A stretch of DNA of 64,000 nt, from the IMG/VR virus record IMGVR_UViG_3300028588_000820; one strand, written 5' to 3'. This DNA is from a virus. The notes below the pieces were generated by a model. It saw only the letters and a program-made list of their open reading frames with translations, did not search any database and had not been told where the DNA came from. A program made the position numbers and the translations under genes. This document shows, in pieces, positions 1 through 64,000 of this stretch. How positions within the stretch are numbered: position 1 is the stretch's first letter; each line of letters starts with the position of its first letter.

Positions 1-344
1 TCGACCTCGTCAAAAACTCGAAGACCGATATCGAGTATCGCAAAGCTTGTCAAGAGCTTTTGATCTATACCGACTTGCACATCGACAAGATTTGTGCCGA
101 ATACGAAAAGCGTGTTGGTGTTCGTCCTTATCAAGCAGGCACCATGGTGTACTGCAAGGTCGAAGGACACTTGGTTCGCAACGGTCGTGTTTACGGTCAT
201 CGTGTAACCGAGGTTAGTGGTCATGAACCAAAGCTCGAGTACTACGTCCAGCTGTTCTACGAAGGTGTGGTGCCAAGCGATCGTGACGTTGCATTCCTAT
301 CGTCAAATCAGGTTTTCGATAAAGCCGAGGAAGCATTCGCATGA
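1..344 (+). CDS. hypothetical protein, 5'-truncated by the window edge
   Basis: Frame is open from nt 3 to TGA at 342-344; overlaps next ATG (ATGA). Confidence 0.7.
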   Translation, partial: DLVKNSKTDIEYRKACQELLIYTDLHIDKICAEYEKRVGVRPYQAGTMVYCKVEGHLVRNGRVYGHRVTEVSGHEPKLEYYVQLFYEGVVPSDRDVAFLSSNQVFDKAEEAFA

Positions 345-481
345 AGAAAATCGACCGTACAGCGTTGTTGAGAACTGTATGGATTGCTAGTGCGATCGCA
401 GCAGTTTTTACCCATAGCGGGGTATACTGTCTACTACCAGCTGCGGTGGTAACGTTCTTTGCGTTCCTCACCGAAGACTAA
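341..481 (+). CDS. small membrane protein (46 aa, not in ORF track)
   Basis: ATG341-TAA481, MKKIDRTALLRTVWIASAIAAVFTHSGVYCLLPAAVVTFFAFLTED; hydrophobic; coupled to upstream stop. Confidence 0.65.
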   Translation: MKKIDRTALLRTVWIASAIAAVFTHSGVYCLLPAAVVTFFAFLTED

Positions 482-497
482 GAGACAAAACTCGGGG

Positions 498-504
498 ATA
501 AATA
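498..504 (+). promoter_or_regulatory. late promoter (ATAAATA, T4 gp55-type) embedded in an 11-bp inverted repeat
   Basis: ATAAATA recurs upstream of structural genes throughout the window. Confidence 0.7.
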
Positions 505-536
505 CCTTCATCAGTGGTTATCCCCGAGAACAAAAT

Positions 537-905
537 ATGAAACTACAAGAATTAAGACTCAACGAAGGCTTGGTAGACATTTCAGTTTTGATGACTATCC
601 GTTCAGTAGCAATGAATGGAGTGTCAAGCAATGCAGATGTGTTCACCATGTCAAAAGCGTTAATGGCAATCGAGAAGGGTTATACCTTCAATGCTTCAAA
701 CTTCAATGCGTACTATAACGAATTTTCACCTCCGAAAACCGTTATCGATGCAGTGAAAGGATTGTCAGCCGACAACGCAAAGCAATTGGCTCTATTCCTA
801 CTTCAAACCCTTGAAGCTAAGAACACCCAATTGGCATCATTAGGCTCTTTCAAGAGCATTGGCGAAATCATAGCTTATGCTACAAGAGCAGAGGCTAATG
901 ACTAA
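537..905 (+). CDS. late protein, possible internal head protein
   Basis: Start ATG537 (MKLQELRLNE) downstream of late promoter; LxE motif resembles a prohead-protease site. Confidence 0.6.
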   Translation: MKLQELRLNEGLVDISVLMTIRSVAMNGVSSNADVFTMSKALMAIEKGYTFNASNFNAYYNEFSPPKTVIDAVKGLSADNAKQLALFLLQTLEAKNTQLASLGSFKSIGEIIAYATRAEAND

Positions 906-942
906 ACCATCATCCTAAAACAATAATAATAAAGGAATACTG

Positions 943-1656
943 ATGCCTAAGAAGAAATATGATGCGCCTGTAAAAGATACTTTCATGCGCAATAAGCTAC
1001 AAGCAAAGAACTATTCGCAAGAGTTGTACATGCAACATTTGCGAGATGATCCGGTTATTCTGGGTCAAGGTCCTGCTGGTTCTGGTAAGACGTTCATCGC
1101 TACCGGTATTGCAGTTGAAAAACTGCTAGCGAATGAGATTTCGAAAATCGTACTGACTCGTCCAGTTGTTGAGTCTGGTGAGAAGCTTGGCTTCCTACCT
1201 GGTACGCTTGAAGAAAAGATTCATCCATATTTGCTTCCTCTACTCGATGGACTTAACGTGCATTTAGGTCCGAAAAAGGTGCAGGATTTCCTAGCTGATG
1301 GTAAAATTGAAATCGCTCCATTGGCATATATGCGAGGAAGAACATTTGATAATTGTTTCGTGATTTTAGATGAAGCCGAAAACACGACGATCGATCAAAT
1401 GAAGCTGTTTCTCACTCGCATAGGTTATAATACAACCATGGCAATCAACGGTGATCATACGCAAACCGACTTAGATAAGCGTGTGGAAAACGGATTGACA
1501 TGGGCAGTACGAAAGCTCCGCGGCAAATCTGAAATGATCAGTGTCGTTGAGTTCTCGAAGAGTGATATCGTGCGTTCGCCTTTGATCGCAGTGTTGCTCA
1601 CCCATCTGGAATCTCCAGATGTCAAGGACCCGAAGCCTAAACAATTGAATGGCTAA
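943..1656 (+). CDS. phoH: PhoH-family ATPase
   Basis: GPAGSGKT, RPVVESGEKLGFLPG, APLAYMRGRTF, ILDEAEN, GDxxQxD. Confidence 0.95.
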   Translation: MPKKKYDAPVKDTFMRNKLQAKNYSQELYMQHLRDDPVILGQGPAGSGKTFIATGIAVEKLLANEISKIVLTRPVVESGEKLGFLPGTLEEKIHPYLLPLLDGLNVHLGPKKVQDFLADGKIEIAPLAYMRGRTFDNCFVILDEAENTTIDQMKLFLTRIGYNTTMAINGDHTQTDLDKRVENGLTWAVRKLRGKSEMISVVEFSKSDIVRSPLIAVLLTHLESPDVKDPKPKQLNG

Positions 1657-1697
1657 CGGTTATTTTTCTTAAATCAAAATAATATAGAGGTATCATC

Positions 1698-1955
1698 ATG
1701 GCAGTTATCGCACACACCACCCAATTCGCAAAAGTCGTCGAGGACCTGACCGAGCGTTTCGCAAAGGCAACCAAAGGCCTGCGCAACAACACTCGTGGGA
1801 CCCAACTGCACAAGTGGCAGTCCGACTTTGCTTACTACGTGAACGAGATCGTCACCGGCCCAGTCTACATCGCGCCGAAGATCATCGACAATGCGAATCG
1901 CTACATCGACGGCATCATCAAGCAACGTAAGGAAGAAGCAGCTCAAGCAGCATAA
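1698..1955 (+). CDS. hypothetical protein
   Basis: AGAGG SD, host-like codons, followed by terminator. Confidence 0.75.
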   Translation: MAVIAHTTQFAKVVEDLTERFAKATKGLRNNTRGTQLHKWQSDFAYYVNEIVTGPVYIAPKIIDNANRYIDGIIKQRKEEAAQAA

Positions 1956-1977
1956 TCGCTTCCAACTTCGTTCTCTG

Positions 1978-2006
1978 AAAAAGGCTACCAATTGGTAGCC
2001 TTTTTT
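1978..2006 (+). terminator. intrinsic terminator
   Basis: AAAAAGGCTACC-AATT-GGTAGCCTTTTTT. Confidence 0.9.
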
Positions 2007-2034
2007 GCATCCAGCAAAATCATCCAGTAATACA

Positions 2035-2063
2035 TTGACTGTGGTACTATAGTCAAGTAGCAT
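2035..2063 (+). promoter_or_regulatory. sigma70-like promoter overlapping an imperfect palindrome
   Basis: TTGACT-N17-TAGCAT; TTGACT...AGTCAA inverted repeat at 2035-2056. Confidence 0.5.
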
Positions 2064-2133
2064 CTCACCTCATCCTCCATTGCGAGGAATAACCTCCTTC
2101 CTAAACGACCACACAGATGGTCGAAAAATAAGA

Positions 2134-2751
2134 ATGACTAAAATCATCGGTATGTCTGGCGCCCATGGGACGGGCAAGTCAGCAACTCTCGAGTACATCA
2201 AAAACGATCCCATCATCGACAACATCAAAGTCGATGAATACAAGTTCTCACGCTCGGTTCTCAAATCACTCGGTCAAACTCTAGAAGAAGCGACCGCAAC
2301 AGTCGAATCAACCAAGTCGTACCAAACCAAAGTCTTAGACTCGGTTCGTCGCAGGAATTATCTCCTGAAGCTCCTAGAGCCCCAAGGGGACGTTACCGTC
2401 AATTTGGTTGACAGATCAGTAGCCGACGTCTACGCGTACACCAGGCTATGGTCTGAGAAGAATAACATCGATGCCGAATGGTTCGAGAAGTTCGAAGCGA
2501 AATGTGCAGAGATGGTATCAGCCTATGATATTATTTTTCTGTTCCCAACCGGCAAAATTCCATTCGTTGACGATGGAGTTCGCGCCAAAGAGGATACTCA
2601 AGCCTCAATTGCTCAATACATCAGCGAGTTCCTTGCAAAGTACGCAAAGCGCTACTACGTTGTTCAATCAACCTCGATTGAAGACAGAGCATCAGAAATT
2701 CAAATCGTTCTACACATGCTTTCGCTACGCCCTCCTGTTGCGCAAGCGTAA
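2134..2751 (+). CDS. P-loop nucleoside/nucleotide kinase (AAA_28/NadR-like)
   Basis: GAHGTGKS, DRSxxDxxAY, DDGVR; start at ATG2134. Confidence 0.75.
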   Translation: MTKIIGMSGAHGTGKSATLEYIKNDPIIDNIKVDEYKFSRSVLKSLGQTLEEATATVESTKSYQTKVLDSVRRRNYLLKLLEPQGDVTVNLVDRSVADVYAYTRLWSEKNNIDAEWFEKFEAKCAEMVSAYDIIFLFPTGKIPFVDDGVRAKEDTQASIAQYISEFLAKYAKRYYVVQSTSIEDRASEIQIVLHMLSLRPPVAQA

Positions 2752-2774
2752 AATAACTTCAAACAAAAATAATA

Positions 2775-3368
2775 ATGCAACTGACTCAACGTCCTCTACC
2801 TAAATACGGCTTTGGCATTGACTGGGAAACCTCGGGCTCTGCCTGGGGTGAAGACTCCACCATTGATTATCAAGGCGTTTCGTTTGGCGCAGTGGTATTT
2901 GACCTGGCAACATTTGAGCCAGTAGAAACCATCTACCGTGAAATCAAGTTCGATGCGACTCGGTACAAATGGTCCGAAGGTGCACAGAAAGTCCACGGGC
3001 TATCACGTGAACACCTAGAAGCAAATGGCGTCACTCAAGAAGAAGCTTCGGTCGCCTTGATGGAAATGTACATCAAGTACTTCGCACCAGACGAACGTGT
3101 CTTCATCATCGGTCACCACACCGACTTCGACATCAAGTTCACGCAACAACTGCTTGAACAGTTCGGCATCATGTTCCAAGTTGGCGCCACCATCATGGAC
3201 ACGGCCGGCACTGGCTTGATCAACTTCGGCATTCACAAGTCGGAAGACTTGTTCCAATTCCTCGGTCTACCGGCTCGCACCACTCACAATGCGCTTGAAG
3301 ACATTCTTCTGACCTTGAAGGCTGCGCAAACGATGCGTGCGATCTTCAACGCTGCACTGAACGGCTGA
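2775..3368 (+). CDS. DEDDh 3'-5' exonuclease (DnaQ-like)
   Basis: DWETSG, GHHxxFD, HNALED. Confidence 0.85.
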   Translation: MQLTQRPLPKYGFGIDWETSGSAWGEDSTIDYQGVSFGAVVFDLATFEPVETIYREIKFDATRYKWSEGAQKVHGLSREHLEANGVTQEEASVALMEMYIKYFAPDERVFIIGHHTDFDIKFTQQLLEQFGIMFQVGATIMDTAGTGLINFGIHKSEDLFQFLGLPARTTHNALEDILLTLKAAQTMRAIFNAALNG

Positions 3369-3370
3369 TC

Positions 3371-3583
3371 ATGATCAGCTTCGAACTTCACAACGCGATC
3401 GCGAATGAGCGAATCAAGCTGAAGGCGAAGAATCATCCTCGTATCAAGGTCGAAGGGAACACTGTTCACATCGATGCTTGGTGCGATGGTGACGAGGAAG
3501 AAGCGAACCGCGTCATCCTCATGACTCGCAAGTATCGCACACTCGTTGAGCAAGCATACCAACTTCAACAGGATCAAGCATAA
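3371..3583 (+). CDS. hypothetical protein
   Basis: Tightly packed in operon. Confidence 0.65.
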   Translation: MISFELHNAIANERIKLKAKNHPRIKVEGNTVHIDAWCDGDEEEANRVILMTRKYRTLVEQAYQLQQDQA

Positions 3584-3963
3584 TGTTTGGCATGGGCAGT
3601 TTCTACGAAACACAAGCATACGAGTCGGCCGAGAGCGAATACTTCGATGGAGAATGTAGTGGCCCACGCTACTATCCTTCTGTTCGGAAGACTTGTAAGC
3701 ATTGTGGCCAAGGTGGATTCACCTGGAAGATGCATGCAGGAAATTGGCGAATGGTCGACTCAAGTGGTAAAATCCATGCGTGCCTAACCGAAAAGGCGGC
3801 AGCAAATAAGAAGGCGAAAGCCGCATCAATATCGAAGACCGATAACCTCGTCTTCGTCAAGAAACAATCTCCATATCGTCCCGACGAACAAACCATCGAC
3901 GACTTTGTCGACTTGATGCTGCAGGAGATGGAGCTTGAATTGATGCACGAATTCAACCACTAA
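3583..3963 (+). CDS. hypothetical protein with possible Zn ribbon
   Basis: CKHC...HAC; TAATG coupling. Confidence 0.65.
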   Translation: MFGMGSFYETQAYESAESEYFDGECSGPRYYPSVRKTCKHCGQGGFTWKMHAGNWRMVDSSGKIHACLTEKAAANKKAKAASISKTDNLVFVKKQSPYRPDEQTIDDFVDLMLQEMELELMHEFNH

Positions 3964-3992
3964 CATACACTTCCTCTACGGTTTAATGTACA

Positions 3993-4268
3993 ATGACTAT
4001 CTGGGATAAAGACTCGATCAAACAGAAGATTGCTGGTTCCAACGCTTGGGTTGCCAGAGCAATTTGGGTTCTTGCTGATGCGGGAACTTCGCTTCGCTTG
4101 GACACCCCTGAGCTGGAACAACAGGCAAAGGATGACGTGAAGTTCTTCCAGAACTTGCGTGACTTCTTCAAAGACAATGGCTTCTTCACTGATCGCCACA
4201 TTTCAGTGGCACGAAACAAAATTCGTGAGCCTTACTTCGATTATCTGACAATGGCAGCAAACTGTTAA
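3993..4268 (+). CDS. hypothetical protein
   Basis: ORF in operon orientation. Confidence 0.65.
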   Translation: MTIWDKDSIKQKIAGSNAWVARAIWVLADAGTSLRLDTPELEQQAKDDVKFFQNLRDFFKDNGFFTDRHISVARNKIREPYFDYLTMAANC

Positions 4269-4278
4269 AGGAAACTTC

Positions 4279-4566
4279 ATGGCAATGTATAACGTCTCCA
4301 CTACGCAACTCATCGTTGCAACCGTCTTCTCTGCACTGATCGGTGCTGGTGCGGTTGTCAGCTACATGCAGTTCAAGGAAAAGCAGGCGTGGCCAGTCGT
4401 CCACACGAGCACTGATGGTTCGTGCACGAAGGTCATGAACCTCCGCAATGGTGACGCATACAACTGCGAGGACGTCGATGTGCTGCTCCGTCAGTACCGT
4501 GTCGAAGCTGCAGTGCCAGAAGTCAAGGCGAAAGAAGAAACTACGCAAGAAGTCGCCAAATCCTAA
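4279..4566 (+). CDS. membrane-anchored protein
   Basis: N-terminal TM helix; AAGGA SD. Confidence 0.7.
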   Translation: MAMYNVSTTQLIVATVFSALIGAGAVVSYMQFKEKQAWPVVHTSTDGSCTKVMNLRNGDAYNCEDVDVLLRQYRVEAAVPEVKAKEETTQEVAKS

Positions 4567-4581
4567 GAGGTCTGGCGTGGG

Positions 4582-4588
4582 ATAAATA
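4582..4588 (+). promoter_or_regulatory. late promoter
   Basis: ATAAATA. Confidence 0.65.
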
Positions 4589-4612
4589 AGGAAAACATCC
4601 TTATGAGTAACC

Positions 4613-5692
4613 ATGTCAAACTTCGAAGTATTCAAGTGCAGCGTATGTAATCGCCACATCGAAAAACAAGTCGATCAAAAAAGAGCGCCGATCAGCAAGT
4701 GTACCATCACGTACAAATGCGTCGGCACTCTCCTCAAGGTAAGCGAAAGCGACTCCAAAACTATGACCGGTCCGGCAACGGACGTAGCACTCGCTAACTG
4801 GGTGCCACGTGGTCAAAGTGCCTCAAATACTTCCGTCGAATCTGTCTCTGGCCCAGTCACGATCAATACTGCGCAGGACACTTTGTCCATTGCAGTTCGT
4901 GATGATCTTCAAACTGCTGATGAACTATCGGCGCGCTTTGAAATCAAGAAGCTGACTAACGCCTCGTACGTTGAGTATTTCTACAATCGTCCATCGAACA
5001 CCATCTTGATTTCTGGTCAGGATGATTCATCCAAGCGCCTCGCACTTCGCTTCGTGAATGGTACTACTCCGGATAAGATCGCTGTGTATCTGAACGGAGT
5101 TGAAATGGATGCGTCAGGATACGATAGGAGCGTCCCAGGACGCATCGTGTTCAATCAGGCATTGGTTGACGAGACAAATCAAATCAGAGTCCTGGTGTAC
5201 AAACAGGATGCTTCCTCGTACCTTACTCTGACTTTCGCGAGAAATGATTTGTCGACAGTGAAGAACCATTCAGTCTCAGCATGGGGCAATGTTGAATCAG
5301 TTGCATTCCCGAAATATAAGTGCTCAGTGTTTACCTGCACGGATGTCTCTATCGTGCCGATCAATTCAAAACTTGTATTGGTCGATGTTTCTGTCAAGAG
5401 CACCGGAGAAGTATTGGCGCCAAACGCTGGCTATCTGGTCATCGCGGACGCTCCATACTCGTCATACGACCGCAACCTCAATAACGCGATTAGCCTTTTC
5501 TCGTTAATCGGCAACGCCGTAATTGTGGAGTATAAGAAGGACGTAAAGAATTCGCCTAAGTTCTACGTGGTTCACGATGCGATCCAAAGTATCTTCCCGC
5601 CTATAGCGATTCTTTCAAAAGCTTCCGATGATATTGACACTAATAAAGTCAACGATTCGAATACGAAGTTGATGAATGCGTTTATCACCTAA
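4613..5692 (+). CDS. late, probably virion protein with N-terminal Cys cluster
   Basis: CSVC...CTITYKC; beta-rich VYLNGVE motif; own late promoter. Confidence 0.6.
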   Translation: MSNFEVFKCSVCNRHIEKQVDQKRAPISKCTITYKCVGTLLKVSESDSKTMTGPATDVALANWVPRGQSASNTSVESVSGPVTINTAQDTLSIAVRDDLQTADELSARFEIKKLTNASYVEYFYNRPSNTILISGQDDSSKRLALRFVNGTTPDKIAVYLNGVEMDASGYDRSVPGRIVFNQALVDETNQIRVLVYKQDASSYLTLTFARNDLSTVKNHSVSAWGNVESVAFPKYKCSVFTCTDVSIVPINSKLVLVDVSVKSTGEVLAPNAGYLVIADAPYSSYDRNLNNAISLFSLIGNAVIVEYKKDVKNSPKFYVVHDAIQSIFPPIAILSKASDDIDTNKVNDSNTKLMNAFIT

Positions 5693-5705
5693 GGCGAAAT
5701 CCGAA

Positions 5706-5714
5706 TGGTATAAT
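5706..5714 (+). promoter_or_regulatory. extended -10 promoter
   Basis: TGGTATAAT; same class at 10044-10052 and 19384-19392. Confidence 0.6.
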
Positions 5715-5742
5715 TAGCTCTGCAGTTCATAACAACAATAAT

Positions 5743-6138
5743 ATGCTAGACCTAAAATTCTTCTATATTGTAGAGCTAAATCTACAACACCGAGCCGTTC
5801 AGCGACTTCCGATTGCCCAAGAGTTCAGCGAACAATCATGGCTTGCCCTCACCTCCGAAGCCTTCACCAGCGATATTGAATGTATCGCTGCGTGCAAGAA
5901 GCTGATGAAAGACAAAACCAAGTTCTTCAATGAAGATCAACGAGTAAAGTTCTCCTTTGCGGAGAACCCAGCTCTAAGCTGCCCGATTGAAAAATTGGAC
6001 GACTTAGACCTCAACGGCTTCAACGATGATTCTCTAGTCGAGATGTACGTTAAAGACGTGGATGATGAATGGATTATGCGTTCGTCGGTTCAAGTCTTTA
6101 GCATCGACTTCCCAACCGTTGATCGGAGACTCCACTAA
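5743..6138 (+). CDS. hypothetical protein (paralogue A)
   Basis: 131 aa, alignable by eye with next ORF. Confidence 0.7.
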   Translation: MLDLKFFYIVELNLQHRAVQRLPIAQEFSEQSWLALTSEAFTSDIECIAACKKLMKDKTKFFNEDQRVKFSFAENPALSCPIEKLDDLDLNGFNDDSLVEMYVKDVDDEWIMRSSVQVFSIDFPTVDRRLH

Positions 6139-6533
6139 TGAATGGCCTCAAGTTCTATTCAATGTTCGAGTTCCCAAAGAACAACGAGCATTTCCCGCAG
6201 CTAGCTTGGGACACTGAATTCCCAGGCATCAAGCAAGCAATTGCTGGTTCGGCAGAGTACCAAACATACGAAGCTTGTACCGAAGCTGCAATCAAGTTCC
6301 TGAAACAGAAACTTGCTGTTCTAAATGCGACCGAAGAGCGCTACAAAATCTACTTCGAAAAGAATCAGTTCAACGATACACAGAGCAGTTTCGAACAAAA
6401 CGAAGTGGTGAAAATTTATATCGCTGATTCGCTCGAAACCGTTTATAATAATGTGTTCCAAGCTCGAGTATACTTCGTCAAATCGCTTGACGATGCTGCA
6501 TCATACTTCGACGCGCCAACTACCCTCCAGTAA
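6138..6533 (+). CDS. hypothetical protein (paralogue B)
   Basis: 131 aa, TAATG-coupled. Confidence 0.7.
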   Translation: MNGLKFYSMFEFPKNNEHFPQLAWDTEFPGIKQAIAGSAEYQTYEACTEAAIKFLKQKLAVLNATEERYKIYFEKNQFNDTQSSFEQNEVVKIYIADSLETVYNNVFQARVYFVKSLDDAASYFDAPTTLQ

Positions 6534-6570
6534 CACCTCCCACCTTCATTCAAAAATAATAGGAAATATC

Positions 6571-6933
6571 ATGCGTCCACCAAAACAGAAAAAGCCAGAC
6601 TTCAACATCGACACCATCCTGAAAAACCCGGTCGATGCTCGTATGCTGAAATGTCTGATCGACACCGCTCTGATCAGCAAGACCAAAATCGATCTGGAAA
6701 ACGCAGCAATCGCTGACCAACGTAATGAAGCTAAGGACAAGCTAGGCATGCCACCGGCAGTGTTCAACAAGCTGGTGAGCGTGAAGCACAACCAAAGCCT
6801 CGCACAAGAACGGGCCAAGATGGAAACCACCGATGCAACTCTGGTTTCACTATACGGCGAAAACGGTGGCATCCTCGGCCCAGTGGCTGACTTCGACGGT
6901 GCAGACGACGACCTGTCCGGCGACTACGAGTAA
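6571..6933 (+). CDS. dsbA: T4 DsbA-like dsDNA-binding protein
   Basis: EAKDKLGMPPAVFNKLVSVKH resembles T4 DsbA RAKDELGVDGKMFNRLLALYH; start ATG6571. Confidence 0.7.
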   Translation: MRPPKQKKPDFNIDTILKNPVDARMLKCLIDTALISKTKIDLENAAIADQRNEAKDKLGMPPAVFNKLVSVKHNQSLAQERAKMETTDATLVSLYGENGGILGPVADFDGADDDLSGDYE

Positions 6934-7310
6934 TGTCGAGCAATGTCAACGAGGCGTTGGCTAAGCAAGACATTGATACTCTACTAGCCTTCGCTGCATT
7001 TCGCGACACTCTCAAGTTCGATCGCTTCGACAACCTAGAGCCAGCCCAAATGGCTGCACTGACCAAATGGGTTGAAGACTTGATGCAAAACATCACACCA
7101 GCACAAATGGTCAACATCGTGTTGTATTACGAAACACGGTTAGCGAAGCTTGATGTTGAATCCGCTCGGCATAATATCCTCAAACAGGCAGTACGCGAAG
7201 TATTAGCCGAGCAATCATCAAAGTGCAATCATCAGTGGACGAAGATGTCAGGAAGCATGGCTGAATCTCACTATCGATGCACGGTCTGCGGTGAAGACGA
7301 TTGGCGATAA
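6933..7310 (+). CDS. hypothetical protein with C-terminal Zn finger
   Basis: CNH...CTVC. Confidence 0.65.
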   Translation: MSSNVNEALAKQDIDTLLAFAAFRDTLKFDRFDNLEPAQMAALTKWVEDLMQNITPAQMVNIVLYYETRLAKLDVESARHNILKQAVREVLAEQSSKCNHQWTKMSGSMAESHYRCTVCGEDDWR

Positions 7311-7337
7311 GCCATAACAAAAATAATAGGAAATCTA

Positions 7338-10043
7338 TTGCCACGTAATTTTGTAGGCGCGCAATACAGTAGCTTTTCTCAAGAAGTTCTGGTGTGGGAA
7401 CGCGACAGCGACCACCCAGAACAAGGCCGAGCGTTGAAGAGGTACAAAGCACCGTACTACTTCTACATTCCGGACGAGAACGGTGAACACGAGTCGATGT
7501 ATGGCATGAAGCTGAAGCTTCTGACGTTCGAAGACAAGGACACTTTCGATAAGGCATTGCAACAATATGCCACGCGCCAAAAACACGAAAGTGACATCAG
7601 TCCAGTGGACAAGATTCTGATGTCGAACTACTACAACGTAGACGCTCCGAACCTCCACTACACCCTCCTGGATATTGAGGTTGACTACGACAAAGAACGT
7701 GGTTTCTCCTCACCAGAAAATCCATACGCTCCAATCAACGCCATTACCTTGTACAATCAATGGAACAAGGAATACCTGACCTTTGCTGTGCCACCGAAGT
7801 CATGGGCCGACAAAGACTGGGATGCGATGCTGGACAAAACTCTCCCGTCGAAGGTTACGCTGTTCGATAGTGAGAAGGACCTACTCAAAGCCACGCTACT
7901 GGCAATCGAAGATTCAGACGTCATCTCTGGATGGAACTCGGACTTCTTCGATATGCCGTACCTTGTCAAACGTACCGAAATGGTTCTTGGCAAGGACGCT
8001 GCTCGACTCTGGTGCTTCCGCAACTGTCCGGCACCGCGATTCGAAGAGGTGGAACGATTCAACGAGAAGCGAGTTACTGTTCGACTATACGGTCGTTCAC
8101 ATCTTGATTTCTTGCAATTGTTCAAGAAGTTTGCATTCGGTGGTCGTTCGTCCTACTCGTTGAAAGCAATTTCCGAGGAAGAGCTGCCGGACATGACAAA
8201 GATTGAGTATGCTGGCACGCTGGAGAACCTGTACAACGAGGACTTCAACTTCTTCCTGCGATACAACATTCGAGACACCGAAATTCTGGACAAGCTCGAT
8301 GCTAAGTTCAAGTACATCGAACTAGCAAACGAGATCACCCACGCCAACACGGTTACGTTGGATGGTGCACTAGGTTCAGTGCGACTGATCGACACTGGCA
8401 TTGTGAACTACTGCCACCACGAGCTAAAGCTACGAGTGCCAGATCGCAACACCAAAGTTGGCCCGACGATTGAAGGCGCTCTAGTCTTGAATCCGAAAGT
8501 CGGTATGCACCAGTGGATCGGTTCTGTCGACATCAACTCGCTATATCCGTCAACGATGCGTTCGCTGAACATCTCGCCAGAGAAGATCATCGGACAGTTC
8601 ACTCAGAACACTGGCATCATGCAGATTGATGGTGAAGCGGACTGGATTGGCATCTCGAACAAGGACAATCTGCTTCATGTCCTATACTTCGAAGATGGCA
8701 CCTATGCTGAACACACTGGTGCTGAATGGTACGAAATCCTGAAAGCCAGAAAGTGGGCAATCTCAGCATTCGGTACCGTGTTCGATCAAGGCAATGGCCA
8801 AGGCGTTATCCCGGGTCTGCTGACTTCGTGGTACGCTGAACGTAAGAGCCTGCAGAAGTTGAAGCTTGAGTGGGACAACAAAGCTGACCTTGAAAAGCCT
8901 GGTTCGCCAGAGTATATCAAGTGCAAGTACATGGTTGAGTACTACGACAAGAAGCAGATGGTCAAGAAGCTGCTGCTGAACTCGTTGTACGGCGCTGTGA
9001 TTAACGAATACGATCGATTCTTCGATCCACGCATGGGTGCTAGTACCACCGCAACTGGACGTAAGATTACCGGTCACATGATTTCGAAAATCTCAGAGCT
9101 ACTGACTGGTGAATATGCACAGGTCCTCAAGACCGTGACCATCGATAAAGATGGTGAGCCAGAGAACGTGTACACCTGCGAATCCAAAGCAGCGATCTAC
9201 TCCGACACTGACTCGTGCTACTTCAACACTTTTGCTGACAATAAGGAAGAAGCGATTCTCGTCGCTGATACTGTTGGCGATCAGGTCAATGACTCGTTCA
9301 TTCCGTTCATGCAAGACAAGTTCCTGTGCCAGCCGACTTATGATGTGCTGATCAAAGCAGGTCGTGAAGTTGTTGCCGACCGAGGCATCTTCCAAGCGAA
9401 GAAGAAGTACGTTCTTCGTGTGGTGAACCTTGACGGCAAAGATGTGAAGCCTGGTTCGGCAAAGTCACTGAAGGTCATGGGCGGCGAGATCAAAAAGTCC
9501 GACACGCCTAAGGTTATTCAGGCCTTCCTCAAGGAGACCACCTTACGTATCCTGGACGGCGCTACGTACCAAGAGATTGAAGAGTACGTCAACTCGGAAC
9601 GTAAGAAGTTTAAGACCACGACTGACTTGATGACCATCGGTATTCCGAAGGGTTGCAACAAGCTCGAAATGTATTACGACGAGTTCGTTCGGTACGAAAA
9701 GCCCGGCATCAAGAAGGTTCGCTTGCCTGGCCACGTTCGCTCCGCCATCAACTTCAATGAGCACCTCAAAGAAGTCGGTGACAAGGTGATTCAGCCGATT
9801 AAGTCTGGCAACAAGATCAAGGTGTTCTACTTGAAGCCGAACGACATGCAGTACACCAGCATTGGCGTTCCTGTTGACTTGGAAGAACTACCAACGTGGT
9901 TCAAAGAAGACTTCGCGATTGACATCAAGAAGACTGAAGAGAAACTGATCGACCTAAAGTTGGAAAGTATTTTCGGTCCAATGGGTTGGGTGGTTCCGAC
10001 TCCACAAACTGCTCGCAACAACAAACTGCTAGCATGGGATTGA
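7338..10043 (+). CDS. family B DNA polymerase (gp43-like), TTG start
   Basis: DIE, GWNxxxFD, YNIRD, DINSLYP, KLLLNSLYG, YSDTDS, KKKY. Confidence 0.97.
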   Translation: MPRNFVGAQYSSFSQEVLVWERDSDHPEQGRALKRYKAPYYFYIPDENGEHESMYGMKLKLLTFEDKDTFDKALQQYATRQKHESDISPVDKILMSNYYNVDAPNLHYTLLDIEVDYDKERGFSSPENPYAPINAITLYNQWNKEYLTFAVPPKSWADKDWDAMLDKTLPSKVTLFDSEKDLLKATLLAIEDSDVISGWNSDFFDMPYLVKRTEMVLGKDAARLWCFRNCPAPRFEEVERFNEKRVTVRLYGRSHLDFLQLFKKFAFGGRSSYSLKAISEEELPDMTKIEYAGTLENLYNEDFNFFLRYNIRDTEILDKLDAKFKYIELANEITHANTVTLDGALGSVRLIDTGIVNYCHHELKLRVPDRNTKVGPTIEGALVLNPKVGMHQWIGSVDINSLYPSTMRSLNISPEKIIGQFTQNTGIMQIDGEADWIGISNKDNLLHVLYFEDGTYAEHTGAEWYEILKARKWAISAFGTVFDQGNGQGVIPGLLTSWYAERKSLQKLKLEWDNKADLEKPGSPEYIKCKYMVEYYDKKQMVKKLLLNSLYGAVINEYDRFFDPRMGASTTATGRKITGHMISKISELLTGEYAQVLKTVTIDKDGEPENVYTCESKAAIYSDTDSCYFNTFADNKEEAILVADTVGDQVNDSFIPFMQDKFLCQPTYDVLIKAGREVVADRGIFQAKKKYVLRVVNLDGKDVKPGSAKSLKVMGGEIKKSDTPKVIQAFLKETTLRILDGATYQEIEEYVNSERKKFKTTTDLMTIGIPKGCNKLEMYYDEFVRYEKPGIKKVRLPGHVRSAINFNEHLKEVGDKVIQPIKSGNKIKVFYLKPNDMQYTSIGVPVDLEELPTWFKEDFAIDIKKTEEKLIDLKLESIFGPMGWVVPTPQTARNNKLLAWD

Positions 10044-10060
10044 TGTTATAATTCTCACTC

Positions 10061-10090
10061 ACGGATGACGATGGAAACGTCGTTATCCGT
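10061..10090 (+). promoter_or_regulatory. 5'-leader hairpin with GAAA tetraloop
   Basis: ACGGATGACGATG-GAAA-CGTCGTTATCCGT just downstream of TGTTATAAT. Confidence 0.65.
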
Positions 10091-10105
10091 CCTAACAAAA
10101 ATAAT

Positions 10106-10429
10106 ATGTCTGACAAACTCCTCCTCGTCAAGTTCGATCTGGACTTGTACTACTCCCACGCAATTGGCGTCTTCACCATCACTGCTGACAAACTTCAACT
10201 AATCCTTGAAGAAAATCCTTCTGTTTACCTAGGCGAAATCTCTGGTAAGCACTCCGAAATCGAAGAGCGCATTGCCAGGAACCTATTGGTTCTAAGCGAT
10301 GACATCGAGTACATCAAAGACTTCCAAGCGAAGTGTGGTCTACCCGAAAGTGAAATCGGTCAAGAAGGCAAAGTGTTCGGTATCGATCCAATCTCCCACC
10401 TCGAAGAATCTGGCTTCTTCGACGACTAA
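10106..10429 (+). CDS. hypothetical protein
   Basis: YLGEISGKHSE; leader motif ACAAAAATAATATG. Confidence 0.7.
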   Translation: MSDKLLLVKFDLDLYYSHAIGVFTITADKLQLILEENPSVYLGEISGKHSEIEERIARNLLVLSDDIEYIKDFQAKCGLPESEIGQEGKVFGIDPISHLEESGFFDD

Positions 10430-10447
10430 TCCTCCCACAAAAATAAT

Positions 10448-11194
10448 ATGAAGCTATCACAAGCATCCGTTCTCAAACTCAAGACCCTGCTGCAAACCGT
10501 TTCGCTGGTCAAGATCGATCGCCTGATCATCGAACCAAACCTGATCCGTGGTGTCGATGAAGATCAAACCGTCGTCATCGTGTCGGATCAAAACGTGCCT
10601 GATTTCGGTGGTGCCAAAGTTGGTCTGAATCGTCTATCGATTCTGGCAAACCGTATCGCACTGTTCGATTCAGACGAAGCATTCGCTGTCGAAGCAGTTG
10701 AAGCACCATCCCGTGACGATGATGGCACCGACATCTCGTCGTTCAAGCTGGCATCGAAAGGTTCGAAGTTCGAATATAAGACCGCTCGTGTTGGCACCAT
10801 CAAAGCACCAAAGCGTGTTAATGATTCGTTCGTCTGGGCAGTGACTGTTCCTGTCGAAGCTGTCAAGCTGGCAATCAGCGCAGCAAACACCATGGGCAGT
10901 GATCAACTGGCTCTGGTCTCGAAAGCGTCCGGCGAAGTGCTGTTCGAAATCGTCGACAGCGCAACTCAAGACACCTTCACTACCAAGATTGCTGACGAAG
11001 CAACCTGGATTCCTGAAGATGAAGATCAGCCATCGCAATCGTTCGTTCACTACTATGCTGTCAAAGCTCTGATGCCTCTGCTGAAAGCATCGTCGGCACA
11101 AGGCGAACCAGTCCTACTGGTCGGCGAAGAAGGCATGCTGCAGGTGACAGTCAACGGCTACACCATGACCCTACTGCCACGCGAAAGCGAGTAA
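10448..11194 (+). CDS. probable sliding clamp (gp45-like)
   Basis: ~250 aa, beta/alpha pattern, between PolB and RNase H; inference. Confidence 0.55.
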   Translation: MKLSQASVLKLKTLLQTVSLVKIDRLIIEPNLIRGVDEDQTVVIVSDQNVPDFGGAKVGLNRLSILANRIALFDSDEAFAVEAVEAPSRDDDGTDISSFKLASKGSKFEYKTARVGTIKAPKRVNDSFVWAVTVPVEAVKLAISAANTMGSDQLALVSKASGEVLFEIVDSATQDTFTTKIADEATWIPEDEDQPSQSFVHYYAVKALMPLLKASSAQGEPVLLVGEEGMLQVTVNGYTMTLLPRESE

Positions 11195-11197
11195 GCA

Positions 11198-11731
11198 ATG
11201 ATGGACTTCTTGAAGAAACTATTCGGGAAGAAGGAGCAACTCGCTCCTCCATCGCCCACCGTTCTGTCGTTCACCGTTGAGGTGACCAAAGACGAAAAAG
11301 GTGAAGACGTAAACTTCGTTGGTCTTCAACTCAAGGATGCTGCTGGCTTCTTGAACTTCTTACGCAATAGTGAGTTCCCACTTGATCCGCGTCTGTACTC
11401 GGACAAGGAACTGGCTCACGTGTTCATCTATCAGTACTGCCAAAACTGGCTGGCTGATAACCTGAAACAGCCGATGTTCGTTGAGACCCATACGTTCCAA
11501 GCGCATGGTGAAATCAAGTACGAACGTGTGTGGAATACTGCATTCGCCGAATCGGTTGCTAAGGTCGGCTTCGACACTTTGCCTCCGACTGAAGACGAGA
11601 TGATGGAGATGTACATGAACTACATCTACGGCACTCGTTTGATGGAAGAAATGGAAATGGCTGAATCAGCCAATCCACAATCGGTTGCTCACCCACAGCT
11701 GACCAGCCCAGAAAATCAATTCAAAGGTTAA
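11198..11731 (+). CDS. hypothetical protein
   Basis: ORF in operon. Confidence 0.75.
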   Translation: MMDFLKKLFGKKEQLAPPSPTVLSFTVEVTKDEKGEDVNFVGLQLKDAAGFLNFLRNSEFPLDPRLYSDKELAHVFIYQYCQNWLADNLKQPMFVETHTFQAHGEIKYERVWNTAFAESVAKVGFDTLPPTEDEMMEMYMNYIYGTRLMEEMEMAESANPQSVAHPQLTSPENQFKG

Positions 11732-11737
11732 ACCCAC

Positions 11738-12760
11738 ATGGCAACCAAAATGGTTATCGACACCGCCAACCTACTGTTCCGAGTAGCAGCGGTGAATAAA
11801 GGTACGAACTTTGGTACTCCCGAGGAACAGGCTGGACTGGCGCTACACATGGCCTTCCAGACTGTCCACAAGTACTACAAGAAGTTCAAACCAGACCAGA
11901 TCGCTTTCACCTTCGAAGGTGGACGCAACTGGCGCAAGACTTACACCAAATCATCCGAAGCAGTATCAGGTAACATCTACAAAGCGAACCGTGTCAAGGA
12001 CGCTTCGATGGAGCCGTACTTCCAGATGATGGACTCATTCCGTGAAGTCATGACCGCTCACACCTCTGCAATCATTCTTCGCAATGACTTGTGTGAAGGT
12101 GACGATATGTTCGCTGCATACGTTCAGGCCAACTCTAACGGCGTAGATACGATCATCGGCATTTCTGGCGATAGAGACTTCGTCCAATTGTTGAAGTTCC
12201 CTGGCTTCCGCCTGATCAATCCTGACAATGGCAAAGATCGCAATCAGCCAGGCGACAAAGAGTACTACGACGACATCGACTACTTCGTGTTCAAGAAGTG
12301 TGTCCGAGGCGATATGGGTGACTATGTGTTCAGCGCATATCCTCGTGTTCGCGAAGACAAGATCAAGAAGGCATATGCTGATCCACTGTACCGCGCGGAG
12401 TTCATGCGCAATACGTGGGACATCAAGGATGATGACGGCAACGTCGTGAAGACCAATGTGGTCGGTGAACTCTTCGAAGAGAATCGCCTACTGATGGACT
12501 TGACTGCCCAGCCAGACAACATCCGCGAACTGATGATGCAAACGGTTCGTGAAGCCGAAGCCAATATCGGTACGTACAGCAACTTCCACTTCCTACGATT
12601 CCTCGGCAAAAACGGTTTGAACACCATTGCCGAACACATCGACCAGTATACCGAGATGCTTTGCGCAAATACTCGATACAAGAAGAAGCTGGAACAAATC
12701 GCTGCTGGTGAACTTCCACCAGAGCCAGTCAAAGTAAAGAAAGTTCTACTGGATTTCTAA
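11738..12760 (+). CDS. rnh: T4 RNase H-like 5'-3' exonuclease (FEN family)
   Basis: IDTANL, NWRK, YKANR, EGDD, SGDRDFVQL, RGDxGD, NRxLMDL. Confidence 0.92.
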   Translation: MATKMVIDTANLLFRVAAVNKGTNFGTPEEQAGLALHMAFQTVHKYYKKFKPDQIAFTFEGGRNWRKTYTKSSEAVSGNIYKANRVKDASMEPYFQMMDSFREVMTAHTSAIILRNDLCEGDDMFAAYVQANSNGVDTIIGISGDRDFVQLLKFPGFRLINPDNGKDRNQPGDKEYYDDIDYFVFKKCVRGDMGDYVFSAYPRVREDKIKKAYADPLYRAEFMRNTWDIKDDDGNVVKTNVVGELFEENRLLMDLTAQPDNIRELMMQTVREAEANIGTYSNFHFLRFLGKNGLNTIAEHIDQYTEMLCANTRYKKKLEQIAAGELPPEPVKVKKVLLDF

Positions 12761-12761
12761 C

Positions 12762-13118
12762 ATGTCCGACGATACCTGGAATAGACAGATTCAAACTGAA
12801 AAAGGCAAGTACATGCAAAAGCTGTTTCCATACCGCGATGCATATCTTGCCGACTCCGACCTGGCTGAGCTAGTCGACGCCATTGCAACATCAGCAGCTA
12901 CACGTGCGCTGAATGCAGCGTATGGCGGTGAACACAATGATGGAGGTGCAAGCTCTGAGATTCGTCAGCTAAGTGCCTTCCTTGACGGTGTGCTTTACGC
13001 TGAGACTGGCAAGCTGCTAGGCCCATATGCTGAAGCGCTGAAGAACATCAAGATGCAACAAGACCCAGAGTACCAGAAGTTCTTGGAACTCAAGAAGAAA
13101 TTCGAAGGCAAAGAATGA
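12762..13118 (+). CDS. hypothetical protein
   Basis: C-terminal DPEYQKFLELKKKF. Confidence 0.7.
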   Translation: MSDDTWNRQIQTEKGKYMQKLFPYRDAYLADSDLAELVDAIATSAATRALNAAYGGEHNDGGASSEIRQLSAFLDGVLYAETGKLLGPYAEALKNIKMQQDPEYQKFLELKKKFEGKE

Positions 13119-13471
13119 GCTCACGCTACGCAATCCATCCAATGGAACAGAAGTTTCGTGAAGACATGATCGAGCAAGCGAAACGGGATGCTTATATCAA
13201 AGATATTTTTGCCGAGTGTGAAGAGCTAGGAATTACCGAACCTTCACGCATCGCCAAACGTGCATTCATCATGGGTCAGTATTATGAGAACCTAAAGAAG
13301 GCTGTGGTTCCGCGTCCTAATCCGATTCGCACGTACGAAGAATGGCTTGATACAAAAGTCGGCGCAATGGTCGAAGATACTGAAATCTGCATCCGTCACT
13401 ACATCGGCCCAGACCAGCACATGATCGCAAAGCTCGTCTACGAAACCTTGATGAAAGAACTTGCAAAATGA
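13115..13471 (+). CDS. hypothetical protein
   Basis: ATGA coupling on both sides. Confidence 0.7.
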   Translation: MSSRYAIHPMEQKFREDMIEQAKRDAYIKDIFAECEELGITEPSRIAKRAFIMGQYYENLKKAVVPRPNPIRTYEEWLDTKVGAMVEDTEICIRHYIGPDQHMIAKLVYETLMKELAK

Positions 13472-13791
13472 TTGCGATGTTGTTCCTGATGATTGTGGGA
13501 CATTACTTGGCAGATTATCCTCTCCAAGGGGATTTTCTAGCCAAGGCAAAGAATCGCAATACCGATGTTGGTAAGGAACATTGGGTTCATGCCTTAACGG
13601 CGCACTCAATGATCCATGCAGGCATGGTTGCGATGGTTACCGGAAATATGTGGCTCGGTCTAGCTGAAGCCATTGTTCATGGTAGTACCGACTTCCTTAA
13701 GTGTGAAGGTAAGATTTCTCTGAACCAAGACCAAGCAATCCATTTAGTAAGTAAAGTGGTTTGGGCAGTTTTTGCTGTCTGGTTCGCATAA
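13468..13791 (+). CDS. DUF3307-like His-rich membrane protein
   Basis: GHYLADYPLQ, HxxIH, HxxxDxxK, DQxxH. Confidence 0.75.
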   Translation: MIAMLFLMIVGHYLADYPLQGDFLAKAKNRNTDVGKEHWVHALTAHSMIHAGMVAMVTGNMWLGLAEAIVHGSTDFLKCEGKISLNQDQAIHLVSKVVWAVFAVWFA

Positions 13792-13804
13792 AGATTAGGA
13801 AGCA

Positions 13805-13842
13805 GTGTACAACGTTAAAAAGGCTGGGTATGATTGCTACAT
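13805..13842 (+). promoter_or_regulatory. early promoter
   Basis: GTGTACA-N17-TATGAT-TGCTACAT; matches copies at 34565, 34977 and 47364. Confidence 0.8.
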
Positions 13843-13867
13843 CGTTAACCACATAGTGGAGATTGCA

Positions 13868-14068
13868 ATGAGCACCAACAACCCAGACCAGCCAAGCGTT
13901 TACCAATTCGCGATCAACAATGTCAAGGCTCGCATCCGCGGCGACGAGAACAAGTCGAAGGCTGAACAAGGCACTGGCGCCCTGACCGCTTTCGCTGCAG
14001 CCGATATCCTGGCTACGGCGTTCATGAAGCCGTACGGTGAAGTCGTCAGCGACCTGATCCGAGTCTAA
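13868..14068 (+). CDS. early hypothetical protein
   Basis: GGAG SD before ATG13868; the GTG13805 start lies inside the promoter. Confidence 0.7.
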   Translation: MSTNNPDQPSVYQFAINNVKARIRGDENKSKAEQGTGALTAFAAADILATAFMKPYGEVVSDLIRV

Positions 14069-14070
14069 TC

Positions 14071-14388
14071 ATGCCAACCAACCATGTCTCGGGAGTAGCC
14101 GATCTTCGCCGTGCGAATCTCAGAGCATGGATGGAAGGCAAGCGCATTCCCAAGGAAGAGAGAAGTTATTTCAGTCAACTTCTCTCTGGCTCGGCTTCGT
14201 TCGGTGAGCGTGCAGCTCGTCGCATCGAGAATGATTACGGAATGGAAAAGGGTTTTCTTGACCTCCCAATCGTTAATGAACCTGAAAAAGAACGATCCAA
14301 AGAGGAAATAATCAACATCATCGTTCAAAAGTTGGGTAAAATGTCTGTACGCAAACTAACAGCGCTATCGACGTTGTTGGACGAATAA
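14071..14388 (+). CDS. CI/Cro-like HTH protein without S24 peptidase domain
   Basis: RRANLRAW...SYFSQLLSGSASFGERAARRIENDYGM...LD, typical of prophage repressor N-domains. Confidence 0.7.
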   Translation: MPTNHVSGVADLRRANLRAWMEGKRIPKEERSYFSQLLSGSASFGERAARRIENDYGMEKGFLDLPIVNEPEKERSKEEIINIIVQKLGKMSVRKLTALSTLLDE

Positions 14389-14410
14389 TATAGACATAGG
14401 AGTAGTAGAA

Positions 14411-14590
14411 ATGCTGTGGTACCTGTTTAAGCTGAAGAGCACCAATTTCGTTATCGTCATGGCTCAAACCCGTGATGCAGCAAAGGAAAAGTTCAAGGCC
14501 GTATGGCCGAACGAGAAAGCCAAGGTCGCTGAAGCCGGTGACGATCCAAACGACATGCCGGAAGGCGCCATCGAAATTCTGCACGCATGA
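14411..14590 (+). CDS. small hypothetical protein (59 aa, not in ORF track)
   Basis: TAGGAG SD, ATG14411-TGA14590, ATGA-coupled to next gene. Confidence 0.7.
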   Translation: MLWYLFKLKSTNFVIVMAQTRDAAKEKFKAVWPNEKAKVAEAGDDPNDMPEGAIEILHA

Positions 14591-14940
14591 AAAACATCGC
14601 CGAGGTGTCACCAACCCGCCTCATGGAACTTGCCATTCAGGCCGGCCATGAGAATCCTGATCAGATGAAGCCGAACGTAATTTCGGAAGCGCAGCAGGCA
14701 ATCTACACCAAGTTCGCCAATCTGATTGGTGCGGCACTGCAAGAAGTTGGTGGCAATGCGATCGACTTGATGTTGACATATATCGACGACCTAACGATCG
14801 AAGCTGGAGATTCGTTCTACGTGATCGACTTCAAAACTCCAGGTGCAACCATCGATACGATGGCTTTGTATCGTTCGGAGAAGCGTAAAGGAATGTACTA
14901 TCATTTCACCGCGCTGATCGCAAAAGAACTTCGCGAATAA
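14587..14940 (+). CDS. hypothetical protein
   Basis: Last gene before terminator. Confidence 0.7.
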   Translation: MKNIAEVSPTRLMELAIQAGHENPDQMKPNVISEAQQAIYTKFANLIGAALQEVGGNAIDLMLTYIDDLTIEAGDSFYVIDFKTPGATIDTMALYRSEKRKGMYYHFTALIAKELRE

Positions 14941-14956
14941 GCCGTTTCACAAAAAC

Positions 14957-14983
14957 AAAAAAGGACCCATTGGGTCCTTTTTT
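14957..14983. terminator. bidirectional intrinsic terminator
   Basis: AAAAAAGGACCCATTGGGTCCTTTTTT between convergent genes. Confidence 0.9.
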
Positions 14984-14994
14984 GTGTTTCTCAT

Positions 14995-15091
14995 AAGCTT
15001 CTGCGTTGCCTAGTCCGTAGACCACAACCCCATACTGTTACCGCATCCAATTACATCCCTAGGGAATCCTCTTATACGGTGCAGTCGCTTT
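14995..15091 (-). ncRNA. candidate structured RNA or 3'UTR element
   Basis: Two stems, one with a C-UACG-G tetraloop, closed by AAGC/GCUU. Confidence 0.35.
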
Positions 15092-15097
15092 AATCGA

Positions 15098-15538
15098 TTA
15101 GCCTAGATCAGCTGGGATCGCTTCAGCTGGGTTGCTGAATTCCATACCTGGCATCTTGGTGTCTTTCGAGATCGAAGCTGCAGCTAGACCACCACCAAAC
15201 TGGGTTGAAGTGGTACCGGTACCGCGCTTGACTTTGATTAGGTTTGAGTGGAAGAAATCTAGAGCGTTCATGCCGTTCTCTAGTTTTGACTGAGCTAGTA
15301 GTTCCCATAGTGGGTACTTGTCAGCGTGCTGCGAAGTCACGATGCGCTTTAGGCGAGCTTTATCGATCACGTCTAGTGGAGCGATATCGATGTAGTGTAG
15401 GGTGCCATCTTCAGCGCGCTTGACAACCGCGATTTCTTCCAGAACACCGTCGTTATTCACGTCGACGTATTCGATGTGATTTAGGGTTGGAGCTGCCTTA
15501 GGAGCAGCGGCTTGACGGGTTGATAGTTGGTTCTTCAT
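15098..15538 (-). CDS. late hypothetical protein
   Basis: AGGAG SD, TATAAATA promoter at 15575-15582, 13 of 14 Leu codons are CTA. Confidence 0.85.
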   Translation of the reverse strand: MKNQLSTRQAAAPKAAPTLNHIEYVDVNNDGVLEEIAVVKRAEDGTLHYIDIAPLDVIDKARLKRIVTSQHADKYPLWELLAQSKLENGMNALDFFHSNLIKVKRGTGTTSTQFGGGLAAASISKDTKMPGMEFSNPAEAIPADLG

Positions 15539-15713
15539 TTGTTCTCCTGTTATTTGAGATGGAATTTATGTTTATATTTATAGCCCCAGGAAGCGGTCTG
15601 TTTTGCTTCGTGGAGAACGCAATCTGCATAATTCTATTTATCTAGCGAAAAAAGCTCACTTTTAGGAGTTTCCGCAATAAAATACGTCGTACCCTATACT
15701 CCACAAAAATAAT

Positions 15714-15926
15714 ATGAACGACCTCGAACATCAATACTTGTTCGACAAAGTCGTTTCGGCTGCCGCTGAAATGGTTTATGTCGAAGCCAATATCACGTTG
15801 GATGAAGCCAAGAAGCGCGCATCCGATGCTCTGACCGCACTCTGGTCCTATGACCTTTCGCGCAACCTCAACAAGCGAGGTGTAATCGCCGAGCTCACCA
15901 AATCCATTGCAGACCAAATCAAATAA
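15714..15926 (+). CDS. hypothetical protein
   Basis: Leader ACAAAAATAATATG. Confidence 0.7.
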   Translation: MNDLEHQYLFDKVVSAAAEMVYVEANITLDEAKKRASDALTALWSYDLSRNLNKRGVIAELTKSIADQIK

Positions 15927-15927
15927 T

Positions 15928-17127
15928 ATGAACGCAAAAACTTTGCTTCGAGACTTTGTCTCTTCTATCACGACACCGACAATTCAACGTCGGCAAGTGA
16001 TGGAATACTTCAGCACCAAAGGTGACCTCGAGCGTATGCTCAACATCATCAAGGCGACCTGCGCCGATGCGATCGTATCGACCGAGCCAACCGTGTACAA
16101 CACCGACAAATTCATGAAATGTGTCGAAGCTATCAGCGATGATGCGGTTGCTGCTCCAGCACAACTTGAAGCAAAGCCAGCGTTCAATGTCGTCGATGGG
16201 CGTGCTGATCCGAACCAGCCAGATGTTATCAAAACGGCATCATATCTGGAACTTGAAGAACTGATCGATCCGCAGTACCCGATCAACATCTATGTCACTG
16301 GCGAGACCGGCCTCGGCAAGACGACTTCGATCTTCGCGATCGGCAAGAAGTTCAATAAGCCAGTGGTTCGCGTGAACATGTCCGGCTCCACCGACCTGGA
16401 TGACTTGATCGGCGGTATCCGTATCGTTGATGGCAACACCGTCTTCGATCCTGGTCCAGTCGCTCTTGCAATGGAGATGGGCGCGATCCTTTTGCTTGAC
16501 GAATGCGATGCTGGTAAGCCGCAAGTCATGATCGACCTCCACCCAGTCCTCGAGCGTAAAGGCGTCCTCGCCAAGAAAGCTCGCAAGATGATCTACCCAG
16601 CACCCGGGTTCTGTGTCATCGCAACCGGTAACTCGAAAGGCTCGGGTGATGTAACTGGTAAATACATTGGTGTAAATACCATGAATCACGCGTTCATGCA
16701 ACGCTTCGCCGCCGTTGTAGACTTCATAGCGCCCAATCGTGTTGAGATTGAGCATATCATCAGAGGTAACCAACCGAAGCTCCCTTACTCCGTCCTGGCG
16801 AACCTGTGCAACTGGTATCAGCACGTTCGCGAGTCGTACGAAGCTGGCACCGTATCTGAGTACATCAATGCTCGTAAGATGCAAGACATCGCAGCCATTT
16901 GCATGATCTATCGTGCGAAGAACGGTACCGACACTTGCGTCTTGAAAGCTCTGCGCAAAGCGCTTGCTCAATACGAACAATCGGTGGTCGATGCTCTGGT
17001 TCAACTGTACGACACGATCGTCGAAGACATCGACGAAAAGCAAGCACTGCAAGCGGCATCGGCACCGAGCCAACTTGCATCCGAACCAGCTCGGGTTGAC
17101 GAGACTGGACAGCCAATCCCATTCTAA
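15928..17127 (+). CDS. CobS/MoxR-like AAA+ ATPase
   Basis: GETGLGKT, DDLIGG, LLLDECD, IATGNSKG, AFMQRF; start ATG15928. Confidence 0.9.
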   Translation: MNAKTLLRDFVSSITTPTIQRRQVMEYFSTKGDLERMLNIIKATCADAIVSTEPTVYNTDKFMKCVEAISDDAVAAPAQLEAKPAFNVVDGRADPNQPDVIKTASYLELEELIDPQYPINIYVTGETGLGKTTSIFAIGKKFNKPVVRVNMSGSTDLDDLIGGIRIVDGNTVFDPGPVALAMEMGAILLLDECDAGKPQVMIDLHPVLERKGVLAKKARKMIYPAPGFCVIATGNSKGSGDVTGKYIGVNTMNHAFMQRFAAVVDFIAPNRVEIEHIIRGNQPKLPYSVLANLCNWYQHVRESYEAGTVSEYINARKMQDIAAICMIYRAKNGTDTCVLKALRKALAQYEQSVVDALVQLYDTIVEDIDEKQALQAASAPSQLASEPARVDETGQPIPF

Positions 17128-17129
17128 AC

Positions 17130-17369
17130 ATGATGCATAATCCTAAAATCGAAACCAAGCTGATGCTCGGTACCACTGAAATAGCAAAAGCTTTCTTGCT
17201 TGTTGTTCCAGATCGTGCCGAACGCATCGACATCGACGGCGCCGAGTACCAAGTTCTGGAACGTCGCTTTCATCTGAAGACTTCATACAACGGCGGCACG
17301 CCTTGCGGCTTCTCGCAATCTTGCACCCTTACCGTCAAGGCATTTAAACAGCCCACCCTGAATTGCTGA
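17130..17369 (+). CDS. hypothetical protein
   Basis: Between AAA+ and vWA genes. Confidence 0.65.
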   Translation: MMHNPKIETKLMLGTTEIAKAFLLVVPDRAERIDIDGAEYQVLERRFHLKTSYNGGTPCGFSQSCTLTVKAFKQPTLNC

Positions 17370-17370
17370 C

Positions 17371-19371
17371 ATGAACAAGAATCTTAAACCTGCAATCTCG
17401 AAGTCCGCTATGATGCTGCGGAACATGTATGACCTGTATGCGAAGATGCTTGCCGTCGAAAACATCCAGGTTGTCTTCGACGAAGCGATCGATGCTCCGG
17501 CGCAGTTCGACATTCTGAACCGAATTCTGTACATCGCGCCGGTTCATGCTACGCAGGTTGAATTGATTCCTGGCCTCGTGATTCATGAAGTCGGTCATGC
17601 TCTGTTCTCGACACTCACGCCAGAAGAACTGAAGAAGCTCAAGCGGATTTCGAAGTTGCTGAACATCATCGATGACGGCTATCAAGAACGAATGATGTGC
17701 AAGAAGTACGCGAACTCCAAGAAGCATTTGTTCACGATCTTCGACCACTTCTTCTTGCAGTTGAAGGAAGATGTTTATAACACGCCTAACAAGCTCGTAA
17801 ACATTGTCAACATCCTGAACTTCAACTGCAAGGGCTTTAAACATGGTCACTACAAAAAGTATCCATCGTATGTCCTTGAAGAGGACGTAAAGCTGCTTCA
17901 AGAGGCAGAGCAAATCGCTTTGCCAAAACTGATTGAACGCGATGAGTTCGCCAAGAAACTTGCACAAGCTTTGAAGAAGTACGGTGATATGGCCGAAGAT
18001 GGTACAGACTTGGATTCCGGGAAAGGAAAAGATTCTAAGTCTGGCCCGACTGACAAAGGCGAGCCAGATGACGCCGATGGTGAATCCGAAGATGGTGAAT
18101 CCGAAGATGGTGAATCCGAAGATGGCGAAAGTGGCGAGAGCGGCGATGATGCGGATGACGAGAGCGACCAGACTGGTGCTGGTGGCAATGGAGCTGCTGA
18201 AGACGATGTCGAAGAAATGCTCGAGAAGAACTCGGACAAGCTGAACGACCATCACAAGAAGTTTGAGCAAAACATGGGCGGCGCCGGGTCCTATGAATTG
18301 CCAACTGGCAAAGAGATTCTGGACTTCAGTCGCGTCATAGACATCTACGAGAAAGATAGTCAGGTTGACAGAGCCATAGCCAATGCCGGTGTGGACATTG
18401 CTGACAAGTATCGTCGTTGCCAGAAAGAGGCGAAACGTGTCGCGACCCAAATCTTCACGAAGTTCAATATGCGCCTTCAAGCGCAGAACTACGCGAACAC
18501 TCAGTTCAAGAAATCTGGTTCGCTTGATCCAGAACGCTGCGCTCTGTACCAAGTCTACGATGACGTCTTCGTCAAAGAAGCAATCGAGCCAAATCAAGTG
18601 AACAACGCTTACTCTGTGATCCTTGACTGGAGTGGTTCGATGAACAGTTCGGTCTATGCTCTGGTCCTCCGGATCATGGAGCTGACCTACTTCGCGAAGA
18701 TGGCCAACGTCGAAATCGAAGTTTGGATGTACACGACCAATGACGGAGCAGTCAGCTACAAGGGATGTCGTCGCAACATCGCTTTGACCAATTCGAAGAT
18801 GATCAAGGTCTTGAATACGAAGCAGCACAATCAGCTCGAGACCGAGACTCGACTGAAGCATCTCTGGTACATCACGCGCACCATCACGAACATGTCGCCA
18901 AAGCTTCAAGGTATTGACGGCTATACGTCGAGATATACCCTTAGCGGAACAAACATCCTTGAGGGCTTGATTCTTGGTCATTATGTTCTGTCTAAGATGG
19001 ACGCTGAGAAGAAGGCTTGCTTCTTGCTTACAGATGGCGATGACACGAGCGTGTTCAACGTTCTGTATCGTGCGGACGGCGGCCCATCCAAGAACTATGC
19101 CCCAGATGCGAAGATTTATTTGCATGGAATCAACGTGTCGCAGGCGTATAAGCGGAACCATGTGCGAGCATCGTCCTCAGCAGCGATAGCAGAGCTTTAC
19201 GCTGCGGCTGGTCAGAAAACTATTGGCATCGCATGGAATTGCCAGGGCGCCGCTATGGATGGCTATGCACACAATGTGATTCGTGTGTCTACCGGCGCGC
19301 AAGTGATTGAAGATGGCTACATCCATGCGCCGAATGTCTTCGTGGACGAAGTCGTCAAAAATTTGCTGTGA
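17371..19371 (+). CDS. CobT-like protein: HExxH domain, acidic linker, vWA domain
   Basis: HEVGHAL; DE-rich linker; LDWSGSM MIDAS; LLTDGD. Confidence 0.88.
   Translation: MNKNLKPAISKSAMMLRNMYDLYAKMLAVENIQVVFDEAIDAPAQFDILNRILYIAPVHATQVELIPGLVIHEVGHALFSTLTPEELKKLKRISKLLNIIDDGYQERMMCKKYANSKKHLFTIFDHFFLQLKEDVYNTPNKLVNIVNILNFNCKGFKHGHYKKYPSYVLEEDVKLLQEAEQIALPKLIERDEFAKKLAQALKKYGDMAEDGTDLDSGKGKDSKSGPTDKGEPDDADGESEDGESEDGESEDGESGESGDDADDESDQTGAGGNGAAEDDVEEMLEKNSDKLNDHHKKFEQNMGGAGSYELPTGKEILDFSRVIDIYEKDSQVDRAIANAGVDIADKYRRCQKEAKRVATQIFTKFNMRLQAQNYANTQFKKSGSLDPERCALYQVYDDVFVKEAIEPNQVNNAYSVILDWSGSMNSSVYALVLRIMELTYFAKMANVEIEVWMYTTNDGAVSYKGCRRNIALTNSKMIKVLNTKQHNQLETETRLKHLWYITRTITNMSPKLQGIDGYTSRYTLSGTNILEGLILGHYVLSKMDAEKKACFLLTDGDDTSVFNVLYRADGGPSKNYAPDAKIYLHGINVSQAYKRNHVRASSSAAIAELYAAAGQKTIGIAWNCQGAAMDGYAHNVIRVSTGAQVIEDGYIHAPNVFVDEVVKNLL
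18076..18120 (+). repeat. 15-bp tandem repeat x3 (DGESE)
   Basis: GATGGTGAATCCGAA x3 plus a degenerate fourth copy. Confidence 0.95.
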
Positions 19372-19421
19372 TTAGATTTCATATGTTATAATTGTTCCAA
19401 TTGGAAATAGAGAGAACAAAA

Positions 19422-19871
19422 ATGTCTATCACAGATAACCGTAAAGCTCGACATGACTATCACATCGAAGATCGTGTCGAAGCCGGCATCATGCTTCAAG
19501 GCTGGGAGGTTAAGGCGATTCACGCCAAACAAATCTCGCTGCAAGAAGCGTACGTGATCAGCAAGAATGGTTCGTTGCATCTGTTGGGTGCAACTATCAC
19601 CCCGCTGATCCAGGCGTCCTCGCACATCGCTAAGGAACCTAGCCGTACTCGTCAGCTGCTCTTGCATAAGAAAGAAATCGAGAATCTGACCGAGAAGGTC
19701 AAGCGCGCTGGCTACACCCTGGTGCCACTCAACATGCATTACAAGGATGGCAAGATCAAGTTGGAAATCGGTCTCGCCAAAGGCAAGAAACAACACGACA
19801 AGCGTGATGCTCAACAAGAGCGTGACGTCAAGCGCGACATCGATCGCGCAATGAAAGGCCACTGTGAGTAA
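19422..19871 (+). CDS. smpB: SsrA-binding protein
   Basis: NRKARHDY, EAGIxLxGWEVK, RTRxLLLHKKEI, GLAKGKKQHDKR; start ATG19422. Confidence 0.95.
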   Translation: MSITDNRKARHDYHIEDRVEAGIMLQGWEVKAIHAKQISLQEAYVISKNGSLHLLGATITPLIQASSHIAKEPSRTRQLLLHKKEIENLTEKVKRAGYTLVPLNMHYKDGKIKLEIGLAKGKKQHDKRDAQQERDVKRDIDRAMKGHCE

Positions 19872-20133
19872 GAAATATGACGGCGATGGCGTCATCGTTA
19901 AGTACGACGGTGCGCCATACGACAGTGAGTACCACTATCTCGTTGATATCGGGTACTTCGGTAAGATCATCAACCTTCGCACTTATGCAAAGGAGCCACG
20001 TCCACTTACCATGAACGGCAAGCATGTGGTATCTCGCTGGGTTGCATGCGCGATGATCGATGTGATCAAAGAGCAGTTTCCTCATGAGAACTTCAACTAC
20101 CTCGTGATCGAAAATGAACCAAACATTCTTTGA
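19864..20133 (+). CDS. hypothetical protein
   Basis: GTG start overlapping smpB end. Confidence 0.6.
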   Translation: MSKKYDGDGVIVKYDGAPYDSEYHYLVDIGYFGKIINLRTYAKEPRPLTMNGKHVVSRWVACAMIDVIKEQFPHENFNYLVIENEPNIL

Positions 20134-20317
20134 ACATGCAATGAAGATCATTGACAACCTGACCGATGAAGAAATCTTCAACGGCTTGGTTAAAGCTGGC
20201 TTTGATCCAGACAGCATCACCATTCGCCAATATCCTGAAATGCCTGAGGGCTATGATCCTCAGGCCAAAGCACCACCGCAAACATTCCCGTTCCACGAAC
20301 CGCTGTTCTGCGGATAA
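20114..20317 (+). CDS. hypothetical protein
   Basis: ORF in operon. Confidence 0.55.
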   Translation: MNQTFFEHAMKIIDNLTDEEIFNGLVKAGFDPDSITIRQYPEMPEGYDPQAKAPPQTFPFHEPLFCG

Positions 20318-20342
20318 CTTAAATTCCAAACACAAAAATAAT

Positions 20343-20657
20343 ATGGGTACTGTCAATATCAACGGCAAAATCTATCAGGGCAACAACATCGAAATCAACG
20401 GCAATAAGATCATCATCGACGGCGTCGAGCGGCGCGAAGATGTGAGCGGTGTCGTTGAAGTCCGTATCATGTCTGGTGAACCAGTCAATGTTTCAAGCGA
20501 CGCTTCGATTACTTGCAACAACGTGAAGGGCAATCTCTCCGCTGGCGGCAGTGTCAATTGCGATGATGTTGGTGGCAATGTGAGCGCTGGCGGCTCGGTC
20601 AATTGTGACAATATCGGCGGCAACGTAAGCGCTGGTGGTTCGGTGCGCTATGGCTGA
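20343..20657 (+). CDS. small beta-solenoid repeat protein
   Basis: 14-aa repeat GGNVSAGGSVNCDD ~x3; start ATG20343. Confidence 0.75.
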   Translation: MGTVNINGKIYQGNNIEINGNKIIIDGVERREDVSGVVEVRIMSGEPVNVSSDASITCNNVKGNLSAGGSVNCDDVGGNVSAGGSVNCDNIGGNVSAGGSVRYG

Positions 20658-20853
20658 TAAGCCAGAACCGTACAAGATGGAAGGCCACAATTTCGCCTAC
20701 GTGGTGCGCGGTACTGCCTATCGGTATTGCGTGACCTGCGGCCTAGTGGCCTTCAAGAACGAGCTGACGCGGTGGGCGATTGATAAAGGTTGCAACTACA
20801 AAGATCACCCAAGCTACAAGAACAAACTGTCCATCACCAATCCATTCCTATGA
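20650..20853 (+). CDS. small Cys/His protein
   Basis: H...CVTC...C; start ATG20650. Confidence 0.6.
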   Translation: MADKPEPYKMEGHNFAYVVRGTAYRYCVTCGLVAFKNELTRWAIDKGCNYKDHPSYKNKLSITNPFL

Positions 20854-21128
20854 ACAAAAAAATTACTGTGCTTGAAGTCAAGCAAGGTGACAAAATCAAG
20901 TATGTTGGGCCGTATGAATACGGTTATCGTCCTGAGCTTGTCGACTCGATCCTCGGCGCTGGCGACTTCACGAATAGCCCATCGGGAACATTCGGTCATC
21001 TCGGTGGTGCATTCCGTTTGCCAACCGATAAGGTATTTGCCTTCTCGGCCATTTCGGTCGACTCAATCGAAATGGTTGAAGTTGAGCTTACTGCGACCGA
21101 AGTATCTCGTAAATCAGTACGTCCGTAA
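20850..21128 (+). CDS. hypothetical protein
   Basis: ATGA-coupled start at 20850. Confidence 0.6.
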   Translation: MNKKITVLEVKQGDKIKYVGPYEYGYRPELVDSILGAGDFTNSPSGTFGHLGGAFRLPTDKVFAFSAISVDSIEMVEVELTATEVSRKSVRP

Positions 21129-21133
21129 TGGAC

Positions 21134-21141
21134 TATAAATA
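21134..21141 (+). promoter_or_regulatory. late promoter
   Basis: TATAAATA. Confidence 0.7.
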
Positions 21142-21275
21142 AAATTGGTGTATAATTCACCAACACGACTTTTAAAAGGAACTTTAAGTACTTTAATCAT
21201 TTTTCATAAAACAGAGTAATTCGCGATGTAATTCGTGTGTTACCTTTAACGCTAAACGTGAAAGGAGAGCTACGT

Positions 21276-21965
21276 ATGAAAACGACATTATTTTTGCTGT
21301 CAACTATTGTCACATTAATTCTGTCTTCGGTAACAGTCAATGAACTAAACATTCATGAGAAAGTTACGAAACACGGGACTGCGGTCATTGCCGCAAAAAC
21401 ACATATTAAAGGTGGAGACAAGAATGTTTTAATTCTTCCTCCGAATTTAACCGCAAAGCAGGCTGAAAACCTAACCTACGCATATCGTGTAGCAAAGGAA
21501 GATGGCCACAAACATCCAGAGTACTACCAAGGACTGATTTACCAAGAGTCCAAAGCAGGCGGTATGAAGGGCTATGCGGTTGCCGGTCAAGAGTTTGGTT
21601 TGAAACCCATGGAGCGATACTATGGAGTCCCGCAAATCAAGCTAGGCGCAACCAAAGATGTCCTTAAAAAGTATCCAGTCCTTGGGGCATTTAGGACCGA
21701 TGAGGAAATCATCGCCAAGCTTATCTACGATGATAAGTGGGCGATCCGAGTTGGAAGTAAATATTTTAAGATGGTCGGGGAGAGCCCAGTTGCCTACAAC
21801 AAAGGTCCTTCGGGAGCTAAAGGTGTCGACCCATCCACAAACGATTATGCGATCAAAGTCGCTAATCACGTAAGAACTGTAGTAAAATCTGTCAACGGCA
21901 GGAACATGTCTTCGCTGAAGCTGTTCAATGGTAAAGCCGACAAGCAGTTAGCATCAGCCCTCTGA
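21276..21965 (+). CDS. lytic transglycosylase (SLT-like) with N-terminal signal/anchor
   Basis: QES, YGVPQI, AYNKG, YxxKV; AAGGAG SD before ATG21276. Confidence 0.8.
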   Translation: MKTTLFLLSTIVTLILSSVTVNELNIHEKVTKHGTAVIAAKTHIKGGDKNVLILPPNLTAKQAENLTYAYRVAKEDGHKHPEYYQGLIYQESKAGGMKGYAVAGQEFGLKPMERYYGVPQIKLGATKDVLKKYPVLGAFRTDEEIIAKLIYDDKWAIRVGSKYFKMVGESPVAYNKGPSGAKGVDPSTNDYAIKVANHVRTVVKSVNGRNMSSLKLFNGKADKQLASAL

Positions 21966-21968
21966 TGT

Positions 21969-21988
21969 AAGGGGACTTCGGTCCCCTT
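21969..21988 (+). terminator. UUCG hairpin terminator
   Basis: AAGGGGAC-TTCG-GTCCCCTT. Confidence 0.7.
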
Positions 21989-22016
21989 CATTCCTCTTCT
22001 CAAATCCCACAATATC

Positions 22017-22559
22017 ATGTCTAATCAAAAGCCACGCTTTGGCGTCTTTTTGGCGCTAACATTCGAAGACGAAATTTACAAGGACTACCCTCAAGTCTGT
22101 CCGACGATTCAAAATCACAAGTTCCAGAATCTCCTGATCACGCTACGTGAAGACGGCTACTTCGGTTTCCTTGGTGGTTCGGCCGATGAAGGCGAGACGG
22201 AACTCCAGGCATTGGTACGTGAGTGCAAGGAAGAAGGCAACATCGACCTGGCATGGTTGCTGTCTGTTTTGCCTCCAGACGCCCTGTCGCGTTCCTGCGA
22301 ACACACGCTCAACGATGGGTATAAGGTCATCTTGTACCATTTGCGAATCACCAAGCATCTGGCAAAGAACATCATTCGTAACTCGGTCAACGCGCCTCAC
22401 TTCTTTGTCGAGACCGCAGGCATTGTCAGCGTTGCAATCCACAACAAATCCTCGTTCCATCAAAACAAATTCTTGTCGTGCATGGGAGATGAATTCAAGG
22501 AAGTCGCGAAGCTGATCGACTCCACCATCCTCGACACATGGGGTAATCTAATCGAATGA
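22017..22559 (+). CDS. Nudix hydrolase, NUDT16-like
   Basis: Nudix box GGSADEGETELQALVRECKEEG preceded by LREDGYFGFLGG. Confidence 0.85.
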   Translation: MSNQKPRFGVFLALTFEDEIYKDYPQVCPTIQNHKFQNLLITLREDGYFGFLGGSADEGETELQALVRECKEEGNIDLAWLLSVLPPDALSRSCEHTLNDGYKVILYHLRITKHLAKNIIRNSVNAPHFFVETAGIVSVAIHNKSSFHQNKFLSCMGDEFKEVAKLIDSTILDTWGNLIE

Positions 22560-23548
22560 ACATGAATACTGACATGGAAGCTCTTATCAAGCAAAGTGTC
22601 AGGTTCGAAGGTCGTTCAAAAGGTTGGGAGCATTGCAAATGCAAGGTTTGCAATGACTATAAGGTTCGTGCTTCATTCGCATTCGAAGACGACCGCATCA
22701 AGTACAACTGCTTCAACTGCGGTCTATCGCAGTCCTACAAACGAGGCAGCACCTTCATGGCGCAGGAGTTCAGAGACATCCTCCATGCGTACACCATCAC
22801 CGACAACGACATCGACCTGATCCTCGGTAAGAACTTCTTCAATAAGGACGTCATCACCCTGGCGAAGAAGAAGGCCGAAAGTAAGATCGCCGAAGTAGAA
22901 CTACCTCCCAATTGCTATCCGATCCCTGACGTCGATCCTGACGATATGTGGACAATCGTAGCAAAAGAATACCTCGAAGAACGAGGACTATCCCTACAAG
23001 ATCATACGTGGTATTTGTCGACACATTTAGAATATCGCGATCGGCTCGTCATTCCCTACTACAAGGACGGAAAGGTGATATATTGGCAGGCGAGGTCATT
23101 TGATGACAACGCCAAAAAGCGATACATCAACCCTAACGTCCCAATCGAACCTATTCTTTTCGGGTATGAGGAATTAGAAAAGTCCGCTCAACAACCGCTG
23201 TTCATTATGGAAGGTGTCTTTGACGCTATCTCCATTGGTGGTGTGAGTATGCTTGGCAGTAAACTGTACAAGCAGAGGATCGATGCCTTTACTCGTAGTC
23301 GTCGACGCAAAATCTTTGTGATCGACAAGAAGGATAAGCAAAACAACGGATACAAGTTAGGCGTTGACGCTTTGAAGAACGGATGGGAGATTACATTCGT
23401 ATCTGGCGCTGACACCAAGGACGTCAATCATAGTGTTAGTAAATACGGCAAGCTATGGACGATCCAGAATCTAATGGAAAACGCCTGTGGTGGATTTGAA
23501 GCTCAAGTAGCTTTAGAAACGATTTGCAAGAATCACGCCGTCAAGTAA
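22556..23548 (+). CDS. DNA primase (gp61-like)
   Basis: CKVC...CFNC Zn finger, YLxxRG, RLVIP, WQAR, EGVFDA TOPRIM, KDVN. Confidence 0.92.
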   Translation: MNMNTDMEALIKQSVRFEGRSKGWEHCKCKVCNDYKVRASFAFEDDRIKYNCFNCGLSQSYKRGSTFMAQEFRDILHAYTITDNDIDLILGKNFFNKDVITLAKKKAESKIAEVELPPNCYPIPDVDPDDMWTIVAKEYLEERGLSLQDHTWYLSTHLEYRDRLVIPYYKDGKVIYWQARSFDDNAKKRYINPNVPIEPILFGYEELEKSAQQPLFIMEGVFDAISIGGVSMLGSKLYKQRIDAFTRSRRRKIFVIDKKDKQNNGYKLGVDALKNGWEITFVSGADTKDVNHSVSKYGKLWTIQNLMENACGGFEAQVALETICKNHAVK

Positions 23549-23571
23549 CACTACTATAACAAGAATAATAT

Positions 23572-24873
23572 ATGAATATTGAGAAGCAGCGTTTGCTGAT
23601 TTCTTATTTGTCTTCGGACAGCGATTTGTTTGCCCGCTGCAATGCAATCGTCGATCCGAACTATTTTGATCCAGAAGTTCGTCATTCAGTTCACTTCCTA
23701 AAGGAGTACTACGAAACCTATCGTGCGCTGCCATCTGCTGAGCAGATTAGCGCCGAGACTGGCAATCACTTCGCGGCACGTCCGCTGACAAAGACAGAAA
23801 TCGAGTATGGTCTACGTGAAGTAGAAACGTATTGCCGAAACAAGGCAATCGAAAAAGCAATCTTGGCATCACCTAAACTCCTTGATAAGGGTGACTTCGA
23901 CAAGATTCTGGTCAACATGAAAGATGCAATTTCAGTGGCCATCAACCGTGAATTGGGTTTGGATTACTTCGCCAATCCTGAGGAACGTCTAGCCAGAATG
24001 CTTCAAATGAATGCATTGATTCCAACTGGCTACAAGGAACTGGACGAATTCCTGAATGGTGGTATCTCTCGTAAAGAGTTGCTGCTGTTTATGGCAGGTT
24101 CAGGCGTTGGTAAGTCGATCTTTATGTCAAACATCGCCATCAACTTCCTGATGCAGAAGCTTAACGTGTGCTACATCACGCTAGAGCTAGCTGAAGAGGT
24201 CGTTGCAAAGCGTTTTGACACGATGATCACCGGTATCGGTCAAAAAGAAATCTTTGACAAGATGTCGAAAGTCCACGCAGAACTTGAGCAACTGCGCCCA
24301 CAAATGGGTAAGCTGTTTATCAAGCGTATGCCAGAGAGTACCACGAATGCTAACCACATTCGTGCATACCTCAAAGAGTTCGAGATGATCCATGGCTTCC
24401 TACCAGATGTCATCGTCGTCGACTACATGGACCTAATGACCTCGAATCAGAAAATCTCGGCCGAGAACCTATTCGTGAAAGACAAGTACGTTGCTGAAGA
24501 GCTACGTTCGATCGGCAACGAATACAATCTGCTGATGGTAAGTGCATCACAGATGAACCGTGCAGCAATTGGCGCAGATGACATCGACCAAAGTAATATC
24601 GCTGGTGGTCTATCGAAGATCAACACCTGCGACAACTTGATCGCTATTATCCAAACCGATGCAATGAAAGCAGCTGGCGAATACATGCTGAAGCTAGTCA
24701 AAACTCGTAACTCGGGTGGTGTTGGCAAAGTGATGATGTTACGCTGGAGCCCTGTTTCATTGCGTGTCACCGACCTTGACCATAGAGATAAGGACAAGAT
24801 CGAATTCGTACGAAGCGATGATGCTAAGAAGGGTAAGAAGAAAGACTTACTCGACCTAATGAAAGACGTTTAA
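23572..24873 (+). CDS. replicative helicase (gp41/DnaB)
   Basis: AGSGVGKS, YITLEL, VVDYMDL, ASQMNR, KTRN. Confidence 0.95.
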   Translation: MNIEKQRLLISYLSSDSDLFARCNAIVDPNYFDPEVRHSVHFLKEYYETYRALPSAEQISAETGNHFAARPLTKTEIEYGLREVETYCRNKAIEKAILASPKLLDKGDFDKILVNMKDAISVAINRELGLDYFANPEERLARMLQMNALIPTGYKELDEFLNGGISRKELLLFMAGSGVGKSIFMSNIAINFLMQKLNVCYITLELAEEVVAKRFDTMITGIGQKEIFDKMSKVHAELEQLRPQMGKLFIKRMPESTTNANHIRAYLKEFEMIHGFLPDVIVVDYMDLMTSNQKISAENLFVKDKYVAEELRSIGNEYNLLMVSASQMNRAAIGADDIDQSNIAGGLSKINTCDNLIAIIQTDAMKAAGEYMLKLVKTRNSGGVGKVMMLRWSPVSLRVTDLDHRDKDKIEFVRSDDAKKGKKKDLLDLMKDV

Positions 24874-24883
24874 GGATACCATA

Positions 24884-26749
24884 ATGGAAAATAATATTTT
24901 GAAGCTGGATGGCATGGAAAAGATCGAGTCGGACAAGGCAGTTTACCTGCCGTCGAAGAGCCGCCTCACTACCGAAAGCGAACTCGCCAAAGAGAAACGC
25001 AAATCGCCATTCGACTTCTTCAAACTGCCGAAGGATGCAACCATTCGGTTCCTGCCAGACAGCACCGGTCCGCTGACCACGTCAAGGGACTATCTTAGCC
25101 GGTATGTCGACGTCTACAGTATGTATAACATCGCTGAAGACTGCGTCATCACTCCGCTGGACATGAGTGGCTCAATGGCCAGCGCAGTCACCGAAACCGG
25201 CAGGGAAGCTGTTCGCAAAATCATGGATGATTACCTGAAACATGCGAAAGGTATGAAGTCTCTGTACTACACCCGTTCGTCCAAGCCGGTTGATCCGATT
25301 ATCACCATCGACTCGCTGAGCATGATCGTCGACTCGATGAAGACCTACCGCGAGGAAGAAGCGACCGATACGCTGCGCATGAAAATCCTGAAGGATCGTG
25401 ACCATCGCCAAGCTGAAGGCTGCTTCTACGCCCCGTACATCCCAGAAGGTCTTGGCAAGAACGAGTACAAAGTAGTGGAGCCGATCGGGTCGACCGACAC
25501 TCTGTCGAAGGAAGAATTCACGGCCGAGCCACGAGACCTGGCTCAAAACAATCTGTGCCAAGAAATCCATGATCACATGATCAACCTCGAGGTCAGCTTC
25601 GACTTTCCGCTGAAAGGTAAGAAAGTCAATCCTTTCATCTGGGACATGGACATCAACTGCTTGTACGATCGAGTCAGCCCCGTTTTCGACATTGAAAAGC
25701 CGCTGAATCCATGTAATGAAATCCCACTGGGCAAGCCGATGAACGGAGTAATGTTCGACAGTGATGTGGACCTGACGCAGAACGAAAATTGGAAGTCGTG
25801 GTTCGAGACGAACACCAACTGCAACTTCTTCGACGCCGAAACCACCTTCGTCCGGCTACCAACAACCATCACCACTGGCAACGACTACCTGGACATCTTG
25901 TTTGGCAATGGACTGAAGCCTGGATCGGTGACCTTAATCGCAGGTCAGGCAGGCCTCGGCAAATCGGCACTGGCTAAGAACGCAGCTGCTGGTCTGTCGG
26001 TGAATGGCACCGAGTTCCTGTACGTGACCGTTGAAGAATCTGCAGACAAAGTTATCGAACGCATTCAAGCTCTGAACAACCACAACGTCGATACGAACTA
26101 CAAAGTCGTTCGTGCTGGCGATTGGTGCCTCAATGGCCTGATCAACCTGATTCGTGAAGAGACTGAAGACCTGGCAAATCCACGCGTTGTGATCGTCGAC
26201 GGACTGGACTTCTTCAAAGATGCTGGTGCGCATATCCTGGGACGCCAACTGCGTACCCTCGCTATGGACCTCGATGTCGCAATCGTCGGCACCAATCAGC
26301 TGGCTCGTGCTAGTAAATACGACATCAAGCCGCTACTGCCAAGTGGTGACTATGGTCTGCTGGCTGAAGTCGATGCTGCGGTTGCAATCACTCGCAATGG
26401 TTGCGAAACTGAACTGTCGATCATGAAGAATCGTCACAGCCACACCAATGCCAAGTTCTTGTTCGATGCAGGTAGCAACCTGATCTGGGAGCCACTGAAG
26501 GTCGCTGCGGTGAATACCGAAGTGTTCGAATGCACCTTCCCGAAGCAAAGCGAAGGACGCGGTTCACGCGTTACCGAGTTGCCAGGAGGCAACGCAGAAG
26601 TGATGGAAATTGCTGACATCGAATTCTTCAAAGGTAAGCTTCTGACGAATCTGAAAATGCCAGTCTCGAAGAAAGTAACCTTCGCTGACCTGAAAGCAGC
26701 ATTCGCTCCAAAGGTCGAACCAGACTACCCAGTCGCCGACTGGCTCTAA
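24884..26749 (+). CDS. RecA/DnaB-fold ATPase flanked by a mosaic of core-phage-protein motifs
   Basis: Core aa ~328-520 (AGQAGLGKS, YVTVEES, VIVDGL, TNQLAR, KNRH); flanks described in findings. Confidence 0.85.
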   Translation: MENNILKLDGMEKIESDKAVYLPSKSRLTTESELAKEKRKSPFDFFKLPKDATIRFLPDSTGPLTTSRDYLSRYVDVYSMYNIAEDCVITPLDMSGSMASAVTETGREAVRKIMDDYLKHAKGMKSLYYTRSSKPVDPIITIDSLSMIVDSMKTYREEEATDTLRMKILKDRDHRQAEGCFYAPYIPEGLGKNEYKVVEPIGSTDTLSKEEFTAEPRDLAQNNLCQEIHDHMINLEVSFDFPLKGKKVNPFIWDMDINCLYDRVSPVFDIEKPLNPCNEIPLGKPMNGVMFDSDVDLTQNENWKSWFETNTNCNFFDAETTFVRLPTTITTGNDYLDILFGNGLKPGSVTLIAGQAGLGKSALAKNAAAGLSVNGTEFLYVTVEESADKVIERIQALNNHNVDTNYKVVRAGDWCLNGLINLIREETEDLANPRVVIVDGLDFFKDAGAHILGRQLRTLAMDLDVAIVGTNQLARASKYDIKPLLPSGDYGLLAEVDAAVAITRNGCETELSIMKNRHSHTNAKFLFDAGSNLIWEPLKVAAVNTEVFECTFPKQSEGRGSRVTELPGGNAEVMEIADIEFFKGKLLTNLKMPVSKKVTFADLKAAFAPKVEPDYPVADWL

Positions 26750-26765
26750 TAATAACAAGGAAAAC

Positions 26766-27011
26766 ATGACTACTGAAACCACCCAAAACGTCGTTACCAT
26801 CAACGGCAAAGAGTACGAAATCGCCAATCTGTCTGACACTGCAAAAAGTCTGCTGCAGATTTTTAACCAGTGGCAGAACGAGCGTGATGAATCAGCCACC
26901 GCCCTAACCAAGGCGAAGGTTGAGCTGGCAAAGAACGAGGCAGCACTACGTGACTTGTCCCGCGAAATCGTCGAGCTAATCGAGAACGAAGAAGCCGCAC
27001 CAGCTGCCTAA
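26766..27011 (+). CDS. small coiled-coil protein
   Basis: VTINGKEY followed by a helical segment; AAGG SD. Confidence 0.75.
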   Translation: MTTETTQNVVTINGKEYEIANLSDTAKSLLQIFNQWQNERDESATALTKAKVELAKNEAALRDLSREIVELIENEEAAPAA

Positions 27012-27029
27012 TCATTTCGTCGATTAAAG

Positions 27030-27056
27030 AAAGGAGGCCAATTGGCCTCCTTTTTT
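27030..27056 (+). terminator. intrinsic terminator
   Basis: AAAGGAGGCC-AATT-GGCCTCCTTTTTT. Confidence 0.9.
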
Positions 27057-27064
27057 CGTATCCG

Positions 27065-27071
27065 ATAAATA
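27065..27071 (+). promoter_or_regulatory. late promoter (others at 28831, 30437, 33202, 33879)
   Basis: ATAAATA. Confidence 0.7.
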
Positions 27072-27098
27072 TTCGTGAACCCATACATAGACATCATC

Positions 27099-28838
27099 AT
27101 GCCATCACAATCATTTAAAGATTATCTCGACGACAACGATTACAAGCCAACGCTGAAATCAAAGTCTAAGTCGATCGAATACCTAGAAGACCTCAGCGTC
27201 AAAGACTTCATCGATGCTATCCGCAATCTTCACAAAAGCATCGTGGCCGAAAAGCTAGACGGTACCGCATTGACATTCGGTCTTGACGATGATGGCGAGT
27301 TTTATACCACTCGCTCTGGCAAAGGCAGTTCGGACAAGCTATGCTACAAAGCTGCTGACTGGGGCATCTCCGCCGCATCGAATGGCTTCAAGGCCACTCA
27401 CGCTGCGTTGAAGAAGCATTTGGAAACCATTAAGACGGTGATGCAACCAGGTGAAGCGATGGACGTGGAAATCATGTTCGGTCGTCAACCAAATACCATC
27501 GTCTACGGCCTCGATGGCTACAACTACATCGCGTTCCTCAAATCCACTCCGGGCACCAATAAAGAATTGAAGGTCGATCAAAAGAAAGTCAAGAAGCTTT
27601 TCAACAAGCTGAAGGATGAAACTTCTGACGTCCGCACTATCAACGTCGATACAACCGATGGCGAGAACCTGGTCCAAGCACCGACTGTCACCAATTGGAA
27701 ATTTACCACCCCAGAATTCATTGACACTAAGCACTTCGAAGACTCTGACGTTAAGGCAGAACTCGAAAAGCTTGAGAAGTTTCTCAACAAGAGAAATGAC
27801 AAGATGTCTGACATTCTAAATCGTGATGTCACCAACTTCGAAGCGGCTCAAGTCCCATTGACCGATGTTCGTACTGCAATTCGCAGTCAAGCTAAAGCAG
27901 CAAAAGAGGACATCAACGATGCGATCATGAACAAATACAAGTTGCCAATCAAGCAGACATTGCTTGACAAATTTGTCCGTACGGTGAAGCCACGTTTGCA
28001 AGATCGCGATGTTGAGCCAGCGGAAGACTTGGGCATGGAAGGTATTGTCGTTCTTGATCCTAAGACACAGAAACAGTTCAAGATCGTAGACAAAGAAACC
28101 TTCACCACTTTGAACCGTTTCAACTACGAGGTCCGCAATAACATTCGTGGCGTTGTTCGCTCCGAAGATGAAGATGCTCCATTGAACCTGCGTGGCGGTT
28201 TGCTCGGCACTGCTAAGATTCGCATCGCTCGCTTGTTCAACATGCCAGGTCTCGGCAAAGGTTACACCACTAAGAAGGTCATCGCGAAGTTCAAAGGCGC
28301 TAATGCTGATGAGACTGTTGCAAACCTAGCACAATCGCTACAAGATGCTGATTGGAGAGCTTACAAGGAAAAGATCAACGCGATTATCGTTGACACTTTG
28401 AAAGAGCTTCAAGAGGCATTGGATAACTTCAAAGAGAATTTCCACGATTACAAAGTCAAGTTGGAAAGCGGTAAAGAAGTTGGCTACACACAAGAGGTTG
28501 TTCGTCGTACACTTCTAGTGTTTGCCGAGACTCGTCAATCTTTGAAGCGTATGCAAAGCAAGATCGACGAAGCTCAGGGCATGGAAGACATCATCGTCGG
28601 TATGTTCGGCAAATCGATTAAGCAACTATTCGGTGACACGCCTGAGGCCGGAGAGGACTCAATCACCGAAGATGAAGGTGGAGCTGGAGAACCAGTCGGT
28701 ACCGTCTCCCCTTTGGGCCCTGGTACGTTCAGCGGTGCCATTGCTCCACTACCGAAGCGTTTGTTCCCTGGCAAGATGATCCGTCGCATTGTCAAGACCG
28801 GCGTGAAGGTAAAGCGCAAAAAGAAGTCAAATAAATAA
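27099..28838 (+). CDS. ligase/nucleotidyltransferase-fold protein (DUF6267-like)
   Basis: IEYLEDL, EKLDG (KxDG), EGIVV, FKIVDKxxF; start probably ATG27099. Confidence 0.65.
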   Translation: MPSQSFKDYLDDNDYKPTLKSKSKSIEYLEDLSVKDFIDAIRNLHKSIVAEKLDGTALTFGLDDDGEFYTTRSGKGSSDKLCYKAADWGISAASNGFKATHAALKKHLETIKTVMQPGEAMDVEIMFGRQPNTIVYGLDGYNYIAFLKSTPGTNKELKVDQKKVKKLFNKLKDETSDVRTINVDTTDGENLVQAPTVTNWKFTTPEFIDTKHFEDSDVKAELEKLEKFLNKRNDKMSDILNRDVTNFEAAQVPLTDVRTAIRSQAKAAKEDINDAIMNKYKLPIKQTLLDKFVRTVKPRLQDRDVEPAEDLGMEGIVVLDPKTQKQFKIVDKETFTTLNRFNYEVRNNIRGVVRSEDEDAPLNLRGGLLGTAKIRIARLFNMPGLGKGYTTKKVIAKFKGANADETVANLAQSLQDADWRAYKEKINAIIVDTLKELQEALDNFKENFHDYKVKLESGKEVGYTQEVVRRTLLVFAETRQSLKRMQSKIDEAQGMEDIIVGMFGKSIKQLFGDTPEAGEDSITEDEGGAGEPVGTVSPLGPGTFSGAIAPLPKRLFPGKMIRRIVKTGVKVKRKKKSNK

Positions 28839-28866
28839 CCCAATAAACTGGATAACGGAGTCCACT

Positions 28867-29754
28867 ATGGATTTTCTAAAAGAACTACTATCACTAAAAG
28901 AACAAGAACCCGAAAAGGCAGTGTCAGCATCAGACGTTAAAGTCGATGACGAAGTCCATGCACAATTGGATGGCGCTGCAAAAGAGGATGACATGGATGC
29001 TCAATGCTTCGGCCTCGAAATGGAGGACGGCAAAGTCGTTAAGGTCTACGTCAAGCAGGAAGATGCTGAGGAATTCGAAGAAGCAATGTCGAAACGCCTT
29101 GGTGAAGACGATGACATCGAAACTGCCCTAGAAGAGCTTGGCAAAGACTTCGAAATCCTTGACATCAAATGGCCAGACGAAGAGTCGGAAGATGAGGAAT
29201 CTGAAGATGAGGAAAATGAAGACGGCGGCGAATCCCTAAACCCAGACGTCAATTATGACGACACTGAAGAGGAAGAACCAAAGCAAGAACAACGTCTATC
29301 ACTTGGCCAACGTTTCGCAAAACGTCTAACTGAATTGAAGTGGTCGGATGAAGACTCAAGCGAATACGAACGTGCTCGCAACGAAGCTAATCCACGCGGT
29401 AAGGAAGATGAAGAAGCTGAAGGCGATGAAGAAATTCCTGATGTTGACGATGATCCTCGTGCTCCAAAGCCAGAGGCTCCTCAAGCAACTAAGTCTTCGT
29501 GGAAGATCGACAAAGACGAGAAGGGTGGCATGGCAATCGGTAATGATCGCTTCTCCATCGAGCTCGACGACAGCGAAACAATGGAACTGATGAATGCAAT
29601 CACTGACAAGAAAATTGCACGCTTCAAAAACGAACATGGCAAAGTGGTGTACGTGTTTACACCAAAAGGCTCTGAATACATTTTGAAAACGCCAGAATAC
29701 CAAGGCGGTTTCAGACTACCAAAGGACGTCGTGGATCAAATCCTAGACAACTAA
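28867..29754 (+). CDS. acidic late protein, possible internal head protein
   Basis: MDFLKELLSLKE; D/E-rich; late promoter. Confidence 0.75.
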   Translation: MDFLKELLSLKEQEPEKAVSASDVKVDDEVHAQLDGAAKEDDMDAQCFGLEMEDGKVVKVYVKQEDAEEFEEAMSKRLGEDDDIETALEELGKDFEILDIKWPDEESEDEESEDEENEDGGESLNPDVNYDDTEEEEPKQEQRLSLGQRFAKRLTELKWSDEDSSEYERARNEANPRGKEDEEAEGDEEIPDVDDDPRAPKPEAPQATKSSWKIDKDEKGGMAIGNDRFSIELDDSETMELMNAITDKKIARFKNEHGKVVYVFTPKGSEYILKTPEYQGGFRLPKDVVDQILDN

Positions 29755-29755
29755 G

Positions 29756-30412
29756 ATGGACAAGTTTAACTATCCGAACATTGATACTGTCAACTACAAT
29801 GGACAGCGCTGGTACTCATGTGAGGAGGGTGTTGCGTACCCAAGTATCACGACGATTCTTGGGTTCACAATGCCAGAAGAAAAGAAGAAGAGCTTAGAGA
29901 ACTGGCGTACAATGTTGGGCCCAATCGTCGCTGAAAAGAAGATGAAGCAGGCTACGACACGTGGTACGCACGTTCACGAAATGCTCGAACAGTTCCTCAA
30001 AGGTGAGCCGGTCAAAACGGCTGGCATTCCACCAGAGGACATCGATGTCTTCAACTCACTCAAACTAAGCCTTCGTGGCATCACAGAAATCTACGGCCAA
30101 GAGATGGCCTTGTACTCTGACGTTTTGCAAGTTGCAGGCCGTTGTGACTTGGCTGGACGTTGGAAGGGTGAAGAAGCGATCATCGACTTCAAAACATCCG
30201 GTCGCTTCAAAGAAGAAAAAGAGATTCAAGACTATTGGGTCCAATGTGCATTTTATGCACTAGCTCACAATGAACAGTACGGAACGAACATCGAGAAGGG
30301 CGTGATCCTAATGGGTGTTGCTGGTGGCCTACCACAAGTCTTCGTAAAGGACTTGATGCCATATGTTTCGATCCTAGTTGAGCGAATCGAGAAATTCTAC
30401 AATTCACTGTAA
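29756..30412 (+). CDS. PD-(D/E)xK exonuclease (phage Cas4/YqaJ-like)
   Basis: YPSITTIL, RGTxVH, E, AGRCD, IIDFKTS, QxxxYA. Confidence 0.88.
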   Translation: MDKFNYPNIDTVNYNGQRWYSCEEGVAYPSITTILGFTMPEEKKKSLENWRTMLGPIVAEKKMKQATTRGTHVHEMLEQFLKGEPVKTAGIPPEDIDVFNSLKLSLRGITEIYGQEMALYSDVLQVAGRCDLAGRWKGEEAIIDFKTSGRFKEEKEIQDYWVQCAFYALAHNEQYGTNIEKGVILMGVAGGLPQVFVKDLMPYVSILVERIEKFYNSL

Positions 30413-30465
30413 AAATCCTTTTTTGGACGGTGAAAGATAAATATAAGTACCTATAGGAAAAAATC

Positions 30466-30903
30466 ATGTCAAAACAAACTCTAAATGAAGCAACCCTCCT
30501 AGCTCCAGTGTTCAACGGCTCTGACGAAGAAGTTGTCGCTGCTACCCAAGCGTGGTCATCGGTCATCTCAAGCTTGACCTACGCTTGCGGTCCATCATAT
30601 GGCATCGGCGGCACCATTCAAATGTCCGCAGAGAATAAGCGTGCATTGCTAGTCGCGATGCAAGCGTATTTGACCTCGAAGATGGATGAAGTCAACAACG
30701 TGACTACCCCTCCAGTTCCAGCTCCGACCGTTCCATTCGTTCCTCCAGTTGTCGCTGTTCCGACCGACCAATGCCCGACCGAGATCGAAATCTCCTACGA
30801 GCAGAAGGAAGAACAAAAACAACCAGTGAAAGAATCAGTGAGCCCGGCACTAAAGCGTATGCTTGAGCTAGCTCGTATTCCACACTCTGGCAACTACGTA
30901 TAA
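30466..30903 (+). CDS. late protein, possible internal head protein
   Basis: TLNE at N-terminus; C-terminal VKES...KRMLELARI. Confidence 0.7.
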   Translation: MSKQTLNEATLLAPVFNGSDEEVVAATQAWSSVISSLTYACGPSYGIGGTIQMSAENKRALLVAMQAYLTSKMDEVNNVTTPPVPAPTVPFVPPVVAVPTDQCPTEIEISYEQKEEQKQPVKESVSPALKRMLELARIPHSGNYV

Positions 30904-30912
30904 GAGGATCAC

Positions 30913-32403
30913 ATGCGAATTGGCGTACTAACAGAAGAACCAAAGAACGAAGACGTCGCCATTGCTTTGAAAGAAGCCGGTGAAAAGTTAGGTGCGGAGA
31001 TTGTTATCATCGACCTCAACGAATGTGCCGTCGTGAACAACGCTGAACCTCTAGTCCTTTATCAAGGCAAGCCACTAGACAATCTTGACGCTTGTCTAGT
31101 GCGTGGCTCTGAAAGTAAGTTGGAGTTCCGTACTCACATCGTCGACTACTTGACCAAGCAAGGCGTTCGCATGATCAACAAATCAGATGCGATCAAGATT
31201 TGCGACAACAAGTTCGCGACTCAATCGCTACTGAACGGCATCGGCGTTAAGACTCCAAAGACCGTGACCGTTGTTCAGATCGAACAGCTTGATGCAGCAG
31301 TCGCCTACATCGGTGACAAGTTCCCTATGATCGTGAAGACCGTTTCGGGTTCGCACGGCGTTGGTGTTATCAAAGTTGAATCATATGAAAGCTTGAAGTC
31401 AATCACCCAGTACTTGCTAGCTGAGAAGACTGATCTAATGGTTCAAGAATTTATTCCGCATAAGGAATCAGGCCGCATCATGATTCTTGGTGACAAGATT
31501 GTGGCTGCAGTGATGCGTACCATTCCAGACGGAGACTTCCGTTCAAACATGGATCAAGGCGCAGAACTAAAGAAGCACACTGCGACCGACATGGAAACAG
31601 AAATTGCGTTGAAGGTATCTAAGGCACTAGGCTGCGAACTATCGGCAATCGACTACATCATGGACGAAGGCGGCGAAATGGTTATCTTCGAAGCCAATAG
31701 CTCACCAGGCTTGAAAGGCATCCAAAGCGTGAACGAGGAAATCGACATTGCTAAGGAAATCATGACCTTCATCGTTGGCAACAACGCAGTCGCATCAGCA
31801 CCAAACGATGTTGACTTGACTAAAGGCCCAGCGGTAGTTTCCACTGAGAAATCAGAAGAGGAAGAAGAGGAAGAAAAGAAGAAGCCTGGCTACATCGCGA
31901 TCGAAGTGCCAAGTGACGTAGAGATGAAATCAGGCGCCGCTGGGGACGTTAGTGGTGAAGGCAATGATGAATCAGGTTCGAAAGACGAAGAAAGTGCCCA
32001 GGGATCGTCTGAGGAAGAGGAAGAAGCAACTGCTGTCGGCCTAGAAGAAAAGATCGTCATCAAGCATATCAATGACAATCAGCCGTTTGAAGGTAAGGTA
32101 GATACTGGCGCTGATCGCTGCAGCCTACATGGCGAGAACATCGAAGTTGGTGAAAACTATGTTCGCTTCAGCATCGGTGAGACCCGTTACAAAGTGGCAC
32201 TAGAACGATTCGTTACCGTGTTGGCTGCGAATGGTAGTGAGAAGCGACCAATCGTAAAGTTCAATGTAGAGTTCAACGGCAATAGCTTTGAGAACATCGA
32301 ATTCAACATTTCCGATCGTTCCGATATGAAGTATCAGGTCATCATCGGTAAGAATCTTTTAGAGGTGGCCGGGGTTCTAGTTAACCCAACTCAGGAAAAA
32401 TAA
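30913..32403 (+). CDS. RimK-like ATP-grasp ligase fused to RimB-like retropepsin protease
   Basis: DNKF, PMIVKxxxGSHGVGV, VQEFI, DFRSN, EANSSPG; C-terminal KVDTGA...KRP...DRSDM...IIG. Confidence 0.9.
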   Translation: MRIGVLTEEPKNEDVAIALKEAGEKLGAEIVIIDLNECAVVNNAEPLVLYQGKPLDNLDACLVRGSESKLEFRTHIVDYLTKQGVRMINKSDAIKICDNKFATQSLLNGIGVKTPKTVTVVQIEQLDAAVAYIGDKFPMIVKTVSGSHGVGVIKVESYESLKSITQYLLAEKTDLMVQEFIPHKESGRIMILGDKIVAAVMRTIPDGDFRSNMDQGAELKKHTATDMETEIALKVSKALGCELSAIDYIMDEGGEMVIFEANSSPGLKGIQSVNEEIDIAKEIMTFIVGNNAVASAPNDVDLTKGPAVVSTEKSEEEEEEEKKKPGYIAIEVPSDVEMKSGAAGDVSGEGNDESGSKDEESAQGSSEEEEEATAVGLEEKIVIKHINDNQPFEGKVDTGADRCSLHGENIEVGENYVRFSIGETRYKVALERFVTVLAANGSEKRPIVKFNVEFNGNSFENIEFNISDRSDMKYQVIIGKNLLEVAGVLVNPTQEK

Positions 32404-32415
32404 TAGGACTGGATA

Positions 32416-33177
32416 ATGTACACACCCAATAACATTCGTTTTCGTATTGTTTCAAGCTGCGCTATCGCTCAGTTCAAACAGGATCAAGCATTTGATTTCA
32501 ACGAACTGATCAATAACGACGCGTATTCGTTCTCTCCTGAGGCGAGAGAAACGCTGTTGCTCAATTATGAGCTATGGTTTAAATTCATTGGCCGCCTCGA
32601 AAAGATGATGATCCGCACAATGCATTCAAACGACGCAATTGGCGAATTGGTTGTGGCAATGGATGCGTTGGCAAAGGATACGCTGACGGAGTTGCAGGAC
32701 GTTATCCAAACACACCCTACGATTTTCAATACTGAGTCTCCGACTACTGCGTTGATCATGAAGGCACACCGTCCGTTCATCGAGCACATCTTCGACACCA
32801 TCGGTAAATCACGCGACTTGAGCATGTACCTAGCATTTCCAAGGATCGTGAATGCAATCTCAAACTGCTTGCATAATCTGCTTTTCATCCTCCATGAGGT
32901 TGAGAATTTGAAGAAGGCACAAGGCGAGAATTTCCTATCGATGACACAAGAGATATTTGAAATCTGGGGTGTGACTGGAGTTTGTCCTCTACAAACGAGA
33001 GCCGAACTATATAGTAAGGCATTCTCAGTGAATGAGTTCTTCATCAAGAACTACTCAGGCCGTCAGGTAGAACCGCTTTGCTTTGAGCTCATGGGACAAG
33101 TAGGAGTTACGATCAAAGGCATCAACGATCATGATAACTTCGACCACCACAATGCACATTGCGAAATTGCTGTGTAA
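32416..33177 (+). CDS. hypothetical protein
   Basis: AGGA SD, 253 aa. Confidence 0.75.
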   Translation: MYTPNNIRFRIVSSCAIAQFKQDQAFDFNELINNDAYSFSPEARETLLLNYELWFKFIGRLEKMMIRTMHSNDAIGELVVAMDALAKDTLTELQDVIQTHPTIFNTESPTTALIMKAHRPFIEHIFDTIGKSRDLSMYLAFPRIVNAISNCLHNLLFILHEVENLKKAQGENFLSMTQEIFEIWGVTGVCPLQTRAELYSKAFSVNEFFIKNYSGRQVEPLCFELMGQVGVTIKGINDHDNFDHHNAHCEIAV

Positions 33178-33265
33178 ACTTGATGAAAAACCGGTAAAAT
33201 AATAAATACTAGCGATGTCCTCAGGGAAGTGGATGTCGGCAATATTTATGAACCGATGAGGTAAT

Positions 33266-33826
33266 ATGGAAGCGCTAGTAAAATTTTTAAGCGACCTTAT
33301 CAACACTCAAGGCGTATCGGGTACTTGGATTTCGGTATGCCTTGGAGTGTCTTCGATAGGTGTCCTAGTTTTCTATATCATCAAAAGCATAATGCTCTTG
33401 CAATCGCACTCCAAGGTGCCAGACGGGCTCGCAATGAAGGAAGACGTGAACTCTGTCAAGGTTGTTCTGCAAGACGACAATAAGTATATCCTGAAGATTT
33501 TGGAAGGCATTAACGAGCGTATTAAGCGTGATGTATATGAACGTTTGATTTCTCTTGAAGACGCCAACGACAATCTTCTCGAAATCTGTAGGCAACTTGA
33601 GGCTGAGATGGTGAAGGTCCAACTTCTTGCACATCAGTTGAAGAGCATGCAAGATGAAGAATCGAAAGCATCCACTGAAATTCTCCATGATGTTAATGGT
33701 CTCGTGACGGACACTAGGGTACAGCATAGCGAACTTGCTCGTCAGGTTCAAGCATTGCAGGTCGATCTAGCTTCACTTCACGGTACGTTGATTGGCTTGA
33801 ACACTCAACGCACAAGGTTGAAATAA
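33266..33826 (+). CDS. membrane-anchored coiled-coil protein
   Basis: TM at aa ~20-45, heptads, late promoter. Confidence 0.75.
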   Translation: MEALVKFLSDLINTQGVSGTWISVCLGVSSIGVLVFYIIKSIMLLQSHSKVPDGLAMKEDVNSVKVVLQDDNKYILKILEGINERIKRDVYERLISLEDANDNLLEICRQLEAEMVKVQLLAHQLKSMQDEESKASTEILHDVNGLVTDTRVQHSELARQVQALQVDLASLHGTLIGLNTQRTRLK

Positions 33827-33832
33827 ACCCCT

Positions 33833-33863
33833 AAAGCTGAACCCTAAAAAGTTCAGCTTTTTT
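33833..33863 (+). terminator. intrinsic terminator
   Basis: AAAGCTGAAC...GTTCAGCTTTTTT. Confidence 0.75.
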
Positions 33864-33914
33864 GTTTCTGCAAAATGCATAAATATAAGAAAACAATAAC
33901 ATAAAGGTTTAACA

Positions 33915-34547
33915 ATGTCGAAGGCAAAATCCCCGTTTCTCGTGTATCAGGATTTCATGTCACCTAAAGCGTGCCAGGAGATTCTAGATATGGTGAAGGT
34001 CACTGCACCTAATAGGGATGCAGACGGCTACGCCACAAAGTTGGAACGCTTCCACAACGAAGCAGAAGACAAACTATTCGCTCGCCTCAAACCTCTGGTT
34101 CCAGAGATTGAAGAGCACTATGGCCTAAAGTACAAAGGCACCGAGCATCTAGTATTCCAACATTTCCCAGAAGGCATGAAAGGCCTTGCTGAAGCCCCTC
34201 ATTGCGAGAACTCACAGTACCTGCGTAAGAAGTGGGTCAAGGTCCGCGATCGCGACCTCACTGGTATCCTCTGGCTAAAAGATTACAACGACCAAGTACC
34301 GCTCGATCCAAAGATCGAAGTGTATGGTGGCAAGCTCGAGTTCCCGGCGTATAACTTCAGTCTGCAGCCACAGCGCGGCACATTGATGATCTACCCATCC
34401 GGTCCACACTTCATCACTGCTACGTCGCCGGTTCTAGTTGGTGATCTATACGCTGTCCGCTTCCACATCGCAGCCGACGGCACTTGGCTATATCAGCCAG
34501 CAGACTTTGCTGGATCGTGGCAGGAATGGTTCGAGGCGTACGCTTAA
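33915..34547 (+). CDS. 2OG-Fe(II) oxygenase-fold protein (P4H-like) with atypical active site
   Basis: PHCEN, RDLTGILWL, GGKLEF, PxRGTLxIYPS. Confidence 0.75.
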   Translation: MSKAKSPFLVYQDFMSPKACQEILDMVKVTAPNRDADGYATKLERFHNEAEDKLFARLKPLVPEIEEHYGLKYKGTEHLVFQHFPEGMKGLAEAPHCENSQYLRKKWVKVRDRDLTGILWLKDYNDQVPLDPKIEVYGGKLEFPAYNFSLQPQRGTLMIYPSGPHFITATSPVLVGDLYAVRFHIAADGTWLYQPADFAGSWQEWFEAYA

Positions 34548-34564
34548 AAATATTTTAGAAAAAA

Positions 34565-34602
34565 GTGTACATTTCCTAAAAGTTTGGATATTATAGCTAC
34601 AT
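34565..34602 (+). promoter_or_regulatory. early promoter
   Basis: GTGTACA-N17-TATTAT-AGCTACAT. Confidence 0.85.
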
Positions 34603-34644
34603 CGGAACACACTTCGTGATCCACAAACGAAAAGGAGATTCACC

Positions 34645-34971
34645 ATGTCGAAAGCCACCAACGCTACCTACAAGAACGCCAACGCTAACTTCAAGCTGCC
34701 AGTTCTGCTGAAGCGCCTGACCGAAGCCCTGACCGGCTGGAACTTCGAAGTGAAGAAAGTGGAAGTTCGTCGTGGTGAACTCGTCGTCGACTGCGCCTGC
34801 GAATTCAACCCGCCATGGAACGAGCCGCTGCGTGGTATGGTCTCGGCCAAGGAAAAGGTCGGTGTCCGCACCAACAAGTGGAAGCTGAGCCTGGCCCGTG
34901 GCCTGAGCAACACCGAAATCGCCGCGGTCAAGGAACATGTCACCAACCTGCTGAGCGGCAAAGCAGCGTAA
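34645..34971 (+). CDS. early basic protein
   Basis: AAGGAG SD; 11 of 12 Leu codons are CTG. Confidence 0.8.
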   Translation: MSKATNATYKNANANFKLPVLLKRLTEALTGWNFEVKKVEVRRGELVVDCACEFNPPWNEPLRGMVSAKEKVGVRTNKWKLSLARGLSNTEIAAVKEHVTNLLSGKAA

Positions 34972-34976
34972 TTTCA

Positions 34977-35014
34977 GTGTACAGAACTTAAAGTTCTAGT
35001 TAGAATAGCTACAT
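34977..35014 (+). promoter_or_regulatory. early promoter
   Basis: GTGTACA-N17-TAGAAT-AGCTACAT. Confidence 0.85.
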
Positions 35015-35038
35015 ATTCAAACACACACTGGAGTTACC

Positions 35039-35443
35039 ATGCAAGCAGCAATCGCCATGATCGTCGCCGAGCGTCAAGTTAACATCGACGGTGAAAAGTT
35101 CACCGCAACAATTGACCGGTTCATCCCGTTAGTCAAGGACTTCGTTCCAACGCTCGACGACATCAAGGCGGCCTATATCGCAGACGACATCCTCGAGATG
35201 ACCGTCGTTGAAGGTGTCACCATCATTCATGACTGGTACTTCGTCAAAGCCTACGCCGCAAAGCTGGGTTGCGAGATGTTTGATGTGGAATATGCCGAGA
35301 CCGGTGCTGTGCTGAAACACTTCGCAGAACAAGTTGGTTGTTCGTATTACGCTGCACCAAAGGAAGATTTCTACATCTTCAAAGGTGTTGTGCTAGCTCA
35401 GACGGAAGGTAAGAAGTATGTCATTGTGGAAAATATGTCGTAA
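35039..35443 (+). CDS. early hypothetical protein
   Basis: GGAG SD. Confidence 0.8.
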   Translation: MQAAIAMIVAERQVNIDGEKFTATIDRFIPLVKDFVPTLDDIKAAYIADDILEMTVVEGVTIIHDWYFVKAYAAKLGCEMFDVEYAETGAVLKHFAEQVGCSYYAAPKEDFYIFKGVVLAQTEGKKYVIVENMS

Positions 35444-35459
35444 ACTTTTCCAACCAAAC

Positions 35460-35487
35460 AAAAAGGGAGCCAATGGCTCCCTTTTTT
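35460..35487. terminator. bidirectional terminator
   Basis: AAAAAGGGAGCC-AAT-GGCTCCCTTTTTT. Confidence 0.9.
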
Positions 35488-35756
35488 CATGCAGCAATCA
35501 CCGTTGAACTTCCGCTGGCAGTGTGTCCACAAGAAGCCTTATCGCCTTCTCGACATACTGGATGTCCTTCAATAAAGACAGTTGAACTTCCTTCGACCAT
35601 TGTCGGTGGTGTAGGACCGTGTGGTGCTTTGCCATGAGGTTCGACTTGATCGCCAACCACAACGACATTAGCATTCTCAACAAAGACTGTTGAAATCTTC
35701 CCACCTAGTTCCTTACCACCAGCCGAATCCAAAGACTTACGAACAACGCCTGGCAT
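35487..35756 (-). CDS. PAAR spike-tip protein (gp5.4-like)
   Basis: GD..H...H, EGSSTVFIEGHPVCREGDKASCGH. Confidence 0.9.
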   Translation of the reverse strand: MPGVVRKSLDSAGGKELGGKISTVFVENANVVVVGDQVEPHGKAPHGPTPPTMVEGSSTVFIEGHPVCREGDKASCGHTASGSSTVIAA

Positions 35757-36001
35757 TAGTCGTCGTAGCCGTAGCCTTCGTCATCTTCGTCGTCGTCATC
35801 GGTTGAGTCGTCAACGTCATCGGCGTTGTCTTCGACATACTCTTGGATTTCGTCTAGAAGTTCCTTAGCACGTTCCCACATATCAGCCAGGTCTTCATCC
35901 TTGATCGATGACGCCTTGATGTAGCTCTGGATCGCGTAGCCCAGACCTTCTGATTCGATGATGCCAGCGATTTCGCTGATTGAGTGCTTTTGTTTTGCCA
36001 T
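35756..36001 (-). CDS. small acidic protein
   Basis: AAGGA SD, Asp-rich tail. Confidence 0.7.
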   Translation of the reverse strand: MAKQKHSISEIAGIIESEGLGYAIQSYIKASSIKDEDLADMWERAKELLDEIQEYVEDNADDVDDSTDDDDEDDEGYGYDD

Positions 36002-36080
36002 GATGTATCCTTATTATTGTTGTTATGCGGCAGTAGCATAGGTGAGTATTTTACCAATGCGTGGATATTTCAGGAGTTTC

Positions 36081-37748
36081 TTACAACAAATGTTGTGCCT
36101 TTTCGCATCGTGATAACCACCCTTTTAGGTACTTGCCGAACTTACTAGGGTTGCCATTTGCCAAGTCGTTGTAGTAGTTCTTCATCTCATTTATGTAGCG
36201 TTTTGCTGCTGCTTTGCAATCGGCCTCACTCATGCCTTTTGCTTTTGAGATTGCCGCGCTTAGACTCGATGCACCAACCGCGCCTTGCAACATTCTCGAT
36301 GCGGCTCCTGGACCAGGGTTCACGCATGCGTTGAAGTGAATCGCACATAACGGTGAAGGCAAATCCTGGCATTTGTTCTTTGTCCAGTACGTGGTTTGGT
36401 AAATGCTTTTAGCTCCATCAAGAGCCAATGATGTTACGTTAGTCGATGTGTTGAATTTCTTAGCTACACCATACTTCGTCTCACCGCCAGTGTCGGTCAC
36501 ATAGCCAACTTTGCGTCGTTGAGTGTATGTACCAATCAATCCCTGTTGAGTCTCTGGATCGTTTGGATTGAACCAAGGACCGACCTCTTCCTTCATCACG
36601 AAAGCGTAAGCGTCAGGCCAGCATTCGCCTGTTTTCTCGCTTGACGTATCCATCGGAGTCGATTCGCCCGGTCCAGGATTTCCTGGCTCTGGTTTGTATC
36701 CGTCGCACTTGTTATCCGCCATCGCTGGAGTGATAGCAACAGCTTTGCCGTTGTCCACCGTTTTCGCTGTTGCTGGGTTAGGAGTACTTGGGTCCGGATC
36801 AGCGCCAGAGTCAAGTGCTTGTCGAATCGTATCATCGTCAAAAGTAACTTGGCCGCTGATGAATGCTGCCGGATCGTAGACTGCTGCCGCTTTGTTACCA
36901 GAAGCGAACTCAGGGCTTCGAATCTCAAAGTGAAGGTGTGCACCACGAGAAACGCCTGTGTTGCCCTCGACCCCAATAAAGTCGCCAGCGGATACTTGCT
37001 GGCCAACCTTTACCGCGACAGATGATAGGTGGCCATAGACTGAAATGCAAACCTTTTTGCCAGCGGCATTCTTATGACCAATGTAAACCACGTTGCCATA
37101 GCCAGATGCTGATCCGTCTGACACTGCACGAATGACTTCACCAGTGGCAGCTGCACGAACGTTGCCAATCTTGCCACCCGGATAAGCCAAGTCGATGCCC
37201 TTGTGGGGACGACCACGTTTTGGATCAGACCAAATCTTGGTGCCATCTACAGATGCGGTACAACGACACGTAATAACTGACCCTGGCATTGGATGAATAA
37301 ACTTGATGCTATCATCATCGGATGCTTTTGAAGCAACTAACTGAAAAGCTTTTGAATCCATCGCTGCACCTTCTGCACCATATGCGGTGATTGTTGTTGA
37401 GTATTTACCTTCATAGCTGATCGTACCGGAGAACTTGCCAGTAGCCGAGTCAAAGGTCAAGCCAGGAATTGAAGTGCCGCTTTCCCAACGTGAGACGGTT
37501 GGTGAGCCGGGCGTCATTTCCATTTTGGTAGTGACCGAAAGGTCCGTACCGACTGGGATAGAAATATTTTGAATCTTACCTTTTTCCGGAGGGCCGCCAG
37601 CTAATTCTTGTTCGGCATTGCCGGCTCTAGCTAAATAGCCTTCGTCGCATTCGCCTGGTTGTTTGTATGTAGGCGAGGAGTAATTATCCTCGTTCAGCAC
37701 CCATGGATCACCCGGTGCAATTTTCTTGCCATTACCGCTGCAGCTCAT
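36081..37748 (-). CDS. multidomain peptidoglycan hydrolase: Ig-like, M23 peptidase, GH108-like muramidase
   Basis: PGLTFDxxTGxFSGT; HKGID...HLHFE; GYxxDTGGETKYGV...KYLKGWLSR. Confidence 0.85.
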   Translation of the reverse strand: MSCSGNGKKIAPGDPWVLNEDNYSSPTYKQPGECDEGYLARAGNAEQELAGGPPEKGKIQNISIPVGTDLSVTTKMEMTPGSPTVSRWESGTSIPGLTFDSATGKFSGTISYEGKYSTTITAYGAEGAAMDSKAFQLVASKASDDDSIKFIHPMPGSVITCRCTASVDGTKIWSDPKRGRPHKGIDLAYPGGKIGNVRAAATGEVIRAVSDGSASGYGNVVYIGHKNAAGKKVCISVYGHLSSVAVKVGQQVSAGDFIGVEGNTGVSRGAHLHFEIRSPEFASGNKAAAVYDPAAFISGQVTFDDDTIRQALDSGADPDPSTPNPATAKTVDNGKAVAITPAMADNKCDGYKPEPGNPGPGESTPMDTSSEKTGECWPDAYAFVMKEEVGPWFNPNDPETQQGLIGTYTQRRKVGYVTDTGGETKYGVAKKFNTSTNVTSLALDGAKSIYQTTYWTKNKCQDLPSPLCAIHFNACVNPGPGAASRMLQGAVGASSLSAAISKAKGMSEADCKAAAKRYINEMKNYYNDLANGNPSKFGKYLKGWLSRCEKAQHLL

Positions 37749-38044
37749 TTATCACCCGACTTTTTCTTTTGTTCGTCTTGAATCTTCTTCACTGTTCGGA
37801 GGTTTGATTCAAGAATGTTTGTACGACCTTCTGATCTTGCTAACCAGTCCGCTACGTCCTTTTGGGATGCTGCATTGAGGTCGATCGGCTGGACCTTCTC
37901 AGGAATCGCCAGGGCGTCCTCAGGGATCGGTGCCGCTACGTATTTGTATTGCACCACCACGCTAGGCTCAACTTTAGCAGGCGGCGTCGTACCACAGCCA
38001 GCCAACGCTAGTACTGTGGTGATAATCAGGAGAAACTTTTTCAT
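37745..38044 (-). CDS. o-spanin (Rz1-like lipoprotein)
   Basis: LAGC lipobox, Pro-rich, coupled to i-spanin. Confidence 0.8.
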   Translation of the reverse strand: MKKFLLIITTVLALAGCGTTPPAKVEPSVVVQYKYVAAPIPEDALAIPEKVQPIDLNAASQKDVADWLARSEGRTNILESNLRTVKKIQDEQKKKSGDK

Positions 38045-38517
38045 TCTGCTTCCTCTCTATCTTTTTGAATCGTCGCAATCGTATCTTTGAGAACTTTGGC
38101 AAGTGGACCGTCATCTTCTGGCTTGGATTGCGCAATAGTTTCACGAATGGTGACGACTTTGGTGTGAATTACTTCCTTGACCTTCTTCAACTCTTCAATC
38201 TGATTTTTTGAATCTATCGCAGCAACAGATAGGTGTTCGATAGTCACTTGATTTTCTTCGTTGACGCTTACCGCAGCAGCAACATCAAGTTTGAGTTGAC
38301 TGTTCAATTTGTTTGCAGTATTCAACTTAGAAACAAGTGCGGTGTTCTGTTGTTTCAAATCGTCAAATGATTCTTTAACTTTCAGGCCACCGTATAAAGC
38401 AAATGCACATAGAAGGATTGCAATAGCTTGCTTTGGGTATTTGACGATGAAAGAGATAACTGATTTGAAACCAGAGATGATGGAATCACTAAGTGATTTT
38501 AGGAATAGGAAGTACAT
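38041..38517 (-). CDS. i-spanin (Rz-like)
   Basis: TM plus coiled coil; AGAGG SD before ATG38517; TATAAATA at 38541. Confidence 0.75.
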   Translation of the reverse strand: MYFLFLKSLSDSIISGFKSVISFIVKYPKQAIAILLCAFALYGGLKVKESFDDLKQQNTALVSKLNTANKLNSQLKLDVAAAVSVNEENQVTIEHLSVAAIDSKNQIEELKKVKEVIHTKVVTIRETIAQSKPEDDGPLAKVLKDTIATIQKDREEAE

Positions 38518-38585
38518 ACATGTGCCTCTTGTTTTTTGGATATTTATACAAAAATGGCCGGACAAAAGCCCGGCCATAATGCTAC

Positions 38586-38918
38586 TTACTTCTTAGGCTT
38601 TACTGTTGGCTTAGTGCCGCGGTTAAAGCCCGAGTCAACTGCGAAACCGGTAGTAAGGCCGGCGTAGATGACGGCGAACATGTTCATATCTGGAGTGATT
38701 AGGCCTGCGCCCAATGCACCAATGATTGCTGAACCTAGTGCGCCAAAGGTGAGGATGGTTGCACGAAGGTCGTCCTTACCAAACCATTCGTGAACTCTGG
38801 ATGTAGTTTCGTCTAATGCCCATTTTTTAGCATAGTGAGCCACCATGCCTATAACGCTTGACCCAACAAAAACTGCGTGGGTTGCGGTAAACATACCCGC
38901 TGTTAGAGCATCTGCCAT
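38586..38918 (-). CDS. probable holin
   Basis: ~3 hydrophobic segments, basic C-terminus, adjacent to spanins. Confidence 0.6.
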   Translation of the reverse strand: MADALTAGMFTATHAVFVGSSVIGMVAHYAKKWALDETTSRVHEWFGKDDLRATILTFGALGSAIIGALGAGLITPDMNMFAVIYAGLTTGFAVDSGFNRGTKPTVKPKK

Positions 38919-38929
38919 GTTAATTCTCC

Positions 38930-39892
38930 TTAGAAGTTAGTGTTTGTGGTAAAGACTGGGGTAGCAATACCAGTCAATACCGAAGCCGCTTTCGTAAATC
39001 CGAATGTGGCACTTGTTCCAGCTCTTACAGAGTCATAGAACGAGTTCGTGTGTTGGTCAGTCAAGAGAACACGAATCTTGACTGCTGTACCATTGCCACC
39101 ATTAACACCAGCAATCGAGAGTGCTGCCGCTTGGACAAGCACGTCATTTGCAGAGTAAGCACCAGCTGCGATGTTCGTTCCGTCAAGGACGTTTTGATAC
39201 GCGGCCGTTAAGTTGTAGTAGCCAATTGCTGCTGGCGTACCACCAGAACCTGAACGAGATGTCGATCGAGCACCGATCTTGATAGTACCTAGGGCACTTA
39301 ATACGTTCGTCCAAAATGTGTCTTGTGGTGATGCAGTGCTAGCATGAGCCATCACCAGGTTTATACTGCCGCCAGAGTTGAAGAAGAATCTTGCTGCATC
39401 TTCTGACGGAAATGCCGCGGTCACTTCACATGTGATGCCGCCAGTGCTTGTACCCCAAGCTGCGGTTCGTGATACCGACAAAGCGCTCGGGGTAACTGCC
39501 ATATTTGCAGCGGCAGCAACCAGACGATTTGCATCGATAGTACTCGCGTATGATGCAAGTACTGCATGAGCTGCGGTATTCACATTGGCTCCCGGAGTAA
39601 AGATCGAGGCGACCGGCAAAGTGGTTTGTGAAGTTCCTTGGTATGAACAAATCGCCGAGATTGCTGAACGTAAGTCAAGAAAATCTTGCGCTCTGATCGG
39701 GTTGCCAGCTGATACGCTATTCAGCGCTGGCGAAGTTTGTCCATATCCGCGATCGCCGTACCCAACACCGTATAGCGCAGCAACCTTAGCTGTTGCGGCA
39801 ATCGATGATGGGTATGCGGATGTTGCATTGATCGTACCAGCAATATCGTTGAAGTCAGATGCTAAGATATTGCTTCCAGATGTTATAGTCAT
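38930..39892 (-). CDS. virion structural (tail/fibre-associated) protein
   Basis: A/G/S/T-rich, FxSxDAARFFFNSGG motif. Confidence 0.65.
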   Translation of the reverse strand: MTITSGSNILASDFNDIAGTINATSAYPSSIAATAKVAALYGVGYGDRGYGQTSPALNSVSAGNPIRAQDFLDLRSAISAICSYQGTSQTTLPVASIFTPGANVNTAAHAVLASYASTIDANRLVAAAANMAVTPSALSVSRTAAWGTSTGGITCEVTAAFPSEDAARFFFNSGGSINLVMAHASTASPQDTFWTNVLSALGTIKIGARSTSRSGSGGTPAAIGYYNLTAAYQNVLDGTNIAAGAYSANDVLVQAAALSIAGVNGGNGTAVKIRVLLTDQHTNSFYDSVRAGTSATFGFTKAASVLTGIATPVFTTNTNF

Positions 39893-39913
39893 ATAGGTAT
39901 AGGCCTTTAAAAA

Positions 39914-41578
39914 TTACGCGTAGACTGCTGGGAAAACTTGCTTCCAAGCTGAGCCGTCATACACCGAAATCACACCAGAGAGGACGCGTACGTCGCCTGT
40001 TTTTGCTGCGGTTGGGTTGACGCGGGATACGCCTAGATTTGTTGCGGCGGCTTCTGCGGTAGTTGCACCGGTACCGCCATTCGCGACAGCGACAGTGCCC
40101 GTGACATTACGTGAGTTGATCGGCCAGTTAACACCAAAATTAGTCGTGTCTACCATCGCTAGTAGTCCCGACGAGTCTGCAGCCCAGCCAATATAAATCT
40201 TGTTGCCGCTATGACCGGTACCACCGCCTTGTTGAATTGGAGTGAAACCTAGCGCAGCCTGAGCACCAAGATTTGTACGAGCTTGTGCAGCATTTGTTGC
40301 GCCAGTGCCGCCATTAGTGACAGCGACAGTACCAGTAACGTTTGTGGCCGTACCAGAGATATTCGAATCGGTGTATGCTAGGGTTTTGGTTGTCCAAGCT
40401 GTACCATCTGCTGGAGCCCACTTGTGTTCAATGTACTGGCTAGCTTTATTCAAATACAGTGAATTGAAACCACCACCAGTTGCATCGGTATATGTGGATA
40501 GGTCAATGATGTCTGCATAGCCTTGCGCAGAGTTTGCGTCATTTGCCGAACCAAAGCGGAATCTAGCACCACGAGCATAACCAATACCGGTAAGCGGATT
40601 AGTAATGTTTCTTAGATCAATAGCAGAAATACCAGCCGCATCGTACTGTCCAACAAAATAAGCACCTTTAGTCGGCACGTATGACAAGGCATCAATTACG
40701 TTGTTTGAAGAAATTTCACTGCGAATTGTAGCGGATGATTTATTTTCGACGTTACTAAGTGCCACGTCAGCTTTGGTCAATGTCACTGCTCCAGTACGTC
40801 CAGAAACAGATTGAACGGGAGCCGCAGCTGATGCTCGAGCGTTCGTGAAGTAAAGATTTGTACCTTCAGCAACATCGGCGGTGTTCAGCGTAACAGCTCC
40901 GGTACGACCAGCTACGGACTGAACTACGTCCGAAGGTGTTAGAAGCTCTTGCCAATCCTCTAAAGTGGCCGCGTTGGTTCCTTTTAGGATAAACGATTTG
41001 CGCAGATCGGTGCGCACAGCAACGTCACCAGTTTGCGCGACTAGTGCAAGCATTGCTGCTTGAGTAGCAACGACGAATGTATCAGTTAATGCGATTGATG
41101 GGAGTTGCGAAGATAGAATCTTACCGTTTCCATCGAGAGTAGCCACGCCATTTGGCGATCCGTTTGATGCGGAATTTGTTGGGGTGAATCCAAGCGCGGC
41201 AGTCACGTTAGCCGAGGTGAGCTCTGAGCGAATTGTCGCCGATGATTTATTCTCAACGTTAGCAAGACCAACATCCGTCTTCGTCAGTGTGACTGCACCA
41301 GTACGCCCAGCGACCGATTGAACCGGGGCTGCAGCCGAGGCGCGAGCGTTGGTGAAATAAAGATTTGTGCCTTCAGTAACATCGGAGGTGCTTAGTACGA
41401 CTTCACCAGTGCGGCCAGCAACAGAAAGAACTGGACCAATCTCAACGACCGTATTATTCTTTTTCAGGAATAGTTTACCATCAGTTGTATTGATTGCGAG
41501 TTCGCCGAGTTGTAGATCAGCAGCTAACGGGATTTTTGCAGCGACTGAGGAACGCTTTAATAGAATCTGTGTTGCCAT
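39914..41578 (-). CDS. tail fibre protein
   Basis: KRSS...GELAINTTDGKLF N-terminus; VxSVAGRTGAVTL and VAVxNGGTGAT repeats. Confidence 0.85.
   Translation of the reverse strand: MATQILLKRSSVAAKIPLAADLQLGELAINTTDGKLFLKKNNTVVEIGPVLSVAGRTGEVVLSTSDVTEGTNLYFTNARASAAAPVQSVAGRTGAVTLTKTDVGLANVENKSSATIRSELTSANVTAALGFTPTNSASNGSPNGVATLDGNGKILSSQLPSIALTDTFVVATQAAMLALVAQTGDVAVRTDLRKSFILKGTNAATLEDWQELLTPSDVVQSVAGRTGAVTLNTADVAEGTNLYFTNARASAAAPVQSVSGRTGAVTLTKADVALSNVENKSSATIRSEISSNNVIDALSYVPTKGAYFVGQYDAAGISAIDLRNITNPLTGIGYARGARFRFGSANDANSAQGYADIIDLSTYTDATGGGFNSLYLNKASQYIEHKWAPADGTAWTTKTLAYTDSNISGTATNVTGTVAVTNGGTGATNAAQARTNLGAQAALGFTPIQQGGGTGHSGNKIYIGWAADSSGLLAMVDTTNFGVNWPINSRNVTGTVAVANGGTGATTAEAAATNLGVSRVNPTAAKTGDVRVLSGVISVYDGSAWKQVFPAVYA
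40673..41431 (-). repeat. ~84-codon internal duplication in the tail fibre
   Basis: aa 50-133 resemble aa 219-302, with many synonymous differences. Confidence 0.85.
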
Positions 41579-41598
41579 TATATTTTTCCTTTAGAAAG

Positions 41599-41628
41599 AA
41601 AAATGGCTAGCCAATAAGGCTAGCCATT
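41599..41628 (-). terminator. intrinsic terminator
   Basis: AATGGCTAGCC-AATAA-GGCTAGCCATT with U-run on - strand. Confidence 0.75.
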
Positions 41629-41668
41629 CCGTAGTTATTTATTAACTAGTGCAAATACTTGGAGTCGC

Positions 41669-41989
41669 TTAAAAGCTACCACCATCAATCACCGAAACCT
41701 TATCATTCACAAATTCTTGAGTTGCGACAATGTTCGTATTGACTGCTAGAGAAACATCGCCTGATGAACCACCGCCAGTCAAGCCGTTGCCGGCCGTGAT
41801 TTTGGTGATGTCACCGGTGACCCATTTACTGCCGTTGTGAACGTAAAAACCAGCGTCAAACCCAGTGATAGATTGTGTCAAGTAGAACATACGACCTTGA
41901 TCACCATCTAATGGGAATGTGGTACCAGATTCAACGTGTGAATTAGCGATGACCGAGTTATCGATCAATAAGATTCCGTCGATTAGCAT
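41669..41989 (-). CDS. small fibre-related protein
   Basis: ITAGNGLTGGG motif, ends IDGGSF. Confidence 0.7.
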   Translation of the reverse strand: MLIDGILLIDNSVIANSHVESGTTFPLDGDQGRMFYLTQSITGFDAGFYVHNGSKWVTGDITKITAGNGLTGGGSSGDVSLAVNTNIVATQEFVNDKVSVIDGGSF

Positions 41990-42011
41990 TTGATTTCCTT
42001 TATGTTACCAA

Positions 42012-42230
42012 TTACACCAAGCGTGCTTGACCGGTACGTGGAGTCGAGAAGTGAATCTCGCAAGTATTTTCGTCAATCACCTTAACTGCTTTTGGGATGA
42101 TTTTTTGTAGCGAACCTTCGTAGTCCACCATCACATCAACGATTGGGAAGTTGTGAAGGTAGTGGTTAACAACCCAAACAGTCGCTGGGGTTGTTTGAAC
42201 GTGGTTGTATGACAATAGTGCTGCTGGCAT
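42012..42230 (-). CDS. small virion protein (single HNL-type module)
   Basis: WVVNHYL..P.VDV...IIP...DEN...F..P..G.A.L. Confidence 0.75.
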   Translation of the reverse strand: MPAALLSYNHVQTTPATVWVVNHYLHNFPIVDVMVDYEGSLQKIIPKAVKVIDENTCEIHFSTPRTGQARLV

Positions 42231-42240
42231 AGCCTTCTCC

Positions 42241-42843
42241 TTAGATTAGACGAGCGTTACCGACGTATGGCTGAGTGAAAGTCACTGTGACCTGGAAGTT
42301 GCTATCGTGAACGATCGATTGCGGCTGAACTTCTTCGTTACCGATGAAGATACGGACCACTGGGTGGTAGCCGAGGTTGTGCGGGATAACCCAAGTTGCT
42401 GATGGGTTGGTTTGCGCATGTTCGTACGAATACATTGGGCGTGGAGTACCCATAGTAGCGCCGATAAGAACAGCTGCACGACCTGAAACCGGAGCACCAA
42501 AATACACTTTAACTTGATCATCAGAGATGATTTCGATTTCGTCTGGAATGACTAGACGTTGATCGGCGCCGTAAACTTGAACGGTTGGCAGAGTGGTGTG
42601 TAGATTGTGGTTGATGACCCATTCTTTTGCTGCAACGGTTTGGGTGAATTCGAATGACTCGACTTCCTTAGTTAGCGGAACCCAAACAGGTAGGCCGCCG
42701 TCAATGGAAACGCAGATGTACAGACGTTTTTGCCAAAACACTAGACGACCTGGGACTGGTAGGCTAGGGAAATATGATTCAACAGAAAGAGCAACTTCTT
42801 GTAGCTCGTTTTGCTGCATGTTGATGTTACCAAATGATTTCAT
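42241..42843 (-). CDS. virion protein with two HNL-type modules
   Basis: WVINHNL and WVIPHNL repeats. Confidence 0.75.
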   Translation of the reverse strand: MKSFGNINMQQNELQEVALSVESYFPSLPVPGRLVFWQKRLYICVSIDGGLPVWVPLTKEVESFEFTQTVAAKEWVINHNLHTTLPTVQVYGADQRLVIPDEIEIISDDQVKVYFGAPVSGRAAVLIGATMGTPRPMYSYEHAQTNPSATWVIPHNLGYHPVVRIFIGNEEVQPQSIVHDSNFQVTVTFTQPYVGNARLI

Positions 42844-42866
42844 CGTTTTTTCTCCGAGTTGATGAT

Positions 42867-42893
42867 AAAACGGGCCTCCAATAGGAGGCCCGT
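42867..42893 (-). terminator. intrinsic terminator
   Basis: ACGGGCCTCC-AATA-GGAGGCCCGT with U-run on - strand. Confidence 0.8.
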
Positions 42894-42939
42894 GAATTTC
42901 CTATTACTTAACGCTTACTGCAAAACCACCAGAGGTGAT

Positions 42940-44868
42940 TTAGACTAGATCGACGCCTAGACCCATCACAACAACTTTGCAAGCTAGTGCGACGTTGAAG
43001 GTCACGGTTAGCTGGGTAGCTGAGTCGAAGATGACTGCTTGTGGGATGATCTGCTCGTTGGTTTCAGAGTCGATCACGGTCACGTTGCAGAAACGGCTAC
43101 CGATGTTGTGAACAACAGCGTGTGAAGTAGCTTCCACACCGTCGTATAGGAAGTAACCTTTAGCTAGCTTAGCAGCAAGTGCAGCTTCTGCTTCGGTAGC
43201 GCGGGTAACTTCGGTTGCTAGATCAGCAGCGATTGCTTTCTCTGCAGTGTCAGCACGTAGTGCTTCAGCAGCGATCGCATCAGCGTTAGCTAGTTCAGCA
43301 GCTTCAGCACGCACCTTTTCAGCAGCGATAGCGTCAGCATTTGCCTTTTCAGCAGCTTCAGCGCGGACCTTTTCGTCAGCAACCGCAGTAGCGTTTGCAG
43401 CGATAGAAGCCACGACAGCGTCGGAGACCTTGATACCACCAGTGCCACGGGTGATGGTGTTGCCATCTAGCTTCACAGCTAGTTGAGCCGCGGTACCGGT
43501 TGAATCGGTTGAGCCATCTTCGGTTAGGAATAGACCACCAGTGCCTAGAACGTCGACACCAACTTCATCCGATGGTAGCTGTGCAATACCAGCACCTAGG
43601 TTAACGTCGATTTGGTTGCCGTTCTTTGATAGACCAACACCAGCAGCAAGCTGACCACCGCCAGTGAACTGGACGAATTGTGGAACCACACCACCGGCGT
43701 CGGCGCTGTAGACCATATTGACCACGTAACCGGTTTCGGTATCCTTAGCGAAGAATGCATCGCCTTCTTTTAGCTCAACGGTGTCTAGTGCAGCGATGCC
43801 ACCAGGTTCGCCGTAGAACTTAGCGTTATCAAAGACGTAAATCTTGTTGGTTTCTAGCACAGCGATACGAGTACCGTCAATGTAGCTCTCAGCTAGACCG
43901 CCATTAGCGAGTTCTAGAGTTTCTGGAGAGAAATCAACCGCCTTCAACCATGATAGACCAGCTAGTAGGTTGTCAACGTAGTTCTTGCTTGCTGCGTCGT
44001 CAGCTTGAGTTGGAGCAGCAAGACCGATGATCTTGTTACCACCCATTGCCAACTGACCAGTCATCGAGTCACCAGCTTTGGAGACTTTTAGGTCGATTGC
44101 AAGTTGTAGTGCAGTCTTAGCAGCTTCTAGGTCAGCCGAAGCTTCGCCTTCTGCAGCTAGACGAGCTAGGATTTCTTCAGCTAGGTCGTCAGCGATTGCT
44201 TGTTCAGCAGCTTCTGCGCGATCCTTTTCTGCGGTCACTAGGCCTTCGATGCGAGCTTCTTCACCGGTTGCACGAGTAACTTCAGCAGCTAGGTCGGTAG
44301 CAGCTTTGTCAGCGGTCGCCTTAACAGCGTCGATTTGACCTTGGACTGGAGCAGTCACGCCAACTAGGTGGTTGACTTCAGCAGCGGTTGCGGTCACATC
44401 GGAGATGTCAGCTAGGACTGGAGTGTGGTTGATCCACTTACCAGAGACAGCGTCGAAACGTAGGAACTGACCAGTACCAGGTGCGTTTAGCGCAACATCT
44501 AGTAGCTTGGATAGTGAGTCCTTACCAGCGACGGAATCGCCTAGTTTGTTGATTGCATCAGTGATGCTTGATGCAGCAACTGCGGTGATAGCACCAGCGT
44601 TGAAGCCACCAGTTGCGGTGATTGCGCCGCCTAGGGATGCTTCTAGGTTGTCAACTTCGGTCTGTAGGCTTGCTGCGTCACCACCAGTAGCTAGGGCAAC
44701 CCATGCCAAACCAGTGTTCATGTAGAACAGCTTGTCGACAGTGTTGTAGATCAAACGACCGGCTTCAGCAGCGTGGAAAGTTGGAGTAGCGGCTAGGCGC
44801 TCAACAACTAGATTCTGAACTTCTGATTGACCAAGTGCGTTTAGGGTAATGTTGCCATTAAATTTCAT
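42940..44868 (-). CDS. fibre/whisker-like coiled-coil virion protein
   Basis: AExxRAxAAE repeats, GDxMTGxLxM, DAASKNYVD, C-terminal HNI module. Confidence 0.8.
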   Translation of the reverse strand: MKFNGNITLNALGQSEVQNLVVERLAATPTFHAAEAGRLIYNTVDKLFYMNTGLAWVALATGGDAASLQTEVDNLEASLGGAITATGGFNAGAITAVAASSITDAINKLGDSVAGKDSLSKLLDVALNAPGTGQFLRFDAVSGKWINHTPVLADISDVTATAAEVNHLVGVTAPVQGQIDAVKATADKAATDLAAEVTRATGEEARIEGLVTAEKDRAEAAEQAIADDLAEEILARLAAEGEASADLEAAKTALQLAIDLKVSKAGDSMTGQLAMGGNKIIGLAAPTQADDAASKNYVDNLLAGLSWLKAVDFSPETLELANGGLAESYIDGTRIAVLETNKIYVFDNAKFYGEPGGIAALDTVELKEGDAFFAKDTETGYVVNMVYSADAGGVVPQFVQFTGGGQLAAGVGLSKNGNQIDVNLGAGIAQLPSDEVGVDVLGTGGLFLTEDGSTDSTGTAAQLAVKLDGNTITRGTGGIKVSDAVVASIAANATAVADEKVRAEAAEKANADAIAAEKVRAEAAELANADAIAAEALRADTAEKAIAADLATEVTRATEAEAALAAKLAKGYFLYDGVEATSHAVVHNIGSRFCNVTVIDSETNEQIIPQAVIFDSATQLTVTFNVALACKVVVMGLGVDLV

Positions 44869-44936
44869 GTAGAACTCCTTAAGTGGTTGTTGTAATGCTT
44901 GATACGAAATTACAGTTCAAAGCTATACATTATTTT

Positions 44937-45167
44937 TTATGGACGACGGGTCGCAGTCGTCAACTGCTTGATAGCGGTGTTGAACGCGACTGGTTCCACT
45001 CGTAGGTTGCCTAGATCGTAGTCGTCAACGATGCTTTGGTCGACGTTAGGGAAAACGAATGTGCCTTTGTTGCCATTCTTTTCGATGTGGGACATTTTGA
45101 CGCCTAGCACCTTTAGTGCTGCGGCAAGGATAATATCAGTGGTGCTTAGTTCCATTTTGTTTCTCAA
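44937..45167 (-). CDS. small protein (DUF5659-like)
   Basis: TTDIILAAALKVLG motif. Confidence 0.6.
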   Translation of the reverse strand: MRNKMELSTTDIILAAALKVLGVKMSHIEKNGNKGTFVFPNVDQSIVDDYDLGNLRVEPVAFNTAIKQLTTATRRP

Positions 45168-45178
45168 TTAGAATTGGA

Positions 45179-46288
45179 TTAGTTGTTTTTGTAAAACATC
45201 ATGTTCACGCGTCCTGATTGAGGAGAACCGAATTTCAATGTCACAGTGTTGTCATCGACTAATTGCGCTGAGTCAGGCTGAAACATAAAACCGTTTTCAT
45301 CAAATACGTGAAACATTAGATTTTTACTGTTTTTATTATGTTCTATGACCCACTCTCGCATAGGTTCGGTGGCGATGAAAGTGTATCCAGATGGGGTAGA
45401 AACGCCGCTTCCTGGAGTACCACCTACCGAAATGTCATCGATCTGTGATTGCAGATCGTCAACATCTTGATGCAAACCCTGTACTTGAGCATTGATATTA
45501 TTTATCGAATTGCCAAGAAATTCAAGAACAGATTGCACATTTCGAGCCATCGTCTCAGGTAGATTCGTGAATGAACCTGGATCGATATTGATTTCGCGTG
45601 CTAAGTGCTTGTAAGAGTTGCTTACGAAAATGTGGTTTCGAACTTGAGCAGCAAGAGCTGCCAAATCTATGCCATTAATTTTTCCGCCAACAGTTAAATC
45701 GCCGATAACGTTTAGCGTTGATGCTGTTGTGGTTCCTGCTGCGTCAACCTTTAGGACTGCAGCAGTTGGATCACCAGGCACCAGTGAGATGACAAGTAGA
45801 TCAGAGGTCGGTGCTTTTTGATTTGCACCCGGACCAATCCAAAGAGCGGGTTGATCCACTGCTTGCGCAGTTAAGTGTAGGTTGTTGGCTTGGGTAGTCG
45901 TTGAGTTGACATACGTATGCGTGCCACCAACGATTAAGTCCCCACCAATAGTAACGGCACCGGTGGTCGCGTCAATCTTAAACGAAATGCCAGGCGCGTT
46001 CGGAGCATCGATAATGAAGTCACGACCTGGGATCAAATTGATGATCGCTGGTTCGCCGGCTTCCGAGCTGTTGTCGTACGATTTCTGAAGGCTAATCAGC
46101 TTCAGAGTTCCACCACCAGTTGTTGTACCGTCAGCGAAAACTAGGTCTTTACCGTTTACCGTAAAGCCAGGTCCAGCGACACCACCAATGTTAATGATTG
46201 CGCCATCTGGGAGACCGGATGGGAAACCAGAACTTGTGTCTAGGAATAATGGGCGGTACACTGTGACCGCTAGGTTATTTTCTGCCAT
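45179..46288 (-). CDS. fibre-like virion protein
   Basis: Beta-rich, short coiled coil, C-terminal WVIEHNK module. Confidence 0.7.
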   Translation of the reverse strand: MAENNLAVTVYRPLFLDTSSGFPSGLPDGAIINIGGVAGPGFTVNGKDLVFADGTTTGGGTLKLISLQKSYDNSSEAGEPAIINLIPGRDFIIDAPNAPGISFKIDATTGAVTIGGDLIVGGTHTYVNSTTTQANNLHLTAQAVDQPALWIGPGANQKAPTSDLLVISLVPGDPTAAVLKVDAAGTTTASTLNVIGDLTVGGKINGIDLAALAAQVRNHIFVSNSYKHLAREINIDPGSFTNLPETMARNVQSVLEFLGNSINNINAQVQGLHQDVDDLQSQIDDISVGGTPGSGVSTPSGYTFIATEPMREWVIEHNKNSKNLMFHVFDENGFMFQPDSAQLVDDNTVTLKFGSPQSGRVNMMFYKNN

Positions 46289-46300
46289 CTATTCTCTCCA

Positions 46301-47281
46301 TTAACGAGTTGCGGCAACGTAGTAGACAGGAGCCTGAATGCCTACGTTAATGGTTTTTTGTGACTCAACCGTTCCAATCATTTGAACAACACCAGATGGA
46401 GGTGGAGTTAAAGTAATCTGACCAGTCTCGCCGCAGAAAAGTGGCTTACCAATTGAATTCGACGGAAAGTTCCATTGCTCGTTAAAGACCACACCAGTGG
46501 TGATCAAGCGAGAAACGTCGCCCATGTACATGTCTTCAGCAACAATACCGTTGATGATCAGCTTAGTGTTTGAGTAGCGTCCAAGCATGACTGTTCCGGC
46601 TGCCGCGATCGAAACGCATGAGTATGCAGGAATGTACTCTGCCGCCTTGACATACGTCAATAGGGTTTCAAACTGGATTTGGGAATGGGTATTGTTCCCG
46701 GCTGCCTGGATATGGAAATTTGTTTCTGTGGTTAGGAAGGTTCCATCGGCTGCACGCAACGGCTTTAATTGGTCATCAAATAGAATCGTACCAGAAACGC
46801 CTTGAGTCTTATCGCCAATTTGTGAACCCAAGAATTGCGGACGAATGATTGCGTTATCACCGTACACGCCAGCAAACACACGAATCTTAATGACCCATGA
46901 ATGTCCGCTATAAACCTTCATTTTGTTAGACGACAAATCAAACCAATGCTGATCTCGTTTTGGATGCTTTGGCGCGTTTGGTCCAACAAACGGTGGATGA
47001 AGGGTGTAACCTCTTGATAGGACTCCGGTTAAGGTGTCGATGTCCCAGAACAAATACTGAGTTTCGGCCTTTGGTTGGAATGGTCCCCATGCGCGGATGA
47101 TCGGTTTAGTTTCTTCAATTGTGTAGTTAGCACTGCCATGCGCAAAAGTGATGACGCAAGGATCAGGCTGGACATTGAGGTCTAGGTACCTATCGTCGTT
47201 TGCCGAAACCACAAGATATTGTGGTGCGCCATTCGAGTCCGCTTGGTATCTAATAATTCCTTGTCGGAAAGCGGTCTTCAT
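46301..47281 (-). CDS. virion structural protein
   Basis: First gene after late promoter at 47322-47328; QHWFDxxxNKMKVY motif. Confidence 0.7.
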   Translation of the reverse strand: MKTAFRQGIIRYQADSNGAPQYLVVSANDDRYLDLNVQPDPCVITFAHGSANYTIEETKPIIRAWGPFQPKAETQYLFWDIDTLTGVLSRGYTLHPPFVGPNAPKHPKRDQHWFDLSSNKMKVYSGHSWVIKIRVFAGVYGDNAIIRPQFLGSQIGDKTQGVSGTILFDDQLKPLRAADGTFLTTETNFHIQAAGNNTHSQIQFETLLTYVKAAEYIPAYSCVSIAAAGTVMLGRYSNTKLIINGIVAEDMYMGDVSRLITTGVVFNEQWNFPSNSIGKPLFCGETGQITLTPPPSGVVQMIGTVESQKTINVGIQAPVYYVAATR

Positions 47282-47363
47282 TTAAAGTCCTCTTTGTTAT
47301 GTTATATGGTTATGGTCTTTCTATTTATCTGGATCGATCTTTTCTAAAAATTTGCAAATTCTT

Positions 47364-47393
47364 GTGTACAAAACTTAAAAGTTGATGTATTAT
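47364..47393 (+). promoter_or_regulatory. early promoter
   Basis: GTGTACA-N17-TATTAT. Confidence 0.8.
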
Positions 47394-47429
47394 TCTTTTA
47401 TAGGGGTGCTGCATAATAAGGAGAAATTC

Positions 47430-47759
47430 ATGCTTTACAAAGGTCGTCGTTATGGTATTTGCTCTAATGTAGTGATACTGCCGATCCTTACTGAAGATGG
47501 CATGCTCCAGCCTTACGTCAACCCAAGCATGCAGAATTACGTCTACTTCGGTCGCACATACCCAGATCGCCGGATTACACCAAACATGGTCAAGACGCGA
47601 TACAAGTGGGGCACTGAAGAGGATTCCGAATCGGTCTATGCTGAACCGATTCCGATCAAGTATTTTTCGTTAACCAATCTTGCCTTGTGCGTAGACAACT
47701 ATTTCTACCTGGCATACAATGGCCGCGTGTACAGGGCCAAGAAAACCCCATTGAGGTAA
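47430..47759 (+). CDS. early hypothetical protein
   Basis: AAGGAG SD before ATG47430. Confidence 0.7.
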   Translation: MLYKGRRYGICSNVVILPILTEDGMLQPYVNPSMQNYVYFGRTYPDRRITPNMVKTRYKWGTEEDSESVYAEPIPIKYFSLTNLALCVDNYFYLAYNGRVYRAKKTPLR

Positions 47760-47761
47760 TC

Positions 47762-48073
47762 ATGTCCACTTATCGTTTGAGCAATGCTGAGGAACAAGCC
47801 AAGCAATTCCCGGACGACTTCAACATCCCGTCGATGAAGGAACGGAAGGAAGTTCCCGACGGACATTACGTGAAACTTGGGTTTGAACTCGCGCCAGTCT
47901 CGTCGACTATCGGGATAGAATACCTCTGGGTGCGTGTCACTGAGCGTGAAGCCGCTGATGGCACGTACTACGGTACCCTCGATGATTCGCCGCAGTTTGC
48001 AACCAACGTGACGGTTAACGATTCGATTCAGTTCGAGACCGAAAACATTTACGGGATCATGGCTCCCAGATAA
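47762..48073 (+). CDS. DUF2314/YegJ-like protein
   Basis: VKLGF...EYLWVRV...YYGTLDDSP...IQF; GAGG SD. Confidence 0.6.
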   Translation: MSTYRLSNAEEQAKQFPDDFNIPSMKERKEVPDGHYVKLGFELAPVSSTIGIEYLWVRVTEREAADGTYYGTLDDSPQFATNVTVNDSIQFETENIYGIMAPR

Positions 48074-48081
48074 GGAAAGAA

Positions 48082-48495
48082 ATGAAACAAGGAGATTTGT
48101 ACTCCTATGCGACGATAAGTCTGCAATCGCATGGGTTTAGCATCCGCACCAACCGTGACTTCCGTTACGAGCTGGTCGGCAACTACATGGATGGCTACGT
48201 CTTGAATGGCACAGTCGACAACAAAGTTCGCGTGAAGCCGGACGAGTCGGAGGTTCTTCGTTTAGATGACCGCTTTCCAAACGATCGCTCGAACTACATC
48301 ATGGTCTATCCAGCCGACCAGTCAGAAGAGCACATCACCAACACGATTCTTAGGCAGCTCGAGGTCGTTATCAAGCAGCATGTCGAGGTGTACCAGACGC
48401 TGTACGAGAACGCCAAGTCGATGCTGACTGAGGTACAGAAAGGAAGGATGGGACACATCTGTCCGCCTGGCTTGTTCATCGATCATCAGCAATAA
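48082..48495 (+). CDS. hypothetical protein
   Basis: AAGGA SD. Confidence 0.7.
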   Translation: MKQGDLYSYATISLQSHGFSIRTNRDFRYELVGNYMDGYVLNGTVDNKVRVKPDESEVLRLDDRFPNDRSNYIMVYPADQSEEHITNTILRQLEVVIKQHVEVYQTLYENAKSMLTEVQKGRMGHICPPGLFIDHQQ

Positions 48496-48511
48496 AGCAT
48501 CACACCAAAGC

Positions 48512-48543
48512 AAAATGGGACCTCGATTGAGGTCCCATTTTTG
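48512..48543. terminator. bidirectional terminator
   Basis: AAAATGGGACCTC-GATT-GAGGTCCCATTTTT. Confidence 0.85.
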
Positions 48544-48557
48544 TTTCTACTGAAAGA

Positions 48558-49139
48558 TTACGACACGCTGATGGTCAGAGTGTACGTGATCAAAATGCTA
48601 CGGTTTGCGGTCTTCTCAACCGGACTGAAGATCAAGTGCGACATCATTAGCGGAGGAGAATCGTTCGTGAACAAGGCCAGTTCGTCGAAGGTGTACAAGC
48701 TGTCTGGATTGGTAGTCGAATTATCCGAGGTTGCTTGGCCAGCTGGTTCATTGGCTGAAAGTTCCAAAGTGCAAGTCACGACCGAAGTGATTGCTGGCAC
48801 TGGTGAAGGTGCGCTGATCACTGAGTTGCCAGGTGCAACCGATACGTCATGGCTGTCAATCACTTCCTGATAGGTCTGATTGTACAGAGTTGCCGTGGTG
48901 CCGGTAATGTTTGGTGGCAAGTAAGAGATGTTCAAGCTTGCATCGATGTGGGTGCCACCATTACCTAGACCCATCTTATACACCCATGAGTTTGGTTCGT
49001 GTGCTAGACCCCTAGCAATGACACGAGCCATGTTCTGTGGGTGAATCGCGTTGTTCTTGTCGATAAGAACTTCGCCGGTGTCCTTGTCAATTGCCTTAAC
49101 GTGGCCGATGACATTCAGTTTAAGTTGTGAGTCAATCAT
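48558..49139 (-). CDS. virion/baseplate protein
   Basis: KNNAIH, GNGG, FDELALF, HLIFSPVEK; TATAAATA at 49161. Confidence 0.7.
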   Translation of the reverse strand: MIDSQLKLNVIGHVKAIDKDTGEVLIDKNNAIHPQNMARVIARGLAHEPNSWVYKMGLGNGGTHIDASLNISYLPPNITGTTATLYNQTYQEVIDSHDVSVAPGNSVISAPSPVPAITSVVTCTLELSANEPAGQATSDNSTTNPDSLYTFDELALFTNDSPPLMMSHLIFSPVEKTANRSILITYTLTISVS

Positions 49140-49178
49140 GTTTGTTCCTCATTTTTCTTTTATTTATATTGTTTGGCA

Positions 49179-50720
49179 TCACGCTAATCTGATGACCACG
49201 CTACGTGGTTCTGTAAATTCCACTACGATGCTATTTACACCAACGTACCTAATCGTTTTTGGATACATGATCGTGTTGTTTAGATAAACAGCAACCAATG
49301 GATTGTATCCGTAATTGTGAAGAATCTCAACTCGATCGGCCGGCGGATTCACTACAACAACTCCCTTTTCATCCGGTGCGTACACGGCTTGAGTTGATTC
49401 GGAACCATCCGCATAAACGATCTTGAACGAAACAACTTCAGCGATCTTCGCAGTCGATTTTTCAGTAGGACCTTTTTTCTCGATAGCAATGTTTACAGTA
49501 TTGATCGAATCGAATATCTCAGTGTCAAACAAGAAATCATCGAATAGACCAGTTGGACCGTCAACCAAATACGCAGAAACCGTATCCTTTGGATTGTACT
49601 TGATCGATGTCTTCACCTTTTCCGTGAGTGACGTCGAGATAGAATCCGCTCTTAATAGACCGAGACGGTCTTGATACTTATCGCTGAATGCTGCACTGAA
49701 ACTATCAGCCAACACTTCATGAATCGATAGCAAACGGTAGTAACCGATCTGCTTAGCATTAATGACCGAGTCAAAGTCCATGACATCAAAGTTCTCCGAG
49801 TCATAGTTGCCTAGACGCGATGGAGTAATGTCGATACCAAATAGTGCTTCATCGCCTGGGCGAGTATTCCAAGAACCAGGATCGACGATGCGAGCGTTGA
49901 CCGTGTCCTTGAATCTGAACACATCCTTGAACGTGACCGTGTCTACGATCTTAGTTTGAGTCCAGCCGTTGTATGCCTCACGCTGCTCAACACGAATCGT
50001 GATTGGAGTGTCAAGTGGCAGTGCTTCATAGAATTCGAACGCGTAGTAATCTTTGCCAGACGCATCGGCGATGACTTTGACAACGCCAATTGGGTTCAGC
50101 TTAACGATCTTTTGCAAGCCAGCAAGTTCGGCGAACTCAGCTGCATCACTATCAAAGTCCGAGGCGTCGTATGGGAACATCTCAAGACCATCAGCGACAC
50201 CGCTGTAAACAAGATCGTAAGTCTGCCATTCACCATTGACAGCAATGAAGACGCGATCAGTGACGGCCCAGTTCAGGCATACTTCATCACCAAGCTTTGG
50301 GGCATTAGCCAGGAACTTGACGACGGTACGATCCGGGTCGATTGTATAGTCCGAGTTGAGTAGCTTTCGAACACCGTTGACAGAAACTTCGACACCATTG
50401 TTGTATGGCACGAAGTATGAGCCAGGAGCCCCAGGAACCTCATCAGTGACGCCAATGCGTTTACACTGATGGAAATCATCTGAGTAGCGAGGAAAGACCG
50501 CTGCGGGAATCCTGTATTGAACTCGTTTGCCATCAGATACCGCATGAAGTTCCCAAACGCTTGAGAACTTCATTTCCATCTTGCTTGAATCAGAAATTGA
50601 TACGAAGAGGTTGTCGTTTGCTTGATACTCAACGACAACGTCTGTCAACTTCGAGTGGAACGGTTTGATGTCATTGATGTACGATACTAGGCTTGATACG
50701 TCTAATGAATCAGTTCTCAT
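49179..50720 (-). CDS. virion structural protein
   Basis: YINDIKPFHSKL N-terminus, YDxxxFD repeats, C-terminal HNY module; start ATG50720. Confidence 0.7.
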   Translation of the reverse strand: MRTDSLDVSSLVSYINDIKPFHSKLTDVVVEYQANDNLFVSISDSSKMEMKFSSVWELHAVSDGKRVQYRIPAAVFPRYSDDFHQCKRIGVTDEVPGAPGSYFVPYNNGVEVSVNGVRKLLNSDYTIDPDRTVVKFLANAPKLGDEVCLNWAVTDRVFIAVNGEWQTYDLVYSGVADGLEMFPYDASDFDSDAAEFAELAGLQKIVKLNPIGVVKVIADASGKDYYAFEFYEALPLDTPITIRVEQREAYNGWTQTKIVDTVTFKDVFRFKDTVNARIVDPGSWNTRPGDEALFGIDITPSRLGNYDSENFDVMDFDSVINAKQIGYYRLLSIHEVLADSFSAAFSDKYQDRLGLLRADSISTSLTEKVKTSIKYNPKDTVSAYLVDGPTGLFDDFLFDTEIFDSINTVNIAIEKKGPTEKSTAKIAEVVSFKIVYADGSESTQAVYAPDEKGVVVVNPPADRVEILHNYGYNPLVAVYLNNTIMYPKTIRYVGVNSIVVEFTEPRSVVIRLA

Positions 50721-52530
50721 TGTCGTCTTCCAATTTCGAGAATAGTCGGATCGAGTGTGCAGCAATCATCGAAGTCTTGAAGATGTCGGTGAACTCGTAA
50801 TTTTCAGCAAGCGCGTCGTATAGGACGGTGAAGAAAATTTCATTGACTTGTTTTGGCTTAGCCTTTGTCCAAATGTCGTTCATCGTTTTACGAGTTGCTG
50901 CTTGAGTGCTAAACAAATCGTCGATCATGTTCATGTCGATGAATTCAATTGGGTCTGGTACTTCAACACCTGGGTTAGCTGGCGAAATCGTTGTTAGCGA
51001 AGTATTGAGGATCGCATACTTGATTGAGTTCAATGCAAGTTCTTTATCCACGAACGCTTGACCTTCACCGAAACCATAACGTGACTTGGTGCCATTTCGC
51101 TCGTCATATGCAACGCGTGCCAATGAAGGCACTGGATCGCCGACCATATTCTGGCCACATGCTGCATCGACTAGATGATTCCAAAGTAGCTCAGGAATCA
51201 AGGTATTTTGTTGTTCGCGAATCATAGCCCATTCAGTGTGCACGTTCTTCAATTCAATATCGCGCGGATCATCGCGTAGAATGAAGTCACGAGTGAATCG
51301 AATCTTGTATGTATCGTCTTCCGTAATGTAACGGTTCAATCCCATGCCAATGAACTGGTTATAGCTTGGTGCACTTGAGCCAGTAGGTGTTGAAATGTTT
51401 TGTAGGATTGCGTATGGGTTGGTATTGTTCTTCAGCAAGTTCTTGGCAGATTGCACTGATAGTGCACGTCCGCGTGTGGTCAAGTTCTTGTTGGCAACCC
51501 AGAAATAGTATAGAGTATTTACTAACACACCGTCGCCATTGCGAACTTCTTTCATGGTGTATTGGTAGTCATATTTATACTGCACAGTTTGAACTGGATT
51601 GTCCATCGCTGGGTTTGAATCTGGATCAAATGCTAGATCGGTCTTCGACGGAGTGTATGCCTTGTAGATCACCGTAACAATGTCTCCTAGCTTAGCGTTC
51701 AAGCCAGAGCAGTCGATCACATTCTTCATGGTCGAGACTTTAGACACGTCTTGGTAAACACCGTTGACATAGACATTCAAACGTGGAAGTGAAAGGGTGC
51801 TTTCGCCGCTGATCGAGAATTGAACAGATGCAGGAGTACCGTCGTACTTTTTTTGAAGTAACGTGTCAGTGATTGGTTCATACTCGCCCCACACATAATC
51901 GAAGCGGCTTGCGGTTGTGCCGTCTGGTAGGGTTGCTGGGTATGAACGGTCTTTTCTGATTGCCGGAATTAGAGCGGAAGTAACGCGCGAGATTTCGTTC
52001 CAATCGCCAAAATAAGGCTGCCACATATTGTTCGGGCTTGCGGTGTCCGACTTCAAATCTGTAGCTGAAGGCTCTTTGTAAAGGACCCATCCTTGATAGT
52101 CGCCCAAAGTCAAGTCCGCATCAGTTCTTGCTGGCAGGACACTTGCGCCAAATGGAATGTTCACGTCAACTGGGACGGCAGCACGCAAGACAACATCGGT
52201 GGTTGCTGCGCAGATATTATCCGCGACCACTGTCATGCGTTGAAGCTTGGAAGAAAAAAGCGGGTGCGCGTGAGTAACCGTTGTTTGGCCAGAAATTTGA
52301 ATACCAAATGCAGCGAATACCACAGTAAACGCTGCATCAGTCTGGTCAGCAACATCGGTGTCAATAAGAACGACCTCATTCAAGCCACTTACTTCATTAG
52401 TGCACTTGATCGAAACGAGGTCGTCTTGAACGATCTTTTCGAATACAAGCTTACCAACCATTTCCGGTGAAAAGGCGGTAGGCTCGTATCTTCCGATTCT
52501 TAAATTTTTGAGTAATTCTATTGTCGCCAT
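50710..52530 (-). CDS. large virion/baseplate protein
   Basis: 606 aa, late cluster. Confidence 0.7.
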   Translation of the reverse strand: MATIELLKNLRIGRYEPTAFSPEMVGKLVFEKIVQDDLVSIKCTNEVSGLNEVVLIDTDVADQTDAAFTVVFAAFGIQISGQTTVTHAHPLFSSKLQRMTVVADNICAATTDVVLRAAVPVDVNIPFGASVLPARTDADLTLGDYQGWVLYKEPSATDLKSDTASPNNMWQPYFGDWNEISRVTSALIPAIRKDRSYPATLPDGTTASRFDYVWGEYEPITDTLLQKKYDGTPASVQFSISGESTLSLPRLNVYVNGVYQDVSKVSTMKNVIDCSGLNAKLGDIVTVIYKAYTPSKTDLAFDPDSNPAMDNPVQTVQYKYDYQYTMKEVRNGDGVLVNTLYYFWVANKNLTTRGRALSVQSAKNLLKNNTNPYAILQNISTPTGSSAPSYNQFIGMGLNRYITEDDTYKIRFTRDFILRDDPRDIELKNVHTEWAMIREQQNTLIPELLWNHLVDAACGQNMVGDPVPSLARVAYDERNGTKSRYGFGEGQAFVDKELALNSIKYAILNTSLTTISPANPGVEVPDPIEFIDMNMIDDLFSTQAATRKTMNDIWTKAKPKQVNEIFFTVLYDALAENYEFTDIFKTSMIAAHSIRLFSKLEDDNEN

Positions 52531-52587
52531 AAGAACCTTGATTTATGTTTATTAGCTATTTACTTATTTACCAAATTTCGAAAAATC

Positions 52588-55500
52588 TCAAAATGAGTAC
52601 CCGAGAGGCACAAGCACCGGAGAATCAAACGAATTTGATGAGCCAATAACCAAATCTTGGTTCAAACCTGAAACTACTGCCTCACCGTATGGCTTCGACA
52701 ATTTGAAGTTTTCTGGGTCAGAAACATCTTCAACGTTGTAGTGGAAAATACCACCGCTGATCTTCATACCAAGCTCAAGGCTTGGGAACGAAGACACCCA
52801 ATCAGACGACGAAAGAATTGCAATAGATTCACCAGACATATTGGTGCGGAACTTTACGCGGTATTCACCAACAGAGCTTAGGTATGGAACAACAGAACCC
52901 GGCACATCGGTGTAACCCCATGCAATCGGACGCTGTCTCCAGGTACGCTTACGAGAATACAACTCTGGTAGAGCGACTTCACCCGATGCTCGTACGTCGG
53001 CAGGAATCGACGAGTCACCTTCTTGACGTGCTACGAGTTCAGCATATTTAGAAGGATGAACAGTGGACTCGGTCCATTCGTACAACTCGACCTTTGCCCA
53101 GTCAGCCATCGCGCCCCAGTATGAAAGACGAGTATCCATGTTAGGGAAAATCTGACGATCACAGTATGGGATGTATTCCAAGTTCTTGGTGTTCCACCAC
53201 ACGCGACCTACATCCTTATCATCCCATGGACGGTACACATCATAGTTCACGTTGTTGATCTTACGAACGGAGTAGTTGTACTTCGCTGGTTCGTTCGGCG
53301 AAATGATGTCCACAATCTCAAGCGCTTCTGGAGTATGTGAGCCACGTGCCGGGTCCCACAAGCTCAAGTCAGAGATGATCACTTTGTTCTTGTAGTCAAT
53401 CAATTTCGCTGGACTGAACTTTGGCTGTGATGGACCATAGCAGCGAACGGTGTATTTACCACCAGTCACGTAGCCAGGACGAGCAAAGCCATTGAACTTG
53501 ATCGTCGATGAATTGATCAATGCGTACTCCACACCTTCGGTCAACTGAAGTAGGAATGGCGTGTCACGAACATCGAGATCATTGTCTGGCACAGTTACTT
53601 CCAAGAACACTTGAACCGCGTCGCAAATGACCTTCTTGCCATTCTGTACTAGGTCGTAAATCTTGGTTGGCCAAGGATCAACGAATACAAGTTCAGCAAT
53701 CTTCTCACCTACGAAGGTCACATCGTGGTTCAAGTCTTCAGCGGATACCCAACGCGACTCGTCGTCGTTTGAGATGTTGATGAAGCCGACCTGTGATGGA
53801 GCAGTCGAACTAGTGAAGTTAATCTTCGTATAATTGTGTTGCGCATCCGCGGTTGATAGCTTGATTTCAGGGAAGGCAAGTTGGCGCGCGTCGCCGAAGC
53901 TTGCAAGCTTGTATGCCCAGAATTCATCGATCTTCGCTGAGGTGAATCGAGCGGAGTTCAAGAATGCATTCACCGATAGGTTCGAACCTTTGTTCGACAC
54001 AAGACCACGCCAGAATCCGAATTGCGATTTGTCGGTCATCTCGATGTCAGACATGTACTTCTTAGGTTCATAGCCAAGTAGGCCGCGAGCGTGGCGAGCT
54101 GTTTCGCTTTCATCGATCATGCGATCTGCATCGTAGTAGTTCAGCATATCACCAATCGAGGCTTCGATGTTACGCTTGACCTTGTGATCCTTGATGTAAT
54201 GGCCGCCAAATGATAGACGTCCATTGAACTTCACTTGACGTTCAGCGGATAGGAACATGCGGTTGACACGAACACCTAGGAACGGATCGTAGATCAACTT
54301 GGAACGCGATTGATCGAACACATAGTTATTAAACAGCGTAATGTGTTCGTACTCGTCAACGATCAAGTGAACACCGCCCATTACAACCGCCGACTGAATT
54401 TCGGTCATCTCATCGTCACGGAAGATTTGGATGTCACTGTCGTGAATCTTGTTGCCGAACGAGTCGAAGATTGTCTGTGAGGACAATGCATCAGTCATCG
54501 AGGTTTTACGCATGTTCGAGACGAAGCCATGTGGGGTGCTGAACCACACATTGGTTGCGAACGGATTCAAGATTGAACCAGTGCCGGCTTCAACTCCTAG
54601 ATATTGCTGGTTGATGAAGCGCTCAACAAACATTTGCCAGTTGATGACGCGACCAGTTTGTTCATCGATTGATGGCTCCTTACCTTGGTTGAATCTCCAA
54701 CCTTGTTCTTCTAGACGATCAACATATCCGTAAATGATGTTCGCTACGTTCTCGATACCGGTCACAGTGAATGGGACGACCTTCGTAACGAGCGCCTTGC
54801 GGTCCTGAAGCTTCTTCCATTCGTCTGGTGAGTTAGCCTTCTCAAACGCGTTGAAAGTGACGTAGCGGCCTTCCTTGTCGTACTCGTAGTACTCGATGGT
54901 TGGGTTGTTGGTATTGAAGGTCTCAATACGGAACACCCAGTCTGCACCCTTGTTGCGTGGGACATTACGGCCATTCACCATTTGGGTGGTACCGACGCGG
55001 ATCAACTGCACACGAATAGCGTTTAGCCAGTGGTTCGAAATGCCCTTGTTCTCCTTGATGATAACACTGTAATCGTTATCGCTCATTTGGAACTGGTCGG
55101 TGCGAATCGATAGCAATTCGGTATTCACGAGACCGGACATTCTGTAACCTAGCTTCAAGTCCCAGTCACGTAGTAGATTGTTCGCAAGAGCAACGCTCAT
55201 GTCAACCGAGTTGTAACGATTTAGGTTCACGAACCATTGGTTCAGGCCATTGAACTTGCTGTATGGCGAAGCTACAAACTTATCAGTGCCATCGGTTGAT
55301 AGCACGATCTTGTCGCCGATGTTGAAGTCGGAGCCGTTGTCATTTAGGACGAAACGAATCTGCGCTGAAATGAACTCGGTGTTCACAACATAGTTTTTGG
55401 TTACGACGCCTGAGAAATCGCCCTTAACAGTGAAGATACTTCCGTGTGCCCCATTGCCGACACAGGTCAGTGTCCAGACTTTATCGTCGGTCGAGTTAAA

Positions 55501-58194
55501 CGACTTCTTAGAGATGTCGTAGCCATTGAATTTTGGAGTCGGTGCTTCACCATGGAGAAGAAGCTCGTGGTGGCTCAACACTCGGTGCTCGTGACGGTCG
55601 ATGGTGTAATCGCCAATGGTCACCGTGTTTTGACCCCACGCAGAATTCACGAAGCGAATCGGGTCAATCAAGAAGCCAACCTTCAATGCGTCATAGCGAT
55701 AGTCGATAGAATTGCGCCATGTGAATTCGGTAGGACCGTTGTCACCAAATGAGTACGCGTCCGCGATACCGCTTGGGATCACGTTGATCAAAGCTTCAGC
55801 CGCATTCTCGTCAGATGCTGAAACGTATGGTGGCAGTAGACGATCAGTATGAATGTCCACACCCAATGGCTTCGCCCATGCAGCCTTAATATCGGCCCAC
55901 ATCTGAGTGTTCCACATGCGAGTACCGTCAGTAGCCATGTACATTTCAGCCCAACCATCCGGCATCGCGTCGTGGCCAAGTAGAACCCATGGCTCTAGGT
56001 TAGGGCGCGGAGTACCGAAATACGCCTTGTACATATCGAACCAACGAGCATACGACACGCCATCGATCGCAACAGCCTTGTAGTTCCAAGTGAATGCATC
56101 GGTTGGATTGTAGTCGCCAGTGTAGAGGTCCAGACTATTCTTCGCAGCATAGACCGCAAGTTGCTCTTCAAGTAAGCGTGCCGCCTGATCAGTGTTTTGC
56201 GCAAACGTCGAGTCGATGTCGATCTTCGAAGTATTGAATGGGCAATCTTGGTATAGCTGATTCTCGATCATCAACGTGATTTGGGATGCAACGACGCCAA
56301 TGTTCAGAACAGCCCATGCTTGCGAAATGTCGCCTTGCTCGATCCAGCCTTCGCCGTCAAATGCGAATAGCTTGTTTTGAGCGCGCACATAGAACGTATC
56401 ACCAACTGAAGCCGGGAATACTGGACCAGTGTCTGACTTAACAGCGAAGTACTTTAGTTCATTGGTGTTTGCGTCATACCAGAATTGATTCTTGTATGGG
56501 CGAGCTGGTGGCAAGTATCCGATAACGCCTGGAGTAGAGGAGCCATCAGAACGCTTGAATACCATATTGGCGATGTTCTTCTCAGTCGCCACGTTTGTTA
56601 CGTCAACCGCGGATAGGTGTCCGTCATGATGCTGAAGCATCAATGCGCCGATGCTTTGATCGAAGTAGATGCTTGGCTGATATGCTTTGCCTAGACCCAG
56701 GTAAGGAATAGTCGCGACCCAACCGACGATACTCGAGGTTGTATCGCTGAAGACTGACGCATCGTTACGTGAAGCAACTGAAGCTAGGAATTCTTTGTAA
56801 AGCGGTGCAAGCGATTCATCTTCGTCGTTTGATAGCATCGTGCTTGGAGCAACCACCTTTCCATCAACGATGAAGTCCGCAACGTTGCGAGTCACAAACT
56901 CGTTGATTGAGTTTAGCAACTGTGCGTATTGAAGCTTACCGAATTCGATAATGCTTGGCACAGATACATCAAGTTGATTTGCGAGTCCAAGGAATAGACC
57001 AAAGTTGGTGTTGTAATCCTTGATGCGGCCGCCAAGACCTAGGTCGTAGGAATCAATGTTGCGGAAGTTATTCACACCGAATGGATTGCCTTCGAATTCA
57101 GGTTGGTTCTTGATAATGTCAGTGAAGTGGCCTAGGAGGTCGCCATAGCCAACCTGCTTACGGTTCTCGTGGGTGACGTTATGAAACATCTGCTTCGGAT
57201 GCTTCCACACCCTGGCGCCGTCCTCGTCGGTCACGTAGGTAGGAGCTTCAGCTGGACCCTTCTTCCAGATCGATTGTAGTTCATCGCCTAGTTTGTAGAA
57301 TAGGATGCGCTTGCCGTCCTTGCTGATCAAGCCTTGTTCGAATGTAAAGTCGCCGTACGCGTCCTTGACGATACGTGCCTTCAGTGCAGTGTCGACTGCG
57401 TAGTCATTACCTTCCGCATAGTAGAAGATTGGGCTGACGAAGCCTGAGTGCTTGCCGGTGTGAAGGTATAGGTTGAACAGAGGCTTCTGGTTAAAGCTAG
57501 TCTTGGCCTGAACAATCTCTTCGCCTTCGTCGCCTGGGCGGCCGTCAGCGATTCGTAGAACCATGCTTGATTCTAGACGAACATCATATTCGATGATTGG
57601 GCGCACTGCTTGGATAGTAGTGTCGATGGTGAAGTTCGCGCCGATGCCCATAGCCAGTTCAGCTACATCTTCTTCATGAACCCAGTAGTTGTGCTTTGCC
57701 CAGTCTGAGCTACCACCTGGACCGATCACATAGTATTCTGGCGCCATGGTTGGGTTGTACGATGGGGCGTCTGCGCCAAGTAGGTGGCCGTACCAACGGT
57801 AGCGAGAGTAGTTTGTGAACTTGTCTAGGTTGATTGGTGGTACAAAGTTGAAGCCAACAGCTGCGCCCCATTCTGCGAAGTTGTCGATGTCGACACCTAG
57901 CATTTCTAGTTTCTTCAATACGTCGTTGAAGGTGAAGATGTGTTCTTCGGCGCCGAGCTTAGTGTAGACCGATGGCACTAGCGAGTTGATCTGGCGATCG
58001 AGGTCTGCTGCTGGAACGTATGGTGAGGTGTCATGAGCCACCGCGTCGCCAACATACCCGAGGACCTTTGCGGACTCTTCCTTGGTAAGGAACTTGTTGT
58101 GCAAGTTTCTAAGGATCGAAGTACCAGCAACGGTGCGGTAACGTTGTGGGATGTAACTTACGAGGTCGGTGAATTTTTTGGTGTAGTCTGACAT
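52588..58194 (-). CDS. very large virion/baseplate protein
   Basis: 1868 aa; PPINLDKFTNYxxYxW, PxLEPWxLLG motifs; TATAAATA at 58227. Confidence 0.75.
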   Translation of the reverse strand: MSDYTKKFTDLVSYIPQRYRTVAGTSILRNLHNKFLTKEESAKVLGYVGDAVAHDTSPYVPAADLDRQINSLVPSVYTKLGAEEHIFTFNDVLKKLEMLGVDIDNFAEWGAAVGFNFVPPINLDKFTNYSRYRWYGHLLGADAPSYNPTMAPEYYVIGPGGSSDWAKHNYWVHEEDVAELAMGIGANFTIDTTIQAVRPIIEYDVRLESSMVLRIADGRPGDEGEEIVQAKTSFNQKPLFNLYLHTGKHSGFVSPIFYYAEGNDYAVDTALKARIVKDAYGDFTFEQGLISKDGKRILFYKLGDELQSIWKKGPAEAPTYVTDEDGARVWKHPKQMFHNVTHENRKQVGYGDLLGHFTDIIKNQPEFEGNPFGVNNFRNIDSYDLGLGGRIKDYNTNFGLFLGLANQLDVSVPSIIEFGKLQYAQLLNSINEFVTRNVADFIVDGKVVAPSTMLSNDEDESLAPLYKEFLASVASRNDASVFSDTTSSIVGWVATIPYLGLGKAYQPSIYFDQSIGALMLQHHDGHLSAVDVTNVATEKNIANMVFKRSDGSSTPGVIGYLPPARPYKNQFWYDANTNELKYFAVKSDTGPVFPASVGDTFYVRAQNKLFAFDGEGWIEQGDISQAWAVLNIGVVASQITLMIENQLYQDCPFNTSKIDIDSTFAQNTDQAARLLEEQLAVYAAKNSLDLYTGDYNPTDAFTWNYKAVAIDGVSYARWFDMYKAYFGTPRPNLEPWVLLGHDAMPDGWAEMYMATDGTRMWNTQMWADIKAAWAKPLGVDIHTDRLLPPYVSASDENAAEALINVIPSGIADAYSFGDNGPTEFTWRNSIDYRYDALKVGFLIDPIRFVNSAWGQNTVTIGDYTIDRHEHRVLSHHELLLHGEAPTPKFNGYDISKKSFNSTDDKVWTLTCVGNGAHGSIFTVKGDFSGVVTKNYVVNTEFISAQIRFVLNDNGSDFNIGDKIVLSTDGTDKFVASPYSKFNGLNQWFVNLNRYNSVDMSVALANNLLRDWDLKLGYRMSGLVNTELLSIRTDQFQMSDNDYSVIIKENKGISNHWLNAIRVQLIRVGTTQMVNGRNVPRNKGADWVFRIETFNTNNPTIEYYEYDKEGRYVTFNAFEKANSPDEWKKLQDRKALVTKVVPFTVTGIENVANIIYGYVDRLEEQGWRFNQGKEPSIDEQTGRVINWQMFVERFINQQYLGVEAGTGSILNPFATNVWFSTPHGFVSNMRKTSMTDALSSQTIFDSFGNKIHDSDIQIFRDDEMTEIQSAVVMGGVHLIVDEYEHITLFNNYVFDQSRSKLIYDPFLGVRVNRMFLSAERQVKFNGRLSFGGHYIKDHKVKRNIEASIGDMLNYYDADRMIDESETARHARGLLGYEPKKYMSDIEMTDKSQFGFWRGLVSNKGSNLSVNAFLNSARFTSAKIDEFWAYKLASFGDARQLAFPEIKLSTADAQHNYTKINFTSSTAPSQVGFINISNDDESRWVSAEDLNHDVTFVGEKIAELVFVDPWPTKIYDLVQNGKKVICDAVQVFLEVTVPDNDLDVRDTPFLLQLTEGVEYALINSSTIKFNGFARPGYVTGGKYTVRCYGPSQPKFSPAKLIDYKNKVIISDLSLWDPARGSHTPEALEIVDIISPNEPAKYNYSVRKINNVNYDVYRPWDDKDVGRVWWNTKNLEYIPYCDRQIFPNMDTRLSYWGAMADWAKVELYEWTESTVHPSKYAELVARQEGDSSIPADVRASGEVALPELYSRKRTWRQRPIAWGYTDVPGSVVPYLSSVGEYRVKFRTNMSGESIAILSSSDWVSSFPSLELGMKISGGIFHYNVEDVSDPENFKLSKPYGEAVVSGLNQDLVIGSSNSFDSPVLVPLGYSF

Positions 58195-58315
58195 TAACTT
58201 CTTCCATTTGGTATTCGTTATGGAGATATTTATAAAATGTCCGTTTCTTAAAATTTGTGATATTATGGCTCAAGTGATAAATATGGAATAACATCTCCTA
58301 TATCAGAGGAATCAA

Positions 58316-58690
58316 ATGACTAAACTAATAGACATCTTCGAAGCGAAGATCAGCGGCCAACCATCGCCGCTAGCCGAAGCTAAGAACAAAGGAAGCGTTA
58401 AGCTAAAACCATGGGCAACTGAGCTAGCAGCGATCATCGAAAAAGGTCGCCCAAGTACCGAATTTGGTATTGGTGGCATGGGTGGTGAAGGCGAAACGAT
58501 CACCAAAGCAGAAATGAAAAAGATCGTGGACGCTTTCAAAGCGGCGGGATATGAAGTCAAGAAAGGCCAACATGGCTATAAAGGCGACTTCATCTACAGC
58601 AAGGAAGACCCAAAGAAAGGCGTATTCTTCACCGTTGATCCATGGGAAGAAGGCGATACCAACGTCATCGGCATGGCTTGGAACGACTAA
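58316..58690 (+). CDS. late protein, probable internal head protein
   Basis: Own late promoter at 58277; MTKLIDIFE...LAE; 4 of 4 Leu codons are CTA. Confidence 0.75.
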   Translation: MTKLIDIFEAKISGQPSPLAEAKNKGSVKLKPWATELAAIIEKGRPSTEFGIGGMGGEGETITKAEMKKIVDAFKAAGYEVKKGQHGYKGDFIYSKEDPKKGVFFTVDPWEEGDTNVIGMAWND

Positions 58691-58708
58691 TAGTTTTGAT
58701 TCAAAAAG

Positions 58709-58736
58709 AAATGGCTCCCAATTGGGAGCCATTTTT
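58709..58736. terminator. bidirectional terminator
   Basis: AAATGGCTCCC-AATT-GGGAGCCATTTTT. Confidence 0.9.
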
Positions 58737-58740
58737 GTTT

Positions 58741-61700
58741 TTACGCTAGATTTTGTCTTAGTGTCGTAGCAGTATAAGTGCTTACGATTTCGATGTCATT
58801 GATCGTCGCGCAGCTCTGTAGGATTTCATCCTCGCCAGATTCGATGACGAACATCGAACCAAACGAGTTGTTCACGAACAGAGGAACCAACACAACCGAA
58901 GCAACATCAAGCGGCAAACGCTGATGGATCAACGAGAACAACTCAGTCGCGTAGAACGTATCACCAAAGTCCCAGTTGTCGACGGTGAAGAACATGTTGA
59001 TGACCTTCACGATTTCCGCCTTGATCTGGTCATCGGTCAACGTCGAAGCTTGCGACTTGATCACACGGAAGCGAGCACGAAGTTGTGGTTCAGCCAAGTC
59101 ACCAAACAACACTTTGACTTTACCGGAGTGCATCACAACAGTGTCAGAAATCATCTTGGTCGATAGCAAGTTACTGTACGAGTTGCGTAGCTCCAGAGGA
59201 GTCGGCGGGACTGGTACGTAGCTATTAGTGCCATTGATGTACGACGAAACGTTGTCAAAGTAACCACGAGTTAGCACGAACATGTCGATGATGTTTGATG
59301 TCGACGGGTCGATCAAATTAGTGTTCGGACTGAAGTGTTGCCACAAGAAGTCCAGGCCACTACGACCGATTTTACGAACATAACCGTCAGCATTACCAAC
59401 AGCGAACTTGTTCTTAATCTCTGGCGTTTCAGCCACAGGAATTTCTGCGCTGTTTGGATCATTCTCAATGTTCGATACGTCAAAGTACACGTAGTCGATG
59501 TTGTCAAAGTTAGCCACCGAAATCTTACCAGCAGTTGCAGTTGGGAACGTCACAGTAATGTTGTTCGCATCCACTTTAGTCATCGTGCCCAGCTCGAGAC
59601 CCATGAAGTCAACCACTGGTTTGTTGGTGCTTAGGTTGTGAGCAATTGTCCATACAGTCGACGGAGTAGTTTGCTGATGGACATGCTTAAAGCCAGTGTT
59701 CACAAATTCAGTGAAGCCCATGCTATCGTCAGGTACACCATCACCGGATTGATAAGTTCCGCTTGCATCGGTCGGTAGAACTTCTAGTGCGTTCACATTC
59801 ACAATACCATTGTCAAAGCGGACAGCGTCAACCACGTCAAAGTTCTTGTTCTTGCCTAGTGCCATTGCTTTGCTCTTGCCCAAGTTCGACTTCAACAGAG
59901 CTACGCGATCGCGCACACGGTTCTTGGTATTTGGATCGATGATGTATGAGTCAGAGTTGTACCAGAACTTGGTGGTGTCTGATTCAATAACGATCTTCAA
60001 ATCGCGGAAGCGAATCTCCCATTCAAGTACGTTGCCAGTCACTGGATCATCATTACGATGGATACGGAAAATCCACGAGCGATCATCGCGCGGTTGGTTC
60101 AAAGTACCTGAGTAAGCCGGATCGAAGTCTGCATCGTCGTTCAGCGATTCGCCATCGATGGTGTACCAGCGACCAGCAAGGTTCACGCCTTCGTATTGGA
60201 CACCGCCAAAGATAAAGCCGCGTTGAGTTGCAACTCCACCTTTCACATCGAAGACGAACGCATCGCCTTGCGCGAAGTCGATAATGCCAGGAATGATCGA
60301 GAACGAGATGCTGTCGTTTTCATAAGGCAAGACCGAATTGACAGTTGCCAAGCCAGTGAGGCCGGATTTCGAACCAGTCACTGAGAAGGTTACCGAGCCA
60401 GTACCATCGTTGGTGAACTCAATGGTCCATGTTTCGTCTGGCGCATCTTCCTTAACATTCATCGAGACCACTAGACCTTTACGTTCAGCATCATCGGCAC
60501 CAACACGATTGAAGCCGACTTCGTTGGTGAAGCCGATACCAAAGGTAGGTTGCTCAGAAGCGACCTGGAGGCCGTTAGGAGGCAACGAAGTGGTTCCGTC
60601 AATGGTTCTAAAGATCGTGTCGTTGTAAATCTTCTGATCGGCGTCGTTTGACACTACAGCGCAAGTCACGCCATTGATCAGCACGTTCTCTTTTGGTTCG
60701 CCATAGAAGTGACGATCAAGCTTACCTTGAATTGCAGTTTTCTCAAACACACCAAGCTTTGAATCTTCGATGAACTTGTAGCGTGGGTTGGTAACAACGT
60801 CACGTAGCTGGCTATGCTGCGAAGTCATGTACGTGAGGATGTTCAAGATGTTTGAGGTCTTGAGCATTGGCTCGATCGCAGAGTCAATCAACGCACGTGA
60901 GGACAGAGTCGAGATGTTCGAGTTCTGTTTCATGTCGTAGTAGATGCGAAGGTCATCACCGAAAATCTTGACGTTCTGGTAGTTGCCAGACGCGTCGTTC
61001 CAGTCGATATACTTTGGCTGTCCGGCGAAGGTACGGTTAACGGCTTTGAGCTTTAGGATCGATGGATCGCGTAGCAGCAAAGTGTTATAGTCTTGACCAT
61101 TGACCATACGACCTTGTGAGTAGTAGGTTGATGGCGCGGTGCGACGAATGTGCTCGATGTCTTCGCTCGCCGCTGAGTTCTGTAGGGTGCTGACGAGTGA
61201 GAAAGTCAAGCTCGCAGATTCAGCCACGTCGAAGGTCGAGTTATAGGTGAAGCCCATTGGCATGTTCACCACGCGATTCTTTTGAATCACGATGTTCGAG
61301 TTCAGGGACTGACGAACCCACACGTTGAAGTTGCCAACCGGAATAGATGCGAAGTTGCCGTCGCCAAATAGTAGGCGAATGCGGTCGTTCTCCAACGTTT
61401 CGACTTCGAACTTGTTGCGGTTCTTGTCCACGTTGAAGTAGATGTTCTGTGCATTGATTGCAGACACTTGCTCCCAACGTTCAAGTGTATTGCCTGAGGT
61501 ATCGACCTTATTGATCCATACGTCGACGTTGTTGATGTTCTGGAGGTTGATGTCAACCACTTGGTTCGGGATCGGAGTCTCGAATGAAAGCGGTAGATTC
61601 GACAATGTACCTTGCTTCGTGTACATCAAGAAGCCGGTCATGTCTGAGCCGTCGCCTAGACCGTCGTTTGAGTAAACGACTTGCATAGTCGAGTTAGCAT

Positions 61701-62376
61701 CAGGTGCCTTCTCAAACACGCCATCTGCATCTAGGTCAGATGGAACGATTTCCATTGGGACAGTCTCAGTGTTGGTGCTGACTTGATAGCCATGCACACC
61801 ACGAGTGAAGCTGCCGCGAGAGTTGTTGAATGAGTATAGTTGGAAAGCGATGTCGCCAACTTGGAATGACTTGATTGGCTGCCCGAATGGCTTGGTCATG
61901 AGACGATTCATGATCAAGAAGAATTGCTCTTTCCAAAGGGCGTTGTTGCTGTCGTTCCAGACGATGGTACGATTGCTGATGTCATTACCTTGTGAGTCAA
62001 TGATCGACTCAGAAGTCGAGATTGAAGTTAGCTTCACAAGGCCGCGAGCTGGCAGGTTACGTGACGAATTGTACGAGATAAGCTTCGCCAACTTCAGAAT
62101 GTTCTGCTTACGTTCAGCAGTCGAAATGAAGTTTTCATGGCTCGCCATATCGATACGGTACGCCAATTGTTCTGCTACAACCGCGAAAGCGTCAATGACT
62201 GCGATCAGTTCTGAGGTTTCAATGTAGTCATTGAACTGTTCAGCATAGTACAACTTCATGTACTGGATTAGAGATTCCTTGACGGACTCGTAATCAAAGG
62301 ACACGAAGTTGATCTTGTCGAAAGCTTGGTAAACTCTGTCCCAAGTTTCGGCTGCATAAAGTGATGTTACGGCCAT
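58741..62376 (-). CDS. baseplate wedge protein (gp6-like)
   Basis: DYESVKxxL...FNDY...ENFISTA; LLFGDG; EDIEHIRRTAP...QGRMVNGQDY. Confidence 0.85.
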   Translation of the reverse strand: MAVTSLYAAETWDRVYQAFDKINFVSFDYESVKESLIQYMKLYYAEQFNDYIETSELIAVIDAFAVVAEQLAYRIDMASHENFISTAERKQNILKLAKLISYNSSRNLPARGLVKLTSISTSESIIDSQGNDISNRTIVWNDSNNALWKEQFFLIMNRLMTKPFGQPIKSFQVGDIAFQLYSFNNSRGSFTRGVHGYQVSTNTETVPMEIVPSDLDADGVFEKAPDANSTMQVVYSNDGLGDGSDMTGFLMYTKQGTLSNLPLSFETPIPNQVVDINLQNINNVDVWINKVDTSGNTLERWEQVSAINAQNIYFNVDKNRNKFEVETLENDRIRLLFGDGNFASIPVGNFNVWVRQSLNSNIVIQKNRVVNMPMGFTYNSTFDVAESASLTFSLVSTLQNSAASEDIEHIRRTAPSTYYSQGRMVNGQDYNTLLLRDPSILKLKAVNRTFAGQPKYIDWNDASGNYQNVKIFGDDLRIYYDMKQNSNISTLSSRALIDSAIEPMLKTSNILNILTYMTSQHSQLRDVVTNPRYKFIEDSKLGVFEKTAIQGKLDRHFYGEPKENVLINGVTCAVVSNDADQKIYNDTIFRTIDGTTSLPPNGLQVASEQPTFGIGFTNEVGFNRVGADDAERKGLVVSMNVKEDAPDETWTIEFTNDGTGSVTFSVTGSKSGLTGLATVNSVLPYENDSISFSIIPGIIDFAQGDAFVFDVKGGVATQRGFIFGGVQYEGVNLAGRWYTIDGESLNDDADFDPAYSGTLNQPRDDRSWIFRIHRNDDPVTGNVLEWEIRFRDLKIVIESDTTKFWYNSDSYIIDPNTKNRVRDRVALLKSNLGKSKAMALGKNKNFDVVDAVRFDNGIVNVNALEVLPTDASGTYQSGDGVPDDSMGFTEFVNTGFKHVHQQTTPSTVWTIAHNLSTNKPVVDFMGLELGTMTKVDANNITVTFPTATAGKISVANFDNIDYVYFDVSNIENDPNSAEIPVAETPEIKNKFAVGNADGYVRKIGRSGLDFLWQHFSPNTNLIDPSTSNIIDMFVLTRGYFDNVSSYINGTNSYVPVPPTPLELRNSYSNLLSTKMISDTVVMHSGKVKVLFGDLAEPQLRARFRVIKSQASTLTDDQIKAEIVKVINMFFTVDNWDFGDTFYATELFSLIHQRLPLDVASVVLVPLFVNNSFGSMFVIESGEDEILQSCATINDIEIVSTYTATTLRQNLA

Positions 62377-62416
62377 GAATTTTTCCTATGATCTATGTGG
62401 AATAATCTGGTATTTA

Positions 62417-62797
62417 TTAGTTTGAGTAAACCTCGATTTTGAGGTCTCCTGTGACCTTCAACTCGATGTATAGCAACGTTGCTACCGCGACAATCGCATT
62501 GTTATCCGGAAGCGACATGACATCAAGATTCATCAACTTGACTCGTGGATCATAGTTGAACACTTTGCGTAGGTCCTCTTCGATGATTCCTCTAACTTGC
62601 GCATCGTTTGGTTCGAAGACCAGTGAAGGAATTCTTGTACCAAACGATGGCATGTGTGGACGTTCAAAGTACTCAGTGAAGATGTGATTCAACAAGTCTT
62701 CATTCACCAAGTCCTTATTGGTCAAGGTGTATGAGCCGCCAGGCTTGCTGGCGTTGCGTGACGAGAAGCCTTTGTAAAAGATTTTCTGTGATGCCAT
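62417..62797 (-). CDS. baseplate wedge protein (gp25-like)
   Basis: DLLNHIFT..ER..PSFGTRI..LVFEP...YDPRV; TAATG-coupled. Confidence 0.85.
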   Translation of the reverse strand: MASQKIFYKGFSSRNASKPGGSYTLTNKDLVNEDLLNHIFTEYFERPHMPSFGTRIPSLVFEPNDAQVRGIIEEDLRKVFNYDPRVKLMNLDVMSLPDNNAIVAVATLLYIELKVTGDLKIEVYSN

Positions 62798-64000
62798 TAT
62801 GGTCTCCAATGTTTGTTGCGTTCCTGATCGCTCTTAGGGCGTCCCCATGGCTCGTGTTCAGGAACAATGCCAGGTTCTAGGGCTTGTGGCGCCTTCGCCG
62901 CTTTAGGGGCTTCAGGAGCTGCCGGGCCGTTGAGGTGGACCTTTGCACCTGATGCTAATAGATTTCCACCGGCCTTTAAGCCAAGTACAGCTGAAGTCGA
63001 GATTGTTGCCGCGCCGCCAGCATTCACGTTGAACTTTGCGCCAGAGGTGATGTTCGCATCTGAGGCAGCGTTTGCTTCAAAGTGGTCACCGCAAGTAATC
63101 AATGTGCTGCAACCAGAATTCACATTGATGTTTGCTCCGGCAGTTTGGCTGATGTCTGCTCCGGCCTTCATGTTGATCGACCCAACAGCGTTCATGTTGA
63201 TGTTGCCGAGGGCGGTGACATTGAAGTCCTCATCCGTAGTAAACGAAATTGACTTCTGACCATAGAAGTGAATATGGCCATCAGTGTCCATCTCAAACCA
63301 TGTCTTGCCTTTGTTGGTTGAAATGTAGATACGCTCGTTCGTGTCGTCCATGATGATCTGGTGACCAGTGGTCGTCTTGATTCGAACGCGGCAGAAGTCT
63401 GGCTGATCTTGCATAGAAATGTAGTGACGGCCAGGCGTGACGATACAGTAACCTTGTGGGTCTAGAGCTTTGTCATCTGTTTTATTAGGATTCTTAGCGT
63501 AGCCGTCGGAACCATCCTTGTCCGTAAGAGCTTGAGCAATCTGACGTTCATATCCGCCTCTCGTAAAGTAGTGTTTGTCATTTAAGCCAGCCTCTTCGAG
63601 GTTGCGTTTTGCTGGCTGCATATCTTCGTATGAGTCCGAATAAGGACCGGGCGGGAATGGCTTCGACTTAGTGATGTCATAGCCACGACCACCTGGCATT
63701 CCTCGGTTGGACATTGCCGGGAACAAGCAATGGGTCCACACACGGAAGTTCGTGTTACCGTTGATGAACTGAACAAGGACGGTGGCACCTTGCTTTGGGA
63801 CTGCCCACATGCCATACGCGGACGGACCATAGATCGTATCTTCTTCAGGACCAACCTTCATATTCTTGATGGTACCACCAAACGGTGATGCGTACAAGGT
63901 CCATGGAAGATCGTCGATCGTGTGGTCTTCGTTGTCGATTGATGGGCAGTAAACTTTCAAACGACCTTGTTGTGCTGGATCGTTTGTGTCTTCAACAATA
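62797..64000 (-). CDS. baseplate hub/central spike (gp5/VgrG-like), 5'-truncated
   Basis: Frame open to the edge (IVEDTNDPAQQGRLKV), P..GATVLVQF, beta-helix repeats, VHLNG. Confidence 0.85.
   Translation of the reverse strand, partial: IVEDTNDPAQQGRLKVYCPSIDNEDHTIDDLPWTLYASPFGGTIKNMKVGPEEDTIYGPSAYGMWAVPKQGATVLVQFINGNTNFRVWTHCLFPAMSNRGMPGGRGYDITKSKPFPPGPYSDSYEDMQPAKRNLEEAGLNDKHYFTRGGYERQIAQALTDKDGSDGYAKNPNKTDDKALDPQGYCIVTPGRHYISMQDQPDFCRVRIKTTTGHQIIMDDTNERIYISTNKGKTWFEMDTDGHIHFYGQKSISFTTDEDFNVTALGNINMNAVGSINMKAGADISQTAGANINVNSGCSTLITCGDHFEANAASDANITSGAKFNVNAGGAATISTSAVLGLKAGGNLLASGAKVHLNGPAAPEAPKAAKAPQALEPGIVPEHEPWGRPKSDQERNKHWRP

Follow-up and report, generated by a model that had tools for sequence, protein, structure and literature searches.

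Genes and promoter boxes of the contig

The window, a stretch of 64,000 nucleotides, corresponds to the reverse strand of positions 7585–71584 in a 103,584-base IMG/VR record (IMGVR_UViG_3300028588_000820). It is listed there as a trimmed 'provirus', and CheckV estimates a completeness of about 30%. The full genome is estimated at roughly 345 kb, of which the 103.6 kb contig covers about 30%. Gene calling on the contig yielded 139 genes with 92% of the sequence coding, and leucine codons were counted gene by gene. Three ORFs at 70475–71548 on the minus strand were excluded because they are probably artefacts, antisense to a plus-strand gene that extends past the end of the contig. The gene content comprises a family B DNA polymerase, a DnaB-like helicase, a MazG-like hydrolase, a DsbA-like regulator, two enzymes of the thymidylate synthase family, baseplate, tail and virion proteins, and a permuted tmRNA. 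The 248-aa protein encoded directly after the DNA polymerase has no match in Pfam or PHROG; from its place in the gene order it is a candidate sliding clamp.

Among complete genomes, the nearest relatives measure 343 and 350 kb; they are jumbo phages that have terminal repeats and encode a Gp23 capsid protein of the T4 type. The contig is collinear with the region 240–343 kb of one relative, G001, in inverted orientation. The source phage is an uncultured T4-like jumbo phage. No close match to the contig was found among deposited phage genomes, and a scan of bacterial assemblies with the phage DNA polymerase gave no match. A 90% relative (L153) is represented by a single contig of 18 kb. Two features were considered as hints to the host. 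The matches of ThyA, about 43–45% identical, are to Firmicutes and are uninformative in this respect, and the permuted tmRNA gives a sub-threshold match to the betaproteobacterial family, which is a weak hint.

Two kinds of boxes divide the genes. The T4-late-like motif ATAAATA is found upstream of 23 genes, where 1.5 are expected. It lies 26–47 nt before the ATG and belongs mostly to virion genes. The late genes thus have, shortly upstream, the TATAAATA-type box that is characteristic of T4-like late promoters. The second box, ACAAAAATAATA, is also strongly enriched upstream of genes, ends 0–18 nt before the ATG and belongs mostly to genes of replication and nucleotide metabolism. Each gene was assigned to the class of the nearest upstream box within its strand run. 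A sigma70-like motif class has 3–4 instances, too few for statistics. From these promoter-like motifs and from the gene functions we infer the timing of the two classes, which are called pre-late and late in the following. The features discussed are collected in Table 1.

Table 1. Genes, gene blocks and boxes of the window with their leucine codons (fractions are of all Leu codons of the gene or genes; CTA-rich late features first, CTG-rich and CTA-free pre-late features below)
Feature	Position	Strand	Leucine codons	Remarks
146-aa gene of unknown function	15098–15538	−	CTA 13/14	opposite strand within replication block
Late-like promoter box TATAAATAT	15574–15582	−		upstream of 15098–15538
Late-box units	28867–32403	+		late boxes 28830–28838, 30436–30444
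Late-box genes	28867–29754, 29756–30412, 30466–30903	+	CTA 10/20 in first, 5/10 in third	
RimK-like ATP-grasp gene	30913–32403	+	CTA 14/32, CTG 1/32	
Virion block (tail, baseplate, structural)	36081–62376	−	CTA 34%, CTG 9%	pooled over genes with G001 orthologue
Minor tail protein	39914–41578	−		annotation, virion block
200-aa late gene	42241–42843	−	CTA 8/13	PHROG 21918
642-aa virion structural protein	42940–44868	−	CTA 48/59, CTG 1/59	most extreme CTA gene; PHROG 16122
72-aa late gene	44937–45155	−	CTA 5/7	conserved in G001 (68%), G002 (60%)
Virion protein	52588–58194	−		annotation, virion block
124-aa gene	58316–58690	+	CTA 4/4	opposite strand within virion block; late box 58276–58284
Baseplate wedge protein	58741–62376	−		annotation, virion block
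85-aa gene	1698–1955	+	CTG 3/3	box 1676–1684
DsbA-like regulator	6571–6933	+	CTG 8/12	PF11126; box 6552–6561
Family B DNA polymerase	7338–10043	+	CTG 31/81	box 7319–7328
248-aa gene directly after DNA polymerase	10448–11194	+	CTG 19/25	AAAAATAAT box abuts ATG (10439–10447)
Small genes	13868–14068, 14411–14590	+	CTG 3/3, 4/4	
Nearly CTA-free run: CobS-like ATPase, peptidase-like protein, small ORFs	15714–20657	+	CTA 0/112 in 16000–20657	
621-aa DnaB/KaiC-fold ATPase	24884–26749	+	CTG 40/59, CTA 2/59	
108-aa gene	34645–34971	+	CTG 11/12, CTA 0	lowest non-Leu Nc (27.9); sigma70-like box ends 34594
Three small genes within late block	47430–48495	+	CTA 0/25	sigma70-like box ends 47393

Leucine codon choice in the two expression classes

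A preliminary description of this DNA had proposed, from hand counts in several genes, that early genes use the leucine codon CTG and late genes CTA. Our per-gene counting reproduced all of the hand counts exactly, and the split is borne out by promoter class. The 84 genes of the pre-late class (ACAAAAATAATA box) use CTG for 32% and CTA for 15% of their leucines, while the 42 genes of the late class (ATAAATA box) use CTG for 9% and CTA for 32%. No codon of the whole table discriminates between the classes better than CTG (p = 2e-43) and CTA (p = 2e-21); Ser TCA (3e-11) and Ala GCC (9e-11) come next. At the level of genes, a Mann–Whitney test between the promoter-motif classes separates CTG and CTA users with p = 4e-10.

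The heterogeneity of leucine codons between genes amounts to G = 1572 against 762 ± 36 in simulations (z = 21.6), so far above the simulated value that chance is excluded. For the other amino acids, z lies between 1.2 and 9.2. With the three antisense ORFs dropped, 27 pre-late genes with at least five leucines contain no CTA at all, against 8.9 expected. The contrast is sharper in larger genes, such as those at 42940–44868 and 24884–26749 (Table 1). In the most biased late genes, CTA accounts for 70–93% of the leucine codons, and a thymidylate-synthase-like gene located outside the window uses CTG for 22 of its 25 leucines. The choice of leucine codon tracks the transcription unit and not strand or position: the islands at 15098–15538, 58316–58690 and 47430–48495 all match their own class.

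The leucine extremes are also the genes with the strongest codon bias in general. We measured this bias without supervision as the effective number of codons (Nc) with leucine left out. In late units it correlates with the CTA fraction (rho = −0.51, p = 0.003), and in pre-late units with the CTG fraction (rho = −0.34, p = 0.015), and the most biased genes overall coincide with the leucine extremes. The gene of the 642-aa virion structural protein, for instance, has a non-Leu Nc of 28.8, among the lowest of the contig. CTA-rich and CTG-rich classes alike favour ATC, TTC, TGC and CGT and avoid ACA, GTA, GGA and AGR. They diverge only at leucine, plus mildly at Ser, Ala and Thr.

A cause outside translation would be a mutational or strand bias, the horizontal transfer of gene blocks, or the avoidance of a DNA motif. 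Some observations could be read in this direction. GC3 is 0.50 in late and 0.58 in pre-late genes, A3 rises modestly in the other four-fold boxes, and the zero-CTA block at 16000–20133 is without orthologues in G001 or G002. However, the effect depends on the reading frame. The zero-CTA genes contain no in-frame CTA, while the word occurs out of frame at 2.6 and 5.2 per kb, near the genome-wide values of 3.6 and 4.9; the avoidance therefore acts on the codon and not on the DNA word. A general preference for A at third positions, which the preliminary description had named as the explanation that would undo its reading, does not account for the shift either. From pre-late to late genes, A3 in the CTN box goes up 2.4-fold and G3 falls to 0.32-fold, whereas in the non-Leu four-fold boxes A3 goes up 1.2-fold and Ala, Gly, Val and Arg barely change. 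The shift at leucine thus much exceeds the general one. The most CTA-rich genes avoid ACA, GTA and GGA, the islands on the opposite strand use the leucine codon that goes with their own promoters, conserved core genes are found in both classes, and the pattern is kept in a close relative (L001, below). From the frame test, the bias shared by the classes and the sizes of the shifts, we rejected a general bias in A3 or GC3, a strand bias and horizontal transfer as causes. Explanations by mutation, strand or transfer can be set aside for the most part, and a non-translational origin as a whole appears very improbable. Selection acts here at the codon level, and it is specific to gene class.

Late leucine codons and tRNA genes in related phages

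The 92% identical relative L001 keeps the pattern gene by gene (CTA 14/14, CTG 18/25 and CTA 0/55 in the genes compared). The first of these values comes from the orthologue of the gene at 15098–15538, which is 93% identical, and the second from the orthologue of the 248-aa gene. The orthologues of the run at 15714–20657 have 0–1 CTA, and those of the small genes at 13868–14068 and 14411–14590 have CTG at 4/5 and 4/4 of their leucines. The pattern is not conserved in L002, an AT-rich 70% relative. In G001, the orthologue of the 642-aa virion protein has CTA 0/51 and CTG 28/51, and that of the gene at 15098–15538 has CTA 1/14 and CTG 8/14.

No tRNA genes were found in the window or in the whole 103.6 kb contig, which is about 30% of the genome. 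We did not take this to mean that the phage is without tRNA genes, nor that the idea of a phage-supplied tRNA is refuted, since the record has been trimmed and covers about 30% of the genome. In G001, the main tRNA array lies at 195–214 kb, about 26 kb past the syntenic right end of the contig. ARAGORN detects 52 tRNA genes in G001, 56 in G002, 39 in G003 (85% complete) and 44 in G004 (51% complete). The leucine anticodons are CAG, GAG, UAA and CAA in G001; UAG, UAA, GAG (two copies) and CAA, with no CAG, in G002; GAG, CAA, UAA and UAG in G003; and UAG (two copies) in G004. The 13%-complete fragment G011 has CAA, UAG, UAA and GAG. Thus, tRNA-Leu(UAG) is encoded by four of these five relatives (G002, G003, G004 and G011). 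Five further fragments with a CTA-rich capsid gene (G006–G010), 12–22% complete, gave no tRNAs and are uninformative. The tRNA sequences of the relatives have no exact shared stretch of at least 30 nt. We considered whether the tRNA-Leu(UAG) of G011 is an anticodon mutant of the tRNA-Leu(CAG) of G001, and rejected this, the two sequences not being closely related. A protein encoded within the tRNA arrays turned out to be a mobile GIY-YIG endonuclease and was likewise rejected as a marker.

We took the gene of the Gp23 capsid protein as the best reporter of late, high expression. In G001 it uses CTG for 24 of 32 leucines, and the phage has a tRNA-Leu(CAG). In G002 it uses CTC (18/35) and TTG (9/35), and the phage has two GAG and one CAA tRNA. 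In G003 it uses CTA (20/32), and a phage tRNA-Leu(UAG) is present. The main capsid leucine codon is therefore cognate to a phage tRNA-Leu in all three of these near-complete relatives, an agreement that is weakly diagnostic because each relative covers four of the five leucine anticodon types. In the Gp23 genes of 80 metagenomic loci, the most used leucine codon is CTA (up to 28/31) in some and CTG, TTG, TTA or CTT in others, so a CTA-dominated capsid gene is not unique to the source phage. As far as the compared sequences go, the late leucine codon is specific to the lineage.

The relatives also differ in whether early and late genes are separated at all. G002, which is without a CAG tRNA, has two modes, as does the source phage: CTG prevails in early-type genes with a strong bias, and TTG or CTC in late genes. 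From early to late, CTG goes from 28% to 15% (p = 1e-22) and TTG from 25% to 39% (p = 1e-20). G001, with its own CAG tRNA, has a single leucine codon mode and no early/late split. To be noted, G002 and G011 carry tRNA-Leu(UAG), yet their late genes are nearly without CTA; the capsid gene of G011 is CTG-rich, and no CAG tRNA is seen in its 13%-complete fragment. The late codon therefore does not follow from tRNA gene content alone, and the link between a phage tRNA-Leu(UAG) and late use of CTA is not one-to-one.

Proposed decoding regimes and comparison with known systems

With an unchanging tRNA pool, genes of equal bias could not shun CTA in one class and prefer it in the other. It is thus a robust conclusion that the effective decoding capacity for CUA and CUG differs between the times at which the two gene classes are translated. 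We propose two translational regimes, each with its own optimal leucine codon. The pre-late genes, for replication and nucleotide metabolism and with ACAAAAATAATA-type or sigma70-like boxes, would be adapted to a pool that decodes CUG well but CUA poorly. This early pool is presumably that of the uninfected host, dominated by tRNA-Leu(CAG); the 27 pre-late genes free of CTA give an indirect hint that the host serves CUA poorly. The late virion genes with their ATAAATA boxes would be adapted to a later pool, which decodes CUA best and CUG poorly. The change could come about as the large tRNA set of the phage builds up while the host supply wanes. We infer that the shift is probably one from a host pool rich in tRNA-Leu(CAG) to a phage-tRNA pool, which is predicted to include Leu(UAG) and to be without Leu(CAG). 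The preliminary description had proposed a phage-supplied tRNA-Leu(UAG) together with loss or bypass of the host tRNA-Leu(CAG), a reading that thus finds partial support.

The same contrast could be produced with other weights on host and phage. In one reading, the host tRNA-Leu(CAG) is lost, by phage-induced cleavage or by a host anticodon nuclease, and this loss is the main driver: late genes leave CTG for codons that can still be read, and lineages with their own CAG tRNA keep CTG. It is compatible with the preferred explanation and puts the stress on depletion rather than supply. Avoidance of CTG is indeed the strongest single signal in the data (p = 2e-43), and the lineages compared fall in line with it, the source phage turning to CTA and TTG, G002 (no CAG) to TTG and CTC, and G001 (own CAG) keeping CTG in its capsid and virion genes. 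A nuclease-evasion model for phage tRNAs has been set out (PMC10264068). The three lineages are, however, not independent, the capsid gene of G011 is CTG-rich although its fragment shows no CAG tRNA, no nuclease candidate was identified, and a general decay of all host tRNAs would look alike. We therefore regard specific loss as the main driver as rather unlikely. The same doubtful standing applies to its evolutionary extension, in which the host CUG-reading tRNA-Leu(CAG) is specifically lost and related jumbo phages evolved alternative answers: an own CAG tRNA with late CTG in G001, and late genes recoded to codons served by phage tRNAs, namely CTA in the source phage and TTG/CTC in G002. If this is true, the leucine codons of late genes are a readable genomic record of the phage–host conflict at the tRNA level.

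A somewhat smaller chance is given to the host pool alone, in which CUA would be the fastest leucine codon of the host for very high expression, read by a multi-copy tRNA-Leu(UAG), and no phage tRNA would be needed. The CTG of pre-late genes would then come from competition with host mRNAs for tRNA-Leu(UAG), or from other reasons on the demand side. The general codon preferences of the phage (CCA, CAA, CGT, GGT) speak for it in so far as they presumably resemble those of some marine gammaproteobacteria with multi-copy tRNA-Leu(UAG). In addition, CTA-dominated Gp23 genes are common in the metagenomic relatives, and in Shewanella phage 1/4, with no more than 2–3 tRNA genes, CTA is the preferred codon of the capsid gene (PMC9963407). 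But this reading fails to explain the complete avoidance of CTA in equally biased pre-late genes (0/112 in one run; 27 genes against 8.9), leaves the avoidance of CTG in late genes unexplained, and has to face that the G001 orthologues use CTG for the same proteins and that the family has very large tRNA sets. Regulatory gating of the bldA kind, with CTA holding back late translation until a phage tRNA-Leu(UAG) appears, is improbable. It would fit the absence of CTA from many pre-late genes and the start of the gene at 28867–29754, where codons 3, 6, 7 and 9 after the ATG, four of the first ten, are CTA. However, CTA is the majority codon in the most biased and presumably most expressed genes. 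It scales with the general codon bias, which is a signature of optimisation, while gating uses few rare codons, and temporal control is already given by the late promoters. The preferred explanation is thus the one in which a phage-tRNA pool takes over from that of the host.

Why phages carry tRNA genes is still debated, with codon compensation, decay of host tRNAs and escape from anticodon nucleases as the proposed reasons. The present phage group offers an unusually clean readout for this question, as one amino acid shows a near-binary codon flip between expression classes. Related genomes differ both in the late codon and in the set of leucine tRNAs, so that the competing models can be tested by comparative genomics, and with a cultivable relative by tRNA-seq and ribosome profiling. 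Furthermore, the CTA/CTG ratio of a gene and the two upstream boxes predict the expression class in a poorly annotated genome.

Differences in codon use between early and late genes are documented in many phages (PMC5683454), and in phage Sf14 the late genes are tuned to the phage's own tRNA pool (PMC12482277). In the 'all-destructive infection' model, as presented there, the host tRNA supply decays and late genes lean on phage tRNAs (Yang et al. 2021, via PMC12482277). The source phage is alike in that its late structural genes differ in codon use and seem matched to a phage-supplied pool, and its relatives G001 and G002 have near-complete tRNA sets. It differs in that two relatives have tRNA-Leu(UAG) without using CTA. 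For Shewanella phage 1/4, a preference of the capsid gene for CTA, ATC and TAC is described, together with changes in tRNA modifications upon infection (PMC9963407). Both phages have a highly expressed late gene that prefers CTA, unlike early genes; for the Shewanella phage, with its few tRNA genes, the authors invoke changes of tRNA modification, and no CTA-free early class is described.

The remaining parallels concern T-even phages and a bacterial regulator. When T2 or T4 infects E. coli, one leucine tRNA of the host is specifically cleaved, as reportedly described by Kano-Sueoka and Sueoka in 1968 and by Yudelevich in 1971; this is the precedent for the loss of tRNA-Leu(CAG). A similar event would explain the avoidance of CTG in the late genes of the source phage, in whose sequence no candidate gene was found. 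In Streptomyces, the tRNA-Leu(UAA) encoded by bldA exerts control via TTA codons. There too a single leucine codon marks a temporally regulated set of genes, but it is rare and sparse in the target genes, whereas CTA is the dominant codon of abundant proteins in the source phage. The codon-usage classes of early and late T4 genes are said to have been linked to phage tRNAs by Cowe and Sharp in 1991 and by Kunisawa in 1992. The likeness to T4 extends to the Gp23 capsid protein (in the relatives), the family B polymerase and the TATAAATA-like late boxes (in the source phage) and the tRNA genes of the family, and the codon-usage classes of the source phage likewise match the expression time suggested by motifs and gene function. 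The difference from T4 lies in the number of tRNAs, 8 in T4 against 39–56 in the relatives of the source phage, and in a contrast that falls mainly on a single amino acid and, in the most biased genes, comes close to a binary choice. The early/late switch of leucine codons is a known phage habit, of which the source phage is an unusually sharp case.

Amber codons and translation-related functions

Termination at TAG is nearly absent from the contig. Its 139 genes end with 104 TAA, 34 TGA and only one TAG codon, the last lying between two neighbouring ORFs that share a reading frame, directly after the thymidylate synthase gene. Suppressor-type tRNAs with the anticodon CUA are present in the related phages G001, G002 and G005. 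These observations suggest that phages of this group suppress amber codons or avoid TAG. In the relatives, GIY-YIG homing endonuclease genes are found inside the tRNA arrays, which fits with a turnover of these arrays driven by mobile elements.

The phage also encodes a permuted tmRNA. It scores 91 bits against Rfam family RF04321, and its match to the betaproteobacterial tmRNA family falls slightly under that family's cut-off, a weak hint of the host lineage. The product of one late-box gene joins a RimK-like ATP-grasp domain (PF08443) to a putative zinc-protease domain (PF05618). Ribosomal protein S6 is the target of RimK modification, and thus this gene is predicted to provide a further translation-related function in the phage.

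Positions of the features (negative window positions lie outside the window)
Feature	Position	Remark
Permuted (two-piece) tmRNA	locus L151:4911-5331 (about window -4747 to -5167)	tag ANDNSFRVAA
GIY-YIG genes within tRNA arrays	G001 212171-212692; G004 161661-162230	related phages
Thymidylate-synthase-family genes (two)	locus L152:11188-12084; locus L151:12836-13813	same contig
Sole TAG stop	window -12520	locus L151
RimK-like gene	window 30913-32403	
DnaB/KaiC-fold ATPase gene	window 24884-26749	
ACAAAAATAATA boxes	window 1676-1684, 2765-2774, 6552-6561, 7319-7328, 10097-10105, 10439-10447, 15705-15713, 32396-32405	further ones outside window
Three Leu-rich ORFs	window coordinates 70475-71548, beyond window	locus L150, minus strand
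AAAA(G/T)TT..(T/A)AT(T/A)AT box	ends at window 34594	upstream of 34645-34971
AAAA(G/T)TT..(T/A)AT(T/A)AT box	ends at window 47393	upstream of 47430-47759
AAAA(G/T)TT..(T/A)AT(T/A)AT box	ends at window 58266	upstream of 58316-58690

Enzymes and doubtful ORFs

Both thymidylate-synthase-family genes show strong CTG bias. One is canonical (PF00303, E = 3.5e-107) and the other divergent (E = 2.4e-14); the latter may serve in making modified DNA bases, as an enzyme of the dCMP or dUMP hydroxymethylase type. The CTG-rich DnaB/KaiC-fold ATPase shows similarity to the T4 portal family (PF07230) over a short stretch at its C-terminus, residues 552-595 (E = 1.3e-5).

At the contig end, the position of the three Leu-rich ORFs is occupied in the 90% relative L153 by a plus-strand gene of 581 aa, whose counterpart here runs off the contig. 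The three ORFs are probably antisense artefacts.

Upstream motifs

The ACAAAAATAATA box is located 0-18 nt upstream of the ATG in about 25 replication-type genes. Frequently it adjoins the start codon without a Shine–Dalgarno sequence. The box could act as a promoter specific to the phage, whose mRNAs would have no leader or a very short one, or else as a translation signal.

A third upstream motif, AAAA(G/T)TT..(T/A)AT(T/A)AT, precedes three genes of the window, one of which (58316-58690) carries a late box in addition. This motif resembles the sigma70 extended -10 element.

Follow-up and report, generated by a model that had tools for sequence, protein, structure and literature searches.

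What is encoded directly behind the replicative helicase gene of this virus, and why does its product carry, ahead of an ATPase-like core, short peptides that resemble many unrelated core phage proteins? The question is raised by ORF 24884-26749 of the window (the whole stretch of 64,000 nucleotides that was analysed), which lies on the plus strand, starts 10 nt past the stop codon of the helicase gene and encodes a protein of 621 aa (P0001), referred to here as the mosaic protein. An earlier note, made from the letters of the window, had read the region ahead of the core as a string of signature peptides and had proposed a decoy. The peptides quoted there are all present, in one frame and at the positions reported for them, and the literature searches, in agreement with the note, found no published account of such a design.

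The architecture that emerges, of which we are highly confident, consists of a 25-aa N-terminal cap and a RecA/DnaB-fold core, combined with 8-46-aa copies of the most conserved core-protein segments of the lineage, which flank the core at one end or at both (Table 1).

Table 1. Features of ORF 24884-26749 and its flanking genes, with positions in the window. G001 is a related complete 360-kb phage; P0003 is an orthologue of the mosaic protein.
Feature	Position	Strand	Evidence or remark
Replicative DnaB/gp41-type helicase (context)	23572..24873	+	73-96% identity among the same genomes
N-terminal cap (aa 6-30)	24899..24973	+	Sole flank element, core aside, common to all 11 members
gp32 (SSB)-like module (aa 45-59), C-end IRFLPD	25016..25060	+	Second-best T4 proteome match
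First PolB motif-A-like copy (aa 74-81), weak	25103..25126	+	Part of module profile; alone not significant
vWA beta1-MIDAS-like module (aa 82-104), DxSGSM	25127..25195	+	hhalign P 4e-4, 23 columns only
RNR large-subunit Tyr-Tyr motif-like module (aa 121-135)	25244..25288	+	Top of 1,450 ORFs by profile: T4 NrdA residues 722-731
Ambiguous module (aa 140-157), portal wing/stem-like or RecA/UvsX Walker-B-like	25301..25354	+	21 bits in two phages, to one and the same stretch of the portal
Major capsid protein (gp23)-like module (aa 172-195), FYAPYIP	25397..25468	+	hhalign P 6e-5 over 20 columns
Strictly conserved block, origin unassigned (aa 196-220)	25469..25543	+	Identical in members only 40% identical overall; pN 0, pS 0.43
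Class I RNR finger-loop-like module (NLCQEI)	25544..25567	+	Exact 6-mer in marine T4-like NrdA; profile rank 1
Module common to a small G001 ORF	25580..25603	+	30.3 bits, E 0.03 versus G001 114447-114860
Type II topoisomerase (gp39) PLKGK-motif-like module (aa 241-249)	25604..25630	+	Profile rank 1, iE 0.002
Second PolB motif-A-like copy (aa 253-262)	25640..25669	+	Top match in own PolB is its motif A; profile rank 2
Exo I-like peptide (aa 265-271), unsupported	25676..25696	+	No parent above chance
Class II-type RNR finger-loop-like module (NPCNEI)	25703..25729	+	NPCGE in G001 NrdA; profile rank 2
Portal tunnel-loop-like piece (aa 287-301), weak	25742..25786	+	Top T4 match, E 0.19
RecA/UvsX catalytic-Glu-strand-like piece (aa 312-321), weak	25817..25846	+	Orthologue P0003 19.7 bits versus marine UvsX
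RecA/DnaB/KaiC-fold core (aa 325-539)	25856..26500	+	Pfam and PHROG matches; pLDDT ~80; motif alignment
Portal module (aa 552-597)	26537..26674	+	PF07230 E 1.3e-5, above cut-off; pairwise E 1e-8; 603 phage records
Conserved C-terminal tail (aa 599-621)	26678..26746	+	In the four long members only
81-aa gene (context)	26766..27011	+	Directly behind the helicase in relatives without the mosaic gene

A Lineage-Restricted and Rapidly Changing Gene

Orthologues of the ORF occupy the same slot on 10 other contigs, in conserved gene order; the helicase also served as a probe for the loci of relatives. The gene is confined to one sub-lineage of T4-superfamily giant phages, in which it is inserted between the helicase gene and the conserved 81-aa gene, and it is missing from relatives with a helicase identity of 52-58%. 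Its product is hypervariable, with 22-74% identity and lengths of 322-621 aa among the 11 members, as compared with 73-96% and 433-436 aa for the neighbouring helicase. When 1.8 billion representative proteins were searched exhaustively with a profile, only 7 of them matched; blastn with the gene gave no match, tblastn with aa 1-330 gave nothing meaningful among 50,697 phage records, and a search for longer (intein-bearing) or shorter (stand-alone) relatives found none. Because independent assemblies carry collinear orthologues, a chimeric assembly is unlikely. The ORF is a real, selected accessory gene.

The subsets and orders of modules differ among the 11 family members. The portal module is C-terminal in P0001 and N-terminal in the copies of L014 and L016, NLCQEI and the motif-A copy are relocated in P0006, P0008 and P0009, the copy of L017 carries zero modules, and the N-terminal region spans ~75 to 330 aa across the orthologues, with its content shuffled. 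At the same time, dN/dS is 0.22 in the mosaic region and 0.24 in the core, with a pS of 0.5, and for the N-terminal cap pN is 0 across the first 15 codons. The array is thus kept by amino-acid selection while synonymous sites have diverged, and modules that vary in identity and order like an array under purifying selection, as had been anticipated, are what the 11 members present. The DNA of the modules gives no additional identity with the parent genes, and about half of the codons of shared residues differ, in line with the earlier description of phage motifs that are arrayed at the protein level and whose DNA is not identical to that of the parents. The accompanying idea of foreign captures did not hold, as the modules match the core proteins of the phage's own lineage best (G001 compared with T4).

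A RecA/DnaB-Fold Core With Variable Catalytic Residues

The core lies above the Pfam gathering cut-offs of PF03796 (37.3 versus 27 bits) and PF06745 (39.1 versus 26.6 bits), and in P0001 the Walker A GK[ST], the catalytic Glu, the Walker B Asp and the KNR-type Arg finger are all intact, so that this member, which has kept all ATPase motifs, may have an enzymatic role. In NCBIfam and the PDB it comes nearest to RadA, KaiC and RecA, and it scores far beneath every NCBIfam equivalog cut-off. The likeness to the RecA-superfamily ATPases (DnaB C-terminal domain, PF03796; KaiC, PF06745; RadA/Sms) thus comprises the Pfam cut-offs passed, the motifs and a confident fold, but the mosaic protein is without the DnaB N-terminal domain, the RadA zinc finger and the Lon-like domain, and catalytic residues are lost in several orthologues: in the motif alignment, the Walker A lysine is missing in 4 of the 11 family members and the catalytic Glu in 2.

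Two specific assignments were rejected. As a replicative DnaB/gp41 helicase, the core would need an N-terminal helical (primase-binding) domain, which is absent, and it reaches 21 versus 385 bits for TIGR00665 and 31.5 versus 499 for phage_DnaB. With RadA/Sms it shares the KNR-type motif only; there is no C4 zinc finger and no Lon-like domain, and TIGR00416 gives 43.6 versus 403 bits, over the P-loop part only. The PADLOC defence-system models yielded a weak P-loop match only (E 0.0012) and no known anti-phage defence protein.

Modules Attributable to Portal and Capsid Proteins

The portal and the major capsid protein are the two candidate parents for which the sequence comparisons give strong support. 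The portal module, which reaches E 1e-12 in an orthologue, covers only positions 260-302 of the 433 in the PF07230 profile, and a full-length T4-type portal, with wing, stem, clip and crown, was rejected, since the match is partial. The homology to gp20 extends over 38-46 aa and corresponds to the clip end, the channel loop and the stem helix alpha7; the mosaic protein itself is not a portal, and its portal piece changes sides among the orthologues. The channel loop is exceptionally conserved between T4 and SPP1, and a mutation there in SPP1 impairs the stimulation of the terminase ATPase (PMC4493910, which also provides the gp20 domain map). In gp20, the counterpart of the weak piece at aa 287-301 follows ~12 aa after the stretch to which the C-terminal portal module corresponds; in the G001 portal, this piece gave no match. 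The ambiguous module at aa 140-157 compares with the G001 portal at p 0.06.

For the capsid module, the orthologue P0005 matches G001 gp23 with 44.8-49 bits (E 1e-6) and also gives a weak Pfam Gp23 match.

Placement of the Short Matches

Among the families that the earlier note had named from family consensus, gp32, gp23, PolB motif A and the RNR pieces stood, whereas ITIDSLSMI proved ambiguous and GVMFDS weak. The support for gp32, the CobT-like vWA protein, topoisomerase II, PolB and RNR as parents is moderate, as judged by sequence. The gp32-like module reaches 26.9 bits against G001 gp32, and E 0.005 in the orthologue P0007; the vWA-like module matches the CobT-like vWA protein of the window itself; and the topoisomerase-like module accounts for the second-best match in the phage's own genome, which lies inside the gp39 homologue. 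In five of six module profiles, the parents were placed at rank 1-2 of 1,450 ORFs (PolB motif A, RNR Tyr-Tyr, the class I and class II-type loops, and topoisomerase II), and rank 1 for the PolB motif-A profile was taken by another mosaic-like ORF. The patterns were picked after the resemblance had been seen, so that this rank test checks earlier claims and is no blind discovery. For the conserved block at aa 196-220, neither the tblastn against phage records nor the comparison with G001 found a parent protein.

The number and strength of the short matches against single proteomes were not above those of shuffles, be it for T4, the phage's own 103-kb record, or its own PolB, vWA protein and helicase taken singly. 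Where the matches fall is another matter. In T4, gp20, gp32 and gp24 make up three of the four top matches versus 0.35 expected, which none of 300 shuffles equalled, and the wider list holds 8 of 39 matches versus 2.95 expected (p 0.003). The same hallmark-gene enrichment was obtained against a marine T4-like phage and against G001. The matches further fall on sites whose residues are conserved from T4 to the marine phage (0.54 versus 0.37 identity, p 6e-5), and there are 5-6 such matches per 285 aa here versus 1.1-1.3 in 65 natural control proteins. It is thus the placement of the matches, not their number, that is far from chance. Among the proposed matches to the window's own genes, PolB, the vWA protein and the helicase are singly at chance level, as are the helicase, Exo I and polymerase 'TGR' peptides, while the vWA strand is retained by hhalign.

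As had been noted, no single domain is recognisable ahead of the core by Pfam, AlphaFold2 or hhalign. Pfam searches of nine overlapping 60-aa pieces and of the whole N-terminal region at E 10 returned an unrelated weak Coat_F match only, and AlphaFold2, run on an 8-row alignment, gave a pLDDT of ~30 for aa 1-325 and 540-621. The composition of the N-terminal region is nevertheless of the folded-protein type and neither disordered nor Pro/charge-linker-like, contrary to the linkers and disordered flanks that had been expected, and this region may be no more than an unrecognised domain, which counts against the mimicry reading given below. In this context, we consider it very improbable that the resemblances are due to chance or that residues 84-330 form a divergent whole vWA domain. 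The match counts and top scores within the shuffle range would fit the former, and the latter draws on a low-confidence ESM Atlas model (pLDDT 0.43) whose nearest folds are vWA domains (TM 0.27-0.37); a feature search of the ESM Atlas yielded no usable match. However, the portal and gp23 modules each reach significance by themselves, which refutes chance for these two, the profile ranks and the concentration in hallmark genes and their conserved positions count against it as well, and the vWA likeness comprises 23 columns, namely beta1 and DxSGSM, with no Pfam vWA match at E 10.

A Possible Role in Mimicry

The reading that we favour, as possible rather than probable, is that the copied segments act as protein-level mimics, which would compete for the normal contacts of the same segments in the real proteins. 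The core would mainly serve as an oligomerising scaffold, with ring assembly predicted from the fold only; the loss of the Walker A lysine in 4 of 11 members argues for such a use. The targets of the mimics would be either host factors that recognise conserved phage proteins or, in rival phages, the corresponding proteins, and the fast turnover of the gene suggests a role in conflict, not in housekeeping. In its most specific form, a multivalent display in which the oligomeric RecA-fold scaffold presents changing excerpts and thereby blunts host pattern-recognition defences or poisons rival phages, the proposal appears rather doubtful.

A related natural case is known from T4, where the Gol region of gp23 activates the Lit protease together with EF-Tu. 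Gol is likewise a short conserved capsid segment and is read alone by a host factor, but it sits in the real capsid protein and triggers defence, whereas the gp23 module described here is a different segment, from near the gp23 C-terminus, and is found in a non-capsid protein. By analogy with the Gol peptide and Lit, binding of an epitope to a sensor could trigger the sensor instead of blocking it. What known Avs sensors recognise are extended folded surfaces (bioRxiv 10.64898/2026.01.04.697583), so that short linear 'epitopes' are less likely to work as Avs decoys. Several modules are individually at chance level, which we count against mimicry, and, since the modules differ so little from the proteins of the lineage itself, the phage would not be spared by a dominant-negative effect.

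Dominant-negative inhibition by fragments of native proteins, which titrate contacts used in interaction and folding, is a mechanistic precedent (PMC9245647; PMC10769210). The engineered fragments of this kind (Savinov et al., 2022, PMC9245647; FragFold, PMC10769210) resemble the modules in being short native excerpts, and contact titration is the mechanism proposed here. They are laboratory constructs, however, which are used one at a time, whereas the natural excerpts are concatenated, come from at least seven parents and are fused to a presumed oligomeric core, with inhibition as a putative outcome.

Alternative Explanations

The strongest rival to mimicry holds that the protein is a working replication or recombination ATPase, for example a RadA/DnaB paralogue or a partner or loader of the helicase, and that its lineage-specific N-terminal region is a folded domain built from captured gene fragments, so that the likeness reflects origin and not function. 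This is a tentative alternative, plausible without being probable. The syntenic position in the replication module right behind the helicase, the intact ATPase motifs of P0001, its RadA, KaiC and RecA relatives, the folded-like composition and a cap kept in all members are consistent with it, but the Walker A lysine and catalytic Glu losses are difficult to reconcile with a working enzyme, as are the scores far beneath all equivalog cut-offs and the absence of the gene from close relatives that share the replication module. A shuffled N-terminal region of ~75 to 330 aa is also hard to fit to one folded domain of fixed function. A self-directed regulator, in which the protein as a hub of pseudo-subunits would hold or time the phage's own portal, capsid, SSB, polymerase and nucleotide-synthesis proteins, seems quite unlikely to us: lineage restriction and hypervariability are at odds with a housekeeping role, and the L017 orthologue is without any module, even if the best module matches are the lineage's own proteins, the parents include members of the replisome and of dNTP synthesis, and fragments are able to titrate native contacts (PMC9245647).

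The array could also have mattered as DNA, namely as a set of target sites of homing endonucleases or inteins, or by offering such sites a decoy or a donor for repair, as the earlier note had considered. The parent motifs are indeed places where inteins and homing endonucleases classically insert, and genes for Seg- and Mob-like endonucleases occur in the lineage. This explanation is largely refuted and extremely improbable: the amino acids are kept while synonymous sites are heavily diverged, the codons of shared residues differ from those of the parents about half the time, and modules without flanking homology to the parent genes cannot serve as repair donors. The intein splicing domain PF14890 had no match in four lineage records, and no longer, intein-bearing relatives came to light.

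Implications

Returning to mimicry, if the modules are mimics, they would provide giant phages with a general and evolvable means to disturb whatever reads conserved phage proteins, with competing phages and the growing number of bacterial sensors that detect the core phage proteome as candidate targets. They would also be a natural counterpart of the engineered inhibitory fragments and could offer peptide leads against the contacts of portal, capsid, SSB, polymerase and RNR. If the display reading were true, the family would represent a natural, evolvable 'pseudo-epitope array' that spans virion and replication proteins. Regardless of function, selection has retained short pieces of essential genes after their recruitment into new genes. 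Proteins of this kind can be mislabelled by annotation pipelines, as the mosaic protein lies above the Pfam cut-off for portals.

The gene and its family

The mosaic gene belongs to a conserved replication module (see table), in which all members of its family hold the same position. Residues 325-539 of the mosaic protein form a RecA/DnaB/KaiC-fold core, which lies above the Pfam cut-offs, is predicted to fold with a pLDDT of about 80 and has RecA, KaiC and RadA as its closest solved structures; against the NCBIfam equivalog models it scores far under every cut-off. The Walker A lysine is substituted in four of the 11 family members and the catalytic glutamate in two, so what the family conserves is not ATP hydrolysis. 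The copy in the window retains the full set of ATPase motifs. It is plausible that the core acts as a scaffold.

The family is tiny: searching 1.8 billion representative proteins with a profile recovered seven members, and four further members were obtained from IMG/VR contigs with the helicase as probe. Since one member is located on a 350-kb contig and the record of the window is rated 30% complete, the carrier is a giant phage. The gene is missing where the helicase is 52-58% identical, including the related complete giant phage G001 (359,550 bp; helicase 57% identical), which encodes T4-type gp20, gp23, gp32, gp43, gp17, gp41, UvsX, NrdA and topoisomerase II. Mosaic orthologues share 22-74% identity and span 322-621 aa, compared with 73-96% and 433-436 aa for the helicases of the same genomes.

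Coordinates of the mosaic gene, its neighbors and ORFs with related pieces
Feature	Record	Position	Strand	Remarks
Mosaic ORF	window	24884-26749	+	621 aa; starts 10 nt past helicase stop codon
DnaB/gp41-type helicase gene	window	23572-24873	+	directly upstream of mosaic ORF
Primase gene	window	22556-23548		upstream of helicase gene
SmpB-like, Nudt16-like Nudix and RimK-type ATP-grasp genes	window; loci L004, L008, L010	22017-22559 (window)		replication module; RMF-like gene in L008
Cas4/PD-(D/E)XK-like nuclease	window	29756-30412	+	four genes downstream; under curated cut-off; PDDEXK_1 faint
CobS-like MoxR AAA ATPase and CobT-like vWA/peptidase protein	window	15907-19371	+	pair; CobT-like protein 666 aa
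ORF immediately upstream of PolB	window	6933-7310	+	125 aa; end is exact 6-aa match to mosaic's MIDAS-like module
Virion-type ORF	window	58741-62376	-	1,211 aa; 47-aa stretch matches tail sheath (gp18) of related phage, E 6e-8
ORF with gp23-like helix piece	G000:C1, outside window	99924-100478		18-aa piece, E 0.006; similar piece in orthologue P0006
Small ORF with gp23 copy	G001 (L097:10621-11148)	64621-65148	-	31-aa copy, 64% identical, of G001's own gp23 N-terminal conserved stretch, the region corresponding to T4 Gol segment
Small ORF with three pieces	G001 (L099:2543-2851)	92543-92851	-	gp32 N-terminal-like, CPLC zinc-knuckle-like and topoisomerase PLKGK pieces
ORF with PolB-like pieces	G001 (L100:6447-6860)	114447-114860	-	138 aa; motif-A-like and C-terminal-end-like pieces; shares 9-aa module with window 25580-25603; best match of motif-A module profile

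Origin of the modules

The earlier note described an in-frame string of signature peptides from core phage proteins, and every peptide that it quoted was found in frame and correctly located. For short matches, shuffled queries do as well in number and strength against all T4 ORFs and against the 103-kb record of the phage, and also against its PolB, its vWA protein and its helicase when each is searched alone; the proposed helicase and Exo I matches are at chance level. The departure from chance lies in the location of the matches, not in their count. In the T4 search, gp20, gp32 and gp24 provide three of the best four matches, and nine hallmark genes receive eight of the 39 where chance predicts 2.95 (p 0.003), an enrichment seen again with a marine T4-like phage and with G001. 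The matches fall on conserved positions, where T4 and the marine phage show an identity of 0.54 vs 0.37 (p 6e-5), and such matches number 5-6 per 285 aa in the mosaic vs 1.1-1.3 in 65 natural proteins that the same genome encodes, taken as controls.

The modules fit proteins of their own lineage far better than those of T4. The portal module (aa 552-597) matches the T4-type portal family over the Pfam cut-off (E 1.3e-5), has matches in 603 phage records and gives a pairwise E of 1e-8 with a marine portal; the channel loop of the portal has been described as exceptionally conserved (PMC4493910). Three of the 11 members match the portal model (top E 1e-12), and the portal modules of the orthologues at L014 and L016 reach E 1e-8 and 2e-9 against the lineage's proteins. 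The capsid module around FYAPYIP is significant in profile comparison (P 6e-5 over 20 columns); orthologue P0005 matches the lineage's gp23 with 45-49 bits (E 1e-6) and P0007 its gp32 with E 0.005. To rank the predicted parent within a set of 1,450 ORFs from three phages, profiles were made from the module instances found in the family itself, with patterns picked after the resemblance had been seen, so that the ranking tests the earlier claims and is not blind discovery. The parent ranked first for the RNR Tyr-Tyr motif, the class I RNR finger loop and the topoisomerase II PLKGK motif, the last overlooked previously, and second for PolB motif A and the class II-type RNR loop. The polymerase 'TGR' peptide failed, and the matches of GVMFDS and of the RecA-like pieces are weak. 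The DxSGSM module probably stems from the CobT-like vWA protein.

Module turnover and selection

The anticipated array-like variation in module content and order was borne out. The portal module is C-terminal in the window's copy but lies at the N-terminus of the copies from L014 and L016, the latter with a 23-aa insert; P0006, P0008 and P0009 have the motif-A copy and NLCQEI at other positions; in P0007 a gp32 piece and a motif-A-like piece are directly joined; and the L017 copy consists of core and N-terminal cap, devoid of modules. Purifying selection at the protein level, also expected, is evident against the 74%-identical orthologue (synonymous divergence 0.5), with the same dN/dS in the mosaic region (0.22) and core (0.24), and pN is 0 over the gp23 module and the next block. 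As the earlier note stated, the modules are not identical in DNA to the local PolB and vWA genes, because codons at shared residues differ about half the time.

Possible functions

Several readings were rejected. An intein or homing-site array, DNA-level decoy or repair donor is contradicted by diverged synonymous sites, modules that lack flanking homology to parent genes, the absence of intein domains from four records and of longer relatives of the mosaic protein. Collinear orthologues in independent assemblies argue against a chimeric assembly, and likeness to a whole vWA domain, taken from a low-confidence ESM Atlas model, is limited to 23 columns. The disordered, linker-like flanks that had been predicted do not agree with a composition as in folded proteins (35% hydrophobic residues, TOP-IDP 0.10); the low AlphaFold confidence of the region may be an effect of the shallow alignment only.

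Architecture, selection and turnover are observed, and from here we infer a mechanism. Our tentative preference is that the modules would act by protein-level mimicry, displayed on a presumably oligomeric core, because fragments of native proteins can be dominant-negative inhibitors that titrate interaction and folding contacts (PMC9245647, PMC10769210) and because a role in conflict would suit a gene that is confined to one lineage, hypervariable and kept under purifying selection. Known Avs sensors, however, recognize extended folded surfaces (bioRxiv 10.64898/2026.01.04.697583), and a sensor bound by a module may be triggered rather than blocked. Because the phage's own proteins contain what the modules contain, a dominant-negative effect would strike the phage itself too, and the window's copy may have ATPase activity. 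Just as possible, and just as doubtful, is the main rival: the protein would truly serve replication or recombination as an ATPase, and captured fragments would be no more than the source of its N-terminal domain. A literature search found no paper on a comparable protein and no published description of a motif-mosaic protein.

Pieces and genes outside the mosaic

The SmpB-like, Nudix, ATP-grasp and RMF-like genes of the replication module suggest interference with translation. The ORF upstream of PolB is the best match in the own-genome search, possibly by chance. The small three-piece ORF of G001 resembles a miniature mosaic, in a phage without the main gene.

What the first reader, a model, noticed from the sequence alone, without database searches (positions are those of the whole stretch)
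26537..26704. 44-aa portal-protein (gp20) segment plus SSB N-terminal-like helix grafted on the C-terminus of the same ATPase
SEEN: FPKQSEGRGSRVTELPGGNAEVMEIADIEFFKGKLLTNLKMPVS, followed directly by KKVTFADLKAAF. KNOWLEDGE (recalled): the first matches the most conserved block of T4-like portals (FPxxxEGRGSxVxTLPGG-xNLGEIxDxxYFxxKLxxxLxxPxS). The second resembles the gp32-type N-terminal FADLK cooperativity helix. This is the longest module and the least likely to be chance, so it anchors the mosaic interpretation. Portal is the known ligand of Avs2/Avs4 STAND receptors. Decoy or antagonist function is inference.
Basis: partly seen in the sequence, partly recalled or inferred. Interest (0 to 1): 0.8.

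Follow-up and report, generated by a model that had tools for sequence, protein, structure and literature searches.

The report
Portal-protein fragment on a phage ATPase
A fast-evolving helicase-like ATPase of a jumbo phage really does carry a 44-residue copy of the most conserved piece of the phage portal protein. Related phages carry the same piece at other positions in the same gene, so it is a kept, movable module whose purpose is still unknown.

Summary
Residues 552-595 of the 621-aa ORF 24884-26749 hit Pfam Portal_T4 above its curated cut-off (E 6e-7 for the segment alone). They are 48-52% identical to 85 T4-type portals, always at the same site.

The site corresponds to T4 gp20 residues ~335-378: inner clip loop, last clip strand, channel loop and stem helix alpha7.

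The host protein has a RadA/DnaB-like RecA-fold core. Its flanks are not modelled by AlphaFold2. The gene sits directly after primase and helicase in a RsoM2USA-like jumbo phage.

The block is not a normal part of that ATPase family:
- Two positional orthologues carry portal-like pieces N-terminal to the ATPase core instead.
- Closer relatives carry a shortened form.
- All ATPase copies share a derived VTELP signature never seen in portals. This implies one capture followed by relocation.

The gene is hypervariable: its core is 27% identical between phages whose neighbouring genes are 70-74% identical.

The following FADLKAAFA helix matches the N-terminus of the RsoM2USA gp32-type SSB (p about 0.003).

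The broader "mosaic" idea has marginal support for the capsid protein and none for PolB, topoisomerase or UvsX. The Avs-decoy function is untested, and Avs2 senses terminase, not portal.

Best reading: an interface-mimic docking peptide (confidence 0.4).

The parts
24884..26749 (+). 621-aa ORF: hypervariable RadA/DnaB-like ATPase. It follows the helicase by 10 nt and precedes an 81-aa ORF by 16 nt.
   Evidence: ORF list. Synteny nudix-primase-helicase-ATPase-81aa-ligase-like is kept in L002, L090 and L091.
24914..25063 (+). Residues 11-60: leader resembling the first ~50 residues of jumbo-phage gp32-type SSBs, ending in IRFLPD.
   Evidence: Profile of six SSBs: window 5.4 bits, E 7e-4; orthologue P0012 8.5 bits, E 8e-5 (one-target E-values). 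Modest support. In P0012 the same strand runs straight into a DxSxS motif, so it may be a domain strand rather than mimicry.
25160..25177 (+). Residues 93-98: DxSGSM, a MIDAS-like motif. The surrounding region (residues ~85-320) has an unknown fold.
   Evidence: Invariant in the clade. Weak profile hit to a vWA-type start in PDB 9no5 (E 0.18). ESM-Atlas neighbours are mostly vWA at TM 0.28-0.37. AlphaFold2 did not fold it.
25856..26518 (+). Residues 325-545: RecA-fold ATPase core. Walker A at 354-361, Walker B around D439, KNR at 515-517.
   Evidence: Pfam KaiC 39.1 bits and DnaB_C 37.3 bits. phrog_19 E 7e-20. pLDDT 80-93. Foldseek top hits are RadA/Sms, RAD51 paralogues, KaiC and DnaB.
26519..26584 (+). 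Residues 546-567: the two clip beta-strands plus inner clip loop of the portal-like block. This is the part kept in all clade members that have the block.
   Evidence: Alignments A1, A3 and A8. Portal profile alignment. T4 mapping through the L004 portal and the domain limits in PMC4493910.
26537..26668 (+). Residues 552-595: the block that matches Portal_T4. It is equivalent to T4 gp20 ~335-378.
26594..26641 (+). About 48 nt (16 codons; channel loop end and first half of the alpha7-like helix) present here but absent from the 74% identical orthologue in L002. Limits are approximate.
   Evidence: DNA alignment A2. Protein alignment. P0004 has a 13-residue gap at the same place.
26678..26713 (+). 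Residues 599-610: helix-like motif resembling the N-terminal helix of the RsoM2USA gp32-type SSB.
   Evidence: Core FA[DN]LK kept in all five clade members, four of which have the full motif. Targeted shuffle test p = 0.002.
26717..26746 (+). Residues 612-621: acidic-aromatic C-terminal tail ending in ADWL.
   Evidence: Nearly identical in all five clade members, including those without the portal block.

Best explanation
**What it is (shown).** The stretch is a genuine, selectively kept copy of the most conserved block of T4-type portal proteins. It covers the last two clip beta-strands with the inner clip loop, the channel loop and stem helix alpha7. It sits in a C-terminal extension that AlphaFold2 does not model. 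The host protein is a fast-evolving RadA/DnaB-like ATPase encoded right after the replicative helicase in a clade of RsoM2USA-like jumbo phages. The protein is neither a portal nor a standard helicase.

**How it most likely works (inferred).** It is an interface mimic.
1. In a portal ring, the clip beta-strands form a three-stranded sheet made of two strands from one subunit and one from its neighbour. This is the only main-chain contact between subunits.
2. Displayed on the ATPase, the hairpin could pair with that strand of an unassembled portal subunit. It could also occupy the site of other proteins that grip the clip.
3. The helix that follows resembles the N-terminal helix of the lineage's gp32-type SSB. 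In T4 that helix mediates SSB-SSB cooperativity.
4. The tail would therefore let the motor dock on, or compete with, self-assembling phage proteins.

Shown: homology, conservation, relocation and rapid evolution. Inferred: the binding itself and its purpose.
For: - **Homology to portals is significant and site-specific**.
- **It recurs in positional orthologues at other positions.** P0019 residues 83-123 plus 148-168 lie N-terminal to the core: Portal_T4 24.9 bits, above the cut-off; 27.4 + 5.3 bits with my profile. P0012 residues 132-172 also match.
- **Window block versus P0019 block:** local score 85 against a maximum of 54 in 2000 shuffles.
- **Shared derived signature.** All ATPase copies have VTELP. 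In the 76 portals where the LP-x-G anchor was found, the two positions before LP are E/D (69 of 76) then mostly T (59) or V (11), and never E directly before LP. This points to one origin and long retention.
- **The block is better kept than the ATPase core.** It is about 50% identical, against a core of 27-28%. Neighbouring primase and helicase are 69-74% identical.
- **Against the near relative L002:** ATPase 74% identical versus 96-98% for neighbours; dN/dS 0.23 versus 0.045.
- **The matching portal region is the inter-subunit beta-sheet and channel lining** (PMC4493910). The neck adaptor gp13 also contacts a clip strand and R339 (PMC12929587).
- **The extension is not modelled:** pLDDT below 50.
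- **SSB-helix match:** p = 0.002.
Against: - No binding was shown.
- The piece that the relatives P0003 and P0004 lack (half of the alpha7-like helix) shows the block does not act as one folded unit everywhere.
- In a portal the block is partly channel-lining rather than a free surface.
- Several orthologues (P0005, P0007-P0010, P0013) have no recognisable portal piece, so the ATPase works without it.
- Low pLDDT may only reflect a 13-row alignment.
- The SSB match holds for one of six SSBs.
- The phage's own portal and SSB are unknown.
Confidence: 0.4

Rival explanations
1. The captured fragment is reused for the ATPase's own purposes. It would be a ring-stabilising or DNA-contacting collar: the channel loop and stem helix line the DNA channel in portals. 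It would have no interaction with portal partners.
For: The core resembles ring helicases (RadA, DnaB, gp41). In portals the block contacts DNA and neighbouring subunits. The block is conserved better than the core.
Against: It lies N-terminal to the core in P0019 and P0012 but C-terminal in the window clade, which would place it on opposite faces of a ring. Half of the helix is deleted in P0003 and P0004. Many orthologues lack it entirely. It is not modelled against the core.
Confidence: 0.22
2. An early-made, multivalent ATPase displays peptides of conserved phage proteins (portal, SSB and perhaps capsid) and so occupies or misdirects host sensors of those proteins.
For: The gene is hypervariable and its modules turn over, as is typical of conflict genes. 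It is co-oriented and tightly spaced with replication genes, so it is probably expressed before late proteins. Portal, capsid, polymerase and RecA-type ATPases are all known triggers of Avs families (PMC13581612).
Against: The sensors whose complexes were modelled bind whole folds through extended interfaces (the two portal sensors were not modelled there), and binding activates them, so a mimic could just as well set them off (PMC13581612). No trigger-mimic decoy is listed among known anti-defence proteins in the compilation I read (10.1101/2025.06.06.658234). Only the portal piece is statistically firm. The host and its defences are unknown.
Confidence: 0.15
3. The piece is a functionless remnant of illegitimate recombination, or of mobile-element traffic with co-conversion of flanking conserved sequence. 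It is tolerated because the flanks of the ATPase are unstructured.
For: Indels of 13-24 residues occur at the same spot in different lineages. The flanks are poorly modelled and highly variable. Homing elements in T4-type phages target conserved gene blocks (general knowledge, not tested here).
Against: The residues kept are exactly those conserved in portals. The block is about 50% identical between orthologues whose cores are 27% identical. dN/dS of the extension is 0.23, not 1. No portal shares enough words to suggest a recent donor.
Confidence: 0.15
4. The resemblance arises by chance or through convergent composition.
For: The block is short (44 residues) and glycine/proline-rich at its centre.
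Against: E 6e-7 against Pfam. 35 bits against an independent portal profile. Top hit of 482 ORFs, above all shuffles. It recurs in orthologues.
Confidence: 0.02

Closest known systems
T4-type portal protein gp20 (Pfam PF07230), clip-to-stem segment
   Same: It has 45-52% identity over 44 residues to 85 portals at one site. It keeps the FP, EGRGS, LPGG, helix and closing proline positions of the portal consensus.
   Different: Only about 10% of the portal domain is present. There is no wing, crown or first stem helix. It carries a derived TE in place of the portal's E/D-T before LP. It is fused to an ATPase in the replication module.
RadA/Sms and DnaB-type RecA-fold hexameric helicases
   Same: Walker A, Walker B and KNR motifs are present. 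The best structural matches are RadA (8rxc), DnaB and T4 gp41. The next-best sequence hits of the family profile are RadA/Sms proteins.
   Different: There is no RadA zinc ribbon or Lon-like domain and no DnaB N-terminal domain. About 320 residues of unknown N-terminal region are present, together with the portal/SSB-like tail.
Oligomerisation-motif mimicry, such as BRCA2 BRC repeats copying the RAD51 self-association motif (general knowledge, not tested here)
   Same: This is a works-like analogy only. A short peptide copied from the self-association surface of an assembling protein is displayed on another protein to bind its monomers.
   Different: There is no sequence relation. Binding is not shown here. 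The sources are a portal and an SSB rather than a recombinase.
gp32-type SSB N-terminal cooperativity region
   Same: Residues 599-610 match the N-terminal helix of the RsoM2USA SSB (p = 0.002). Residues 11-60 align to SSB positions 1-50.
   Different: There is no OB-fold and no PF08804 hit. Five other jumbo-phage SSBs do not match the tail.

Membership tests
Portal_T4 (PF07230) portal protein | Local sequence match above the curated cut-off | tested here: met
   28.9 bits for the segment and 24.6 bits for the whole protein, against a cut-off of 22.9.
Portal_T4 (PF07230) portal protein | Full clip-stem-wing-crown domain (about 430 profile positions) able to form the dodecamer | tested here: not met
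   Only profile positions 260-302 of 433 are matched. Nothing else in the protein aligns to a portal profile.
RadA/Sms | RecA-fold core with Walker A/B and a KNR-type motif | tested here: met
   The motifs are seen in sequence. Foldseek top hit is 8rxc RadA at E 4.6e-15.
RadA/Sms | N-terminal zinc ribbon and C-terminal Lon-like domain | tested here: not met
   No PF18073 or PF13541 hit, unlike the RadA proteins found next by the family profile.
DnaB replicative helicase | DnaB N-terminal domain plus a full DnaB_C domain | tested here: not met
   DnaB_C is matched only at profile positions 2-107 of 255, and there is no N-terminal domain. The true DnaB-type helicase is the upstream gene (phrog_19, E 5e-76).
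gp32 SSB (PF08804) | OB-fold core domain | tested here: not met
   No PF08804 match anywhere in the record. Only short N-terminal resemblances were found.
vWA domain | MIDAS DxSxS motif within a Rossmann-like fold of about 180 residues | tested here: inconclusive
   The motif is present at residues 93-97. There is no Pfam VWA hit. PDB profile hit E 0.18. Atlas neighbours are vWA at TM 0.28-0.37. The AlphaFold2 model has pLDDT 39.
Phage decoy of Avs-type sensors | Binds a sensor domain and blocks its activation | not testable with these tools
   No sensor of the unknown host is available. No such decoy family is described in the papers read.

The most novel reading that the evidence does not exclude
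The family is a programmable display scaffold. It would be a hexameric motor whose unstructured arms carry exchangeable copies of the most constrained peptides of the phage's own core proteins: portal, SSB, and possibly capsid, topoisomerase and polymerase. These copies would pre-empt or jam host sensors, or the assemblies of rival phages, that recognise those peptides. This would be a multi-epitope decoy with no known precedent.
Probability: 0.13. Interest if true: 0.9.

Novelty: new variant of a known kind. Interest (0 to 1): 0.65.

Why it matters
Portal proteins are not known to lend pieces to replication-module enzymes. Three features together suggest that phages reuse self-association peptides as portable docking or interference modules:
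- the copy of the portal's inter-subunit hairpin is conserved;
- it has moved within the gene;
- the gene evolves about as fast as conflict genes do.

If the peptide binds portal subunits or clip-binding partners, it would link replication or recombination machinery to head assembly or packaging in jumbo phages. If it binds host sensors, it would be the first trigger-mimic decoy. Either way the family gives a small, testable peptide.

Tried and rejected
- **Co-fold of a related portal (554 aa, 33-row alignment) with the 86-residue tail.** The job gave no verdict. I draw nothing from it.
- **Single-sequence search of the tail against PDB sequences.** It found no portal, only a non-significant adaptor-protein match (7z47, E 1.8).
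- **Word-based search with residues 545-621.** It found no portal sharing words, so there is no recent donor among 5.8 billion proteins.
- **N-terminal region as a second, diverged portal copy.** Rejected: p = 0.44.
- **N-terminal region as a degenerate UvsX domain.** A pairwise alignment looked good (score 74 against a shuffle maximum of 63). Profile comparison kept only 20 residues at E 0.1, and PHROGs gave no UvsX hit. Related phages also have a separate RecA next to the SSB gene.
- **T4 gp40 (portal assembly chaperone, next to gene 41) as a relative.** No similarity.
- **Mosaic of the phage's own proteins.** The N-terminal 325 residues, compared with the other 115 ORFs of the record, score no better than shuffles.
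- **Recent DNA patches.** Codons at the topoisomerase-like and PolB-like motifs differ at synonymous sites from the phage's own genes.
- **AlphaFold2 of the N-terminal region alone.** It failed: pLDDT 39.
- **Own portal or SSB.** Neither is in the 103.6-kb record, nor in the L002 contig.

Full report
**The sequence**

Translation of 26537-26704 (+) gives the quoted peptide. It forms residues 552-607 of a 621-aa ORF at 24884-26749. The gene starts 10 nt after a DnaB-type helicase gene, which itself follows a primase. No promoter-like or terminator-like site separates these genes.

**Is the portal match real?**

- The last 70 residues alone hit Pfam Portal_T4 at E 6.2e-7 (28.9 bits, cut-off 22.9). 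They cover profile positions 260-302 of 433. The whole protein gives E 1.3e-5.
- PHROG portal family phrog_213 gives the same result.
- I collected 85 T4-type portals from viral contigs. The segment aligns to every one at the homologous site with 45-52% identity over 44 residues.
- A profile of those portals scores it at 35 bits.
- It keeps just the positions that are near-invariant in portals.
- In a search of all 482 ORFs of phage RsoM2USA, the portal is the top hit. It scores 35.4 bits, and the best of 20 shuffles scores 26.2.
- An identical fragment (P0002) and a 74% identical orthologue in another metagenome (L002) rule out an assembly artefact.

**Which part of a portal is it?**

I aligned a contig portal to T4 gp20 and used the domain limits of Sun et al. 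(PMC4493910). By that mapping the block equals gp20 residues ~335-378. It comprises:
- the inner clip loop;
- the last clip strand;
- the channel loop (350-359), described as exceptionally conserved even between T4 and SPP1;
- stem helix alpha7.

Residues 546-551 extend the match weakly into the preceding clip strand.

In the portal ring the clip strands form a three-stranded sheet with the neighbouring subunit. This is the only main-chain inter-subunit contact. The neck adaptor gp13 also packs against a clip strand and R339 (PMC12929587).

**The host protein**

- Residues 325-545 are a RecA-fold ATPase with intact Walker A, Walker B and KNR motifs. Supporting hits are KaiC, DnaB_C and phrog_19.
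- AlphaFold2 models this core at pLDDT 80-93. Residues 1-324 and 540-621 stay below 50.
- Foldseek places the core next to RadA/Sms, RAD51 paralogues, KaiC and DnaB.
- The family profile next finds RadA/Sms proteins.
- The protein lacks the RadA zinc ribbon and Lon-like domain, and it lacks the DnaB N-terminal domain.

**The phage**

- The helicase is 47% identical to that of Ralstonia phage RsoM2USA (344 kb). More distant relatives are Atu_ph07 and PA5oct.
- The record is 103.6 kb, about 30% complete, and holds no portal gene. The only Portal_T4 match is this segment.
- RsoM2USA has a normal PF07230 portal. The two large genes downstream of its helicase are not homologues of this ATPase.

**The family**

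- Exhaustive search of 1.84 billion representatives finds only about a dozen true relatives before generic RecA-fold hits begin.
- P0012 and P0019 are positional orthologues. Both sit in the order primase, helicase, ATPase, small ORF (nudix upstream and the ligase-like gene downstream are seen for P0012 only).
- Their primase and helicase are 69-74% identical to the window's, but the ATPase cores are only 27-28% identical.
- Against the near relative L002, neighbours are 96-98% identical and the ATPase is 74% identical. dN/dS is 0.23 against about 0.045, evenly along the gene.
- The gene is therefore hypervariable within a conserved module.

**The block across the family**

| Member(s) | Portal-like content |
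|---|---|
| P0007-P0010, P0013 | None; protein ends right after the core |
| P0003, P0004 | Hairpin and closing proline kept; 16 or 13 residues of loop and helix missing |
| P0006 | Degenerate version |
| P0005 | None |
| P0019 | Residues 83-123 plus 148-168, N-terminal to the core, with a 24-residue insert; 24.9 bits on Pfam (above cut-off), 27.4 + 5.3 bits on my profile |
| P0012 | About 40 residues of the portal segment just upstream, also N-terminal to the core |

- The window block and the P0019 block align with score 85, against a shuffle maximum of 54.
- All ATPase copies read VTELP. None of the 76 portals where the LP-x-G anchor was found has E at that position.
- I conclude that there was one capture into the family. 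Retention under selection followed, with relocation and partial loss in different lineages.

**The helix after the block**

- The FA[DN]LK core is kept in all five clade members and the full FADLKAAFA-type motif in four. The ADWL tail is in all five, including those without the portal piece.
- The RsoM2USA gp32-type SSB begins with a helix whose core is identical at seven of eight positions. In a shuffle test restricted to SSB N-termini, p = 0.002, or 0.003 for the best of six.
- Five other jumbo-phage SSBs do not match.

**The wider mosaic claim**

- A profile of six SSBs aligns SSB positions 1-50 to residues 11-60 of the window protein (E 7e-4) and to P0012 (E 8e-5). In P0012 the shared strand runs directly into a DxSGSM motif, so it may simply be a strand of an N-terminal domain.
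- A capsid-protein motif is the top proteome hit for P0003, P0004 and P0005 (26.6-30.8 bits; P0004 and P0005 just above, P0003 below, their shuffle maxima). Pfam and PHROG hits are weak (E 0.015-0.09). This is marginal and represents one evolutionary event.
- The topoisomerase-like motif is identical over 11 residues between P0004 and this phage's own topoisomerase II, a gene outside the window. It and the PolB-like and UvsX-like motifs are within the range of shuffles.
- Codons at the topoisomerase-like and PolB-like motifs differ at synonymous sites from the phage's own genes.
- The region 85-320 may be a vWA-like domain, but this is unresolved.

**Interpretation**

The firm facts are these:
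- The piece is a portal-derived hairpin, loop and helix.
- It is kept better than the enzyme core.
- It is movable within a hypervariable ATPase.
- It sits next to an SSB-like helix in a region that AlphaFold2 does not model.

Both source elements are self-association surfaces of assembling proteins. I therefore favour interface mimicry (0.4): the tail lets the motor dock on, or compete with, portal subunits, clip-binding partners or SSB. I weigh the alternatives as follows.

| Alternative | Confidence |
|---|---|
| Reuse as the ATPase's own collar | 0.22 |
| Sensor decoy | 0.15 |
| Tolerated remnant | 0.15 |
| Chance | 0.02 |

On the decoy idea:
- Avs1-4 together sense terminase and portal.
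- Avs2 is described as a terminase sensor.
- Avs4 and Avs11 sense portal.
- Recognition, where it has been modelled, is of whole folds (PMC13581612; PMC11564622 and the Avs2 preprint abstracts).
- No trigger-mimic decoy is among the catalogued anti-defence proteins I read.

Noticed in passing
window 24884-24970 and orthologues P0003-P0019: All orthologues, even the most distant, share an N-terminal motif (LDGMEKIE, then Y-x-PSK and TT). This is the only part outside the ATPase core common to the whole family. Its role is unknown.
   Followed up: partly
own genome G000:C1:95180-97126 (outside the window; locus L094): The type II topoisomerase of this phage carries a TOPRIM motif that is identical over 11 residues to a stretch in the N-terminal region of orthologue P0004. 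It matches at 7 of 9 residues to residues 241-249 of the window ATPase. The match is not above shuffles on its own.
   Followed up: partly
RsoM2USA 174991-175335 (locus L111, about 12991-13335): A 114-aa ORF carries both a capsid-like GFFYAPY motif and an EIRFLE strand. It is a small stand-alone protein with motifs like those in the ATPase's N-terminal region.
   Followed up: no
RsoM2USA 55239-55469 (minus strand): A 76-aa ORF ends in PDWL, like the ADWL tail of the ATPase clade. This may be a shared docking tail.
   Followed up: no
window 26766-27011 and 27075-28838: An 81-aa coiled-coil-like ORF (weak DUF6447 hit) and a 587-aa protein (weak RNA-ligase hit) follow the ATPase. The small ORF is seen in every related contig examined and the large one where the contig reaches it. 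The large one is 70% identical in L091.
   Followed up: partly
window 26609-26746 (residues 576-621): A non-significant (E 1.8) but collinear resemblance to residues 39-80 of a phage head-to-tail adaptor protein in PDB 7z47.
   Followed up: no
loci L096, L097, L100: In RsoM2USA, Xoo-sp13 and Phosso a RecA/UvsX-type recombinase gene lies directly next to the gp32-type SSB gene. The helicase-adjacent ATPase studied here is therefore an extra RecA-fold paralogue, not the recombinase.
   Followed up: partly
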